In this document: positions 1 to 64,000 of the stretch, piece after piece
Layout: the number at the start of each line of letters is the position of its first letter
Position numbering within the stretch: position 1 is the stretch's first letter
DNA from: Lingula anatina
Lineage: Eukaryota; Animalia; Brachiopoda
Length of the DNA: 64,000 bases
Assembly: GCA_051362555.1 (NCBI GenBank)
Contig: CM120642.1
Span: forward strand, 23,250,001-23,314,000
Reading direction: 5' to 3'
Made by a program: the position numbers and the translations under genes
Notes under the pieces: model-generated
Told to the model about the DNA's origin: nothing
Seen by the model: only the letters and a program-made list of their open reading frames with translations
The model's database searches: none

Positions 1-1612
1 ATCCAGTTTGACATCAGATTGCCAAGAATTTTTTATTTTTATTTTTTAGTTTGAATGTTATAGATTGACCTATTATACATTGTCAACAAGAGCGAAGATA
101 GCATAACGTTGTATTATGCTTAATGTTATTCTGCATGGTACTATTAACAGATATTTAGCAAATATTAACTATTTTTAAGTACAAGAAAAATATGCATTCT
201 GCGTACATAGTGGGATCAGTGGCAATAGAACCCTGACAACTGCCTTCTTTTGTATTACTACAAGCGTTGGAAAACAGTGCAGTTTTTTTCACTCACCTTA
301 CAAATTGTTTAAAAGTAGGTACTTTGCATGTATATAAAGGTCATTGCAATACGATTAAATGTGTAAGTATTAAATACTGACTTAATGATATTTCATTTTC
401 AGTTCTACAGTGTAATTGTATCTTAATTTACACTGTATGCCCCTTGAGTACTATTTCTGATAAAACACTATGGGTAGTAAGTGTTGTAATTAGTGTTTGG
501 GGTGTGACATATCCCATCAGCCATAAACATTTTCAGCGCTGGAAAATAAAAAAGTCCCATTTGTGTATTGTATTATATTTACAATAGCGTTTGGTCTCAA
601 TAAACAGAAGTCCCACCGTGTATTTTGTACACAAGCATGTAAATGTTTAAATATTTTTCAATATATTTTTTATTATCAGTGAAATGTATTCCTTTTCATA
701 TATGGGGGCCAAAATTAAGATAAAACTATTTAAGGTCATCTGGTAATATGATAGTTATTTTTTTGGCAATTGCCAAACTTTATTTTAAGAAAGATAGCGT
801 CGTCTTTGTTTTACTTTTAGCATTAAATTACTATAGAACAGTGGTGCTGCCAGTTAGTTTGCAACCTACAAACATAATGTATTGAAGCTTTTCAAGTTAT
901 GCACACTCTTTTGTGAAGAAAGTTGACATTTTAAAGTTCCATTACTGCTACCCACTGGAATGTAAAAAAAAGCAATTTGCCATTTAGATGTATGTAGTTG
1001 GGATTCCGGGTAAGACATTAAAAAAACCAGAATTCTATTGTAAAAAGGCTTTCAGTGACCACTAGTCGGTTATTACAGGTATATATCACAAGAACACCGT
1101 TTAACGAGGAACCAGTCTTCCAAGCATTGCTAGTATTCGTTATGGAATTCAATAGTGTAAACAAAAAAAAACTGTCTCATTCAATTTCCGTGTATTGTTG
1201 GCTATAAGACCATTCACTTTTGGTCTGTATGTATTACATCTATCCATGAAATAAATAAATCTAATGATATATATTTACATGTACATTTTAATTACTCCAT
1301 CCCATTAATTTTTTTTTTTTTTTTTTTTGGGGGGGGGGACAAAAATCTGCATGGCCTATTATTCAATATTGTAATTTACTCATATAATAACAGTCATTAA
1401 TTGTCCGTTTTTCATAACATCTTTTCTCCCCTCTACAATCTCGTACATATACATTTTGTACGTCCTTATCTACACAAACACATGCTATAAAGTGAATAAA
1501 GACGACCAATTCATCGAAAACGTTACTGTTCTATTTCAAATAACGACAAAGGCTCAATTTATACAAGGGATAATAATTCAAATCATGCCGACCATTAAAT
1601 ATTGTAGTTTAA

Positions 1613-1875
1613 GAACCCATTCCCATACCTAGATCGATCTAGCAGGATCGACCCATCTCCGAGGGGATTCTTGCTAAATTGCATTCAGGTTAAGCGGCTT
1701 AGATGTCTGGCACACCTACTGACGCTGTTAAACGATCGTTAATTACCCCCTAACAGCTTTGGTAGGCGTGCCGGACATCAGAGCCGCTTAATCTGAATGT
1801 AATTTAGCGAGAAACCCCTCGGAGATGGGTCGATCCTGCTAGTCGACCTAGTAAAGTATTTGTGGGGATGGGGTC
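1613..1875. mobile_element. Palindromic MITE (PIF/Harbinger- or TTAA-type non-autonomous DNA transposon)
   Basis: Near-complete foldback: GAACCCATTCCCA..CTAGCAGGATCGACCCATCTCCGAGGGG pairs with CCCCTCGGAGATGGGTCGATCCTGCTAG..TGGGGATGGGGTC. TTAA on both sides (1609-1612, 1876-1879). Related copies at ~54340-54590 and 61033-61247. Confidence 0.85.
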
Positions 1876-2749
1876 TTAAATTATACATACAATTACCGAT
1901 AAAATATCGTACAGTGCATGCTTGATTGAATGCGACTTCTGTTTCCAACCCGTTGGTCTCAAATTCCTATGTGTACATGTAGTGTGGTGTTATGCAATGA
2001 GCGGTTTTTTTGCTCGGTAACTTGCAAGTTCCGAAATTAACACCAGATTTGAGTGAAGTACATCACTGCCCACAATGTACAAGTACATGTATGTAAAGGG
2101 AGATTCATCTGCATGGGTTAATTAACACCTACCACTTCGGACTAGTCATTTGTTAAGATATGTATTTGATCCGTATATACGGTTAATTGTTTATCCCACG
2201 GAAAAGAGGACAAGACGGTTTTTCAATTTCCAAACCTTCTAGCTTTCAATGAAACAATGAAAATAGAAATATGTATATTGCGCAAAGAGAAAATTAAGTT
2301 TTAAATTGTTATCCCTAACAGTGTCCATAGCATTACAACGTATACTGTTTGGATTTTGCTTGCGCTACCACTAACATTGACATGACAACATTTTACATGA
2401 GAGTATGCCAATGATACCCTAGGTTCTATATTCCGGTATTGTCAGCCCGATCTTGATTTCATATATAACCCATATCAACAATACTAAAAGCGACTCCATC
2501 ACAAGGTATATATTTAACAAGCTAGCTTTTACGTTGCTCTGACACTCAGGGTAGCCAATGACCGTTTTAGCAAAAAAGAACGAGACAAAAGAAACGTTCG
2601 TTACTGCATATCCTGTTGCTCTCAAAGTAAATTGCGCTCTCTGTATTTTGCAACAACGCTGTACAAAAGCTTATTGCAAGTCAAACCTACGACAAAATCT
2701 AATTTTAAAAACGTGGACGTGTTGTGGAGTAAGCGTCAACTTACGCGTT

Positions 2750-4480
2750 TGATCATGTCATGTCCTGTCATTTAGTCACGCATTTCGTATAATATTACAG
2801 AAAAGATGAGCTTTGCAATAAGAAACACTTCATTAGTTAGGTGTCAAGATACATGCGCTATTGTTTCCATGTCCTGTCATCCACTCAATCGATGGAATAC
2901 CACAATCTTGTTTCTCACGGAAAAGTTAAACAGAGAAACTCAACGTGCCTGGAAAAAAGTTAAGCAGAATGGTACCGTAGGGTAAACAGGGCGCAAGATA
3001 ATCATACTTTAATCACTTAAAAAAAAACGAGATATTCATGATATACATGTATGTAATTTAATTTTTATAACTTACAAGTACACCTGTTATCGTAATTTTG
3101 ATGAATGGGTATCATTCGTTGGGCAATTTAAAACAATTAATTGATTATCTAATTTGATCAAATGTGCGTGTACGTCATCGTACGGGATAGCGCCGCGTTA
3201 GTTTCACATATACATTTTGCATGTACGTACGAGGGTTCATTCGCACCTTTCGTAAAAATACTCTTTATTTCTTTAATTTTCACCATCAGTGATTATAAAA
3301 ACAGAAACCAGATGAGACTGGAGACCCAGAAACGGAGGGCAGTTTGGTTAATTAGCCACATAAATTTTACAAGATAAAAACCAGACAAAAGAAACTGCCT
3401 CTACGCTTTTTATTGATTTCAGTATATAGTGCTCCTTCCATTATGCCACAACGTTTACAAAACACCCATACACAATAAATTAACGACAGTTATCTTATTG
3501 AATCAAAAGCTTTGTTTTGTGTAGCAAGTGCTTAAGTTACCATTGTGATCGTATCATGCCCAGTCATTAGGTCAGGCATTTCGTATACCCATATAGGAAA
3601 GATGAACAGTGAAGGAATCATTATAAGCTATATGGGATATTGTTTCATGTTATGTCAGGGAGTCATAAATCTCGTTACGTAAAATATTAACAGTGTAACT
3701 CAGTATTGGAGGTCAGGGCGCAAGATAATCATACTTTCAGCATTTAAAACGAGATATCCATGATATACATGTATGTAATTTAATTTTTTATAACTTACAA
3801 GTACACCTGTTATCGTCATTTTAATGAATGGGTATGGTCCAGACGAAACAACCCTACTGTAAGTTGCCCACGGCTGTATCATTTTTTGGGAAATTTAAAA
3901 CAATAAATTATCTTATTTTATCAAATGTGCGTGTACTAGTACGTCATCGTACGGGATAGCGCCGAGTTTGTTTCACATATTGTGCATGTACATACGAGGG
4001 GTCATTCGCCCCCTTTCGTAAAAGTACTCTTTATTTCTTTAATTTTCACCATCAGTGATTATAAAAAGAGAAACCAGATGAGACTGGAGACCCAGAAACG
4101 AAGGGAAGTTTGGTTGATTAGCCACAGAAATTTTACAAAATAAAAACCAGACAAAAGAAACTGCCTCTACGCTTTTTATTGATTTCAGTATATAGTGCTC
4201 CTTCCATTATGCCACAACGTTTACAAAACACCCATACACAATAAATTAACGACAGTTATCTTATTGAATCAAAAGCTTTGTTTTGTGTAGCAAGTACTTA
4301 AGTTACCATTGTGATCGTATCATGCCCAGTCATTAGGTCAGGCATTTTGTATACCCATATAGGAAAGATGAACAGTGAAAGAATCATTATAAGCTATATG
4401 GGATATTGTTTCATGTCATGTTATGTCAGGGAGTCATAAATCTCGTTACATAAAATATTAACAGTGTAACTCAGTATTGT
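2750..4480 (+). repeat. Degenerate copies of the ~590-bp satellite, including a ~730-770 bp tandem duplication (2987-3708 / 3714-4479)
   Basis: Contains monomer motifs GTCACGCATTTCG, TACAGAAAAGATGAGC and CAGAGAAACTCAACGTG. Blocks 3261-3708 and 4027-4479 are near-identical. Confidence 0.8.
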
Positions 4481-6060
4481 GTCAAGAAACAAGCCTAGAA
4501 CAAGGCTAGCCATGTATGTGTAAGTACAAAAAGTGGTTGATAAATTCTATAACTTCGTTATAACACTATAATTGGCATTTTGATTAATGTACATGGCCCA
4601 GACTGAATGCCCTATCTGCATGATGTCCAGCCCTCTGTCATAAAATAAAACAGCTTACCCAGTGCCTTGTTTAATCCAATGTGCATACACGGCATCTATT
4701 AAAGAGTATACAAAAAGACAATTTGGCACTGCTTGTCATCACTGGTGTATCCGGCAAGGTGCCTAGAATACGAAATTAGAAGTGTTACAACGCGTTCACT
4801 TTCAAAAGGCATAAAGGGCATGTTATGTTTCCAAAGGATAAGAACGGAGTTATTACTAGTACTTACAATTTGGCCCTTTCACGTTCTTTGAATGGAATGT
4901 TCTAAAGGTACAGTTAAGAAAAACCGCCGTGCCTAAATATCCCCTATCTCTACTGAACAGAAGACAACGGTGAAAGCACCTCTCACACAAGGACAGACGA
5001 TGCATACCGGTATCTCAAAGACGGTGTGACAGGAATTAGGAACCGAAGTTCGAACCCGATTACTTTGTACAGGTGACATTGATCCCACATTGCTAACGCC
5101 ATGAATATTCCGACTACCTCTTTCCTGTACCAACCATACGGGTCCCAAGACTTCCATTCCCAGGAAAACCATACAATAAGTAGTACGTCGATGGCGGTAT
5201 CAAAGTTCGAGTGAATTAAAATCAATTACTCCAAGATAACAGTTTTGTCCCATGTGAACGAGAAGCGAGTGGGTCCTTCACGTTCCGGTCGATTTTCCAT
5301 GTGACAATATGAGGAAAACTTCTACCGCTCATTATGCCAAGGTCCTAATACTAAATCAAGGCAAGGGTCAATCAAGATGCATTGCCAAGCATAGATTTTT
5401 ATTGATTCATATTAGGGGGAAAATTCCTCAACTTTTATTCCTGAACCATATACTATTTCAGTTTTTGTTTGTCAACATTTTTTTAGCCATGTGATTTTGT
5501 TGGATTTGAAAATTCCATTTTAAAAATGAATAAGTGACTTCAAAACCTTAACACTAATACGCTAAAAAAATAATATTTTGAATTACAACTTTTGAAGCTC
5601 GTGCTTCACTATCCGTTACACAAATTCATTGTGTTGGACATCTGAGAACAAATAGGGTACATTGTACGCACACAGATACGCATGCATTGTACGGCATGCA
5701 CACTCATTTAAACTAAATAAACGTACGCGCATAACGTACATCTGCTACATTACATTTTAAGTAAATGCTTGGTTCTGATAAGATATAATTACGAATTCTT
5801 GTAAGTTTAGAACCCACCAGAAAATAGTGAACTGATCACAAAGCACTTCTTCACATGGCCAAGGCCAAAGATATGCTAATCAAGGTTCAACCTTGTTCAA
5901 CCCAACCACAATCTAACATACAGTCGGTAAGGCGTGTTTTAAAAGAAACTCCAGGGTTGACAATGAAATGGGTTGGTTATCCTATTATATTTCTTTGAGA
6001 GACAATGTTCATAGGTTATTGAAAGGATAATGGGAGGAGCATTTAACCTGCGACGAAAAC

Positions 6061-6068
6061 TATTTAAA
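6061..6068 (+). promoter_or_regulatory. TATA-like box of paralog 1
   Basis: TATTTAAA at the same position, downstream of AATGGGAGGAGCATTT, in all four paralogs (6061, 21811, 34361, 44564), ~115-125 nt before the conserved signal-peptide ATG. Confidence 0.6.
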
Positions 6069-6175
6069 GCGATGTGGTATTTGTAAAACGCACTGCGGTG
6101 AAAAAAGGTGGGAAGAAGTGGAACAAAGGTACAGAGAGTTTTGTGCTTTTGAATATGTCCAAGTCGGTTGTCAAT

Positions 6176-9100
6176 ATGGATGATTCAAAGATCAGCAAAG
6201 TTTTATTTCTTGTCGTCATCTCAACAGTACTTTGGCAAGGTACTGTTTCAGCAAACAAGACCGTCACAAACTTAACGTACCCACATGACGCTACTAAGGC
6301 TGTCCCTTATACAATGCCATTGGATTCAAAACGAGAACAAGAGGTTTCCACCAGCGCACATAACAGAAGAGTTGAAGAATATACTATAACCACGACACCA
6401 CTGTTAGCTGACCAAGATAAGTCAATTGGAGGGAAGGCTTTCCCTTGGAACGCAACAACGGCTCTCCTCACACTTCAGGACGGCATTACACAGAACGGGA
6501 ACGAAACCACATCAACACCACTAGATACAAAAGAACCAACCATTTTGTCAAACCCCTGGAACGGAACATCTTTTAATACAACTTCATCAAAAACCCTTTG
6601 TGCGACAGGGCCTTATGGATCTGACTTTATCCAGATATTTTGCTACTGCGACAGATTCTGCAACGTTTTTGAGGATTGCTGTGAGCCATACCACCCTTGC
6701 AACAGAAGTTCAACAAACGCTGAACACGTAGCGCTTTCTAATGAGATAGATATTCGACGAAATAATGTTGACTGCATGATGCATTCTCTTGACTCCAGAT
6801 CTTTGATGGGTTTGAACATTAAATTCTATTGGATGGTAATGTTTTGTCCAAATTCCTGGCTTAATGATACAACACGAGCCAGATGTGAAAATCGTACTTC
6901 TGGCGATGACATTGAGCGCCATCTTCCCGTTTCTGACCCCGCAACAAAACTGACATTTCGAAATAGGTACTGTGCAATGTGCCACAGTTTTGAAAAATAC
7001 GATAATTGGTCCCCTATAGTAACTTGCGACAAATATGTGACCAGTACCGCGTTGAATATCAGTGCAATGACGCGCACACCCGATGTTTTGAAGGGTGTTA
7101 GGGAGAACAGCGGCTGCATGATTTATTTCGAGCCACCAGCAACCATCCCTGGAAGACGGTGTGTTCCAAATGTAGAACCCCAAAGAAGCAATTTGAACTG
7201 GATCACCGAAAATCATTGTAACCAAAACACTGACCCTAAACACGCGAAACTTTGCTCTTCTGGACCACCATTGTTCACTTCTGTTATTTCAGCCGTAGGA
7301 CAAGAGATTTATATGAGAAACGTATTCTGTTGGAGGTGTCTATTTGGCAGTGACGTCACACTGAGGGTGGAGTCGTGTACTTCAGATATGGGTATGTTTG
7401 TTTGTCTAATTTTTGTCTGTTTGTTTGTCTGTTTATAAGATGCCAGAAGAGAAAAAATATTATACCTTTTGAGGACATTGCCTTTAACAAAATGTATAAA
7501 CATGACAAATATATATATATTTATGTCACAGGCCAGATCCCATTCTAGTCCAATTACTAACTGACTAGGCCAGACCTCAACTAGGATCTGGTCTAGGCCA
7601 GATCCCAATTGGGTCTTTGCATTGTAAACAGCATAGTGAGCATGTTTATTGTCCAAGTTATTTACAGGTGAGCTGCCAGTTTGTTTGCATGGTATGTGTG
7701 GTTAAATTTTGGATGTTATAGATCAAGGAATATCATATAAAACTAACAATGATGACGATGACGCTTTTTTAAGACTATTGCATAAAAATTTAAAGAAAAA
7801 AATATTGATTAGAACAAATACCACCCAAAGTTAAAACATATTTTTAAAGAACAAAAATCTTCGACTGTCCCAATTTTCAATTTAATTCTTAATTTTTACC
7901 ACGTCTTTAAACTACGTAAAAAGTTGTAATTGGTAATGTGTGTTCCGATAACGTACTGTTTCGGGTCATTTAATTTTAGTTTATATACCGCGTTCTGATA
8001 TATTTTATAGCGATTCAGTCATGGTAAATTATACATGACGTAAGGATATTTTTATAAATATGTAAAATGTAACTCAAGGGGCTTTGCGTCATGAATAATA
8101 CTACGTAACGTATGTTCCCCAGAACATTGTCAGAATGTTTCATTTTGTCCAAGTACTTGGTCCTATAGAAAACAGTATTTTCTGTTGCTGATCGAAAAAT
8201 ATGATGTGGTTCCATGATAGTTTGCAGAGGCGGATCCAGGATTATTTGAAGGGGGGCCTGCAGATGCGAAGCCGCCCCTCCCCCCTTGGATTGGGGTTAG
8301 GGGCCCGCTGAAGGGCACGGAAATTTTTTGGTATTTAAGAGAGCGAACGGTGCCAGTTGATACTGTTTAGAACTATGATTCAGCTAGTTTAAACTCTTAT
8401 TTCAACAGGGGACGATTGGTGTGATTATTTTTCAGAAATCGAAAGGGGGGTCGTGATCCCCCTGATACCTCTAAATCCGCCACTTACTGTGCCATTTTAA
8501 GGCACCCAAAAGTCAGCCATTTGGGTGACAATCTTAAGTAATAGCCAAACAGTAAATTGACAGTCTCGCCAGTGACGAATCAAGGATTATTTGAATGGGA
8601 GTCCGATATTTTTGGAATGACAGGCCGGGGAAAAGAAGCCGACCCTCGCCCCCTTGGAATGTTTTGGAGGGCAAACGCTGCCATTTGGTACGGTTTAGAA
8701 ATATGAATATGCTAATCAAAATTCTAATTTCAAGAGAAGAAAATTAGTGTTATCTGTTTTCAGAAACCCCTAACTCCACCACTGTATGTCTGGTGTTATG
8801 GCGGGCAAGCTACTGAATTAATTCAAGTTTGGTCGCCTATATTGATACACACACTGGACAATAGAAGTGTCACCCCTACTGAACCAATACTATGGGGGAG
8901 ATAAATGACTGTGGAATGATATGCTCCTGGTATCATTTTATTAACATCAAATTTCACAAAAAAAATCACAAAATGATAACAAAATATGCACTCTACCAAA
9001 ATATGCAGTTTCAAGTCCAAAATTAGTACTTAGTGGCATAGCCACGTGACCTAATAATAGGTGCCAGTCTACGAGGCAAGGATTCATATAATTGTCTGAT

Positions 9101-11728
9101 GCGTTCAGGGCTTATGCTGGCCCAAGCACGAAACACTGAATATAACAGAGTTTCTCTGCTGGTTGGACGGGCATTTGTCAAAATTTTTGACATATCATTC
9201 CGAACATTTTCTATTATGTTTGCACCCGGACTCTGGGCAGGCCACATCACCCTGCGAATGTCCTGTTGGTCAAACCAATCATCAACTGCTCTGGGCCTGT
9301 GACAAGGAGCATTGTCATCTTGGTGAACAAATGGATAATTCCTGTCACCAAACATATTAGTAATAGATGGTAGCAAGCCTGACTCCAAAGCATAGATATA
9401 TTTCTAGTGATTCATGTTTCCATCAACCACTATGGATGCTGATGCACACCATGATGAATATGCTGCTCCGGGTTCGAAAATTCAGTTCATGTGGTTCAAA
9501 TGCTTTACCAGCAGTTTGCCAGCATCGTACCCGTCTGTCATCAGAGTTCAGACTTAAGCGATACTCATCAGAAAAAAAAATATAGGACCAATTGTCATGG
9601 ACTGTCCAGTTCCATATCCTGTTGACCCTAGTTCACTCTACGTTGCCTGTTTTGTAACGATATAAGAGATTTCAGTCTTGCTACCCTGCTGTACACTCTC
9701 TGAGCATGTAACCGACGCCTAGCAATTTTCACAGACACATTCTTATATGTGAAATTTTTCCACTGTGTTGTCAACTGACAAGCAGTGTCGAACTTTGACA
9801 ACCTGGACATCAAAATCAGTCGTCGGTCTTCACGGCCAGTAGTTTTTCTTGGACGACCCATCAGAGGCAATTTGTCTCTTGATCCAGTATTTCTATACCG
9901 AGACCAGACCCTCTGCACGGTTCTGACTGAACAATTCAATTGTATCGATATTCTTACATTGCTTATATTCCGCCTCTTCAGGTTAATAACGTGACGCCTA
10001 TAACCGTTAGATAATTGCCTGTATCTTGTCATATTGAAGGAAGACAGGAATAACATTTGCTATACATGTACAAGACCAACAATACAATTCCATGGTATAG
10101 CGGTTTTATACTCATTAGTCACATTATAAGTAGACCAGGCATTATAACTACCCAAGATCTGCCTACTTTTATTACTCTGATTTAGGGGGTGACACTTCTA
10201 TTGTCCAGTGTGTGTAGATTTTCCCGGAACATTCCTAGTTATATGATTTCAGATGCTTTTACTTCCATTTCGTTTTCGATTGCTGAGAGATTACTGATAT
10301 TACCGCGATTACACTGATTTTGACTTCATCGCACGATGAGAGCCCAAGCGGTTCACACCTTAGAGGTTCAAGTTTTGAATAGTCCGCCATTTAATGTCGA
10401 CTGTGGAGTTGCCCCAGGCACTGTATGATCATATGAACAGTCATGATAAGCAGGGGCCCAAGGGGGATGAGCAGGAAAAAAAGATTGGGTAAAGCAAAAG
10501 GGTCGACGTAACTTTTGAAAGAACCTTTCTTGCTGAGAAGCTGCGCACGCCAACGACAGCGCTGTGCTTGACCCACCCGCCCACCGTATAGGCTATACGT
10601 TTTACTTCTTACAGTAATAAAATGCAATTTTCATAAATCATATCTAGCTGAAGGGCCTCAAAATATTTTGGTGTTTTGAAGGTCAAACGGTGCCATTTTG
10701 AATGGGTATAGACCTATAAATCAGCTAGTTTTATAAAATTCCTTTTTCAAGAGGGGAATATTAGTGTGCTTTTTATCAGAAACCGAAGGGGGTCAGAACC
10801 ATTTTATCAATGTTCCACGCTGCCGTAGGCTAAGATGTACACTAAATGAAAAAAAAATATTACTGAGTATTTTTTCACTTGAATAAAATCCATTTTTCTG
10901 TAGTTAAATGACCAGTATGATCTTGGGAAAATGGACACTTTTTTACAAACCACATAAAATGAATACTGTAAATTTCATTTGCCAGGCCTTAAAGATGCAT
11001 ACAAAGTCCATTTTTTGTCACATTTTTTGTCACAAAAACCGACCAAATGCCAGCATATAGTTTCAAGTAGTATAACTAAGAGAATTACCAAAAGGCATTA
11101 TTTAATTTTACCCTAAAATAATGTTTGAATGGATTTTTCTGCTAGCATTCTATGCTGTATGTCAATAGGGCAGAAAAGTAGGTCACGAAAGTAGGTTAAA
11201 TTTCCGACCAAAAATTTAAAGAAAGGAGCAGTCTAAAGCTCTTTTATGGCTGATCGAGTGATCTATTCAGTTTAACCCTTGGCATGTCAAATTTATATGG
11301 AGAAACATACATGTATAAAAATATTTAGTACTTATATAAAACGTGCCTGTATGATACGGAAAGAGTTCATGTATAATGAGTAACGCCCTAGTTTGTAAAT
11401 ATACATTCTATTATTTACACTTGTATGTAATTATGTTATATTTTATTAAGTTTATTTATACATATTTTATTGTTTCTATTTTTTTTTCTTGATCATTAAT
11501 ATATTAAAATAATATAAATTAAATAGTGACTTATAAGCCCACTGGGGCTGGGTGCAAAAAGAAAAAAATGTATCTGTATTACTTGCATTATAGCACAGGT
11601 CACTTAAATAAACAAACAACATTGGCTCATTATGGTGTCAGCAATGCAAGGACCCAAATGAGATCTGAACTAGATTGGGATCGGGCCTGTGACATTTATA
11701 TATAAGGCTTAGGATTATTTAGGGTAGT

Positions 11729-11766
<38 letters not shown>

Positions 11767-13633
11767 AAATTTGAAATTGGTGAAAAACTGACTATTTTTT
11801 CGAACAGGTTTGATGGTCCAGTGATCTCACGACAGTTAAAATACGTCGTCCAGATATGACTTTGTCACCCTGGTTAAATTCACTGCAAGTAAGACATTGT
11901 TGTGTAATATTATAGTAATGTGTTCTATTTACAGGTGCTTCAAGGGTTTTTGATCCATTTGGTTTGGGTGCGCTGATTAATCCATCACCAAATTCAGAGT
12001 CCTGTAGCCAAGAGGGCAGCCAGGTGAGTAACCACCCGTATCTCTCTATCTCTCTCTCTCATACAGACTTGACACTTATTGGGAATATTTTTCCAAATCG
12101 TTTTTTTTTTACTACTTTTCTGACTAAATAATAAAGAAAACAAGGATTTAAATCGTGTTTTATTAAGTTACTATTTTAATAATCATATAAATATGATTGT
12201 GACAGTTCTTTAACTCAGTTAATCTAATTAAGAAAACAAAAGGCATGACTGATTCTAAGTCATACAACAGACATTAAAAGTGCTATTTCGATCTTTATAT
12301 TTTCCAAATTATTATCTGTGAAAGAGTTATACACCCCAAAAAAGACGTTTACATCGGTGTCTAGTCACAGCAACGGTCAGTGGTGCGTCTGGCCTTATCT
12401 GGCTGCTACCAGGGTTCTGTAGAAACAAGGTATTCCTTATGAGAGGTTTCTTGGAGTCTGATCTGGAATAATATTCCAGGCCACTGGTCGGGGCTTGTCC
12501 CATTTGGTTCAGGTTTGTTGTACGACTAGTAGACAGATGATTTGGAGAATACCGGCTACCCACAGATTGTCTATAGGCCTAGGCTTCAAATCTGGTGAGC
12601 TTGATGACTGTGGTAGCTTGACCCTCCCCAGTGAAAATTTGTCTCATTTAACGCTCACTTACGGTTCTCAAGCTGTCCTAGAACCTAATGTTATTCTCTT
12701 TTAATTAAAAAAAGTTCTTAATTTGTTCTAGGACATTCTGAAGGTCTTCCCCAAAACAGTTCTCGAACTGTTACATTCAACAACATTAGAACTGTAAAAA
12801 AATTCATCAAATGTTCTAGAATAGATTGAGAACCGTAAGTGAATGTTAAATGAGATAAATTTTCCCAGGGGCTTGGTTCTGCAAGTAATCTGCAAATGCA
12901 AGTGCTCTATGTGGACAAATTGTTCCTAAGGAGTCCTCTAGCAAATGGAAGGCATTTAATTACCAGATTATGCCTGTATTTGATCTGGTTCAGGTTCCCA
13001 TGACTGCCAAAGAAGTTTAGCACCAACGAGGATTCCCCTCCAAATACAGAGCAACTCACGCTTAGTCGCAGACCTCTTCTAGATGTCTGTGAACTCTACT
13101 TTGACTACCATGGAAGTACAGTTGAAATCTGACCTCTCAAGTGAAAACCATAGGTTTCTAGTGTTGTGCCCAGAAACGTTGATGGTTCCGAACTAATTGC
13201 AGTAATAGACGAAGACACTGCGCTATCCACAGAGGCTTTCTCAAAGATTACCTGGTATAGTAGTCTGCCAAAACCAGTCCGACGGTCACAAAGAGCATTG
13301 AGAAATATTTTCTGGTAGCAATCTGTCCATCAGTGTGCCTGGACCACATGTTCATAGTCATATTTGGACCAGCCCAAAAGTACTACCCAAATAAATCACC
13401 GCATATTTCGTAATGTAGCAGTGCTTCAGACAGGGCAGTCAGGTAATTAGGACTAACACACCTTACTACACATTTCTCTATCCACACATTTCACATGAGA
13501 TACACGTTATAAAAATGAATAACACTTTTACCTAGATAAACCCTTTTATTTAAATCAAAATGGTCCATATTAAATGTCAAGTCTGTACCTGTATATATAA
13601 AGCTATTTTAATGTGTCCCCCGCAAAGGTGCGC

Positions 13634-13668
<35 letters not shown>

Positions 13669-14331
13669 GGGTCAAATTTGCATATAATTAGCCAAGAACT
13701 AATTTACCTATTCCTGTTGTCAAATACCTTGTCGTCTGTAATGCCAGCTCACGGCACTAATAATATAGCTCCATTCTTCAGAATAAGGTTAATTCAGGGA
13801 ATTTCCAGCGATACAGTACTAGTAAGCATAGCAATAGTTGTTAGTGAAATCCATTAATTAGGACACAAAATGCAACATGTCTTATAAGATTATTAAAAAA
13901 AAAACGAAACTTTTAATGCCTATTGAAACTACACTTAGGAATATTAGTCTAGTTGGATTTTTGAAAAAAGGCTCTGCATAAGAAGCAAGGGGCATTCTGG
14001 GGTAAAAGTTTGGAACTAGGCTTATTAGCATAATTTTGGCATGCTGAATCGGATTAACCCGGTTCCCAAGCGAAATTTTGTGTTTTTAACTGTCTAATTT
14101 GCAAAAGAAAAATGTCCGCCAGATTTCCAATTGTCTGCAATATTTCTGTAACTAGACAGGCGGAAATAGCAAATGAAGTGTTTTACCTATATTTTCAGGG
14201 TCGAGGAACATTATGAAGATATTTCTGTTAGAATTAGGTTAACACAATTTTCCTAAATTTTATATTTTATATTTTATTTATTTATTTATTTATTTATATT
14301 TTTTATTATTATTTATTTTTATTTTTTAATT

Positions 14332-14382
<51 letters not shown>

Positions 14383-15343
14383 TTGCAAATTAGACAGTCA
14401 AAAAAGCAAAATTTTGCTTGGGAACCGGGTTAGTCGGTTTCAGCATGCCAATATGCTTATAAGCCTGGTTCCCAACTTTTACCCCAAAATGCCCCTACTA
14501 TTCATATTTTGTGGAAATCTCAGTATATTTTAGGATAACCGTCTTAACATGGAGAAAGCGTCTAAAAACATCTAGAAATCTATCAGTGAGTAAATACCTA
14601 TTTGAATATGTCATTCCGTGTTTTACTCCAGAAGTGCCTTACCCAAACTGTTATCAAGCACATTATATTTGTATATGTAATAGTGTTTAATTTTGTTACA
14701 GGGCATCTGTGCTGACGAAAAGGACCAATGCTCAAAACCAATATTATTAATCTTCAATATGGATTTCCCTTTGAAACTGGCACTCAGTGCCGATGGTCCC
14801 CTCAACATTACACAAGTTGGTGGAGTTTGCCCGGTTTTCAAAGACGGTATTTCTAAACTATTCAAGAGTGATCCTCCCCCTTCCCTCACTGCTATACTGG
14901 GTACGAGATGGCTGTTCTTAAGTCCCTACAACGGCCGCTGTGCCGAGCTATCAGCTAATGACACTGACGGAGAATGGCACAATTCTAGCGTTCTGGCAAC
15001 ACTGTCCAGTCAGGTGAGATTGAGGAAAGAGATAAGAAGTTATCGAGAAGGCTTTAAAATGTTCGAATCTTTTCGCTATAAACTTGACATCGCGCTGCGT
15101 GCAAATGCTAAGTTTATAACGTTTAGGAATGCCGATTATCAAATTCATCTTTCCCGCTATGAAGAAAACCATTGCGCCAACATGGATAAATCTCTTGAAT
15201 CAAATGTTGAAACACCGATAGAGGATACAGATTATGAAAATGTCTTGGTTTCTAGTGGTAACCAGTGGTTAATTCAGTGGGGATTTGCAGTTTGTGCTTT
15301 AGGTGTCTTTGTGAGCACGGGCGTGTTGATTCGAAGTGGCTGA
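6176..15343 (+). CDS. SMB-like Cys-rich cell-surface glycoprotein, probably GPI-anchored, paralog 1 (~648 aa; exons 6176-7391, 11935-12023, 14702-15343)
   Basis: Signal peptide MDDSKISKVLFLVVISTVLWQGTVSA. Thr/N-glycan-rich stalk. CYCDRFCNVFEDCC (SMB-like), YWMVMFCP and PVSDPATKLTFRNRYCAMCH motifs. GT-AG introns of phase 1 and 0 join in frame via an 89-nt exon 2 (GASRVFDPFGLGALINPSPNSESCSQEGSQ). Ends in SSG + hydrophobic tail. Confidence 0.85.
8225..8484. mobile_element. hAT-like MITE (CAGxGGCGGAT...ATCCGCCACT ends)
   Basis: Short TIRs CAGAGGCGGATCC / AATCCGCCACT with a GC-rich interior. Related copies at 8570-8784, ~10648-10795 and, inverted, ~29160-29310. Confidence 0.6.
8570..8784. mobile_element. 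Second, diverged copy of the hAT-like MITE
   Basis: Starts CAGTGACGAATCAAGGATTATTTGAA and ends CTCCACCACTG. Interior aligns with 8225-8484. Confidence 0.55.
8848..10214 (-). mobile_element. Tc1-family (DD34E) DNA transposon, full length, with disrupted transposase
   Basis: Perfect 29-bp TIRs CACACACTGGACAATAGAAGTGTCACCCC (8848-8876 and 10186-10214). TA target duplication at 8846-8847 and 10215-10216. Confidence 0.95.
9023..10032 (-). pseudogene. Tc1 transposase pseudogene
   Basis: N-terminal HTH region with GRPRKT (ORF 9628-10056). FSDE motif near 9560-9580 lies outside both ORFs. C-terminal QDDNAPCH...WPAQSPGANIIE has exactly 34 residues between D and E (ORF 9023-9388). Split by stop/frameshifts. 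Confidence 0.9.
10990..11300 (+). repeat. Dispersed repeat fragment shared with ~56100-56460
   Basis: GCAGTCT(T)AAAGCTCTTTTATGGCTGAT and AATGCCA..ATATAGTTTCAA blocks occur in the same order at both sites. Confidence 0.55.
12626..12871. mobile_element. MITE with ~45-bp TIRs, possibly EnSpm/CACTA-like
   Basis: CCCCAGTGAAAATTTGTCTCATTTAACGCTCACTTACGGTTCTCAA pairs with TTGAGAACCGTAAGTGAATGTTAAATGAGATAAATTTTCCCAGGGG. 2-bp flanking duplication CT. Confidence 0.7.
13633..13668. repeat. (GA)n microsatellite
   Basis: Read directly. Confidence 0.9.
13989..14495. mobile_element. Foldback/MITE-like element with ~115-bp TIRs and an internal (TTTA)n tract
   Basis: GGGGCATTCTGGGGTAAAAGTT...CTGTCTAATTTGCAA (13989-14104) is inverted at 14383-14495 (...AACTTTTACCCCAAAATGCCCC). 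(TTTA)n at ~14270-14383. Confidence 0.75.
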
Positions 15344-18224
15344 AAATGTAGATTGAAGATGCATTGTCGTTTTTGACAGATATCCCTGACTCAGCAATGT
15401 CGTCGTTAGTCTTGATGTAAATAGAATTTGTTTGGCTTAGTAGTTTATTGTTGTTCAGCACTACATTATAAACTTTGCGCTTTATCATTGAACAAAAAAA
15501 CTTTGTGTTTATATATGTTTCGGTTTTTCCATTGAGACGCAAATGGTAATTTTCGCAAAAATAAGTTTTTTTTTAAATATTAGTTGATGGAATGCGACTA
15601 AGGACTCTACAAACATACACAGAAACATTTAATGATATGGATATTCAGTACAATATCATAATATAATAAATACACTACCTATATGTCAACCTTTGTCATT
15701 TTCTTTACTAAGTTTCAGGCAAGTTAGAAATTCTTTGTTTATCTAATCACTCACCGCTGGTGCAAAATGTAAAATAACCTTGCAATCAAGAACAAAATGT
15801 ATTAATTAACCTACAACTAACGTCATATTAAAAAATATAATTCATATGAAAGATAAAGCCTGCTTTGTGCTGTACTTCCTTTCCGAATATACGGACCCCC
15901 ACCGGCCCTAAAAGACGCTACCGATATCCATCTGGATGCTCATATGGACGTTAAAGCATTACAAAGCAATCGGCAAAGTTCTTGCAAACGACCACTGAGA
16001 TAATCGTATTTGTTGCATGCCAATTATAAAAATTCAATATACATCCAACCTACATTAACCTTCTTCTTAACTATAAAGTGGAATAGTTCAGGAGATAAAA
16101 CAGCCTAGACCTAAGCTCATTTTACAGCTTCCTTTTCATTTTGATTCTACACCCCCCCAATTATTTATTTATTAATTTATTTAGTTATTATTTTTATACC
16201 AATGGCTTTTTGTTAATAATAAAAATACCAAGTTGATATTTGACAAAGAATATTTTCCAAAACATTTTCTTAGAATTTTCAAGGGCGTGTCCATGGGAAA
16301 ACCAGTCCAAATGGGGAAAATGCGACAAGGTGGAAATTATGGATATACACCATATTTGGTGTGCTTGCATGATCATCTATATGTTTAATATATGAGGCTA
16401 CAATATTTCCCTTAACAAATCCCTATATTTTATGTACATTTGACCAGTGGCGTTCTAGGGGATTAGTACCAAAATTTCAGCTAAATACAGGGCAATTTTG
16501 ATTTGTCTTACAGTTTATGCCAGTGTCAGCAAATGATTTCGTTTGATGTCATATTCTCTATTCATAAATAAATGCTTCTCGCTGTTCTACACCTTTTCTG
16601 TTGTAACAGTTAGACTATACCCCAAGTTCTTGAATTTTCATTCCATGGGATGGCGGGTAATAATTACAGTTCACGGGAAATAAAATCACATTAAATAAAA
16701 GCTTTATTCAAATCTCACTGATAATGCGCGTCGAAAATCCGGGTATAACGACTTATACCTGTTACTTCAGCTATCTCTGTTAAATTTTAATAAACAACCG
16801 GTATAAACTATTGTTAGTTGTACCAATTTTCTTGTTAACACACACAACTTACACTTTTTAAAAACCATGTGAAACGAAAGTGCTGCCACCGGATCAACAC
16901 AACGTCTATAACCAACAAGTCAGAAAGTTTCGTTTGCAAACATTATAGGAAATCATATATCAACACGCTGTAGACACACACGGGCCATGAGACACATGAC
17001 CTTTAACGAACACATCCAAATGCTAACTAGGGGTCACAATAAATTTGATGTCATTTAGTGGTGTGTTTTCAATTTTGTGGACATTTCTTGACCTTTGCAG
17101 AAATCACAGTGAAACATAAAATTTGAGGGAGTACATGTGATAAAAGTGAATAAATGGTATAAAATATGGATATCTTCTACGAATTTTCTGTACCATTAAT
17201 CAATTCTTTAGCATAATTCAATAACATAATGCAGCACAGATGGTTTCCAGAAATTACACTAAAATTACTATGACTATAATATCTGATCAAATTGTGTGAA
17301 TTTTTTCTCTGGTTTGCATATAAAAATGTTTTTTTTTTTAAATTCCCTTCACTTATTTGCCATCGTCACTGTAATAAAACAAAATGCAATCCCGTTTCTG
17401 ATCTGTATGCATATGGCACACTAAAGGACTCTCTTACCATTTCCATTTGCAAACAAAGTGCCATCTTGGGGTTTTGTTTCAAAACTACCAAGATAAAGTG
17501 TACATTGTGTCACTTTGCTTTCTTATCCATAAATATGTGGCCATTGTATGCTGTTTTGACTCCTACCAAGTTCTCCATTACCAGTGCCTGTTTGTTAAAG
17601 CCGTTGTCTAACCTGCTGAAAGTTTTTTACGGGACAACCCAACCTTGTGACAATTCTGCGGGGAAAACTCCTTCCTGTGTCAAACGACAATTTACTTCGC
17701 TCACTTAGGAACCACTTTTCTAAAACAGAAGAGAAATAAAGACGTTCAATGGTCACGCTACAGTTAACGTACTACGAATGGCAGCCCTAAATTCAGATGC
17801 CTATTACCGCCACGGTTAGGTAATGAAAACATTTAATCATTTTCCCCTTGTAACATTGTACATAAATGTGTCAGGGGTGACAGTTTTTGGTAGGTGGGTA
17901 CAGCAATATGTAAAATGCTTAACCACAACACTCAGAAAAAAAGATACGTCAGTCTCAACAGAGAACATAAGGGGTTTTTAATGTCACCCCAACATTGTGC
18001 AATTGCGTTACAAGCACACTACTGGGCTCATACTTAATCTACCACCAACATTGGTGTGACAACACATTATATGAGGGAACATAAATAACATTTTTACAAA
18101 ACAAGAATATTCAGTTGCTTACATTAAAATCGCACTCTTTCTGTTTTTGTAACAATGCTGCACAATAAGTTCAAACGAAACAAATCATCACAAAAGCCCA
18201 AAATTCGTATGAGATAAAAAAAAA

Positions 18225-20525
18225 AAACGCGTTACTGTGTAGTGTAGTTAGTCTCAAGTTACGCGTTGAAACTTGGCATGCCCTGTCAATCAGTCACGCA
18301 TTTTGCATAGAATTACAGAAAAGATGCGCCGTGGGATAAGTATCACTATAGCAGTTAGGGGTCAAAACACATAAGTTATTGTTTCATGTCCTGTCAATAA
18401 GTTATTCAACGTACAATGTAATACGACAATTCTGGTTGTCGATCCTTTACAGAAAAGTTTTACAGAGAAACTCAACGTGTCTGGAAACAAAGTTTAGAAG
18501 TATGTCAAAGAAGTTCAAACAGCTAGGACACGAGTTAAGCATACGTTCAGGGTTTAAAACAAGATAGTGATGATATAATCCAATTACTTAGCTAGACCTC
18601 TAATCGGCATTTCGATAAATGGAGATGGACCAGACGAAACATCCCTACTGTATCGTGTCCATGAATTAACATATCACTCGTTGGGCAGATCAAAACATCA
18701 CACGAGTTACCTTGTTTTATCAAATGTGCATGCATACCATTGAACAAAATTGAGCCTTGTTAATTTCACACATTTCACATATGCTATTTTTCCATGCCCT
18801 GTCAATCAGTCACGCATGTTGCACAGAATACAGAAAAGATTAACCATGGAATACGTATCGCTATATCAGTTAGCTACAGGTAGGTGTCAAGATACGACAA
18901 TTTTCTTGTTGATCTTTCACAGAATGTTTTACGGAGGAACTCAGCTTGTTTGGAAACAAAGTTTCAAAGAATGTCATAGAAGGTTAAACAGCCAGGGACC
19001 GAGTTAATCATACGTTCAGGGTTTAAGAAAAGATAGTCATGATAAAAAACCAATTAGTTACACCTCTAATCCCAATTTTTATAAACGGTGCTGGACCACA
19101 AGAAACATCCCTACTATATCATGTCCATGAACATATCACACGTCGGGCAATTAAAAAAAATCAAACGAGTTACCTTGTTTTATCAAATTTGCATTGAACA
19201 AGATGGGGCCTTGTTAATTTCACACATATATTTTACATATGCGAGGGTTACATCAGCAAGAAATCGTCTTTAAAAAGAAACGTGTTACCGTATTGTGTTG
19301 TTAGCCTCAAAACCCCGTACGATCTTGGCATGCCCTGTCAATCAGTCACGCATTTTACATAGAAATACAGGAAAAGATGAGCCGTGGAATAAGCATGACT
19401 ATATCAGTTAGGTGTCAAAATACATAAGTTATTGTTTCATGTCCTGTCAATAAGTCATCCACTCAATCGATGTAATACGACGATTTTGTTTGTAGATCCT
19501 TCACAGAAAAGTTTTACAGAGAAACTCAACGTGTCTGGAAGCAAAGTTTAGAAAAATGTCAAAGAAGGTCAAACAGGCCCGAGTTAACCATACGTGCAGG
19601 GTTTTAAAACATGACAGTCATGATATAATCCAATTACTTAGTTAGACCTCTAATCGCCATCTCGATAAATGTAGATGGGCCAGACGAAACATACCTGCTG
19701 TAAAGTGTCTATCACTCATTGGGCAATTAAAAACATCACACGAATTACCTTGTTATACGTAATACGACGATTTTGTATGTCGATCCTTCACAGAGAAGTT
19801 TTACAGAGAAACTTAACTTTTCTGGAAACAAACTTTAAAAGAATGTCAAAGAAGGTCAAACAGCCTGGGCCCGAGTTAATCATACCTCCAGGGTTTCAAA
19901 ACAAGAAAGTCATAATATAACCCAATTAGTTACACCTCTAATAGCCTCTTTTGTAAATGGAGCTGGACCAGACGAAACATCCCTACTATATCATGCCCAT
20001 GAACATATTACACTGGCCAATTCAAAACATCAAACGAGTTGCCTTGCTTTATCAAATTTGCATGCACACCATTGAACAACTTTTGTTAATTTCACACAAA
20101 CATTTTACGGAGAAACTTAACTTTACTGGAAACAAAAAGAACACGTTACCGTGTTATGTAGTTAGCCTAAAAATAAACAGTACCATTTTGCCATGCCCTG
20201 TCCATCAGTGACGCATGTTGCATAGGACAGAAAAGATGCACTGTGGAATAATTATCACTATATCAGATCTGAGTCAAAATACATAAGTAATTGTTTCATG
20301 TCCTGTCAATAAGTCATCCACTAAATCGATGTAATATGACGATTTTGTTTGTCAATCCTTCACAGAAAGGTTTTACAGAGAAACTCAACGTGTCTGGAAA
20401 CAAAGTTTAGAAAAATGTCAAAGAAGGTCAAACAGGCCCGAGTTAATCATACCTGCGGGATTTTAAAACAAGAAAGACATAATATAATCCAATTACTTAC
20501 TTAGACCTCTAATCGCCATTTTTGA
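18225..20525 (+). repeat. ~590-bp satellite array upstream of paralog 2 (about 5 diverged, partly deleted monomers)
   Basis: Recurrent CCCTGTCAATCAGTCACGCA (18281, 18797, 19333) and TTGTTTCATGTCCTGTCAATAAGT (18379, 19432, 20291). Confidence 0.9.
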
Positions 20526-21289
20526 AAACGCACTTAAGACTGAACAGTTAGCCGTGACAAAAACACCCGTGATGTTTTGCAATGATTTTCCAGACGACCA
20601 AACAACAATACAAAAATAACTGGGTTATGCATTTTGATTGTGGACTACCTCTAAAAATGCATATATGGGGTATTGATTTTATTCTCTATCAGGGTCACAA
20701 AGAGATTTTCGACTAGATATACACAATAAACATTTATTTCTCAGGCAAATTCTGTGCACAAAGCTGAATTGACTCATCACACATCTAGCCGGTGGTGGAG
20801 AGTAGATTAATTTGAGGTAAATTAAGCTGTCATTTAGGACTAAGCACTGTTTACTTACTTCAATTTTAGGACCAAATGCAGCACAAGCGTTTATTTATGT
20901 TAATTACCCAACTATGAGCAGAATGGTTGAACAGATTTTGCACGTTCCACTTACTTGTATGTAAATGGAATGTCGTGTAAGTTCCTTCACTTATTCGGCC
21001 TCGTCACTGTAATAAAACAAAATCCAATTCAGTTTTCTTTTTTTGCTTTGAATGTATTATAAACTACGTTTTGTTTTTTCTTTTTCATGTTCTTTTCTTT
21101 TTTATACTATGAAAAAGATGTGAAAATGTGTTACAATGTCACTCTGTAACACATGCTTCAGTTTAAAAAGAGAGAACTTTTGAAACTCTAGTCCTCCTTA
21201 AACTTTACACAAAACCATTGTGTTGGCCACCAGAGTACATATACATGCACATACCGGGGGTATTCATGTACATTAAAATGTATGTATAA

Positions 21290-21464
21290 GGCCTCATTCA
21301 GAATAGGGGATTAACCAGTCACAGGGTCAAATATGGCCGTCCCACTTGAATACTTCCCCACGGGGAATCAATTCAGTGTCTATTAGCGGATTAAACGGCA
21401 GGTTTTGTAGTGGGTCGCCATATTTGACCCTCAGACTAGTTAGTCCCCTATTCTGAATGGGGCC
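21290..21464. mobile_element. Tourist/Harbinger-like MITE in the upstream region of paralog 2
   Basis: TIR GGCCTCATTCAGAATAGGGGA / TCCCCTATTCTGAATGGGGCC, with further pairing GGGTCAAATATGGC / GCCATATTTGACCC. Confidence 0.8.
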
Positions 21465-21810
21465 TATCATGTATAACATTACATTTTAAATAAATGGGTT
21501 CGTACTTGGTTCTGGTTATGGTAAGATATTTCTTCTCGATAACTAGTAAGTTTTAGAACCCACCACAGTGGTGAACTGATCACATAGCACCTTCTTTACA
21601 AGGCAATAATTATGCTTATCAAGGACACAGATCAGTCCAATCACAATGCAACGTACAGTCGGTCAGGTGAGTCCTAGGGTTACATTGAAAGGGTTTTGTA
21701 ATCAAACTGATGTTTCTATTGGAAACAAAAGCGGAGTCATGGTCTTATTATGGGCAACACTAATAGGTTCTTACAAGAATAATGGGAGGAGCATTTCAAT
21801 TGCGAAGAAC

Positions 21811-21818
21811 TATTTAAA
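21811..21818 (+). promoter_or_regulatory. TATA-like box of paralog 2
   Basis: TATTTAAA conserved across paralogs. CCAAT at ~21637. Confidence 0.6.
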
Positions 21819-21935
21819 TCGCTATGGTGTTTGTAAAACGCACTGCATTGAAAGAGATTGAATTAAGTAAAACAAAGATAAAGGAGCTTTAAGGACATCT
21901 TAATGCTTTTGAATATTTCCAAGTCGGTTGTCACT

Positions 21936-23716
21936 ATGAACGATTCAAAGATCAGCAACGTTCTATTTCTTCTCGTCATCTCAGTGGTTATTTGGCAAGG
22001 CAGTGTTTTGGCAGCTGTTCCAGCGAACAAAACCGTCACCAACTTAACGTGCCCACACAACGCTACTTTGACGGTCCGTAATAAAACGCCATTGGATTCA
22101 AAACGAGAACAGGTTTCCACCAGCGCATATAACAGAAGAAGTGAAGAATATACTATAGCCACGACTCCACTGTTAGCTGACCAAGATAAGTCAACTGGAG
22201 GGAAGGCTTTCCCTTGGAATGCAACGACTGCCCTCCTCACACTTCAGGACGGCATTACACAGAATGGAAACGAAACCACATCATCACCACTAGATACAAA
22301 AGAACCAACCATTTTGTCAAACCCCTGGAACGGAACATCTTTTAATATAACTTCATCAAAAACCCTTTGTGCGACAGGGCCTTATAGATCTGACTTTATC
22401 CAGATATTTTGCTACTGCGACAGATTCTGCAACGTTTTTGAGGATTGCTGTGAGCCATACCACCCTTGCAACAGAAGTTCAACAAACGCTGAACACGTAG
22501 CGCTTTCTCATGAGATAGATATTCAACGAAATAATGTTGACTGCATGATCCATTCTCTTGACTCCAGATATTTGCGGGGTTCCAGCAGTAAATTCTATTG
22601 GATGGTAACGTCATGTCCAACCACATGGCTTAATGAAACAATACTAGAGAGATGTGAAAATCGCAGTTCTGCCGATGACATTGAACGCCATCTGCCCATA
22701 TCTGATCCTGCAACAAAACTGACATTTCGAAATAGGCACTGTGCAATGTGCCACAATTTTGAAAAATTCGAAAATTGGTCCCCTATCGTAACTTGCAACG
22801 AATTTGTGACCAGTATCGCGTTGAATATCAGTGCAATGACGAGCACAGCCGATGTATTGAAGGGTGTTAGGGAGAACAGCGGCTGCATGCTTTATTTCGA
22901 GCCACCAGCAACCATTCCTGGAAGACGCTGTTTTCCAGATGTGAAAGTCCATGGAAGAAAGTTTAACTGGATCAATGAAAATTACTGTCATCAAAACACT
23001 GACCCTAAGCATAAGGAGCTTTGCACCTCTGGGCCACCTTTGTTCACTTCTGTTATTTCATCAAGAGGACAAGAGTCTTACATGAGAAACGTATTCTGTT
23101 GGAGGTGTCTTTTTGGCAGTGATGTCACACTGAGGGTGGAGTCGTGTTCTTCAGATATGGGTATGTTCGTTTTTCTTATTTTTGTCTGTTTGTTTGTCTG
23201 TTTTGAAGAAACCATGAAAATAAAAATGTAAGACCCACTTCTTTCAAGCACAATGTCTGTAACAATATATATATGTTTATATATTATAATTAACGGCAGC
23301 AGCATCTATAATAATATTGCTAAATTTAATTTATTTGAAATCAGGGGTCAATGACTTTTCATTGCAGTGTTGATTAATCTATTATCGAAGACAGTGTCTT
23401 GAAGCCAAGAGGACAGCCAATGCTCTAGCTCTCTCTCCCTCTCTCGCAAATATAAACTTGGTGAAAATCCGACTATATTTTCGAACAGGTTTGATGGTCC
23501 AGTGATCTGACGGCCATTGAAATAGTGTAGATATGACTTTGTCACCCTGGTTAAACAAATGCTACATGTACATGTAAGACATTGATATGTACTATTATAT
23601 TGAAGGTGCTCCAAGGTCTTTTGATCCATCTGGGTTGGGTGCGCTGATTAATCCGTCATCAAACTCAGAGTCCTGTAGCAAAGAGGGCAGTCAGGTCAGT
23701 TAAGACCCCTCTCTCA

Positions 23717-23748
<32 letters not shown>

Positions 23749-24325
23749 AACTTAACCTTTAATATGCAATTATTTGTCAAATCGATTTTTTACCACTTTT
23801 CTGACTATATAACAAAGAAAACAAAGATTTCAATTGTGTTTTACTAACTTACTAACTTAATTATCTATTCACTATGATTGTGACAACATTTCTTTAACTC
23901 AATTCATCAAATTAAGCAAACAAAAGGCATGACTAATTCTAAGTCATACAACAGTCATTTGCAGCGTTATTTCGATATCCATATTTTCCAGATTATCATC
24001 TGTGCAATAGACGGAATGTACAATTTTTATGTGTTCTCCGCCAATGGCTTTTTTTTTTGGAGGGGGGGGGGGGGTAATGCCGTAAAAATTTGGTTGGGTG
24101 TTCTTGCCTTTGTAAATATTTTCTGTGATTGGTGAAACATTAGCTTTTAAGCGAGCCTTTTGTAATTTTGTCATTCACCATTCACACTTTCTATGTTCTC
24201 CCGATAGTGTAATTTCTCGTGATCCATTGAACAGTGCCCTTTATAATTGAGTTTCATTACTATTCATTACTATTCATTCATTTCTATTCATTTACATTTT
24301 TCATGTTTTAGAATAATAGTTAGTG

Positions 24326-24364
<39 letters not shown>

Positions 24365-25736
24365 TAAAACTTGAATATTCTAGAAGTTATTCATCTTTTA
24401 CTGTTAGCGAAGGTCGTATATGTAGATGTATTGACCTTGCGCTGATGACTCACGACAGTAATGATTTAGCCTGATAGACCAGAATAATGTTAATTCAAGG
24501 AATATACAGCTACTCAGTATTAGTAGATATAATGGTAATGTTAGTGAATTTCATGAAATTTTATAATGAGACAAAACGCGTCATCGCTATGTTTGTTTAT
24601 ACTTCCGACCACTAGATGGCCCATGACGAGGTGATATATACCGTTACTTTAATTTGATTCAATTGAATCAACGCTTAAAAATGTGTTTTAACTGTTAAAC
24701 TATAGAAAACTTCAAAGATAGTTTTAAAAACTTTAAAAAACAGAAGGCATTGTGAAGCCATTTACCCGTTCTTGTGTAGTATGCTCTTAAATCCTGTAAG
24801 TTTTTTATTTACCATGTTTTTCTAATTTCAGTTATGTGTTGATTTTAATCATTCTCGGCTATTCATGTGAATTATTGTGACAATATACTTAATGATTTTT
24901 GGTGTTTGACAAGGACACTTCAAACTTATTCAAATTAAAGTACATATGGGTTCATTTTAGGGATGAACATCAATAAACAACTGAATAAATAGCTATTTCA
25001 GTACGCCATGTTTAACTGTGAAAGTACTCTTTGAAGTCCTTATCTGTTATTATCACTTTATTTCTATTTATATTTAACAATGTGTATAATTTTGTTACAG
25101 GACATTTGTGGCGACGAAAGCAACCAATGCTTAAAACCAATTTTATCAATCTTCAATATGGATTTCCCTTTGAAACTGGTACTCAGTTCCGATGATCCTA
25201 TTAATATTTCGCAAGTTCGAGGAGTTTGTCGGGTTTTGAAAGGCCGTGTTGAAGATCTGTTCACAGTGCCTCCTCCCCCTACCCTCTCTGCCATACTGAG
25301 TACGAGATGGATGTTTCTGGATCACCGTTCCAGCCATTGTGCCGAGCTATCAGCTACTGACATTGATGGAGAATGGCACAATTCTAGTGTTCTAGCAGTA
25401 CTCACCAGACAGGTGAGACTGAAGGAAGAGATAAAATATTATCGAGAAGGCCTTGAAATGTTTGAATCTTTTCGAGATGAACTTGACATAGAGCTGCGTA
25501 CGAATACCATGCTTATTTCGCTTGGCAATGTTGATTATCAAATAAATGTTCTCCGCGATGTAATAAATCTTTGCGCCAATGTGGAGAAACCTCTTGAATC
25601 CAATGTTGAAACAACGACAAAAGATACACATGGACATTCCATGGTTTCTGGTGGTAATCATTTTTTTCATTGGGCATTTGCAATGTGTGCTTTTGGTGTC
25701 TTTGTGAGCATGGGCGTGTTTGCTCCAAGTGGTTGA
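21936..25736 (+). CDS. SMB-like Cys-rich cell-surface glycoprotein, paralog 2 (~649 aa; exons 21936-23160, 23606-23694, 25101-25736)
   Basis: Same architecture and intron phases as paralog 1. 89-nt exon 2 (GAPRSFDPSGLGALINPSSNSESCSKEGSQ) with a weak AAG acceptor. Tail HWAFAMCAFGVFVSMGVFAPSG. Confidence 0.85.
24329..24363. repeat. (GT)n microsatellite in intron 2 of paralog 2
   Basis: Read directly. Confidence 0.9.
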
Positions 25737-28700
25737 AAAATTCGCAATTAATTACGCACTGCAGATTTCGGTTTGTCAACGATGACCGAATCGCCTACTA
25801 GTTTGCTGTTGTTCAGCACTACGTTACATGAACTTTGCAATTTGTCATCCAACTTAATATGTGTTCTCACACATGATGTTGTGGCAGAAGTAACAAAAGA
25901 CTGCGCCTTTCATGTCGAACCACAAATTAAAAGGTGATTAAAAAGTGCACCTTTTTTAATTTAGTGCACTGAACTTTTGAGATAATTGAAACTTATTGCA
26001 TAAATATCATTGATTTTCTCCTGTCTACTTCTTGGTGGAATGTTGGTGTTTGATAATGTAGGGATTAAGAACAAACACGTGATATAATCGAAACGTAGAT
26101 CTGACAGTATCTTTACTAAGTTTCAAACAGGTTAAAAAGTTATGATGTTTGTGTTTGCCTATGAAAGCACCCACTGTTGGTACAAAAAGTTACATGAATG
26201 GAATGAATTAATAAAGCATACAGTCAGAACAAATCATTTTACTCTCTCTTTTTTGCTTTAATCCGCGATAGTTGAGCAATATTTACATAATTTAACACCG
26301 AGATACTTTAGAAATATGTGCATTAGTTCCTTTATGAGGAAAGAGAGGGGACTTCCATGTCTGAAAAATAATCAATGATATAAATAATGATTATGACAAG
26401 TGAAAATACTGTTTTAAGAACTTCCGTGATTATCAGAATTGAAACACTTTCCTTCAGAATCGATTCAAATTTATATTGCTTCAGATGTAGGGTTGTAGGA
26501 CCGATTAATCGAGGATCGCTAAACTTTGCAGTCTGTACCGTTTAATTTTTATCATAATTTATAAAGAATTGAAATATGCAGACATCAAGATGATAATACA
26601 CAATAATGTGTTCACCCTCACATTAAATGTGCTACGTAATAAATGCACATGTATGCCATTCTAAATCGCTGTGATATGAACTAAATTTCATCATATCTTT
26701 TATCACTGTTTGAGATTTAATGTGGGTACTGATAATATTGTTACTTTTAAACCAAAAAGGCACTTATTAATCCTTTGGAAACGAAACATGCTGATTTGAC
26801 ATGTACATGCCAGGCCCTTTCCAGTGGTATACTTTAGGAATGCAGCCTGTACCGATACACTTTAATGGGCCATTGCGCTCGACACTCAAACCTAGCAGAA
26901 AGGAACTCGGATTTATATGTTAAGATAATTAAATTTATGTATAAACATCACCTCCGGCCAGTTTATTACTCAAGGATATCTAAATTGCATATAAGAGAAT
27001 AATGCAGTATTTTTCTTGATTTTGAGCTGTGTACACATTTCCCATTATCCATGAAAAGCAAAGCCCCTTTATGCTAAAAAAACTTTGCAAGATTTGATCG
27101 AAGGGCGCTGTTTATAAATCACTTCATTGTAAAAAAAAAAAGAAAACTTCATATTACTGACGTGGATCACGTTTCAACGCCCAAGTCATAAAATTGTTAA
27201 ATAGCGCTGATAACTGCACTTTCCCCTAAGTAGGTCAATTGCCTGTATAATAAGGGAAAAATCACCTACGATTATCGATTTTGTGTCTGGACGGTTTGGG
27301 GGGGGGGGGGGGCGCAGAAAAGAAAATTACAAGATGCCAGCAAAATATTTGGGACTCTTGGAACTACTGAAAAGCAGAGTATATTGAAAGCTTTTAAATG
27401 GCGAAAAGCTTTCAACTGCTCCAGTTTTGCACCTTTAAACTATGCAGGCATCTTGGAAATATCTATATTTCGCCTGGCTGTTGCAGACCGCGTTAACTGT
27501 TTTGATGTAGAGAAATGCGGGTTATGAACCAGCAAACTAGTGTTAAAGGAACAATGGACAGGGTTGACGGATGAAGGGGGGAGGGGTTTACTCCCATCAC
27601 TTTTCCAGTCACGTCAGTCTTTAGATCTGTATGCGTGGTGGTGGTGGTGGTGGTGGTGCCGGGGACGCCCATTATGCCGCCTGAATATATACATATGGGA
27701 ATAAGTCATGGAATTTAATATTCTAACAGTTGAAATAAATTTAAAACACCACGAGAAAAAGGATTTTATTGAACTTTCCCTTGAATAAATTCTTTAAATG
27801 CTATTATATTTATGTATTATACGGTAATTACAGCAAATCAAATGAAAAAAAAGCTCCAGCAAAACTAGGTAAATGTCCAGTCTTCAAGAAGAAATTCTCC
27901 ACCCAACCCAAACCCCATTCTTTGCCCCTTTCTATAAGTTTTTCTGTCATCCAAAACAAAGAGATACATTTGTAATGTTTATTTCTTTGTTAAAATAGAC
28001 AGTATTCAAGAGAGCACACTGTCCTACAGTCAAAACGATATCGACGTACCAGCAAGGAAGGCAGATGTTGTAAATCACTGGCCAGTCATTAAGAACAAAA
28101 TTATGATATCAAAGATTGGATAAAATATCGATTCCTTATACAGGGAGCAATCATTCGTATAGATTATCTTTGAATAACACAAATTTAAAGATTATTTATT
28201 ATTCAACACTTGCGTTATAGTAACATCATTATCGTATCTGTCAGTAGTAAAAAGATCTTTAAAGCAACGCAAATTGTTAAAACAGTGCAACACCGGCAAT
28301 ACTACAATATCAGCTGATGTCGCTGACACGTTTTTTGGGCGGAAGCTGGCGATAGGAAAGGAGAATATCCTTCTCTGACTTTTACTTCTTTAAAGCATGT
28401 CTCGCGACGGGATCCACAAGGTCATCGTTCATGTGTACCAAAGTCTAGAGAAAAAATGGCCGAAAATAAGTCTGACACCAATTAGTCATTTTCTTCACGA
28501 AAAAATCTATAAACAAAGTCATAAAAATTGGACACAAGTAGGACTCAAACACAAAATTTACACTTCATAAACACCATACCTTATATTTTTCTTAATTATG
28601 GGTCTCGCTGTCCACGACACCACCATGTCGCTGTGCCAACAACTCACATTTTTGTCTTATATATTCGTCAACACCAAATACTGTATATACAATGAATTTA

Positions 28701-29549
28701 ATGTTTATCTTCTATTGGACAGTAGGACCCTCGGTTTCAGATTAAGTGAATTATACAGTAGTGTCTGAATTTGGGGGGGGGGGGGGGGGATTCTGTGTTT
28801 CGTGTAAGCTGTCATGAAATGTAGGGTCCGGAAGTCCATGCACGTATCAATTTACTGGTTTCTGAAATAACGGGTCCTGGACTCCGACATGGGGAACCTT
28901 GATACATGATTTGAACTCTGAAAGCTTCACGTTGTGCACGGGTCGGATGAGAGCATTTCATGATCATTATTCGTGCACTTAAGATTTAGTTTATATTAAG
29001 CCATCTACTCACTGCCAATTAAATCGTTTTGCTAAATTTATCTAATTTTCAATTTTATTACTGACCATTATCAACTGAGGGTCCCTCTCCGTTAGTCGAC
29101 ACCAGCCACCATCATCGGTATAACAAATAATTAATTGTTATCAAGTACACCACTGCATACTGTGGCGGATTTGGGGGGGGGGGGGTCCTGTTCGCCCCCT
29201 TAAATGCCAAAAAATTTTCGGGGCCCTTCAGCAGGCCCCGAACCCCACGCCAAGTGCGGGGGGGAAGGGGGAGTCGGCTTCGCATCCGCGCCCACCCCCC
29301 TTCAAATAATATGCTAATTATAAGTCTCAAATTTAAGGAGACTTATCCCTGCTTGTTTCTTGTAATACACTTAATTTTGTTTTCTTCTAGTAGTTAGAGA
29401 GTCTTCAATTGTAAAATATTTCTCTGCTCAATAAAATTATAATTATAATTATTATTGTTATTATTATTATTATTGTGCACCAACAAAGCGTCACTAAAAG
29501 TTCGGAAATATTTCTTCATAATGACTCTCATTCAGTGAGGCTTGTACAT

Positions 29550-32500
29550 GTAAATGGAGATGGACCGGACGAAGCATCCCTACTGTATCATGTCCATAAA
29601 CATACCACTCGTTGGGCAATTCTAAATATCAAACGTGTTGCCTTGCTTTATCAAATGTGAATGCGTACCATTGAATAAAATTGAACAACTTAATTTCACA
29701 CATACATGTTACATATGCGAGGGTTACATCAGCCCGAAAATCTTTACAAAAACGCATTACCGTGTTGCGTAGTTAGCCTTAAAAACCTCGAAATATTTTG
29801 CCATGAAACTGTCAATCAGTCACGCATTTCGCACAGAAATACAGAAAAGATGAGCCGTGTAATAATCATCACTGTATCAGATAGGGGTCAAGATACATAA
29901 GTTATTGTTTCATGTCCTGTCAATAAGTCATCCACTCAATCGATGTAATACGACGATTTTGTTTGTTGATCCTCACAGAAAATTTTACAGAGAAACCCAA
30001 CGTGTCTGGAAACAAAGTTTAGAAGAATGTCAAAGAAGGTCAAACAGGCCCGAGTTAATCATACTTTCAGGGTTTTAAAACAAGTTAGTCATTATATAAT
30101 ATAATTACTTAGTTAGACCTCTATTGCCATTTTGGTAAATGGAGATGGGCCAGACGAAACATCCCTAGTATATCATGTTCATGAACATATCACTCGTTGG
30201 GCAATTCAAAACATCAAACGCGTTACCTTGTTTTATCAAATGTGAATGCACACCATTAAACGAGATTGGGCCTTGTGAATTTCACACATACATTTTACAT
30301 ATACGAGGGTTACATCAGCGCGAAAATCTTTTTAAAAAACGCGTTACCGTGTTGTGTAGTTAGCCTAAAAAAAAAAAAACCCTTACGAATTTGCAATGCC
30401 CTGTCAATCAGTCACGCATTTCGCATAGAAATACAGAAAAGACGAGCTTTGGATTAAGTTTCACTATATCAGTTAGGTGTCAAGATGTACAAGCTATTGT
30501 TTCATGTCCTGTCAATAAGTCATCCATTCAATCGATGTAATACGACGATTTTGTTTGTCGATCCTTCACAGAAAATTTTACAGAGAAACTCAACGTGTCT
30601 GGAAACAAAGTTTAGAAGAATGTCAAAGGAGGTCAAACAGGCCCGAGTTAATCATACTTTCAGGGTTTTAAAACAAGTAAGTCATTATATAATATAATTA
30701 CTTAGTTAGACCTCTATTGCCATTTTTGATAAATGGAGATGGGCCAGACGAAACATCCCTACTATATCATGTTTATGAACATATCACTCGTTGGGCAATT
30801 CAAAACATCAAACGCGTTACCTTGTTTTATCAAATCTGAATGCACACCATTAAACGAGATTGGGCCTTGTGAATTTCACACATACATTTTACATATACGA
30901 AGGTTACATCAGCGCGAAAATCTTCTTTTAAAACAACGCATTACCGTGTTGTGTAGTTAGCCTCCAAAAAACCCTTACGAATTTGCAATGCCCTGTCAAT
31001 CAGTCACGCATTTCGCATAGAAATACAGAAAAGACGAGCTTTGGATTAAGTTTCACTATATCAGTTAGGTGTCAAGATATACAAGCTATTGTTTCATGTC
31101 CTGTCAATAAGTCATCCATTCAATCGATGTAATACGACGATTTTGTTTGTCGATCCTTCACAGAAAATTTTACAGAGAAACTCAACGTGTCTGGAAACAA
31201 AGTTTAGAAGAATGTCAAAGGAGGTCAAACAGGCCCGAGTTAATCATACTTTCAGGGTTTTAAAACAAGTAAGTCATTATATAATATAATTACTTAGTTA
31301 GACCTCTATTGCCATTTTTGGTAAATGGAGATGGGCCAGACGAAACATCCCTACTATATCATGTTTATGAACATATCACTCGTTGGGCAATTCAAAACAT
31401 CAAACGCGTTACCTTGTTTTATAAAATCTGAATGCACACCATTAAACGAGATTGGGCCTTGTGAATTTCACACATACATTTTACATATACGAAGGTTACA
31501 TCAGCGCGAAAATCTTCTTTTAAAACAACGCATTACCGTGTTGTGTAGTTAGCCTCCAAAAAACCCTTACGAATTTGCAATGCCCTGTCAATCAGTCACG
31601 CATTTCGCATAGAAATACAGAAAAGACGAGCTTTGGATTAAGTTTCACTATATCAGTTAGGTGTCAAGATATACAAGCTATTGTTTCATGTCCTGTCAAT
31701 AAGTCATCCATTCAATCGATGTAATACGATTTTATTTGTCGATCCTTCACAGAAAATTTTAGAGAAAAACTCAACGTGTCTGGAAACAAAGTTTAGAAGA
31801 ATGTCAAAGAAGGTCAAACAGGCCCGAGTTAATCATACTTTCAGGGTTTTAAAACAAGTAAGTCGTTATATAATATAATTACTTAGTTAGACCTCTATTG
31901 CCATTTTGGTAAATGGAGATGGGCCAGACGAAACATCCCTAGTATATCATGTTCATGAACATACCACTCGTTGGGCGATTCAAAACATCAAACACGTTAC
32001 CTTGTTTTATCAAATGTGAATGCACACCATTAAACGAGATTGGGCCTTGTGAATTTCACACATACATTTTACATATACGAAGGTTACATCAGCTCGAAAA
32101 TCTTCTTTTAAAAAAACGCGTTACCGTGTTGTGTAGTTAGCCTCCAAAAAACCCTTACGAATTTGCAATGCCCTGTCAATCAGTCACGCATTTCGCATAG
32201 AAATACAGAAAAGACGAGCTTTGGATTAAGTTTCACTATATCAGTTAGGTGTCAAGATATACAAGCTATTGTTTCTTGTCCTGTCAATAAGTCATCCATT
32301 CAATCGATGTAATACAATTTTATTTGTCGATCCTTCACAGAATATTTTACAGAGAAACTCAACGTGTCTGGAAACAAAGTTTAGATGAATGTCAAAGGAG
32401 GTCAAACAGGCCCGAGTTTATCATGCTTTCAGGGTTTTAAAACAGGAAAGTCATGATATAATCCAATTACTTAGTTAGACCCAAACGACATTTTGATAAA

Positions 32501-33810
32501 TTGAGATGGGCCAGACGAAACATCCCTACTGTATAGTGTCCATGAACATATCACTCGTAGGACAATTCAAAACATCACATGAGTTACCTTTGTTTATCAA
32601 ATTTGAATACACACCTTTGAACAAGATTGAACAAGTCAATTTCAAACATACATTTAGCATGTACGAGGATTACGTCAGCGCGAAAGTCTTCTTTAAAAAA
32701 ACGCGTTACCGTGTTGTGTAGGTAGCCTAAAAAACCCACACGATCTTGCTATGCCCTGTCAATCAGTCACGCATTTCGCACAAAAATACAGAAAAGATGA
32801 GCCGTGGAATAATCATCACTATATCAGTTAGGGGTCAAGATACGTAAGTTATTGTTTCATGTCCTGTCAATAAGTCATCCACTCAATCGATGTAATACGA
32901 CGATTTTGTTTGTCGATCCTTCACAGAAAATTTTACAGAGAAACCCAACGTGTCTGGAAACAAAGTTTAGAAGAATGTCAAAGAAGGTCAAACAGTCCCG
33001 AGTTAATCATACTTTCAGGGTTTTAAAACAAGTAAGTCATTATATAATATAATTACTTAGTTAGACCTCTATTGCCATTTTGGTAAATGGAGATGGGCCA
33101 GACGAAACATCCCTACTATATCATGTTTATGAACATATCACTAGTCGGGCAATTCAAAACATCAAACGCGTTACCTTGTTTTATCAAATGTGAATGCACA
33201 CCATTAAACGAGATTGGGCCTAGTAAATTTCACACATACATTTTACATATATGAGGGTTACACCAGCGCGAAAATCTTTTTAAAAAAACGCGTTACCGTG
33301 TTGTGTAGTTAGCCTAAAAAAACCCTTACGAATTTGCAATGCCCTGTCAATCAGTCACGCATTTCGCATAGAAATACAGAAAAGACGAGCTTTGGATTAA
33401 GTTTCACTATATCAGTTAGGTGTCAAGATATACAAGCTATTGTTTCATGTCCTGTCAATAAGTCATCCATTCAATCGATGTAATACGATTTTATTTGTCG
33501 ATCCTTCACAGAAAATTTTACAGAGAAACCCAACGTGTCTGGAAACAAAGTTTAGATGAATGTCAAAGGAGGTCAAACAGGCCCGAGTTAATCATACCTT
33601 AAGGGTTTTAAAACAAGAAAGTCATGATATAATCCAATTACTTAGTTAGACCTCTAATCGCCATTTCAATAAATGTAGATGACCAGACGTCCATGAACAT
33701 ATCACTCGTTGGGCAACTCAAAACATCAAACGCGTTACCTTGTTTTATCAAATGTGCGTGCACTCCACTGAACGAAATTGAGCCTTGTTAATTTCACACA
33801 TACATTTTAT
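29550..33810 (+). repeat. ~590-bp satellite array upstream of paralog 3 (~7.3 monomers)
   Basis: Monomer starts (AAAT[G/T]GAGATGG) at ~29552, 30138, 30731, 31323, 31911, 32498, 33085, and partial at 33671. Confidence 0.95.
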
Positions 33811-34360
33811 GTTTCCTTTAGTAAAAACGTGACCTTTCAAGCTGTGCTTGTCACAACTGATATATCCAAGAAGGATCCCTAAAATTTGGAGGAGTAAGGC
33901 TTTTTTTTGCTTCTCCAAGCCAAAATGGTATTTCAGAGAGGTTGGAATAGAATGAATGGTGTAAACCCTTTACCTACTTTGGGCTGTACAGGGGTAGGAA
34001 AGCTACGGCAGTTATGTAAGAGTGCCTGGAATCTTCCCGATCCCGTACTTGGGTTCGTACTTGGTTCTGGTGATGGTAAGATATTACTTCTCGAAGTAAG
34101 TTTAAGAACCCGCCACAGTGGTGAACTGATCACATAGCACCTTCTTTACAAGGCAATAATTATGCTTATCAAGGGCACAGATCAGTCCAATCACAATGCA
34201 ACAAAGAGTCGGTCAGGTGAGTCCAAGGGTTACGATGAAATGGTTTTGTAATCAAACTGATGTTTCTATTGGAGACAAAAGCAAAGTCATTGTCTTATGA
34301 TGGACAGCACTAATAGGTTCTGATAAGAACAATGGGAGGAGCATTTCAGTTGCAAATAAC

Positions 34361-34368
34361 TATTTAAA
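34361..34368 (+). promoter_or_regulatory. TATA-like box of paralog 3
   Basis: TATTTAAA conserved across paralogs. Confidence 0.6.
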
Positions 34369-34484
34369 GCGCTATGGTATTTGTAAAACGCACTGCATTG
34401 AAAATTATTGGATTAAGTAAAACAAAGGTAAAGGAGCTTGGAGGCATCTTTATGCTTTTGAATATTTCCAAGTCGGTTGTCAAT

Positions 34485-36098
34485 ATGGATGATACAAAGA
34501 TCAGCAATGTTCTATTTGTTCTCGTCATCTCAATGATGGTTTGGCAAGGCACTGTTTTGGCAGCTGTTCCAGCGAACAAAACCGTCACGAACTTAACCTA
34601 CCCACATGAGGCTACTATGACTGTCCCTTATAAAACGCCATTGGATTCAAAACGAGAACAGGTTTCCACCAGCGCATATAACAGAAGAGTTGAAGAATAT
34701 ACTATAGCCACGACTCCACTGTTTACTGACCAAGATAAGTCAACTGGAGGGAAGGCTTTCCCTTGGAACGCAACAACTGCCCTCCTCACACTTCATGATG
34801 GCATTGCACAGAATGGGGATGAAACCACATCATCACCACTGGATACAAAAGAACCAACCATTTTGTCAAACCCTTGGAACGGAACATCGTTTAATATAAC
34901 TTCATCAAAAACCTTTTGTGCGACAGGGCCCTATGGATCTGACTTTATTCAGATATTTTGCTACTGCGACGGATTTTGCAACATTTTTGAGGACTGCTGT
35001 GAGCCATACCACCCTTGCGAACATGATGAACACCTAGCGTTTTCTTACGAAATAGATATTCGACGAAATGATGTTGACTGCATAATGCATTCTCTGGACT
35101 CCAGATCTTTGCCTGGTTCCAGCAACAATTTCTACTGGATGGTAATCTCTTGTCCAACCACATTGCTAAATGAAACAATACGAGACAGATGTGAAAATCG
35201 CAGTGCTACCGATGACATTGAGCGCCATCTTCCCGTTTCTGACCCCGCAACAAAACTGACATTTCGAAATAGGTACTGTGCAATGTGCCACAATTTTGAT
35301 AAATACGATAATTGGTCCCCTATCGTAACTTGCGACAAGTTTGTGACAAGTAGCGCAATGAATATCAATGGAATGATGCACACAGCCGATGTACTGAAGG
35401 TTGTTAGGGAGAACAGTGATTGCATACTTTATTTCGAGCCACCGGCAACTATTCCAGGAAGACGGTGTTTCCCACATGGGGAAGCCCATGGAAACAAGTG
35501 GCTTAATGAAAATGATTGTGACCAAAACGCTGACCCTACATATAGGGAACTTTGCTCTTCTGGTCCACAGTTGTTTACCAAATCAATTTCAGCAAGAGGA
35601 CAAGTGTTTTACTTGAGGAACGTATTTTGTTGGAAGTGCCTGTATAGCAGCGACGAAAGACTGAGGGTTGAGCCGTGTCCTTCAAATATGGGTTTGTTTT
35701 TCTGTCTAACCCTTGTCTGATAGTATATTTGCCTGTTTGAATGATGCCAAAAATATTTTTTCATAATAAAAATAATAATATATTCTCAACCGCTACTGGA
35801 AGTGACGAAATGTTTATTATGCCAAATGGGAAGCCAAGGACTCTCCTGTAAAGTTAAAATTGGTGAAAACCCCGAATATTATTTCAGAATAGATTACATG
35901 TGCCAGTGAAATGTTTAACTGACATCACAACCAATCACTGTATGTAATACACCGTTTTTGTATTACGATTTTATCGTTCTTTATTTGTAGGTGCTGTAAG
36001 GTCCTTTGATCCATCTGGTTTAGGTATGCTGATTAATCCATCATCAAATACAGAGTCCTGTAGACATAAGGCTAGTCAGGTCAGTTATCACAAGCATG

Positions 36099-36130
<32 letters not shown>

Positions 36131-38143
36131 GATAGTTTAGTACTTGGCGGGGATCATAGAACTTATAAAGAGGAGGTTATGTAGCATATATATTACAAGT
36201 AAGGTTGAAATCTCTAGCCCCATTTCTTCTGATGTTCAATTTCACTTAACACAAATTTCTGCACCTCCCTGTGTTGTGCTTACTTTATAAAAGTGGTTTA
36301 TATCTCCTCAGGAACAAGCAAAAATCTAGTGGGTTTAAAATGATTTCAGGGAAAGTATGGTTATCAAAGAAACGGTTTTCAAGTTATTAAGAGAGGGGTA
36401 AATGGCGTAAAATTTTGGTTGGCTGTTCTTAATGCCTTTGTAAATATTTCCTGTGATTGGTGAAACATTAGCGCTTACGCGAGCCTTTGTAATTTTGTCC
36501 TTCACCATTCACACTTTCTATGTTATCCCGATAATGTGTTTTAATTTTTCTTGATCCATTAAACTGTGCCCTTCATTAAGGCAAATTAGAGAGAACTTTT
36601 CTTGGTTTTTTCTTCATGCAAAAAAAATAAATAAATAAATAAAAAAAATAATAATAAATAAAAAATAGATGCTGAAAAGTGCCCCCTCAATTAGGCAAAT
36701 AATTGAAATAACTTTTTCTTGGTCTTATTTTTGAGTAGATATGCCAATAAACGGCCTTACAATTTGTTTTTTCAATGAAGACTTACATATTCTAGAAGTT
36801 ATTAACTTTTACTGTTAGCGAGTCTTATCGTATGTTTACATCGGCACTGATAACACACGACAGTAATTATATAGCCTGATAGTTCTGCAAAATGTAAATT
36901 CAAGGAATATACATCTGCACAGTAGTAGTAGAGATAATAGTAATGTAACTGAATTTCGTGAAAGTTTATAAGGAGACATAACGCATCATTGCATTGTTTG
37001 TTTATAGTACTGTCGATCGCTATATGACCCATGACGATTTGATATCTACCGTTACTTAAACCTGATTCGATTGTTTCAACTCTAAATTATGCATTTTTAT
37101 TGTTTAATTACATAAAACTTCAAATATGGTTTTGAAAAACTTTAAATATTTTGGTACCTTTGTTAAGTCATTTACTCGTTCTTATATAGTATGATTCAAA
37201 TCCTGTGAGATTTTTATTTACCATGTTTTCTAATTTCAGTAATATGGTGACTTAAATCAATATCTCTGTTATTCATAAGGATCATTATGACAATTAACTT
37301 AATGATATTTAATGTTTGACAGGACACCTATTTAAATTAAATTACAGATGGGTTCATTTAAGGGGTGAACAAGCATCGATAAATCATTGAATAAATAGCT
37401 ATTTCACTACGCCATTCCATGTTTAACTGTGAGAGTGCTTTCTCTAAAGTCCTTATCGGTTAATAACACTATATTTATAATTAGTAATGTGTATTATTCT
37501 GTTACAGGACATCTGTGCCGACGAAAGCGACCAATGCTCAACACCAATATTATCAATCTTCAATATGGATTTCCCTGTGGAACTGGCACTCAGTGCCGAT
37601 GGTCCTCTTAATATTTCGCAAGTTCGTGGAGTTTGTCGGTTTTTGAGAAGCGATATTTATGAGCGTTTCACAATTTCTCCTCCACCATCCCTCTCTGCCA
37701 TACTGAGTATGAGATGGAAGTTCTTGAATCCCCATTTCAGCCACTGTGCCGTACAATCAGCTAATGACACTGACGAAGAATGGCACAATTCTAGCGTTCT
37801 AGCAGTACTCACCAGTCAGGTGAGACTGAAGGAAGAGATCAAGAATTATCGAGAAGGCCTTAAAATGTTTGAATCTTTTCGAGATGAACTTGACATAGAG
37901 CTGCGTACGAATACCATGTTTATTTCGTTTGGCAGTGTTAATTATCAAATTACTGTTCTCCGCGATGTGATAAATCCTTGCGCCAATGTGGAGAAACCTC
38001 TTGAATCCAATGTTGAAACAACGACAAAAGATGCACATGGAAATTCCATGGTTTCTGGTGGTAATCATTTTTGTCATTGGGCATTTGCAATGTGTGCTTT
38101 TGGTGTCTTTGTGGGCATGGGCGCGTTTGCTCCAAGTGGCTGA
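34485..38143 (+). CDS. SMB-like Cys-rich cell-surface glycoprotein, paralog 3 (~643 aa; exons 34485-35691, 35991-36079, 37508-38143)
   Basis: Same exon structure and phases. CYCDGFCNIFEDCC. Exon 2 GAVRSFDPSGLGMLINPSSNTESCRHKASQ. Hydrophobic C-terminal tail after SGG. Confidence 0.87.
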
Positions 38144-39293
38144 AAATTTGCAATTAATTACGCATTGCAGATTTCGGCAGACGTGCGCTTTGTCAACGAT
38201 GACCGAATTGCCTACTAGTTTGCTGTTGTTCAGCACTACATTACATGAACTTTGCAATTTGTCATCCAACTTAATATGTGTTCCCACACATGATGTTGTG
38301 GCAGAAGTAACAAAAGACTGCGCCTTTGATGTCGAACCAAAAATTAAAAAGGTGATTAAAAAGTGCACCTTTTTTTAATTTAGTGCACTGAACTTTTGAG
38401 ATAATTGAAATTATTGCATAAATATCATTGATTTTCTCCTGTCTACTTCTTGGTGAAATGTTGGTGTTTGATAATGTAGGGATTAGGAACAACCACGTGA
38501 TATAATAGAACCGTAGATCTGACAGAATCTTTACTAAGTTTCAAACAAGTTAAAAAGTTATGATGTTTATTTTTGCCTATGAAAGCACCCACTGTTGGCA
38601 CAAAAAGTTACATGGATGGAATGAATTAATAAAGCATACAGTCAGAACAAATCATTTTATTCTGTCTTTTTTTGCTTTAATCTGCGATAGTTGAGCAATA
38701 TTTACATAATTTAATACCGAGATACTTTAGAAATATGTGCATTAGTTCCTTAATGAGGAAAGAGAGGGGACTTCCATGTCTGAAAAATAATCAATGATAT
38801 AAATAATGATTATGACAAGTAAGATCTTTTGAATATACTGTTTGAAGAGCTTCCGTGATTATCAGAATTGAAACACTTTCCTTCAGAATCGATTCAAATT
38901 TATATTGCTTCAGATGTAGGGTTGTAGGTCCGATTAATCGAGGATCGCTAAACTTTGCAGTCTGTACCGTTTAATTTTTATCATAATTTATAAAGAATTG
39001 AAATATGCAGACATCAAGATGCTAATACACAATAATGTGTTCACCCTCACATTAAATGTGCTACGTAATAAATGGACATGTATGCCATTCTAAATCGCTG
39101 TGATATGAACTAAATTTCATCAAACCTTTATCACTGTTTGAGACTTAATGTGGGTACGGATAGTATTGTTACTTTTAAACCAAAAAGGCACTTATTAATC
39201 CTTTGGAAACGAAACATGCGGATTCTACATGTACATGCCGGGCCCATTCCAGTGGCATACTTTAGGAGGGCGCTGTTCATAAAACCATTCATT

Positions 39294-39337
<44 letters not shown>

Positions 39338-41395
39338 TCATATTACTGACGTGGATCACATTTCAACGCCCAAGTCATAAAATTGTTAAATAGCGCTGAT
39401 AACTGCAATTTCCCCTAAGTAGGTCAATTGCCTGTATAACAAGGGAAAAATCACCTACGATTATCGATTTTGTGTCTGGACGGTTTGGGGGGGGACGCAG
39501 AAAAGAAAATTACAAGATGCAAGCAAAATATTTGGGACTTTTGGAACTACTGAAAAGCAGAGTATATTGAAAACTTTCAAATGGCGAAAAACCGTTCAAC
39601 TTCTCCAGTTTTGCACCTTTAAACTATGCAGGCATCTTGGAAATATCTATATTTTGCCTGGCTGTTGCAGACCGCGTTAACTGTTTTGATGTAGAGAAAT
39701 GCGGGTTATGAACCAGCAAACTAGTGTTAAAGGAACAATGGACAGGGTTGACGGATGAAGGGGGGAGGGGTTTACTCCCATCACTTTTCTAGTCACGTCA
39801 GTCTTTAGATCTGTATGCGTGGTGGTGGTGGTGGTGGTGCCGGGGACGCCCATTATGCCGCCTGAATATATACATGTACATATGGGAATAAGTCATGGAA
39901 TTTAATATTCTAACAGCTGAAATATTTAAAACACCACGAGAAAAGGATTTTATTGAACTTTCCCTTGAATATATTCTTTATATGCTATTATATTTATGTA
40001 TTATACGGTAATTACAGCAAATGAAATGAAAAAAAGCTCCAGCAAAACTAGATAAATGTCCAGTCTTGAAGAAGAAATTCTCCACCCAACCCAAACCCCA
40101 TTCTTTGCCCCTTTCTATGAGTTTTTCTGTCATTCAAATCAAAGAGATACATTTGTAATGTTTATTTCTTTGTTAAAATAGACAGTATTCAAGAGAGCAC
40201 AACGTCCTACAGTCAAAACGATATCGACGTACCAGCAAGGAAAGCAGATGTTGTAAAGCACTGGCCAGTCATTAAGAACAAAATTATTATATCAAAGATT
40301 GGATAAAATATCGATTCCTTATACAGGGAGCAATTATTCGTTTAGATTATCTTTGAATAACACAAATTTAAAGATTATTTATTATTCAACACTTGCGTTA
40401 TAGTAACATCCTTATCGTATCTGTCAGTAGTAAAAAGATCTTTAAAGCAACGCAAATTGCTAAAACAGTGCAACACCGGCAATACTACAATATCAGCTGA
40501 TGTCGCTGACACGTTTTTTGGGCGGAAGCTGGCGATAGGAAAGGAGAATATCCTTCTCTTACTTTTACTTCTTTAGAGCATGTCTCGCGACGGGATCCAC
40601 AAGGTCATCGTTCATGTGTACCAAAATCTAGAGAAAAAATGGCCGAAAATAAGTCTGACACGAAAAATCTATAAACAAAGTCATAAAAATTGGACACAAG
40701 TAGGACTCAAACACAAAATTTACACGTCATGAAGACCATACCTCATATTTGTCTTAATTATGGGTCTCGCTGTCCACGACACCACCATGTCGCTGTGCCA
40801 ACAACTCACATTTTTGTCTTATATATTCGTCAACACCAAATACTGTATATACAATGAATTTAATGTTTATCTTCTATTGGACAGTAGGACCCTCGGTTTC
40901 AGATTGAGTGAATTATACAGTAGTGTCTGAATTTGGGGGGGGGGGATTCTGTGTTTCGTGTAAGCTGTCATGAAATGTAGGGTCCGGAAGACCCTGCGCG
41001 TATCAATTTACTGGTTTCTGAAATAACGGGTCCTGGACTCCGACATGGGGAACCTTGATACATGACTTGAACTCTGAAAGCTTCACGTTGTGCACGGTCG
41101 GCTGAGAGCATTTCATGATCATTATTCGTGCACTTATGATTTAGTTTATATTAAGCCATCTACTCACTGCCAATTAAATCGTTTCGCTAAATTTATCTAA
41201 TTTTCAATTTTATTACTGACCATTATCAACTGAGGGTCCCTCTCCGTTAGTCGACACTAGCCACCATCATCGGTATAACAAATAATTCATTGTTATCAAG
41301 TACACCACTGCATACTGTGGCGGATGTGTGTGTGGGGGGTCCTGTTCGCCCCCTTCAATGCCAAAAAATTGTAAAATATTTGTCTGCTCATTAAA

Positions 41396-41433
<38 letters not shown>

Positions 41434-41504
41434 GCACCAACAAAGCATCACTAAAAGTTCGGAAATATTTCTTCATAACGACTCTCATTCAGTAAGGCTT
41501 GTAC

Positions 41505-44010
41505 ATATAAATTGAGATGGACTGGACGAAGCATCCCTACTGTATCATGTCCATGAACATACCACTCGTTGGGCAATTCAAAATATCAAACGCGTTGCCT
41601 TGTTTTATCAAATGTGAGTGCATACCATTGAACAAAATTGAGCCTTGTTAATTTCACACATAAATTTTACATATACGAGGGTTACATCAGCTCGAAAATC
41701 TTCTTTTAAAAAACGCGTTACCGTGTTGTGTAGTTAGCCTCAAGAAAACCCTTACGAATTTGCAATGCCCTGTCAATCAGTCACGCATTTCGAATAGAAA
41801 TACAGAAAAGACGAGCTTTGGATTAAGTTTCACTATATCAGTTAGGTGTCAAGATATACAAGCTATTGTTTCATGTCCTGTCAATAAGTCATCCATTCAA
41901 TCGATGTAATACAATTTTATTTTTCGATCCTTCACAGAAAATTTTACAGAGAAACTCAACGTGTCTGGAAACAAAGTTTAGGAGAATGTCAAAGAAGGTC
42001 AAACAGGCCCGAGTTAATCATGCTTTCAGGGTTTTAAAACAAGAAAGTCATGATATAATCCAATTACTTAGTTAGACCTCTGTTGCCATTTTGGTAAATG
42101 GAGATGGGCCAGACGAAACATCCCTACTATATCATGTTTATGAACATATCACTCGTTGGGCAATTCAAAACATCAAACGTGTTACCTTGTTTTATCAAAT
42201 GTGAATACACACCTTTGAACAAGATTGAACAAGTTAATTTCAAACATACATTTAACATGTACGAGGATTACGTCAGCGCGAAAGTCTTCTTTAAAAAAAA
42301 ACGCGTTGCCGTGTGGTGTAGGTAGCCTAAAAAACCCACACGATCTTGCCATGCCCTGTCAATCAGTCACGCATTTCCCACAGAAATACAGAAAAGATGA
42401 GCCGTGGAATAATCATCACTATATCAGTTAGGGGTCAAGATACGTAAGTTATTGTTTCATGTCCTGTCAATAAGTCATCCACTCAATCGATGTAATACGA
42501 CGATTTTGTTTGTCGATCCTTCACAGAAAATTTTACAGAGAAACCCAACATGTCTGGAAACAAAGTTTAGAAGAATGTCAAAGAAGGTCAAACAGGGCCG
42601 AGTTAATCATACTTTCAGGGTTTTAAAACAAGTAAGTCATTATATAATATAATTACTTAGTTAGACCTCTATTGCCATTTTGGTAAATGGAGATGGGCCA
42701 GACGAAGCATCCCTACTATATCATGTTCATGAACATATCACTCGTTGGGCAATTCAAAACATCAAACGCGTTACCTTGTTTTATCAAATGTGAATGTACA
42801 CCATTAAACGAGATTGGGCCTTGTGAATTTCACACATACATTTTACATATACGAGGGTTACATCAGCGCGAAAATGTTCTTTTAAAAAAACGCGTTGCCG
42901 TGTTGTGTAGTTAGCCTCAAAAAACCCTTACGAATTGGCAATGCCCTGTCAATCAGTCACGCATTTCGCATAGAAATACAGAAAAGACGAGCTTTGGATT
43001 AAGTTTCACTATATCAGTTAGGGGTCAAGATACGTAAGTTATTGTTTCATGTCCTGTCAATAAGTCATCCATTCAATCGATGTAATACGACGATTTTGTT
43101 TGTCGATCCTTCACAGAAAATTTTACAGAGAAACCCAACGTGTCTGGAAACAAAGTTTAGAAGAATGTCAAAGAAGGTCAAACAGGGCCGAGTTAATCAT
43201 ACTTTCAGGGTTTTAAAACAAGTAAGTCATTATATAATATAATATAATTACTTAGTTAGACCTCTATTGCCATTTTGATGAATGGAGATGGGCCAGACGA
43301 AACATCCCTACTATATCATGTTCATGAACATATCACTCGTTGGGCAATTCTAAACATCAAACGCGTTACCTTGTTTTATCAAATGTGAATGTACACCATT
43401 AAACGAGATTGGGCCTTGTGAATTTCACACATACATTTTACATATACGAGGGTTACATCAGCGCGAAAATGTTCTTTTAAAAAAACGCGTTACCGTGTTG
43501 TGTAGTTAGCCTCAAAAAACCCTTACGAATTTGCAATGCCCTGTCAATCAGTCACGCATTTCGCATAGAAATACAGAAAAGACGAGCTTTGGATTAAGTT
43601 TCACTATATCAGTTAGGTGACAAGATATACAAGCTATTGTTTCATGTCCTGTCAATAAGTCATCCATTCAATCGATGTAATACGATTTTATTTGTCGATC
43701 CTTCACAGAAAATTTTACAGAGAAACTCAACGTGTCTGGAAACAAAGTTTAGAAGAATGTCAAAGGAGGTCAAACAGGCCCGAGTTATTCATACCTTAAG
43801 GGTTTTAAAAACAAGAAAGTCATGATATAATCCAATTACTTAGTTAGACCTCTAATCGCCATTTCAATAAATGTAGATGACCAGACGTCCATGAACATAT
43901 CACTCGTTGGGCAACTCAAAACATCAAACGCGTTACCTTGTTTTATCAAATGTGCGTGCACACCACTGAACGAAATTGAGCCTTGTTAATTTCACACATA
44001 CATTTTATGT
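41505..44010 (+). repeat. ~590-bp satellite array upstream of paralog 4 (~4.3 monomers)
   Basis: Monomer starts at ~41509, 42096, 42685, 43280, and partial at 43869. Confidence 0.95.
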
Positions 44011-44563
44011 TTCCTTTAGTAAAAACGTGACCTTTCAAGCTGTGCTTGTCACAACTGATATATCCAAGAAGGATCCCTAAAATTTGGAGGAGTAAGGCTT
44101 TTTTTTTTTTTACTTCTCCAAGCCAAAATGGTATTTCAGAGAGGTTGGAATAGAATGAATGGTGTAAACCCTTTACCTACTTTGGGCTGTACAGGGGTAG
44201 GAAAGCTACGGCAGTTATGTTAGAGTGCCTGGAATCTTCCCGATCCCGTACTTGGGTTCGTACTTGGTTCTGGTGATGGTAAGATATTACTTCTCGAAGT
44301 AAGTTTAAGAACCCGCCACAGTGGTGAACTGATCACATAGCACCTTCTTTACAAGGCAATAATTATGCTTATCAAGGGAACAGATCAGTCCAATCACAAT
44401 GCAACAAAGAGTCGGTCAGGTGAGTCCAAGGGTTACGACGAAATGGTTTTGTAATCAAACTGAGGTTTCTATTGGAGACAAAAGCAAAGCCATTGTCTTA
44501 TGATGGACAATTCTAATAGGTTCTGATAAGAACAATGGGAGGAGCATTTCAGTTGCAAATAAC

Positions 44564-44571
44564 TATTTAAA
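44564..44571 (+). promoter_or_regulatory. TATA-like box of paralog 4
   Basis: TATTTAAA conserved across paralogs. Confidence 0.6.
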
Positions 44572-44687
44572 GCGCTATGGTATTTGTAAAACGCACTGCA
44601 TTGAAAATTATTGGATTAAGTAAAACAAAGGTAAAGGAGCTTGGAGGCATCTTTATGCTTTTGAATATTTCCAAGTCGGTTGTCAAT

Positions 44688-46301
44688 ATGGATGATACAA
44701 AGATCAGTAATGTTCTATTTGTTCTCGTCATCTCAATGATGGTTTGGCAAGGCACTGTTTTGGCAGCTGTTCCAGCGAACAAAACCGTCACCAACTTAAC
44801 CTACCCACATGAGGCTACTATGACTGTCCCTTATAAAACGCCATTGGATTCAAAACGAGAACAGGTTTCCACCAGCGCATATAACAGAAGAGTTGAAGAA
44901 TATACTATAGCCACGACTCCACTGTTTACTGACCAAGATAAGTCAACTGGAGGGAAGGCTTTCCCTTGGAACGCAACAACTGCCCTCCTCACACTTCATG
45001 ATGGCATTGCACAGAATGGGGACGAAACCACATCATCACCACTGGATACAAAAGAACCAACCATTTTGTCAAACCCTTGGAACGGAACATCGTTTAATAT
45101 AACTTCATCAAAAACCTTTTGTGCGACAGGGCCCTATGGATCTGACTTTATCCAGATATTTTGCTACTGCGACGGATTTTGCAACATTTTTGAGGACTGC
45201 TGTGAGCCATACCACCCTTGCGAACATGATGAACACCTAGCGTTTTCTTACGAAATAGATATTCGACGAAATGATGTTGACTGCATAATGCATTCTCTGG
45301 ACTCCAGATCTTTGCCTGGTTCCAGCAACAATTTCTACTGGATGGTAATCTCTTGTCCAACCACATTGCTAAATGAAACAATACGAGACAGATGTGAAAA
45401 TCGCAGTGCTACCGATGACATTGAGCGCCATCTTCCCGTTTCTGACCCCGCAACAAAACTGACATTTCGAAATAGGTACTGTGCAATGTGCCACAATTTT
45501 GATAAATACGATAATTGGTCCCCTATCGTAACTTGCGACAAGTTTGTGACAAGTAGCGCAATGAATATCAATGGAATGATGCACACAGCCGATGTACTGA
45601 AGGTTGTTAGGGAGAACAGTGATTGCATACTTTATTTCGAGCCACCGGCAACTATTCCAGGAAGACGGTGTTTCCCACATGGGGAAGCCCATGGAAACAA
45701 GTGGCTTAATGAAAATGATTGTGACCAAAACGCTGACCCTACATATAGGGAACTTTGCTCTTCTGGTCCACAGTTGTTTACCAAATCAATTTCAGCAAGA
45801 GGACAAGTGTTTTACTTGAGGAACGTATTTTGTTGGAAGTGCCTGTATAGCAGCGACGAAAGACTGAGGGTTGAGCCGTGTCCTTCAAATATGGGTTTGT
45901 TTTTCTGTCTAACCCTTGTCTGATAGTATATTTGCCTGTTTGAATGATGCCAAAAATATTTTTTCATAATAAAAATAATAATATATTCTCAACCGCTACT
46001 GGAAGTGACGAAATGTTTATTATGCCAAATGGGAAGCCAAGGACTCTCCTGTAAAGTTAAAATTGGTGAAAACCCCGAATATTATTTCAGAATAGATTAC
46101 ATGTGCCAGTGAAATGTTTAACTGACATCACAACCAATCACTGTATGTAATACACCGTTTTTGTATTACGATTTTATCGTTCTTTATTTGTAGGTGCTGT
46201 AAGGTCCTTTGATCCATCTGGTTTAGGTATGCTGATTAATCCATCATCAAATACAGAGTCCTGTAGACATAAGGCTAGTCAGGTCAGTTATCACAAGCAT
46301 G

Positions 46302-46333
<32 letters not shown>

Positions 46334-46838
46334 GATAGTTTAGTACTTGGCGGGGATCATAGAACTTATAAAGAGGAGGTTATGTAGCATATATATTACA
46401 AGTAAGGTTGAAATCTCTAGCCCCATTTCTTCTGATGTTCAATTTCACTTAACACAAATTTCTGCACCTCCCTGTGTTGTGCTTACTTTATAAAAGTGGT
46501 TTATATCTCCTCAGGAACAAGCAAAAATCTAGTGGGTTTAAAATGATTTCAGGGAAAGTATGGTTATCAAAGAAACGGTTTTCAAGTTATTAAGAGAGGG
46601 GTAAATGGCGTAAAATTTTGGTTGGCTGTTCTTAATGCCTTTGTAAATATTTCCTGTGATTGGTGAAACATTAGCGCTTACGCGAGCCTTTGTAATTTTG
46701 TCCTTTACCATTCACACTTTCTATGTTATCCCGATAATGTGTTTTAATTTTTCTTGATCCATTAAACTGTGCCCTTCATTAAGGCAAATTAGAGAGAACA
46801 TTTCTTGGTTTTTTCTTCATGCAAAAAAAAAAAATAAA

Positions 46839-46869
<31 letters not shown>

Positions 46870-48320
46870 GATGCTGAAAAGTGCCCCCTCAATTAGGCAA
46901 ATAATTGAAATAACTTTTTCTTGGTCTTATTTTTGAGTAGATATGCCAAAAAAAGGGCCTTACATATTCTAGAAGTTATTAACTTTTACTGTTAGCGAGT
47001 CTTATCGTATGTTTACATCGGCACTGATAACACACGACAGTAATTATATAGCCTGATAGTTCTGCAAAATGTAAATTCAAGGAATATACATCTGCACAGT
47101 AGTAGTAGAGATAATAGTAATGTAACTGAATTTCGTGAAAGTTTATAAGGAGACATAACGCATCATTGCATTGTTTGTTTATAGTACTGTCGATCGCTAT
47201 ATGACCCATGACGATTTGATATCTACCGTTACTTAAACCTGATTCGATTGTTTCAACTCTAAATTATGCATTTTTATTGTTTAATTACATAAAACTTCAA
47301 ATATGGTTTTGAAAAACTTTAAATATTTTGGTACCTTTGTTAAGTCATTTACTCGTTCTTATATAGTATGATTCAAATCCTGTGAGATTTTTATTTACCA
47401 TGTTTTCTAATTTCAGTAATATGGTGACTTAAATCAATATCTCTGTTATTCATAAGGATCATTATGACAATTAACTTAATGATATTTAATGTTTGACAGG
47501 ACACTTATTTAGATTAAATTACAGATGGGTTCATTTAAGGGGTGAACAAGCATCGATAAATCATTGAGTAAATAGCTATTTCACTACGCCATTCCATGTT
47601 TAACTGTGAGAGTGCTTTCTCTAAAGTCCTTATCGGTTAATAACACTATATTTATAATAAGTAATGTGTATTATTCTGTTACAGGACATCTGTGCCGACG
47701 AAAGCGACCAATGCTCAACACCAATATTATCAATCTTCAATATGGATTTCCCTGTGGAACTGGCACTCAGTTCCGATGGTCCTCTTAATATTTCGCAAGT
47801 TCGTGGAGTTTGTCGGTTTTTGAGAAGCGATATTTATGAGCGTTTCACAATTTCTCCTCCACCATCCCTCTCTGCCATACTGAGTATGAGATGGAAGTTC
47901 TTGAATCCCCATTTCAGCCACTGTGCCGTACAATCAGCTAATGACAATGACGAAGAATGGCACAATTCTAGCGTTCTAGCAGTACTCACCAGTCAGGTGA
48001 GACTGAAGGAAGAGATCAAGAATTATCGAGAAGGCCTTAAAATGTTTGAATCTTTTCGAGATGAACTTGACATAGAGCTGCGTACGAATACCATGTTTAT
48101 TTCGTTTGGCAGTGTTAATTATCAAATTACTGTTCTCCGCGATGTGATAAATCCTTGCGCCAATGTGGAGAAACCTCTTGAATCCAATGTTGAAACAACG
48201 ACAAAAGATGCACATGGAAATTCCATGGTTTCTGGTGGTAATCATTTTTGTCATTGGGCATTTGCAATGTGTGCTTTTGGTGTCTTTGTGGGCATGGGCG
48301 CGTTTGCTCCAAGTGGCTGA
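44688..48320 (+). CDS. SMB-like Cys-rich cell-surface glycoprotein, paralog 4 (~643 aa; exons 44688-45894, 46194-46282, 47685-48320)
   Basis: Protein matches paralog 3 except two substitutions seen in exon 3 (LSADG>LSSDG, NDTD>NDND). Confidence 0.87.
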
Positions 48321-50534
48321 AAAATTCGCAATTAATTACGCATTGCAGATTTCGGCAGACGTGCGCTTTGTCAACGATGACCGAATCGCCTACTAGTTTG
48401 CTGTTGTTCAGCACTACATTACATGAACTTTGCAATTTGTCATCCAACTTAATATGTGTTCCCACACATGATGTTGTGGCAGAAGTAACAAAAGACTGCG
48501 CCTTTGATGTCGAACCAAAAATTAAAAAGGTGATTAAAAAGTGCACCTTTTTTAATTTAGTGCACTGAACTTTTGAGATAATTGAAATTATTGCATAAAT
48601 ATCATTGATTTTCTCCTGTCTACTTCTTGGTGGAATGTTGGTGTTTGATAATGTAGGGATTAGGAACAACCACGTGATATAATAGAACCGTAGATCTGAC
48701 AGAATCTTTACTAAGTTTCAAACAAGTTAAAAAGTTATGATGTTTATTTTTGCCTATGAAAGCACCCACTGTTGGCACAAAAAGTTACATGGATGGAATG
48801 AATTAATAAAGCATACAGTCAGAACAAATCATTTTATTCTGTCTTTTTTTGCTTTAATCTGCGATAGTTGAGCAATATTTATATAATTTAATACCGAGAT
48901 ACTTTAGAAATATGTGCATTAGTTCCTTAATGAGGAAAGAGGGGACTTCCATGTCTGAAAAATAATCAATAATATAAATAATGATTATGACAAGTGAGAT
49001 CTTTTGAATATACTATTTGAAGAACTTCCGTGATTATCAGAATTGAAACACTTTCCTTCAGAATCGATTCAAATTTATATTGCTTCAGATGTAGGGTTGA
49101 AGGTCCGATTAATCGAGGATCGCTAAACTTTGCAGTCTGTACCGTTTAATTTTTGTCATAATTTATAAAGAATTGAAATATGCAGACATCAAGATGATAA
49201 TACACAATAATATGTTCACCCTCACATTAAATGTGCTACGTAATAAATGCACATGTATGCCATTCTAAATCGCTATGTTATGAACAAAATTTCATCAATT
49301 TCATCAATTTCATCAAATCTTTTATTACTGTTTGATTATTACTGGGGGGGGGGGGGGGGGGAGGAACGCAGAAAAGAAAATTACAAGATGCCAGCAAAAT
49401 ATTTGAGACTCTTGGAACTACTGAAAAGCAGAGTATATTGAAAGCTTTTTAAATGGCGAAAAACCGTTCAACTTCTCCAGTTTTGCACCTTTAAACTATA
49501 CAGGCATCTTGGCAATATCTATATTTCGCCTGACTGCTGCAGACCGCGTTAATCGTTCTGATGTAGAGAAATGCGGGATATGAACCAGCAAACTAGTGTT
49601 AAAGGAAAAATGGACAGGGTTGACGTATGAAGGGGGAGGGGCTTACAGTCCCTTACTGAAGAAGAAATGCTTTATCAACGCATCTGCTGCGTACAAAAGG
49701 TGATTCGACATTAGAAATATGCTGGGCACGTAGATTTATCTTGACTTAAAATGACACTTTCGCGAGCGCTTGGTTTGGAGATAAAATCATTCGTAATCGC
49801 TGATGAGAGATAGCAAAACGGATGATTTAAATTTCCCCCAGAAAAAAAGCTATTTTTTCCTACTCATAATCCATCGTGCTACCATTCCCTGCACTTGAAT
49901 CTGATGTTTTATATCATCTTTAAATGAATAACTATAACTTACAAAATGTTTTACCGTATGTTTCAGAAGGATATATTGAAATCAGTTACACAAACACTAT
50001 TATCAGTCTAGATAACTTGGCTTCAGGAGTGCCCTAAGGATCCATATTTATTATTATCAAATATTTCACTTAGGGTCTCCGTCAACCCGGTGGATATCTT
50101 TTGGATGAAAGGCATTAATCAAAACAAAGCAGCAAAACTGCCATAAGTACAGAACTAGACAGAGGTTATTTTGTCAGTTTTAATGCAATAATACATTATG
50201 CTTAACACCAAATTTTAACCATGCGCAACAGGTTATACAGATATTAATTAAGAATATATATGTAAGTAGCAAATATGGCTTTAGGCCCATTGTTAAGTCC
50301 CAGACTTCGTCAGTTGGACTTCAAGTTAGGATAATGTCACGTTAGATAACGCGTCGGTTCTTGGGCCTTAGTGTTGTGCGCCCAGCTGATCCAATAAAAC
50401 GAACAAGATTCTCATTTGACGCAAGTAGAAATTTAATAATATCTTTGCCATCGGACCATGTGACCTCCATAGCTATAGATGGCTATACTTAGTAATAATC
50501 TCTAAAAATCTTTAGATCTCTTAAGAGATTATTA

Positions 50535-50535
<1 letters not shown>

Positions 50536-50567
<32 letters not shown>

Positions 50568-50606
50568 AATAAATAAATAAATAAAATAAATAAATAATAA
50601 TAATAA

Positions 50607-50645
<39 letters not shown>

Positions 50646-50646
50646 A
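50536..50646. repeat. poly(A) / (TAAA)n / (TAA)n low-complexity tract
   Basis: Read directly. Confidence 0.9.
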
Positions 50647-50930
50647 CACCGTAACTTTTGGTAAAAAAGATCCGATCAAGCTGATTTTCGAACTCGACCT
50701 GTAGACTACATGTATTTGAATATTTTATTTTATGGTTCTGTTAGTTTGAAGACAAAAGGTAAAATAGTTTTCTAGTAAACCGAGCGGCGGCGACCGTCGA
50801 AGCTGATGGCGTTACCCCTGTGCACAGAGACATCTTGGTCTGTACATAAAAACAGCATAACATTTAAAACTTTTTCAAAATCAAATTCAGTAAACGCCTG
50901 TCAGAGATCGCAATCCTTCCTCACATATAA

Positions 50931-50939
50931 ACCGGAAGT
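50931..50939 (+). promoter_or_regulatory. ETS-type motif ACCGGAAGT, probable promoter of the TTF1-like gene (putative non-coding exon ending at donor GTAAGT, 51078)
   Basis: Canonical ETS core, common at housekeeping promoters. Followed by a splice donor and, later, an acceptor TTTTCAG ending at 52505. Confidence 0.45.
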
Positions 50940-52680
50940 TTTCAAATGGAGCTCTTTAGGCCTTGGAGGAAAGATATATACTTGAATTTCCATGCTTCTT
51001 CCTCTCGCTGCTACGTGTTGCATATGCTTTTACTGTCCATATACAACTTTAGTGAACGGCAAGCTGTACTAAACTTAGTAAGTATAACCAAAAGTACAGT
51101 TTTTTACTGATGAATGGCACAGATTGGCTGCTTAAATAATCAAAATTTGACCAAGGAAACAAAGTTTTGTCACCTTCGCCAGAATCAAGTTTTGAATTAT
51201 CAGAATCAACTTAAACATGTACGTTATACATTGTATTTTGTTAGAATATCAACACAACTTCTTTGTAAAGCTTTAATGGCTTGATATTGAACTTAATGAA
51301 AAAAAAGGCGATACGCATATCAGTAGTTTGCTGCCTAACTGTGGGAGACCACCGATCTCCACATCGGTCGTTATCTCACTGGTAGAAAAGCAGTTGAATC
51401 TTACCTTACTCACAACTCTGTTGACTGACTGGTTAGCTTTACAAGAGTGTGTAAAATGAGAAGATGAAGGGTAAGATTTGAGAGCCCCTATTTCACGGTG
51501 GATGCACAAGCTACTGGGATGACATTTTACCATTTTTGGACCATTACTAGTATCTTTCATGTATTAGCACATCAGGGGTCCTACTGATTACCTCAAGATA
51601 TATCGATATATCAATTTGAATCAAGTTTTGAATTACCTGAATAAACCTATTTATGTACATTTTACATGATATTCTGTCAGAATATCAACAGGTGTTCTTT
51701 TTTGAGACTTAATTTCTTGATATTGAACTTATAAAAAAGATATACATGTACCGGTATCTGGGAAAAAAGCAATGAAGTAATACCACCATAACAAAAAGTA
51801 CATTGATGCCTAATTGTGAGGGGCCTCTGATCTCCCCATTAATACTCACAGGTGAATAATATGACACCACAAGCAAGTAAAAAAAAAAAAAAAAGCAAAC
51901 AAACTAACAAAAAAAAAAAACAACAAAAAACAGCCATGAAACCATGTGACATACTTCGAATAGATAAAAGATTTTTTGTAGAAAGTAAGGTGAATAAGCC
52001 TCAAAGTTGGTTGACATATGGGATTTGGAAGGATCATGCTGCCACATCTTTATATTTCCAAGTAGCAAGAAAATATTGTTTTTGTAGTATGGGAAGCATT
52101 AAATGAATTCAGAATTGGGAAACTCAGTGAAATAAGCTTGAAGAAGGGATATAAATATGTTTTTATTGTTGATTCCGGTAATTCAGAACTTGATTCCAGT
52201 AATATACCTTGATTCCGGTAATTAGTATTAGGGCACAACAGTACATATCAGAAAACATGTAGGAGTACCAATGCAATTAAATGCTACTTGGATGTACTTG
52301 TACTTGTTCATTACTGTCTATTATTATCATATATTTATTTTGAACAGTACAATTTTGTTCTACAATGACTGTGACCTTGTAGTAGATGCAGTATTCTATA
52401 ACTACAGTACCAAAACTAAAGTTACAATTTAAAAATATGTTTACACAAAGATAGTTGTCAGACAGTATTAAATTCAAGGTATATGGTATTTCTTTGTCTT
52501 TTCAGTGATGAAATAAAGAGAAGACCTATAGGACAAGATCCCAGTAAAACAAAGCTTTTTCAACTTGGTTTCTCTGATAAGTTGATCTTGAGAACATTCT
52601 TGAGACACCTTTTTTTGAGTACCATGGAACATATTCTCTAATTGAAAGTGATCAAATTCGAAAAGGAAGAAGAAAGGAAA

Positions 52681-55600
52681 ATGCATGGTTCAAGTGCTAT
52701 TTCAGTAGATGATTCCCAGTTTTACACTCATGTAAAGCTTGAGGTTGACTCTGACACAAAATACCCTCCACATGATACAGGGAAACATAGGAAGAAAAGG
52801 AAGAAAAGGAAGAAAAAGGACAATGATGGGGATGAAAGTAGAAATGTGTCTGTTCTTCAAGAGATCATATATGAAAAAGGGAAAAAAAGAAGGCGCCAAG
52901 AGAAGGCGACAGAAACTGAGAAAGATCCAGAGACCTCACAAGATTTAATTATGAAAAGGAAAAAGGAACATAAGTGGAATGTTGTGCCAGAAATGCAATG
53001 TGCTTGTGATTCACCTTCAACTGTTATGGATAGTTTGCCTTCTGCTGCTAGCACAAAATATCCGACACATGACGCAGGGAAACATAAGAAGAAAAAAAAG
53101 AAGAAGAAGAAGGATAATGATTGTGATGAAAGTATAAATGTTTCTGTTATTGGAGAGAGCATAGATCAAAAAGGGGAAAAAAGAAGGAGCCAAGAGAAGG
53201 CGACAGAAACTGAGAAAGATCCAGAGCCCTCACAAGATTTTGTTATAAAAAGAGAAAGGGAACTGCAACATAATTGGAATGATGTGCCAGAAATGCAATA
53301 TACTTGTGATTCAACTTCAACTGTTATGGATAGTCTGCATTCTGCTGCTGACACAAAATATCCGACAAATGACACAGGGAAACATAAGAAGAAAAAGAAG
53401 AAGAAGAAGAAGAAGAAGGATAATGATGGGGATGAAAGTAGAAATGTTTCTGTTATTCAAGAGATCATCGATCAGAAAAGGAAAAAAAGAAGGCACCAAG
53501 AGAAGGACACACAAACTGAGAAAGATATAGAGGCCTCACAAGATTTTGTTAAAAATAATTGGAATGATGTGCCAGGAATGCAATATACTTGTTATGTACC
53601 TACAACTGTTATGGATAGTTTGCATTCTGCTTCTCAAAGTAGGGCAAATGAAAAAGACTGTTTAAAAGCAGCTGTTTGTAACTCTTCTCAGGGGCTTACT
53701 GGAGTAAAGAAACACAAGAAAAAGAAAAAAGTTGAAACTTCATCTGATACAATTTTTAATGGTCATAACTTGATGAGTTTGAATGTTGTAAAAAATAAAA
53801 ATTCATCCCCACAAAGTGTTTTTCAAACAGAACACTGTCCCACTGTTCAAGAGGAACAACCAGACACCTCCAAGAAACAAAAGTACAAGAAAAACAAAAA
53901 GGTTCAGGGATCCAGCTTAACTGAAATACCTGAAAGTTCTGCAGTGATATTGAATTATGGCATAGGTGAAAATGGAGCTGATAGTGCTGACATGCTTAAT
54001 CCAGAAGGTGAAATTTGTGAAATGCCAACTAAGGGTAAAAAAATCAAGAGAAAGAATCATTTGCCATCTAATTCAGATTTGGACAACTGTGCAAGGCCAT
54101 CTTTGAATATTAGAGAGCAGAATGACACCAGTGTTTTTGTTCAGTTGGACTCTGAACACAACTGCAGAGAGGAAAGTGTTAAGGATGGAAAGAAGAAAAA
54201 AGAAAAACAGGGGATCAAAGGAATAGGTGAAAAAGCCACCACTTGATTTAATGGTTTAGATGAAAGTTTTAAAAGTAATCAGTTACATTACTCTAGACGG
54301 GTAAAACGAGCTCTATGACTGGGTTTCCATATACCAAGATGAATCTTACAGGATTGATAAATCTCTTAGGAGTTTCTCTTTAAATTGCTTTCAGCTTATA
54401 CGGCTTAGATGTCTAGCACACCTACTTAAGCTGCTAAACGATTTTTAATTACCCCCTGGCAGCTTCAGTAGGCGTGTCAGACATCTAAGCCACTTAAGCT
54501 GAAAGCTATTTAGTGAGAAGATGTTTGCAATTAAGCAAGAATCCCCTCAGAGATGGATCGATTCACAGTTTGTACGATAGGGTCTGGGAATGGTCAATAT
54601 TTATAATCAGTTTATTAGGACAACTTTGGTTACCATAAATATGCTGGATATCTTTTACCTCAGCCATTTCATTTGTAATTGCCTCAGAATGGTTAACTGC
54701 CAATTGAACTGTTGGGTCAAGCAATTGTACAAGTTTCATTTTAATGAATATAGTTATTGTATTGTATGTGCCAAAAACAGATCTGTGCTTTCATTAATTG
54801 CTAATTTTACGCATAATTTATAAGCATTATTATTTCATCAAGTGTTGATGGGTTGGTGGTGGGGGAGAGATTTTTTTTTCTCGTTATATAGGGAGGGGGG
54901 GTCACTTACATATACTTGAAAAGAGCTTTTGATTCTGAATGTTACTATTGCAGATGACAGTGAGGAGAGTGGTGGCCATAATTACCCGGAAGGTTTATAT
55001 CCAGTTCACATTGTTGAGTCAAGGGCTCATGCAGCCAGCAAAGTGGTTGAGGATGAATTAAGGGCAAAAGGTGTCTCTACTTTTACCTTGTCTTTAGATT
55101 ATTTTTGGTAGACATTTTGTGTGAAAGATCTTTGCAACAAGTAACACATCACTTATGAACTTGTAAATGTAAAATTAAGTTTATCGCCATTTAAATGTTT
55201 GATTATTGATTTTGCTTTGCAGGAGTCGAAGTCCTTAGGGGAAAATGGAACAAACGGGAAGAATCAATTCTGAGGAGAAATGTGCTCCGATTTGCAAAGG
55301 TGAGCTTTCTCTCTCTCTCTCTCTGTTGATTTTTAAAGAAACTTATGCAGGTCTGTACATTTGAGAGCTTTTTTAACCTTATTCTATTTTCATTGGTACA
55401 AGAATTCTTACAAGCTCTTTTATCTTAAAATCCCAGGATTTTGATATTGAAGATCCCAGTGACATGTTTACTTTGCTACATAAATCAGAGGATAAGAAGA
55501 TTGAGCTCAGACGAATAATGAAACAAAATGACTTCAATCACCGCTTGGGTATGGAGCTTTTTTAAAAAATTTTATCCCTTGAGTGACTAAGCATATTGAG

Positions 55601-57318
55601 TGATCTTAAAACTTAACATGAGTCTATCTCGAATTAAGAAATGTTCTGTCTGTAGAATAAAATATTAGTAAATTGACTTTAAAAAAGGTGGAATAACTGT
55701 AAGATCACATTGCTTTGAAGTTTTTATTTTGAAAAATGCCTTTTTGATATTTATTATCTTCATTATATATTTATTTTATAACATACTTTGCATTTGGCTT
55801 TTCCGTGTTTTACTTTGATTATTGTGTTTTTCTTTGAAATGTATGTTTTTTCCCTCTGGTTACAGTGGATGGCATAAATCGTTCTATCTTCTGCTGTTAT
55901 AGCAAAGCAAGAAAACTGTTTCATGGGTTGAATATGGGACCGTAAGTATTTGGCAATGAGTTTAAGAAGATAAAATATGAAAAATTTTAACTGGCTTTAA
56001 AACATTTAAGAGACCATTATATGCATGTGGCTGGGAGCATTTTTTTGCTCAACCCTGGATTGATTTTTTTCTAATTGAAAATAAATATGCATAAGGTTGA
56101 ACCTATAAAACCTGACCTAATGCCACTATATAGTTTCAAACATCATAACTTAAAGATATACCAAAGGGCATCATTTCCTATTTCCTATTTTCTTAAAAAG
56201 TAAAATGGGTGTTTTCTGCTTTCTTTCTGATATGCTAGCTATAAACCTCAGTCATTAATGGCAACTCATTTGAATTACTGCACCCAAGCAGTAATGTACC
56301 ATATATTACCAAGTCAATTGGCAGACATATACGAACTGGAAGGATGGATGAGTAGGTCAGATTATGCCCAGAGATTTGAAGGAGGTGCAGTCTTAAAGCT
56401 CTTTTATGGCTGATTGTGTGATTAATTTGGTTTACCCCTTGCTTGTCAACTTTATTCGAGTCTTATAAGAAAGCAGTAGAAATGGTTAAAATTTATCATA
56501 GGGAATCCATGCCCATTTCATATGTAACTTTAAAAGGACAAAGTGTAAGATTTTATAAACACATTTTAATGTCATTTTTTTACTTGAAATCATAAAAACT
56601 GTTAAATTTGTCTACAGACAAATATTGTTTGATTGTTTTAAACAGATAAATACAATAAATTAATATTGACAAAAATAATTTTATCACTTCCTGATGAACC
56701 TTGCTCCCTGTCAATCATCTTGAAATAGTTTCGAATCATGTGCAACCTGCAGGTCTGTTTTTTGAATGGATTAAGAACTTCAAAAATCCCATGCTTAAGC
56801 ATGGGTTACTGATTTTCTAATTGTCACAGATTGTTAATGAGTTACTGTGAGTCTCAGGAAAGAAGGATCAAAGGTTTGGAGAATAATACCTTTTACCTGA
56901 GGAATTCATTTAGCATGAGTCTTCCATGGGAAAATCTTACACTGTACACCTTTAACAAGTAATTATAAAAAACTGACTATGACAAATAAAGCCTGAATTT
57001 ATTTGACACAAGAATGTGTACAGGTTGCAGAGTTTGAGCAAGTGGATTGATCAAAAATTAGCATTGCTAATAGGGGTTATTAGATTATGAATGGTTATGC
57101 CTATACAGGTGAAAACTCACTGATTTACCTGTGCTCACCATTACCAGGGGTGTATCATTATTATTATATTATCTTTACACCTATCTCCTGGATCTGTCAG
57201 TCAGATTGATAAGTAAAACTTAAATTGAAATGTCAGAGTTCTGTTTTGTGATCAATTTAGTCCCTTCCCAAACTGGAAAAGCACAGTCAAGTATTTAAGA
57301 CATGACACAGTTATGGTG

Positions 57319-57350
<32 letters not shown>

Positions 57351-60300
57351 GACAGGTTTTCTGATGAGGAAGTCAAACAGCTGCAGAAGCTGCAATATGA
57401 ATACGGCAACAAGTGGGTGAAGATTGGTATGCTGATGGGAAGGAGTCCAGAAAATGTGCATACAAAGTGGAAGCAACTTCGGGAGAGAAGTGAAAAAGAG
57501 GGTAATTTTTTTTTATTCAAAATTAAAAGAAAAGATGTAGGGCTACATGTACCTGTTTGACTGTGGTAAGAGTCCCTTCTGTAGAAAACCAAAAACTGAA
57601 TTTATATAGCTGATTGCTGACAGTGTTTCCTCGAGGATGCCAGGTTTTTCAGATTTGGTGGAATTTAAACGTGTCAAAACACTTGCTGGAATGGTTCAAT
57701 TAATTGTCGAACACATAATTTTTAGACATACAGTCGAATACCCAATCTAATGTTTGTTCAACTGTTGTATAACTGTTGTATCATCTGAATATGCCATGTT
57801 TGAAGAATTTAAACATTTGAATTGGATTGTGAGGTTGTTCATTATGACAATAGATTGCAGTGAATAAACTTTGAGATCACAAAAATTAAAAAGATCTGCA
57901 AAATGCATTTTGATATTGGGCATAAAGGAAAAGTATCAGAAGTACAAAGTATGTACATTTCCTGGAATATTTTGTATTGATAACTATAGATTACTGTCAT
58001 GGTTATTAGTACCACCAGTGTGTACGCTGGCGGTACTCATGGCTTTAGTCCCGACCCGCCTCATATGGCTCCGTTGGCTCTGCAGGGTGTCGTGGGATAC
58101 AAGTCACCGTTACCCCTTCTCCTCCTAGACTGCAAGGACCTGTGTGCCCATCTCTTGGATTTAGATCACATATAATCTCAACTTGAACTCCCTGGTATTT
58201 TTGTCTCAGTTGGTGCATTGGCCTGGGCGTGACACTGGTTCAAACGCACCCTTGTCAAAATTTTTGAAAATTCAATGCTAAATATCTCCCAAACCAAAGG
58301 AATTATGGGAAAATTTATTACGGAAGTCTGACTGAAAGTCATATGTGGAGATTCCTAATATGCCCTTGGATTTGACTTTCGACCTTTATTTCAAGGTCAA
58401 ACGAGCCAAAATTTTCTAAAAATGGGAATTTTTTGCGGAATTGTTTTTTCTGCTGATTTTCAGAAACCACACAGATATAACATATAATATTATGGGCAGG
58501 TGTTACCCTTAGGGTCATCTTTCATCTTCTTGACTTTGGGGTCAATCGGTGCATTTCCACTCGAGTAGCAGCCATTAGATCACAAAACTGAAACTCTCTC
58601 TAATTCTCAAACTGTTATTGCTATAGACCACTTGTTTTATGCGTTTTGTAGAGCTTGTCAAGCCCAACACTGAGGGTAATGTCCATAATTTTTGTTTTTG
58701 ATACGGCTTAGGCATTGCACTATATCAAAGAGTTCAACATCCGATATTCAGTAGGGAAAATAAAATGTGAAATACTCCAAAATTAGCAGACATACACCCA
58801 TAGTTACTATTGAACTTGAATAGGAAGTCATATACTAGTAATCAAACTGTGACCTTGAAATTGACCTTTGACCTAATTTTTACCATGAACTGAACTTTGC
58901 AAATTTTCTATCCCTTATATCTCGAAAACTGGCAGAGATACACCCAAAGCTACTGTTGAACTTGAATAGGAAGCCATATATTGGCAATCTAATTGTGACC
59001 TTGAAATTGACCTTTAACCTACTTTTTATGATGAACTGCACTTTGCATGTTTTCTGGCCTTTATATATTATCTCCAAAATAGGCAGAGAAATGCCCATGG
59101 TTACTATTGAACATGTATAGGAAGTCATATACTGTGACCTTGAAATTGACCTTTGACCTACTTTTCCACCATGAACTGCACTTTGCATATTTTCTAGCCC
59201 CTCATATCTTCAAAATTAGCAGAGATATACCCAGTGTTGCCCCTAGGTTTTCTCTTTTGTCAGCATATATGCAACATTGATAAGGCATTTCAAAGAAAAC
59301 CAATAGGCCTATTGTCTAGAAAATCACAGGAGTGATCAATGTTAGGAAAGTACAGGTCAGTTAACCAGCATGAATCTGCATGATTTTAGTTATGGTTATT
59401 TTTAATTTTTTTTTTTTTTTTTTTGCATAACTTGAGGCATCTTGATTGCATTTTATAGAGCTTATCAAGCACAAGACTGGTGATGGTGTCCCTTTTTTTG
59501 GGTGGTTTTCCATACGATTACGCTTACCCCAGCTGGTGGTACAATGTCCAGAGGCAGTAGCGCCTCTCTGATCCTCTAGGTAATTAATATAAATAATGAC
59601 CTATTTCCTTCTAGTAATAAAGTCTGGGAAATGGACAAAAGAGGAAATTCGGAACTTAAGACATGGGGTGGTGTATTTGACTGGTTGCAAGGACCTGGCC
59701 AGCCTCTCAAGCCAACTGCCCTGGAGGGAAATCGCCCACTTTGTCCCTACAAGAACTGCATCACAGTGCAGAAACCAGTGGTAAGGTCCCCTCCCAGGCT
59801 GGGGTGGATATGACTTTTCTGCTGTTTCAAATATACTTACCCCTGTAGATTCACAGTCACACACATACACCCTCACACACACACACACACACTGACAATA
59901 CAAATTCATGACAAATCATTATTACTAGAATACTAATAACAAAATAAACAGTAACTGTAGTCATGTAAAAGCTGTCAGTTAAGTCTGACTGTAACACGGT
60001 TAGGAACCAGGTCTGTGATATGTGGTGCAGTGCTGGGTGCAGGGCAGACACTGGTCAAGTTGAACAAGAAAGGCAGTCCTTGATATCTGGTAAAGGAGGT
60101 CAAATGTGGCGATATGGACAAGACATTTAGTAGCGCTAGAGAGCTCCTGTATTGGCTGCCAAGTGGTAGGCCTGCACCCTGCCATGCCATGTGGGTGGTG
60201 GATATTTTTTTACCTGGTTTTGAATTAAATTTACCTACATACATGTAGCTTCAAAAGTCTAGGTAAAAATAGACATAAAAAGTCATTCCTGATAACTGAG

Positions 60301-62001
60301 ACCATACCTTTTTGCACATGAACTATACTTATCATATGACATGGACTGTAGGGCAGTGTAATTTTCTTGAATCATCTGATCCTATCTTAGGTGTTGAGAG
60401 TAGATCTTTGACTGACTTGTAATATGATGGCTTTTGTTTTTTATGGGAGGGGGGATATTTTAGAGATGTGCAGGTATAATGCTGAATATGTGCATTTGAC
60501 ACTTAAAAAGTACTCAAAAGTAATTTTTTTAGTCTTATAAATGTCTACGTGGCAGATATAAAAATAAAGTTTCCTCATATTTCAAGATTTTTTTATTAAC
60601 TTGTTTTAACTTTGATAGTTATATTGTTTCAGGTTGAACCATGATTGCAGTACAGATTTTCCTGCTGATAATGCCATGCATCAATTTGAGAAAAAGCATG
60701 CGACTAGTTTGGTTAATTGGTAGGGATTGTTATATAGTTCCTTTTATTCTATTATGTAATTGAAATTAAGGACCACATTAGATTTGATCAACTGAAAATG
60801 AAGCTGGTGAATGAAACTCAATGTTTGATTGGTTAAAGATTTAAGGTCAGGATTGGAAGTGATATCATTTACTGTTCATTTGACTAAACATTTTTATTTT
60901 GGATCATTTTTTATTTTCATAGAGAATTCATAGATATACATATATTTGTATTTTTTTAGCCTTTATGAACTTAATGTTGTCTGTGAAGCAGATGTGAATT
61001 GGAAGAGTCTTGTGGAGAAGTTTCCTGGGTAAGGCTGTATTCCCAGAGCTTTTAGATCGATCTATCCCCGCGGGGAGTCTCACTAGATTACTGTCAGATA
61101 ATCCGGCTTAAATGTCCGTCCCGCCTACTACACGCTGTAAGGGGGTAATTAACTTTCGTGTCCGCTCGGCTGACAGCTATTTAGCGTGAACCCCCAGGGA
61201 GTTAGGTCGATCTAAAGTAGATCGACCTAATCTCTGGAAATGGGGTCTAAGTGTTTGAACCACATAGAATAGAAATGTAATTTGTCAATGTTGAAGGCAG
61301 ACATAGGAGTAGGGTTTGTAATACTTAGCTTATATTTGCTAATTCGGGATGTTTTTCCTAACTCATTTGATAGATTGAGAATTCTGGATTGAAGTTCATT
61401 GTAAATGGTATAATTGTTTTTTTTTTTTAATGAATAAAAGTGATATTTACTCCCTTCATTTTATTATTACAATTATGAAAATGTACTTTTTAAATATTTT
61501 AAATCACAAGGAGATTGTTTTTTAAATTGGTTGTAGCATTCCATCTGAACAAGTACTTCGTCGGAAGTGGTTTTACATGAAGTCAAAGGTTTCCAATTAC
61601 CAGTACTTGTCCTTCAGAGGTAAAACCATTGTGCACTTGATTCTGAACAGAATTTATTTTCTTGTGTCTGTCAGATTTTTAATTCTTCATTTTAATCCCT
61701 TAAAACCTGTGGACGGAATGATTCTTCTAACTGTTGGAAAATTTTCTACTGCATTGTCTACTATTTAATTGGCATATTGGGTAACTTTAAAAAAATTATT
61801 ATTTTTATTATTTATTTTTTTGTGTAAAAGGAGTTAATTATGTAATAAATAATGTAATACTTGACAACTACCGGTATATTCTTATTTGAGAACATATATG
61901 TCTTGAAAATAAATGTTACTTACCCGGCCGTCATTGTTTTATTTTCAGAAATTTTGGAAAAATTTCGCCAGAAATATTGCAAGGTGAAGAGAGAGAAATA
62001 G
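52681..62001 (+). CDS. TTF1: Transcription termination factor 1-like Myb/SANT protein (TTF1/Reb1/DMTF1 family), ~843 aa; exons 52681-54226, 54954-55070, 55223-55299, 55437-55548, 55866-55941, 57356-57501, 59615-59780, 60633-60719, 60960-61028, 61537-61619, 61949-62001
   Basis: All introns are GT-AG and phase-compatible. Translated segments GVEVLRGKWNKREESILRRNV, FSDEEVKQLQKLQYEYGNKWVKIGMLMGRS, GKWTKEEIRNL...LPWREIAHFVPTRTASQCRNQW, LYELNVVCEADVNWKSL and LRRKWFYMKSKVSNYQYLSFREIL follow, from memory, the order of motifs in the TTF1 C-terminal DNA-binding region. Long Lys-rich N-terminus in one large exon, as in vertebrate TTF1. Confidence 0.85.
52753..53634 (+). repeat. Three coding tandem repeats of ~300 bp (~99 aa) in the TTF1-like N-terminus
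   Basis: TKYPxxDxGKHxKKxKK...DNDxDES...EKxTxTEKD...WNxVPxMQ...TVMDSL units start at ~52753, 53050 and 53350. Confidence 0.9.
54340..54592. mobile_element. Diverged copy of the palindromic MITE at 1613-1875 (TTF1 intron)
   Basis: Shares CGGCTTAGATGTCT.GCACACCTACT, TAATTACCCCCT and GTAGGCGTG.C.GACATC. Confidence 0.75.
58003..59235. mobile_element. Helentron/HINE-like non-autonomous element region with internal ~146-150 bp tandem repeats
   Basis: TTATTAG followed by the hairpin AGTACCACCAGTGT-GT-ACGCTGGCGGTACT (~58008-58037). Three tandem units containing GTGACCTTGAAATTGACCTTT at ~58785-59217. Whether both parts belong to one element is uncertain. Confidence 0.5.
61033..61247. mobile_element. 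Tourist/Harbinger-like MITE with TAA TSD, inserted in a splice donor
   Basis: Ends GGCTGTATTCCCAGAG / CTCTGGAAATGGGGTC. TAA at 61030-61032 and 61248-61250. Interior GGGGGTAATTAAC is the reverse complement of the 1613-1875 family core. Confidence 0.75.
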
Positions 62002-62949
62002 ATTTTCCGTCTATGATCAAATTTCACTATGGAGAGTTTACAAGATAATTTACATGTACCAGTAAAGGAACTATTACATAAGAAGCAAATGATGAATGAG
62101 AAAATGATGAGAAAGCTCGAACTAATGAATCAGTTTTGTATGGAGTCAGTATTCAGTGTATTATCTCCTAGTACTGAAAAAAAAGCAGCTTAGGCCTTGA
62201 AAAGGAAATTAAAGAATTAGTCTACATTTAATTCTTCGAGTTAAAATGAATGTATCATGAAAGATTTCTGTGCAACAAACTATGGATTTTTAGGTCAGGG
62301 AATGAGTACATTGCTACAATGTAGACCACATTGAGTTTTCCTTTTGTAATAAGTTACAGTAAAAGGTTTTGAATGTTTTTTAATGCACAAAATGATGTAA
62401 ATGTCTAAGATACATGTATTTTCATACTTATAAAACCCCTGTCGAATACAATATTAACTGAAAGTTCTTGGTTGCAAAAGCATCATGTAAAGTAATTAAG
62501 TTAAACTTTAAAATAAACTTTTTTTTAAATGTGAACGAATTTCTTTTTTCATCCAAATTATTTTTTAAAAAATCCTGGGTTTTTAGCTGTAAATTTACCA
62601 TGTCCACGCTGATTACAATCCAGCGCACACATTCGCACTTGAAGTGAACGTGTCGGTTGCGCTGGTAAAACGATCTTCTAACAAAAGTGTGTTAGATGAG
62701 TCGTTCACCCATTTTACGCTCAATTGAGGATGTATCGGCACATGTTAATGCCCAAAACAATTGAAAGGACTCGTGAAGTAAGAAAACATTCCTACATGAC
62801 GACAAGATAATATTATTTTCAACTGAAACAAACACCACGTGTACATATTTTTTTTTATTCGGGAAGTTCAAAGGTCTGACGCGTTTCCAATCCATATTTC
62901 ATAGGCACCCACCTTGAGCGTAAACACAAACTTGGTCGTCATCGACAAA

Positions 62950-63293
62950 AAAGGCAGGACGATCATCAATGCACTCAAACTGTAGATCTGTGTTAGCAGC
63001 ACAGTACAGTACGCCTGCTTTATCGACTTAGTGGCTAAACGATAGCAGGGAATACTTTGGCATGATGTTCATTCATGGGCCGACTGGGGGAAAGTGAAGA
63101 GAAATAAAACTCTCAAGTCGCGAGACAGTAGCCCAAGAAGGAGATATCGGCTGCAACAGTAGAAAAGGCGAGGGAAGCGAACGCAGTCGGGACACGAAGT
63201 CTCAAAAGATTTGTCTGAAACTATCCACGAGCGACTATATTAAATAGAAGACAAGCATCAGAGCCCAAGGAAGAACTTTTTTGGTATAAACAG
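62950..63293 (+). other. Probable promoter and first exon of the next gene
   Basis: CpG-richer patch ending in a donor-like CAG|GTATGA at 63293. No ORF identifiable in the window. Confidence 0.3.
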
Positions 63294-64000
63294 GTATGAC
63301 TGGTATGCACTGTAGGCCCTATTACACTTAATTACAGTGAAGATGTTGGGAGGCAGTGAGATGGGGGGGGGGGGGGGGGGGGGGCGTGATGGTGAGATAT
63401 CCAGTTTGCGGTTCATCAGGTATATCATAGAATGGTAACATAAGATATATATGCATTACATAGACATTGCCACATACTTCTAACTTCTGAAAATTAAGCC
63501 ATGACTAAAATATAAATTGGAATAACAATCTAGTAATATTTTTTGTGGAGTTGGGACTTTGATTTATTTCATTTGTTTTCACGCATGCCAGGTGAATGTG
63601 ATCAAGGCACTTAAATTCTTCATTAATTTAAGGCTTATTGAATAGCTGTATGAGACAGTGTGGCCTTTTCAAGAAACTAGCACCTTTAATAAATGAAACA
63701 GCTAAGTGAATGCTTTGACCTTCTGAAAAAGCTGCGATATAATGAAACTACGGTAGATGCTGGATAGTATATATGTGCATACTAGTACTCTAGTAGTCAG
63801 AGCTCTTTTGTATTGAAAGCATGACAATCTAGCACAAAATAATACTACTGAGTGGAAGGTCAAATAGCAGCTTATGAAAGCTCATCAGTCAGCTTGAAGA
63901 AACCATCCTTGAAGTTGTAACTTGTTATAAATTTCTTTTTTAATACCCTGTATATATGTAAGTTACACTTATGAGACTTTTCTGACTTTTGTCGGAATTC

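What the first reader, a model, noticed from the sequence alone, without database searches (positions are those of the whole stretch)
6176..48320. Tandem family of four 'GPCR-ectodomain-only' surface proteins with a GPI-type tail
Seen: four intact three-exon paralogs with signal peptide, Thr-rich stalk, CxCDxxCxxFEDCC, YWMxxxCP, PVSD...TFRNxYCAMCH, a third-exon domain and a terminal hydrophobic tail, followed directly by a stop. Known: this series of Cys motifs is typical of the N-terminus of SMB-containing Methuselah-like/adhesion class B GPCRs in marine invertebrates, where a 7TM normally follows. Inference: the ectodomain has been detached from signalling, membrane-tethered (probably by GPI) and amplified. 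It could be an undescribed family of decoy, adhesion or recognition molecules (immune, allorecognition, gamete or matrix).
Basis: partly seen in the sequence, partly recalled or inferred. Interest (0 to 1): 0.8.

Follow-up and report, generated by a model that had tools for sequence, protein, structure and literature searches.

The report
Receptor head on a lipid-type tail
Four side-by-side animal genes are predicted to make a surface protein that carries the outer head of a widespread invertebrate receptor family but lacks the membrane-signalling part and likely hangs on the cell by a lipid anchor; a lamp-shell protein has the same layout, so this is likely an old, undescribed non-signalling branch of the family, though its RNA was barely seen.

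Summary
Four tandem genes (A-D) splice in silico at GT-AG sites into open 643-649 aa frames, with dN/dS 0.5-0.6. C and D are 99.7% identical. Exon 1 holds a signal peptide, a Thr-rich tip and a somatomedin-B-like/DUF8401 cysteine module. That module is shared with class-B-type (Methuselah-like) GPCRs: 58 of the 150 best homologues carry 7tm_2. The window has no 7TM exon, and each frame ends in a GPI-like tail. (1) It is not the whole ectodomain: the receptors' juxtamembrane domain is missing, and exon 3 is predicted to be a ferredoxin-like, SEA-like domain (Z 6-6.5, not decisive). (2) The detachment is not local: the best hit, Lingula anatina XP_013391996, aligns across all three exons and ends the same way. 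(3) No hypervariability was found, and eight RNA runs gave at most trace exon coverage and no junction. Best reading: a GPI-tethered, non-signalling capture protein (co-receptor or decoy). The anchor and the function are inferred. The scan had no look-alike sequence; it noted relatives of the receptor family and an analogous GPR158-type case. New variant of a known kind.

The parts
6176..7391 (+). Gene A coding exon 1: signal peptide, Thr-rich tip, SMB-like unit, DUF8401-type Cys module
11935..12023 (+). Gene A exon 2 (89 nt; matches the conserved segment that follows the module in the Lingula protein)
14702..15343 (+). Gene A exon 3: predicted SEA-like domain, short linker, GPI-like tail, TGA
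21936..23160 (+). Gene B coding exon 1
   Evidence: trace sense-strand reads in run X2 (depth 0.4)
23606..23694 (+). Gene B exon 2
25101..25736 (+). Gene B exon 3 with tail and TGA; closer to C than to A
34485..35691 (+). Gene C coding exon 1
35991..36079 (+). Gene C exon 2
37508..38143 (+). Gene C exon 3 with tail and TGA
44688..45894 (+). Gene D coding exon 1 (protein identical to C in this exon)
46194..46282 (+). Gene D exon 2
47685..48320 (+). Gene D exon 3 with tail and TGA
5927..6163 (+). Predicted 5'-UTR intron of gene A (counterparts 21667-21923, 34217-34472, 44420-44675); not shown by RNA
18216..20528 (.). Diverged array of ~590-bp tandem repeats between A and B
29551..33809 (.). Array of ~590-bp tandem repeats just upstream of the gene C unit
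41507..44007 (.). Array of ~590-bp tandem repeats just upstream of the gene D unit; these arrays are likely substrates of unequal crossing-over

Best explanation
These are four tandem paralogues predicted to encode a secreted, likely GPI-anchored glycoprotein that carries the somatomedin-B/DUF8401 head of invertebrate Methuselah-like GPCRs on a predicted SEA-like pedestal, lacks any 7TM, and would likely work as a non-signalling capture protein (co-receptor or decoy) in a narrow tissue or stage. Steps: (1) shown in sequence: open frames under purifying selection, N- and C-terminal hydrophobic segments, 10-16 N-glycosylation sequons, no 7TM exon in the window; (2) shown by search: the module is shared with 7tm_2 receptors, and the whole layout is shared with a Lingula protein; (3) predicted: signal-peptide cleavage near residue 26, exchange of the last 27-29 residues for GPI at a small residue (S619/S620 in A), and a ferredoxin-like fold for exon 3; (4) inferred: the head binds an extracellular partner of the kind that the receptor heads bind, and, having no cytoplasmic part, it holds, presents or soaks up that partner; (5) inferred: the 7TM and juxtamembrane domain were lost long ago, and the local array grew by unequal crossing-over at the 590-bp repeats.
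For: Gene models and hydropathy; dN/dS 0.51-0.61 among A/B/C with intervals below 1. 411 homologues; the best, P0001, at E 1.6e-27, is Lingula anatina XP_013391996. The spliced models align with it over 512-539 columns across both junctions at 25-27% identity, E 1e-44 to 2e-49 in a 151-sequence database; exon 3 alone matches it at E 3e-7. 58 of 150 homologues carry 7tm_2; one is named 'Mth2-like'. The module is Pfam PF28443/DUF8401 in P0001; the family profile hits vitronectin SMB at E 6.9e-5. A 7TM profile finds nothing among 2127 window ORFs (best E 0.9) but finds 34 of 43 held-out 40-aa control pieces. The next gene downstream is an expressed Myb-domain gene. All four tails pass a hydrophobic-end rule passed by 25 of 2896 random ectodomain cuts. 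In the module tree the window genes join P0001 (SH-aLRT 92) inside a 16-row group with only one 7TM member (SH-aLRT 85). The three best Atlas clusters list DUF8401 and SMB but no 7tm_2. AlphaFold of P0001 gives a beta-alpha-beta-beta-alpha-beta domain at about 430-565, with matches to Gpr126 368-502 (Z 6.5, rmsd 3.7, 103 aligned) and the SEA domain 2e7v (Z 6.0, rmsd 2.9, 87 aligned).
Against: Eight RNA runs (6-30% of each read) show exon depth 0-0.4 and no listed junction, while the neighbour gene reaches depth 38-52 in X1; splicing and expression are unshown. No trained GPI or signal-peptide predictor was available; the rule is my own. The fold evidence is from the Lingula homologue (mean pLDDT 46; 50-68 in the domain); no match reaches Z 8, and a non-SEA channel domain ties for first place. 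Foldseek gave no match at E<=0.001. No ligand is known for these heads in the papers I saw, so 'capture protein' rests on analogy. Tree support is unstarred (<95), the tree is a quick one and is unrooted, so loss of 7TM versus independent reuse of the module is not settled. In a Lingula shell proteome the only peptide for the paralogue XP_013391426 is its C-terminal tail, which GPI processing would remove; that identification is very weak (1 spectrum, Q-value 1, 'only identified by site'). A strong donor-like site (CAG|GTGAGA) lies inside exon 3 of all four genes.
Confidence: 0.5

Rival explanations
1. Same genes and anchor, but a structural glycocalyx or matrix (possibly shell) protein that works like a small membrane mucin and has nothing to do with the receptors' ligands.
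For: Thr-rich tip, 10-16 sequons, SEA-like match including MUC16 (Z 5.3, rmsd 3.5, 91 aligned). The Lingula paralogue XP_013391426 is listed in a shell-matrix proteome (PMC13425148 supplement).
Against: The S/T-rich part is only about 110 aa, distal and not repetitive. The proteome entry is one spectrum with Q-value 1. Bulk structural proteins are usually abundant in RNA, and these were near absent in 8 runs, though the tissues are unknown.
Confidence: 0.2
2. The tail is kept as a single membrane span with a 3-residue inside end; the protein is a type I membrane protein without GPI.
For: The hydrophobic stretch is long enough to span a membrane. The one reported peptide of the Lingula paralogue is the tail itself (weak).
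Against: Hydrophobicity is moderate (KD19 1.65-1.76), small residues sit 27-29 from the end in all four and in P0001, and there is no basic stop-transfer cluster; B, C and D have no charge after the segment.
Confidence: 0.1
3. The array is largely silent or decaying, and C/D may be one gene assembled twice from two haplotypes.
For: Near-zero RNA in 8 runs. C and D differ by 6 coding bases and 0-8 bases per 400 over about 5 kb, no more than the allele differences seen in reads on the neighbour gene. dN/dS is rather high (0.5-0.6).
Against: No stop or frameshift in four genes; dN/dS below 1; a few sense-strand reads on A and B exons. C's 3' flank resembles B's (95%) more than D's (93%), as an unequal crossover would give.
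Confidence: 0.1
4. A fast-diversifying recognition family (immune, self/non-self or gamete).
For: Tandem amplification and mosaic exchange: B is A-like in the module (dS 0.18 against 0.35 to C) and C-like in exon 3 (dS 0.17 against 0.37 to A). Stage-limited expression would fit.
Against: dN/dS in the module is 0.41-0.54; no region with a usable number of changes exceeds 1 (ratios above 1 in the tail and exon 2 rest on 1-4.5 silent changes). Only four copies are seen here. Allelic polymorphism could not be read.
Confidence: 0.07
5. These are the front halves of GPCR genes whose 7TM exons lie elsewhere or are reached by alternative splicing.
For: Many relatives carry 7tm_2. A conserved donor-like site lies inside exon 3. 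Only 64 kb could be searched; no whole genome is held.
Against: No 7TM or juxtamembrane exon in the window. An expressed unrelated gene starts within 3 kb of D on the same strand. The part of exon 3 behind the internal donor is conserved as protein, also in Lingula, and the Lingula model ends the same way.
Confidence: 0.03

Closest known systems
Non-arthropod Methuselah-like / NvX / PARF1 class-B-type GPCRs with Somatomedin_B and DUF8401 (PF28443) (PMC4768249, parts 1-2 of 3 read; PMC3261222 and PMC2246102, passages read)
   Same: N-terminal SMB-like unit and Cys module; tandem expansion is reported for an octopus Methuselah-like group (PMC6408891, passages).
   Different: No 7TM, no cytoplasmic tail and no juxtamembrane domain; a separate exon-3 domain and a GPI-like end instead.
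Lingula anatina XP_013391996 (LOC106160040) and XP_013391426 (LOC106159647), uncharacterised
   Same: XP_013391996 has the whole layout, aligned across all three exons. XP_013391426 shares the module, a weak match to the exon-3 domain (pairwise E 0.001) and a hydrophobic end.
   Different: Only 25-27% identical; no function published (no main-text hit for these accessions); XP_013391426 lacks the N-terminus in its model.
SEA-domain surface proteins (Gpr126/ADGRG6, TMPRSS, MUC16)
   Same: Predicted ferredoxin-like extracellular domain near the membrane (Z 5.3-6.5). That Gpr126 368-502 is its SEA domain is recalled.
   Different: No Pfam SEA match; no G-SVVV self-cleavage motif (motif recalled; the matching place reads HNSSVLA); Z ties with unrelated ferredoxin-like domains.
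GPI-anchored receptor-head proteins: T-cadherin, TRAIL decoy DcR1, GFR-alpha co-receptors (recalled, not looked up); the scan's octopus GPR158-type case e1-9925796
   Same: A family's binding head on a lipid anchor with no signalling body; this is what it likely works like.
   Different: No homology; ligand and partner receptor unknown here.

Membership tests
Methuselah-like GPCR (non-arthropod, SMB type) | 7tm_2 domain | tested here: not met
   Two hydrophobic segments only; no 7TM exon among 2127 window ORFs, control 34 of 43 found; outside the window not searchable.
Methuselah-like GPCR (non-arthropod, SMB type) | SMB-like N-terminal unit | tested here: met
   Family profile led by gene A hits vitronectin SMB at E 6.9e-5. 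Degenerate: 7 Cys in the stretch printed, and no Pfam SMB hit for the window exons themselves at E<=1.
Methuselah-like GPCR (non-arthropod, SMB type) | DUF8401 (PF28443) Cys module | tested here: met
   By homology: a profile from 26 receptors scores the window proteins at E 1e-37 to 1e-38; P0001 carries PF28443. The local Pfam copy gave no such family, so the window protein was not scanned with it directly.
Methuselah-like GPCR (non-arthropod, SMB type) | Juxtamembrane domain before TM1 | tested here: not met
   A profile from 53 receptors finds 12 proteins outside its training set at E<0.001 but not A-D or P0001 at E<=10.
Arthropod Methuselah | Methuselah_N ectodomain (PF06652) | tested here: not met
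   No Pfam hit for exons 1 and 3 of A-C nor for 26 receptor relatives at E<=0.5.
Adhesion GPCR | GAIN/GPS domain plus 7TM | tested here: not met
   No Pfam hit in the window exons; none in 26 receptor relatives.
GPI-anchored protein | N-terminal signal, C-terminal hydrophobic end without cytoplasmic tail, small omega residues | tested here: met
   Hydropathy and own rule with background 25 of 2896; omega candidates S619/S620 (A), S621/G622 (B), S615/G616 (C, D).
GPI-anchored protein | Trained predictor score; actual GPI attachment (PI-PLC release) | not testable with these tools
   No NetGPI, PredGPI or SignalP available; no protein data for these genes.
SEA domain | Ferredoxin-like fold matching solved SEA domains | tested here: inconclusive
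   Lingula homologue model: Z 6.0-6.5 to Gpr126, 2e7v and TMPRSS6, tied with non-SEA folds, none at Z 8; Atlas neighbours TM 0.40-0.50.
SEA domain | Pfam SEA profile match and G-SVVV cleavage motif | tested here: not met
   No Pfam hit for exon 3; motif (recalled) absent.
Polymorphic recognition family | dN/dS above 1 or hypervariable stretches in the binding domain | tested here: not met
   Between paralogues 0.41-0.54 in the module; allelic variation not testable.
Expressed spliced gene | RNA reads across the junctions | tested here: inconclusive
   8 of 9 listed runs laid; depth 0-0.4 on exons, no junction listed; tissues unknown, 6-30% of each run read.

The most novel reading that the evidence does not exclude
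An ancient lophotrochozoan branch of the Methuselah-like family swapped the juxtamembrane domain and 7TM for a SEA-like pedestal and a GPI anchor. It forms a hidden tier of co-receptors or decoys that capture the still unknown ligands of these orphan receptors, and so offers a soluble, releasable bait for finding them.
Probability: 0.3. Interest if true: 0.7.

Novelty: new variant of a known kind. Interest (0 to 1): 0.48.

Why it matters
The SMB/DUF8401 receptors are an old, repeatedly expanded invertebrate GPCR group whose outer domains and ligands are largely unstudied (PMC4768249). A naturally 7TM-free, lipid-tailed version that is conserved between this animal and a brachiopod suggests that the head works on its own. 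It would give an easy reagent (head-Fc or PI-PLC-released protein) for ligand fishing and for a first structure of DUF8401. It also suggests that some of the 7TM-less database entries of this family are real genes and not broken models. Against high interest: loss of a signalling body with gain of GPI is a known evolutionary move, and neither function nor expression is shown.

Tried and rejected
No whole genome is held, so other copies and distant 7TM exons could not be searched. Pfam on exons 1 and 3 of A-C: no family. Word-index protein searches: nothing for exon 1 (99 candidates); only the two Lingula proteins already in the query for the exon-3 alignment; only P0001 for the whole alignment. 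PDB by sequence: nothing for exon 1 alone or the exon-3 profile; the receptor alignment hit only through its 7TM part in the 60 rows shown. Single-sequence fold of window exon 3 failed (pLDDT 31). Foldseek: no match at E<=0.001. The module was poorly modelled and barely tested by the fold search, so nothing is claimed about its fold. Profile-profile comparison of exon 3 with the inserts of long receptors: probability under 1% with shallow profiles, so whether some receptors carry the same SEA-like domain is open. A deeper whole-protein alignment misplaced the exon-3 rows. The careful tree did not finish; the quick tree is reported (75 rows: 57 7TM, 8 tail, 10 other; D, P0151 and the remaining hits left out). 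Holding all eight tail-bearing rows together was not rejected (p-AU 0.075), so one or several origins is open. Two-copy complex job on the module: no verdict, score 0.00, alignment not used. Literature: 'PF28443' 0 papers, 'DUF8401' 0, six accessions 0; combination searches listed no paper on a 7TM-less or GPI form, judged from listings and abstract starts. The library lacks most subscription papers, and supplements were searched for one paper only (PMC13425148); bioRxiv supplements are closed. Rejected: chance ORFs, a prokaryotic or viral origin, a canonical adhesion GPCR, and an insect-type Methuselah ectodomain.
Full report
1. What is in the sequence. Self-comparison located a short middle exon. 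Joining at GT-AG sites gives open frames of 648, 649, 643 and 643 aa, with intron phases 1 and 0 and an 89-nt exon 2 in every gene. Each protein has a hydrophobic N-terminus, a stretch of about 110 aa with 27-28% Ser+Thr, 27-28 cysteines, 10-16 N-glycosylation sequons, and one hydrophobic segment just before the stop. A, B and C are 70-78% identical; C and D differ at two residues. dN/dS among A, B and C is 0.51-0.61, with bootstrap intervals below 1, and 27 cysteine columns are invariant. A donor and an acceptor conserved upstream of the ATG suggest one more, non-coding exon (predicted only).

2. How the array arose. Arrays of a 590-bp repeat lie between A and B and in front of C and D. B is a mosaic: dS in the module is 0.18 to A and 0.35 to C, while in the exon-3 domain it is 0.37 to A and 0.17 to C, and B's 3' flank is 95% like C's. 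This fits unequal crossing-over or gene conversion (inferred). C and D differ by 0-8 bases per 400 over about 5 kb. That is a very young duplication or two haplotypes assembled in tandem; I could not tell these apart.

3. The exon-1 module. A full HMMER scan of 1.84 billion representatives gave 411 hits at E<=0.001. Of the best 150, 58 match 7tm_2 (cut-offs 1e-3 and 1e-4). Many of the other 92 look like partial models and are not evidence of a 7TM-less state; one (P0108) is unrelated. One receptor is named 'Mth2-like'. Twenty-six receptor relatives all match 7tm_2, 21 match Somatomedin_B at E<=0.5, and none matches GPS/GAIN or Methuselah_N. This agrees with published non-arthropod Methuselah-like, NvX and PARF1 receptors that carry SMB (PMC4768249, parts 1-2 of 3 read; PMC3261222 passages; PMC2246102 passages). 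The module is PF28443/DUF8401 in the best homologue. An 81-row family profile hits vitronectin SMB at E 6.9e-5. The window's own SMB is degenerate and has no Pfam hit.

4. It is not a split receptor. A 7TM profile built from 46 relatives finds nothing among 2127 window ORFs (best E 0.9), while 34 of 43 held-out 40-residue pieces are found. Within 3 kb of gene D's stop an unrelated gene begins on the same strand. It is lysine-rich, has a Myb domain and shows spliced reads. One caution: a strong donor-like site lies inside exon 3 of all four genes. The sequence behind it is conserved as protein, also in Lingula, so read-through to the tail is the better reading. Sequence outside the window could not be searched.

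5. It is not the whole ectodomain. The receptors carry a conserved domain just before TM1. Its profile finds 12 proteins outside the training set but not A-D or P0001. Exon 3 instead encodes another domain. AlphaFold on the Lingula homologue with a 9-row alignment gave mean pLDDT 46, and 50-68 over this domain, with the order beta-alpha-beta-beta-alpha-beta. VIA-align ranks Gpr126 368-502 (Z 6.5, rmsd 3.7, 103 aligned), a channel domain (Z 6.5, rmsd 3.1, 92), the SEA domain 2e7v (Z 6.0, rmsd 2.9, 87), an engineered carboxypeptidase (Z 6.0) and TMPRSS6 (Z 6.0, rmsd 3.1, 97) at the top; none reaches Z 8. Foldseek gave only weak matches, mostly ferredoxin-like, and the Atlas model gave TM 0.40-0.50 neighbours. 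'Ferredoxin-like, likely SEA-like' is the fair statement. Whether long receptors carry the same domain is open.

6. The layout is old. The best hit is Lingula anatina XP_013391996. It aligns with the spliced models over 512-539 columns across both junctions (E 1e-44 to 2e-49), matches exon 3 alone at E 3e-7, and has a signal peptide, a Thr/Pro-rich tip and a hydrophobic end without a cytoplasmic tail. This is the best independent support for the exon joins and for the terminal exon, although it is itself an automatic gene model. A second Lingula protein, XP_013391426, shares the module, a weak exon-3 match and a hydrophobic end. Scallop XP_069104868 and unnamed P0144 also pass the tail rule; Owenia CAH1773804 has a hydrophobic end but fell under my threshold. 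Four further rows pass the rule (P0021, P0091, P0141, P0148) and are likely receptors cut within a membrane span (inferred). The three best Atlas clusters (139, 149 and 52 members; commonest taxa molluscs and annelids) list DUF8401 and SMB but no 7tm_2. In a quick tree of the module the window genes join XP_013391996 (SH-aLRT 92) within a 16-row group that holds one 7TM row, flagged as a long-branch join. The tail label needs 4 changes on that tree, yet a single origin is not rejected (p-AU 0.075). Since receptors of this kind occur in cnidarians (PMC4768249), loss of the 7TM is the simpler reading, but it is inferred.

7. The tail. All four ends pass a simple rule (hydrophobic 13-mer near the end, at most 10 residues after it, at most 2 charges) that 25 of 2896 random ectodomain cuts pass. 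Small residues sit 27-29 from the end. With an N-terminal signal this is the usual pattern of a GPI signal (established knowledge). No trained predictor could be run. In the supplement of a Lingula shell proteome (PMC13425148; abstract, passages and supplement rows seen) the paralogue XP_013391426 is listed by one peptide, which is its C-terminal tail. The entry has one spectrum, Q-value 1 and the flag 'only identified by site'. If real, it would argue against GPI cleavage in that paralogue and for a shell link; I give it little weight either way.

8. Expression. Eight RNA runs from three studies were laid, 6-30% of each. On gene D (which would also collect C reads) depth was 0-0.1 in X1, X4, X7 and X9, while the Myb neighbour reached 38-52 in X1, about 3 in X4 and under 2 in X7 and X9. 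On A and B at 82% likeness, exon bins had depth 0-0.4 in X2, X3, X5 and X8; the traces in the stranded runs lay on the sense side. No predicted junction was among the listed joints (9 and 28 weaker joints were not shown). The genes are silent or very low in these samples; tissues are unknown.

9. How it likely works. The protein enters the secretory path, is glycosylated, loses its last 27-29 residues for a GPI anchor (predicted), and stands on a SEA-like domain with the SMB/DUF8401 head and a Thr-rich tip facing out. With no inside part it cannot signal alone. The simplest use of a conserved receptor head is to bind what such heads bind and to hold, present or remove it (inferred, 0.5). A structural mucin-like role (0.2), a retained membrane span (0.1), a silent array (0.1), a polymorphic recognition role (0.07) and a split receptor (0.03) are the rivals. 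Comparisons with T-cadherin, DcR1 and GFR-alpha are recalled, not looked up.

10. Novelty. No paper in the held library names PF28443, DUF8401 or six accessions of the homologues, and seven combination searches listed none on a 7TM-less form (listings only). The scan holds no look-alike sequence; it has notes on sea-urchin receptors of the same family and on an analogous GPR158-type head with a GPI-like tail (not checked here). The parts are known or catalogued and the move from receptor to GPI-tethered head is a known kind of event; this combination and its age seem undescribed. Verdict: real, new variant of a known kind, interest 0.48.

Noticed in passing
window about 51000 to beyond 57506, +: Expressed lysine-rich gene with a 294-bp coding tandem repeat (52751-53555) and a Myb domain exon at about 57351-57506; four introns seen in RNA. 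Looks like TTF1/DMTF1 (label recalled).
   Followed up: partly
window 8846-10216, -: Tc1/mariner element with terminal inverted repeats in intron 1 of gene A; transposase in two pieces (Pfam HTH_Tnp_Tc3_2, DDE_3). Related copies are transcribed (depth about 60 in X5), some with internal deletions.
   Followed up: partly
window 2694-4479, 18216-20528, 29551-33809, 41507-44007: A ~590-bp tandem repeat family sits upstream of each gene unit, with a diverged relative upstream of gene A; almost no RNA on it in the stretch laid.
   Followed up: partly
window 15014, 25413, 37820, 47997: A strong donor-like site CAG|GTGAGA in the middle of exon 3 of all four genes; use would cut the exon-3 domain and drop the tail.
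   Followed up: partly
window 21295-21466: Short palindromic (MITE-like) element just upstream of gene B, absent from the aligned upstream region of A; many reads from other copies.
   Followed up: no
proteins P0002, P0022, P0069, P0019: Relatives with two or more copies of the Cys module and no membrane segment (snails Batillaria and Pomacea, and unnamed records); three of them fall in the same tree group as the window genes. They may be secreted forms or partial models.
   Followed up: partly
protein P0144/P0151 (unnamed records): Module followed directly by a glycine linker and a hydrophobic end, placed among 7TM receptors in the tree: a possible independent receptor-head-with-tail gene.
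   Followed up: partly
window 13988-14496, 14259-14388, 50536-50646, 58775-59233: An inverted repeat pair and a TTTA microsatellite in intron 2 of gene A, its complement near 50536, and a 146-bp tandem repeat near 59000.
   Followed up: no

What the first reader, a model, noticed from the sequence alone, without database searches (positions are those of the whole stretch)
18225..44010. Each paralog lies behind its own copy-number-variable array of one ~590-bp repeat
Seen: the same monomer, in the same orientation, ends 0.55-1.6 kb upstream of each TATA box. It is degenerate at 2750-4480, ~5 units at 18225-20525, ~7.3 at 29550-33810 and ~4.3 at 41505-44010, and I found it nowhere else in the window. 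Units A and B differ mainly in monomer number. Inference: gene + array is the unit of evolution. The array may be a multimerised cis-regulatory module that tunes paralog expression, and/or the substrate for the unequal crossovers that build the cluster.
Basis: partly seen in the sequence, partly recalled or inferred. Interest (0 to 1): 0.8.

Follow-up and report, generated by a model that had tools for sequence, protein, structure and literature searches.

The report
Private repeat array before each paralog
Four tandem copies of an invertebrate gene for a predicted cell-surface protein each sit 0.55-1.4 kb behind an array of the same 590-780-base repeat; the repeat appears rare elsewhere in the genome but changes about as fast as the introns, so it is likely upstream DNA copied along with the gene rather than a control dial.

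Summary
Four paralogs (644-650 aa; the ectodomain resembles somatomedin-B adhesion GPCRs, without the 7TM part) each follow a same-strand array: 7.2 and 4.2 monomers (III, IV), 3.9 monomer-lengths of deleted units (II), and a decayed array with a ~780-bp unit (I). It is not a common satellite. DNA contig depth suggests very roughly 13-36 copies against 15.4 in the window. Four RNA runs put no read on it but 1027-1488 reads on the stretch, nearly all on a dispersed MITE beside it. HINE ends are absent. The functional reading is unsupported: monomers diverge about as fast as introns and synonymous sites, no block is significantly conserved once row sets are fixed, and the PBX/PREP decamer in 14 monomers lacks its CCAAT partner and is lost from array I. 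The one mappable gene-duplicating crossover (III/IV) lies 3' of the gene, about 2.6 kb from the nearest array. The genes were essentially silent in six RNA runs, so expression tuning is untested. Best reading: a locus-specific long-unit VNTR, co-duplicated with the gene and turning over by exchange inside arrays. The scan holds no look-alike sequence; similar gene-front arrays were noted in other genomes.

The parts
2687..4695 (+). Array I: decayed, three box-1 anchors (2762, 3558, 4324), ~780-bp unit; includes a younger 87% tandem duplication (2987-3708 / 3714-4479)
6061..6068 (+). TATA-like TATTTAAA of paralog I (function not shown)
6176..15343 (+). Paralog I, predicted coding exons 6176-7391, 11935-12023, 14702-15343 (648 aa)
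   Evidence: GT-AG junctions and open frame, no RNA support
17927..18220 (+). Left flank of array II, homologous to the left flank of array I (2253-2401 and about 2565-2690)
18221..20529 (+). Array II: five partial or deleted units, 3.9 monomer-lengths, 76-89% alike
21289..21465 (.). Dispersed MITE-like element (49-nt inverted arms) in the spacer of paralog II; positive control for a dispersed repeat
21811..21818 (+). TATA-like TATTTAAA of paralog II; CCAAT at -174 and ATTGG at -93 from it
21936..25736 (+). Paralog II, predicted coding exons 21936-23160, 23606-23694, 25101-25736 (649 aa)
29436..29474 (.). (ATT)n microsatellite 75 bp left of array III (copy at 41396-41433 left of array IV)
29550..33810 (+). 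Array III: 7.2 monomers of 583-592 bp; 7 exact TGATTGACAG on the - strand
34361..34368 (+). TATA-like TATTTAAA of paralog III
34485..38143 (+). Paralog III, predicted coding exons 34485-35691, 35991-36079, 37508-38143 (643 aa)
38700..38930 (.). Zone where unit III switches from IV-like to II-like alleles: inferred crossover of the youngest duplication
41508..44008 (+). Array IV: 4.2 monomers; 4 exact TGATTGACAG on the - strand
44564..44571 (+). TATA-like TATTTAAA of paralog IV
44688..48320 (+). Paralog IV, predicted coding exons 44688-45894, 46194-46282, 47685-48320; coding sequence 99.69% identical to III

Best explanation
The repeat is a low-copy, long-unit tandem array that likely arose from upstream non-coding DNA of the ancestral gene, was likely copied with each gene duplication, and likely persists as a near-neutral passenger whose copy number drifts by unequal exchange within arrays. 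Shown: the position, orientation and monomer counts, mosaic monomers, divergence at about the intron rate, and an allele switch 3' of gene III. Inferred: a tandem state older than the I/II split; a later change of unit from ~780 to ~590 bp; decay of arrays I and II once they were short or diverged; and gene duplication by crossover between the genes' own homologous 3' flanks rather than between arrays.
For: Low copy: contig depth on the monomer is 1713-1844 (X1) and 1279-2645 (X3) in the two full monomer bins, against 72-95 for long divergent-paralog contigs. That gives 13-36 copies, against 15.4 monomer-lengths in arrays II-IV. All 11 listed loose ends on the monomer read as further monomer-type sequence by eye (145 rows not shown). 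Not dispersed in transcripts: depth 0 on 19950-20666 in 4 of 4 RNA runs, while the MITE beside it reaches 67-137. Neutral-like rate: I_1 against the longer II-IV monomers is 67-77%, against 71-85% for alignable intron pieces and 76-79% at synonymous sites. II against III is 77-90% (mean 85), against 76-91% for intron pieces (plus a 25-nt 100% hit) and 80% synonymous. No conserved block with fixed row sets: p 0.27, 0.33 and 0.15 in 3 of 4 tests, and 0.035 in the fourth for an 8-mer. Old tandem state: I_1 against I_2 is 68.8% in the half not recently duplicated, below I_1 against II/III at 76-81%. Mosaic monomers. Crossover outside the array: of 96 informative sites in the bins up to 38799, 90 are III=IV and 2 are III=II; of 75 from 38800 on, 47 are III=II and 14 III=IV. 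Other local tandem duplications occur in the same window.
Against: All four paralogs keep monomer sequence in front of them although much other non-coding DNA no longer aligns, and a probable fifth copy has it too. The unit appears to have been amplified with two different lengths. A perfect PBX/PREP decamer stands in 14 of 18 box-1 copies. Parsimony changes cluster along the monomer (p 0.004-0.04), though mosaic monomers and gaps can cause that. CpG is not depleted in the arrays (o/e 0.83-1.04 against 0.30 in the neighbouring gene body). The step from 97% to 99% identity between units III and IV falls at array III/IV, so some exchange boundary does lie in the array. The copy estimate uses summed contig depth, which the tool says is no copy number, and it misses relatives under 82% identity.
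Confidence: 0.58

Rival explanations
1. The monomer is an upstream enhancer module with TALE-class (PBX/PREP/MEIS) sites; multimerising it raises or times expression, so array length tunes each paralog, as for maize b1 or wheat TaALMT1.
For: Fixed position and orientation before 4 of 4 genes. Low copy, like the b1 repeat. Exact TGATTGACAG 14 times in the arrays, 15 in the window, chance mean 0.31 (the copies are not independent and the motif was picked after the fact). The motif is the TALE DECA site in zebrafish. A second TGACAG box lies 108 bp away. CpG is not depleted.
Against: No conservation beyond chance with fixed rows. The decamer has 6 parsimony changes, and 24% of 10-column windows have as few. 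It is absent from all 3 copies in array I and from the gene-proximal copy of array II. A CCAAT or ATTGG lies within 60 bp of only 1 of 14 array decamers, whereas the paper gives ~20 bp average spacing. No expression was seen to tune.
Confidence: 0.27
2. The arrays are the recombination substrate that builds the cluster: misaligned arrays cross over and duplicate or delete array-plus-gene units.
For: Monomers of III and IV are 83-99% alike and mosaic. The identity step between units III and IV falls at the array. Array II ends near monomer position 336 and array III begins near 331.
Against: The mappable switch for the III/IV duplication is at about 38700-38930, about 2.6 kb before array IV and 4.9 kb after array III. 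The genes' 3' flanks offer 95-97% identity over several kb without any array. Flanks differ between I/II and III/IV on both sides.
Confidence: 0.07
3. The arrays are the internal repeats of an old non-autonomous Helentron (HINE) or similar element that inserted upstream of the ancestral gene and has lost its ends.
For: An (ATT)n microsatellite lies about 75 bp left of arrays III and IV, and a weak hairpin about 20 bp right of the end of array III (-7.1 kcal/mol for 96 nt). Both are HINE features in oyster.
Against: No 11-nt subterminal inverted repeat at one mismatch is shared by III and IV. The flank shared by I and II has no microsatellite. Copy number is low and no dispersed reads were seen. 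The dominant oyster monomers are 140-180 bp.
Confidence: 0.08

Closest known systems
Maize b1 hepta-repeat (853-bp unit; PMC3798267, passages read)
   Same: A locus-unique array of long units upstream of a gene, varying in copy number.
   Different: b1 lies ~100 kb upstream of one gene and has shown enhancer and paramutation activity with transcription. Here the array lies 0.55-1.4 kb before each of four paralogs, no transcript was seen and no function is shown.
Wheat TaALMT1 promoter repeats and sorghum SbMATE MITE repeats (review PMC6480313, passages read)
   Same: Promoter-near tandem repeats whose number varies.
   Different: There repeat number is associated with expression among alleles of one gene, and SbMATE repeats are MITE-derived with known binding factors. 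Here no expression link was testable.
Sea urchin SpTransformer clusters (PMC8634487, passages read)
   Same: A tandem family in a marine invertebrate whose members each carry repeats in the flank.
   Different: SpTrf repeats are GA/GAT short tandem repeats proposed to mark duplication edges. Here the unit is 590-780 bp and the mapped crossover lies outside it.
Oyster Cg_HINE satellite-like arrays (PMC7492417, passages read)
   Same: Short arrays of about 4-5 long monomers with a microsatellite on the left.
   Different: The largest HINE clusters hold hundreds to over a thousand arrays each, mostly 140-180-bp monomers with subterminal inverted repeats; none of this is met here.
Somatomedin-B adhesion/secretin-class GPCR ectodomains; Lingula anatina XP_013391996.1 (for the genes)
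   Same: Exon 1 matches the N-terminal part of proteins of which 18 of 20 tested carry 7tm_2 and 11 of 20 Somatomedin_B (chosen mostly for length). The Lingula protein aligns over residues 111-602 at 25% identity, E 4e-46.
   Different: The window's proteins and the Lingula protein lack the 7TM part and end in one hydrophobic stretch (predicted anchor, type not tested). Pfam itself gives no hit on the window's exons.

Membership tests
Locus-specific long-unit VNTR | Head-to-tail monomers in one orientation | tested here: met
Locus-specific long-unit VNTR | Confined to one locus or family, low genome copy | tested here: inconclusive
Locus-specific long-unit VNTR | Copy number differs between copies, with exchange among monomers | tested here: met
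   7.2, 4.2 and 3.9 monomer-lengths; mosaic monomers. Variation between individuals was not measured.
Multimerised enhancer (b1 / TaALMT1 type) | Enhancer activity that scales with copy number | not testable with these tools
   no chromatin or reporter data; genes silent in 6 of 6 RNA runs laid
Multimerised enhancer (b1 / TaALMT1 type) | Motif blocks conserved above background | tested here: not met
   p 0.15-0.33 in 3 of 4 fixed-row tests, 0.035 in one; an earlier p 0.005 came from columns with missing rows; low power
TALE/NF-Y element (DECA + CCAAT) | TGATTGACAG decamer | tested here: met
   14 of 18 box-1 copies
TALE/NF-Y element (DECA + CCAAT) | CCAAT box close to the decamer (~20 bp average in PMC6023610) | tested here: not met
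   1 of 14 array decamers has CCAAT or ATTGG within 60 bp
Helentron HINE internal repeats | Subterminal inverted repeats left and right of the array | tested here: not met
   no 11-mer pair at one mismatch shared by III and IV; one shared pair at two mismatches, AT-rich
Helentron HINE internal repeats | Microsatellite in left flank and palindrome in right flank | tested here: inconclusive
   (ATT)n left of III and IV and a weak hairpin right of III; no microsatellite beside I or II
Helentron HINE internal repeats | Many dispersed copies | tested here: not met
Tandem non-coding RNA gene array (snRNA, 5S, tRNA) | Family match, stable fold or transcript | tested here: not met
   Rfam 0 at gathering score, best E 3.9; no tRNA; fold z +0.60; the runs are mostly poly(A)-selected, so small RNAs could be missed

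The most novel reading that the evidence does not exclude
Each member of an undescribed family of 7TM-less adhesion-receptor ectodomains carries its own naturally multimerised TALE-site enhancer, amplified twice with different unit lengths, whose copy number sets paralog expression in a tissue or stage not sampled here: a copy-number dial built into the duplication unit of an animal gene family.
Probability: 0.15. Interest if true: 0.65.

Novelty: new member of a known kind. Interest (0 to 1): 0.3.

Why it matters
If neutral, it is a clean small case of upstream DNA amplifying, riding along with gene duplications and decaying, and a ready length marker for each paralog. If the array is an enhancer, the cluster is a natural allelic series (about 3, 4, 7 and 4 units) with two nearly identical genes, III and IV, that differ mainly in monomer number, which would test directly whether tandem copy number tunes paralog expression in an animal. 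My evidence leans to the first case.

Tried and rejected
Whole-genome search: no genome is held. Tandem Repeats Finder misses the array because its longest period is 500. Non-coding RNA gene array: rejected. A likeness of one monomer stretch to the snRNA proximal sequence element is recalled only and was not tested. Metagenome scan with a 20-mer: 1 locus (L001), a 27-nt chance match in 49% GC DNA with no profile hit. Word-index protein searches with exon 1: no hit among 2323 and 486 candidates; the profile-library search then found 428 relatives. The run search listed no RNA holder, which is no evidence; RNA runs were added by species label. Conserved-block signal: p 0.005 vanished when the same rows were required at every column. 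The sigma-70 scan is irrelevant to an animal. Splice-junction 'mirage' origin: a GTAAGT donor-like word occurs in only some III/IV monomers and no monomer resembles the genes' exons, so it was rejected. Whether III and IV are two loci or two haplotypes joined in assembly was not settled. Literature: no paper holds 'Lingula', 'tandem repeat' and 'satellite DNA' together. The 4 papers holding the decamer and 'tandem repeat' are unrelated by title and abstract. The library lacks most subscription papers, and no supplements were read.
Full report
Setting. The window is AT-rich animal DNA with spliced genes. Earlier scan notes on other pieces of this genome call it the brachiopod Lingula (unchecked AI notes). 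The nearest named homolog of the genes here is a Lingula anatina protein, which fits but does not prove it. No whole genome was held, so genome-wide statements rest on read data.

The genes. Four paralogs lie on the + strand, each with three predicted coding exons, GT-AG introns and an open frame of 643-649 residues. Coding identity is 84-88% among I, II and III, and 99.69% between III and IV. dN/dS is 0.48-0.57 for the older pairs. Pfam finds nothing on the exons. A search of 1.84 billion representatives gave 428 relatives at E up to 0.001. Of 20 that I scanned, chosen mostly for length, 18 carry 7tm_2 and 11 Somatomedin_B. The best hit lacks 7TM and aligns over residues 111-602. The proteins are therefore predicted secreted, C-terminally anchored ectodomains related to somatomedin-B adhesion GPCRs, a class described in amphioxus (PMC2246102, passages). 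Their function is unknown to me.

The observation. A monomer profile hits four places only, all on the + strand: 2687-4695, 18221-20529, 29550-33810 and 41508-44008. They end 1366, 1282, 551 and 556 bp before a TATTTAAA word. Arrays III and IV hold 7.2 and 4.2 monomers of 583-595 bp. Array II holds five partial units. Array I has a longer unit of ~780 bp, because it repeats ~190 bp that in array II is only left flank.

Is it a common repeat? Likely not. With one monomer plus gene III as target at 82% likeness, contig depth in the two full monomer bins was 1713-1844 (X1) and 1279-2645 (X3), against 72-95 for long contigs of divergent paralogs. That gives 13-36 copies against 15.4 monomer-lengths in arrays II-IV. 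Summed contig depth is not a copy number and overlaps inflate it, so this is an order of magnitude only. A second, independent sign comes from RNA. In 4 of 4 runs the end of array II had depth 0, while the MITE 770 bp away drew depth 67-137 with many different flanks. HINE ends as described for oyster (PMC7492417, passages) are not met: a microsatellite left of III and IV and a weak hairpin are present, but shared subterminal inverted repeats are not. It is not an RNA gene array by Rfam, ARAGORN or folding.

History. In the half of array I that escaped its recent internal duplication, I_1 and I_2 are 68.8% alike, less than I_1 against II/III (76-81%). A tandem state therefore likely predates the I/II split. 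Within-array identity does not exceed between-array identity for II (83.4 against 84.8 with III) or for III and IV (90.5 and 90.8 against 91.5), so the arrays have not been homogenised separately. Monomers of IV switch their nearest III neighbour along their length, the expected trace of unequal exchange or conversion inside arrays (inference). Several read contigs fit neither I, II nor IV. Two exon-3 pieces show 43 and 35 differences from III, where II predicts 16 and 14 and I predicts 57 and 47. One array end with the III-type right flank shows 17 and 18 differences, where IV predicts 3 and 1. A fifth paralog with its own monomer is thus likely; its linkage is not shown.

Does the array build the cluster? 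For the youngest event the answer appears to be no. In a three-way alignment of the 3' regions, unit III sides with IV at 90 of 96 informative sites in the bins up to 38799 and with II at 47 of 75 from 38800 on. The crossover is inferred at about 38700-38930, in 3' flank that is 95-97% alike between units. Against this, the step from 97% to 99% identity between units III and IV lies at the array, so an allelic crossover or conversion boundary may sit there. III and IV could also be two haplotypes joined in assembly: Lingula heterozygosity is given as 1.6% (PMC4595640, passages). One X1 contig over 38706-39099 has 5 differences and no gap against III, where II predicts 8 plus 10 gap columns and IV 9 plus 2. 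That favours a real III-like mosaic only weakly. I put a real duplication at about 70%.

Is it regulatory? The monomer carries TGATTGACAG on the - strand in 14 of 18 box-1 copies, the TALE DECA motif of PMC6023610 (passages), and a second TGACAG box 108 bp on. But the copies share one origin, I picked the motif after the fact, and it is lost in all of array I and in the gene-proximal unit of II. Only 1 of 14 has a CCAAT within 60 bp, and 24% of 10-column windows are as conserved. Parsimony changes do cluster along the monomer (p 0.004-0.04), but with the same rows at every column the longest invariant run is unremarkable in 3 of 4 tests. Overall divergence matches introns and synonymous sites. 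CpG evidence is mixed: no depletion (o/e about 1 against 0.30 in the neighbouring gene), yet 21 of 42 CpG positions against 53 of 174 other C/G positions show a transition variant. In 6 of 6 RNA runs laid, of 9 listed, from three studies, gene-body depth stayed under 1. Neither the start site nor any tuning could be examined, and the tissues are unknown to me.

Comparison. It is built like the maize b1 repeat, which is locus-unique with an 853-bp unit (PMC3798267, passages), and like TaALMT1 and SbMATE promoter repeats (PMC6480313, passages), but their defining feature, activity that follows copy number, is untested here. It differs from SpTransformer clusters, where short repeats are proposed to mark duplication edges (PMC8634487, passages). 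I found no paper on this repeat in the held library and no look-alike in the scan. Earlier notes report widespread local tandem duplication elsewhere in this genome, and this window has other examples, which raises the prior for a passenger.

Verdict. A real, undescribed, probably family-confined long-unit VNTR. Passenger 0.58, enhancer array 0.27, eroded transposon 0.08, cluster-building substrate 0.07. Interest 0.3.

Noticed in passing
window 20529 and 29550: Array II ends near monomer position 336 and array III begins near position 331, as if one array had been split by the 9-kb stretch holding gene II. The spacer shared by genes I and II argues for coincidence, but it is unexplained.
   Followed up: partly
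runs X1 and X3 laid on window 33485-38067: Contigs that fit none of paralogs I, II and IV, including an array end with the III-type right flank, point to at least one more paralog outside the window.
   Followed up: partly
window 52642-62050: Neighbouring gene with a lysine-rich exon holding a 294-bp in-frame tandem repeat (2.7 copies, 52751-53555) and a Myb-like exon at 57357-57500; a TTF1-like identity is recalled, not tested. CpG o/e 0.30 suggests gene-body methylation.
   Followed up: partly
window 21289-21465: MITE-like element with 49-nt inverted arms about 350 bp before the TATA-like word of paralog II, abundant in RNA reads with many flanks. Related-looking palindromic elements lie at 1605-1883, 54331-54519 and 61055-61159.
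   Followed up: partly
window 9023-10059 (-): Two reading frames in intron 1 of paralog I that look like a broken Tc1/mariner-type transposase (family recalled, not searched).
   Followed up: no
window 58775-59233: 146-bp tandem repeat, 3.2 copies, of the length typical of oyster HINE arrays.
   Followed up: no
window 13988-14496: Inverted-repeat element (126-bp arms, 86.5%) enclosing a TTTA microsatellite in intron 2 of paralog I.
   Followed up: no
window exon 1 of paralogs I, II, III: The first part of exon 1 is 94-95% alike among paralogs while the later part is 85-90%, which may reflect gene conversion or uneven constraint.
   Followed up: no
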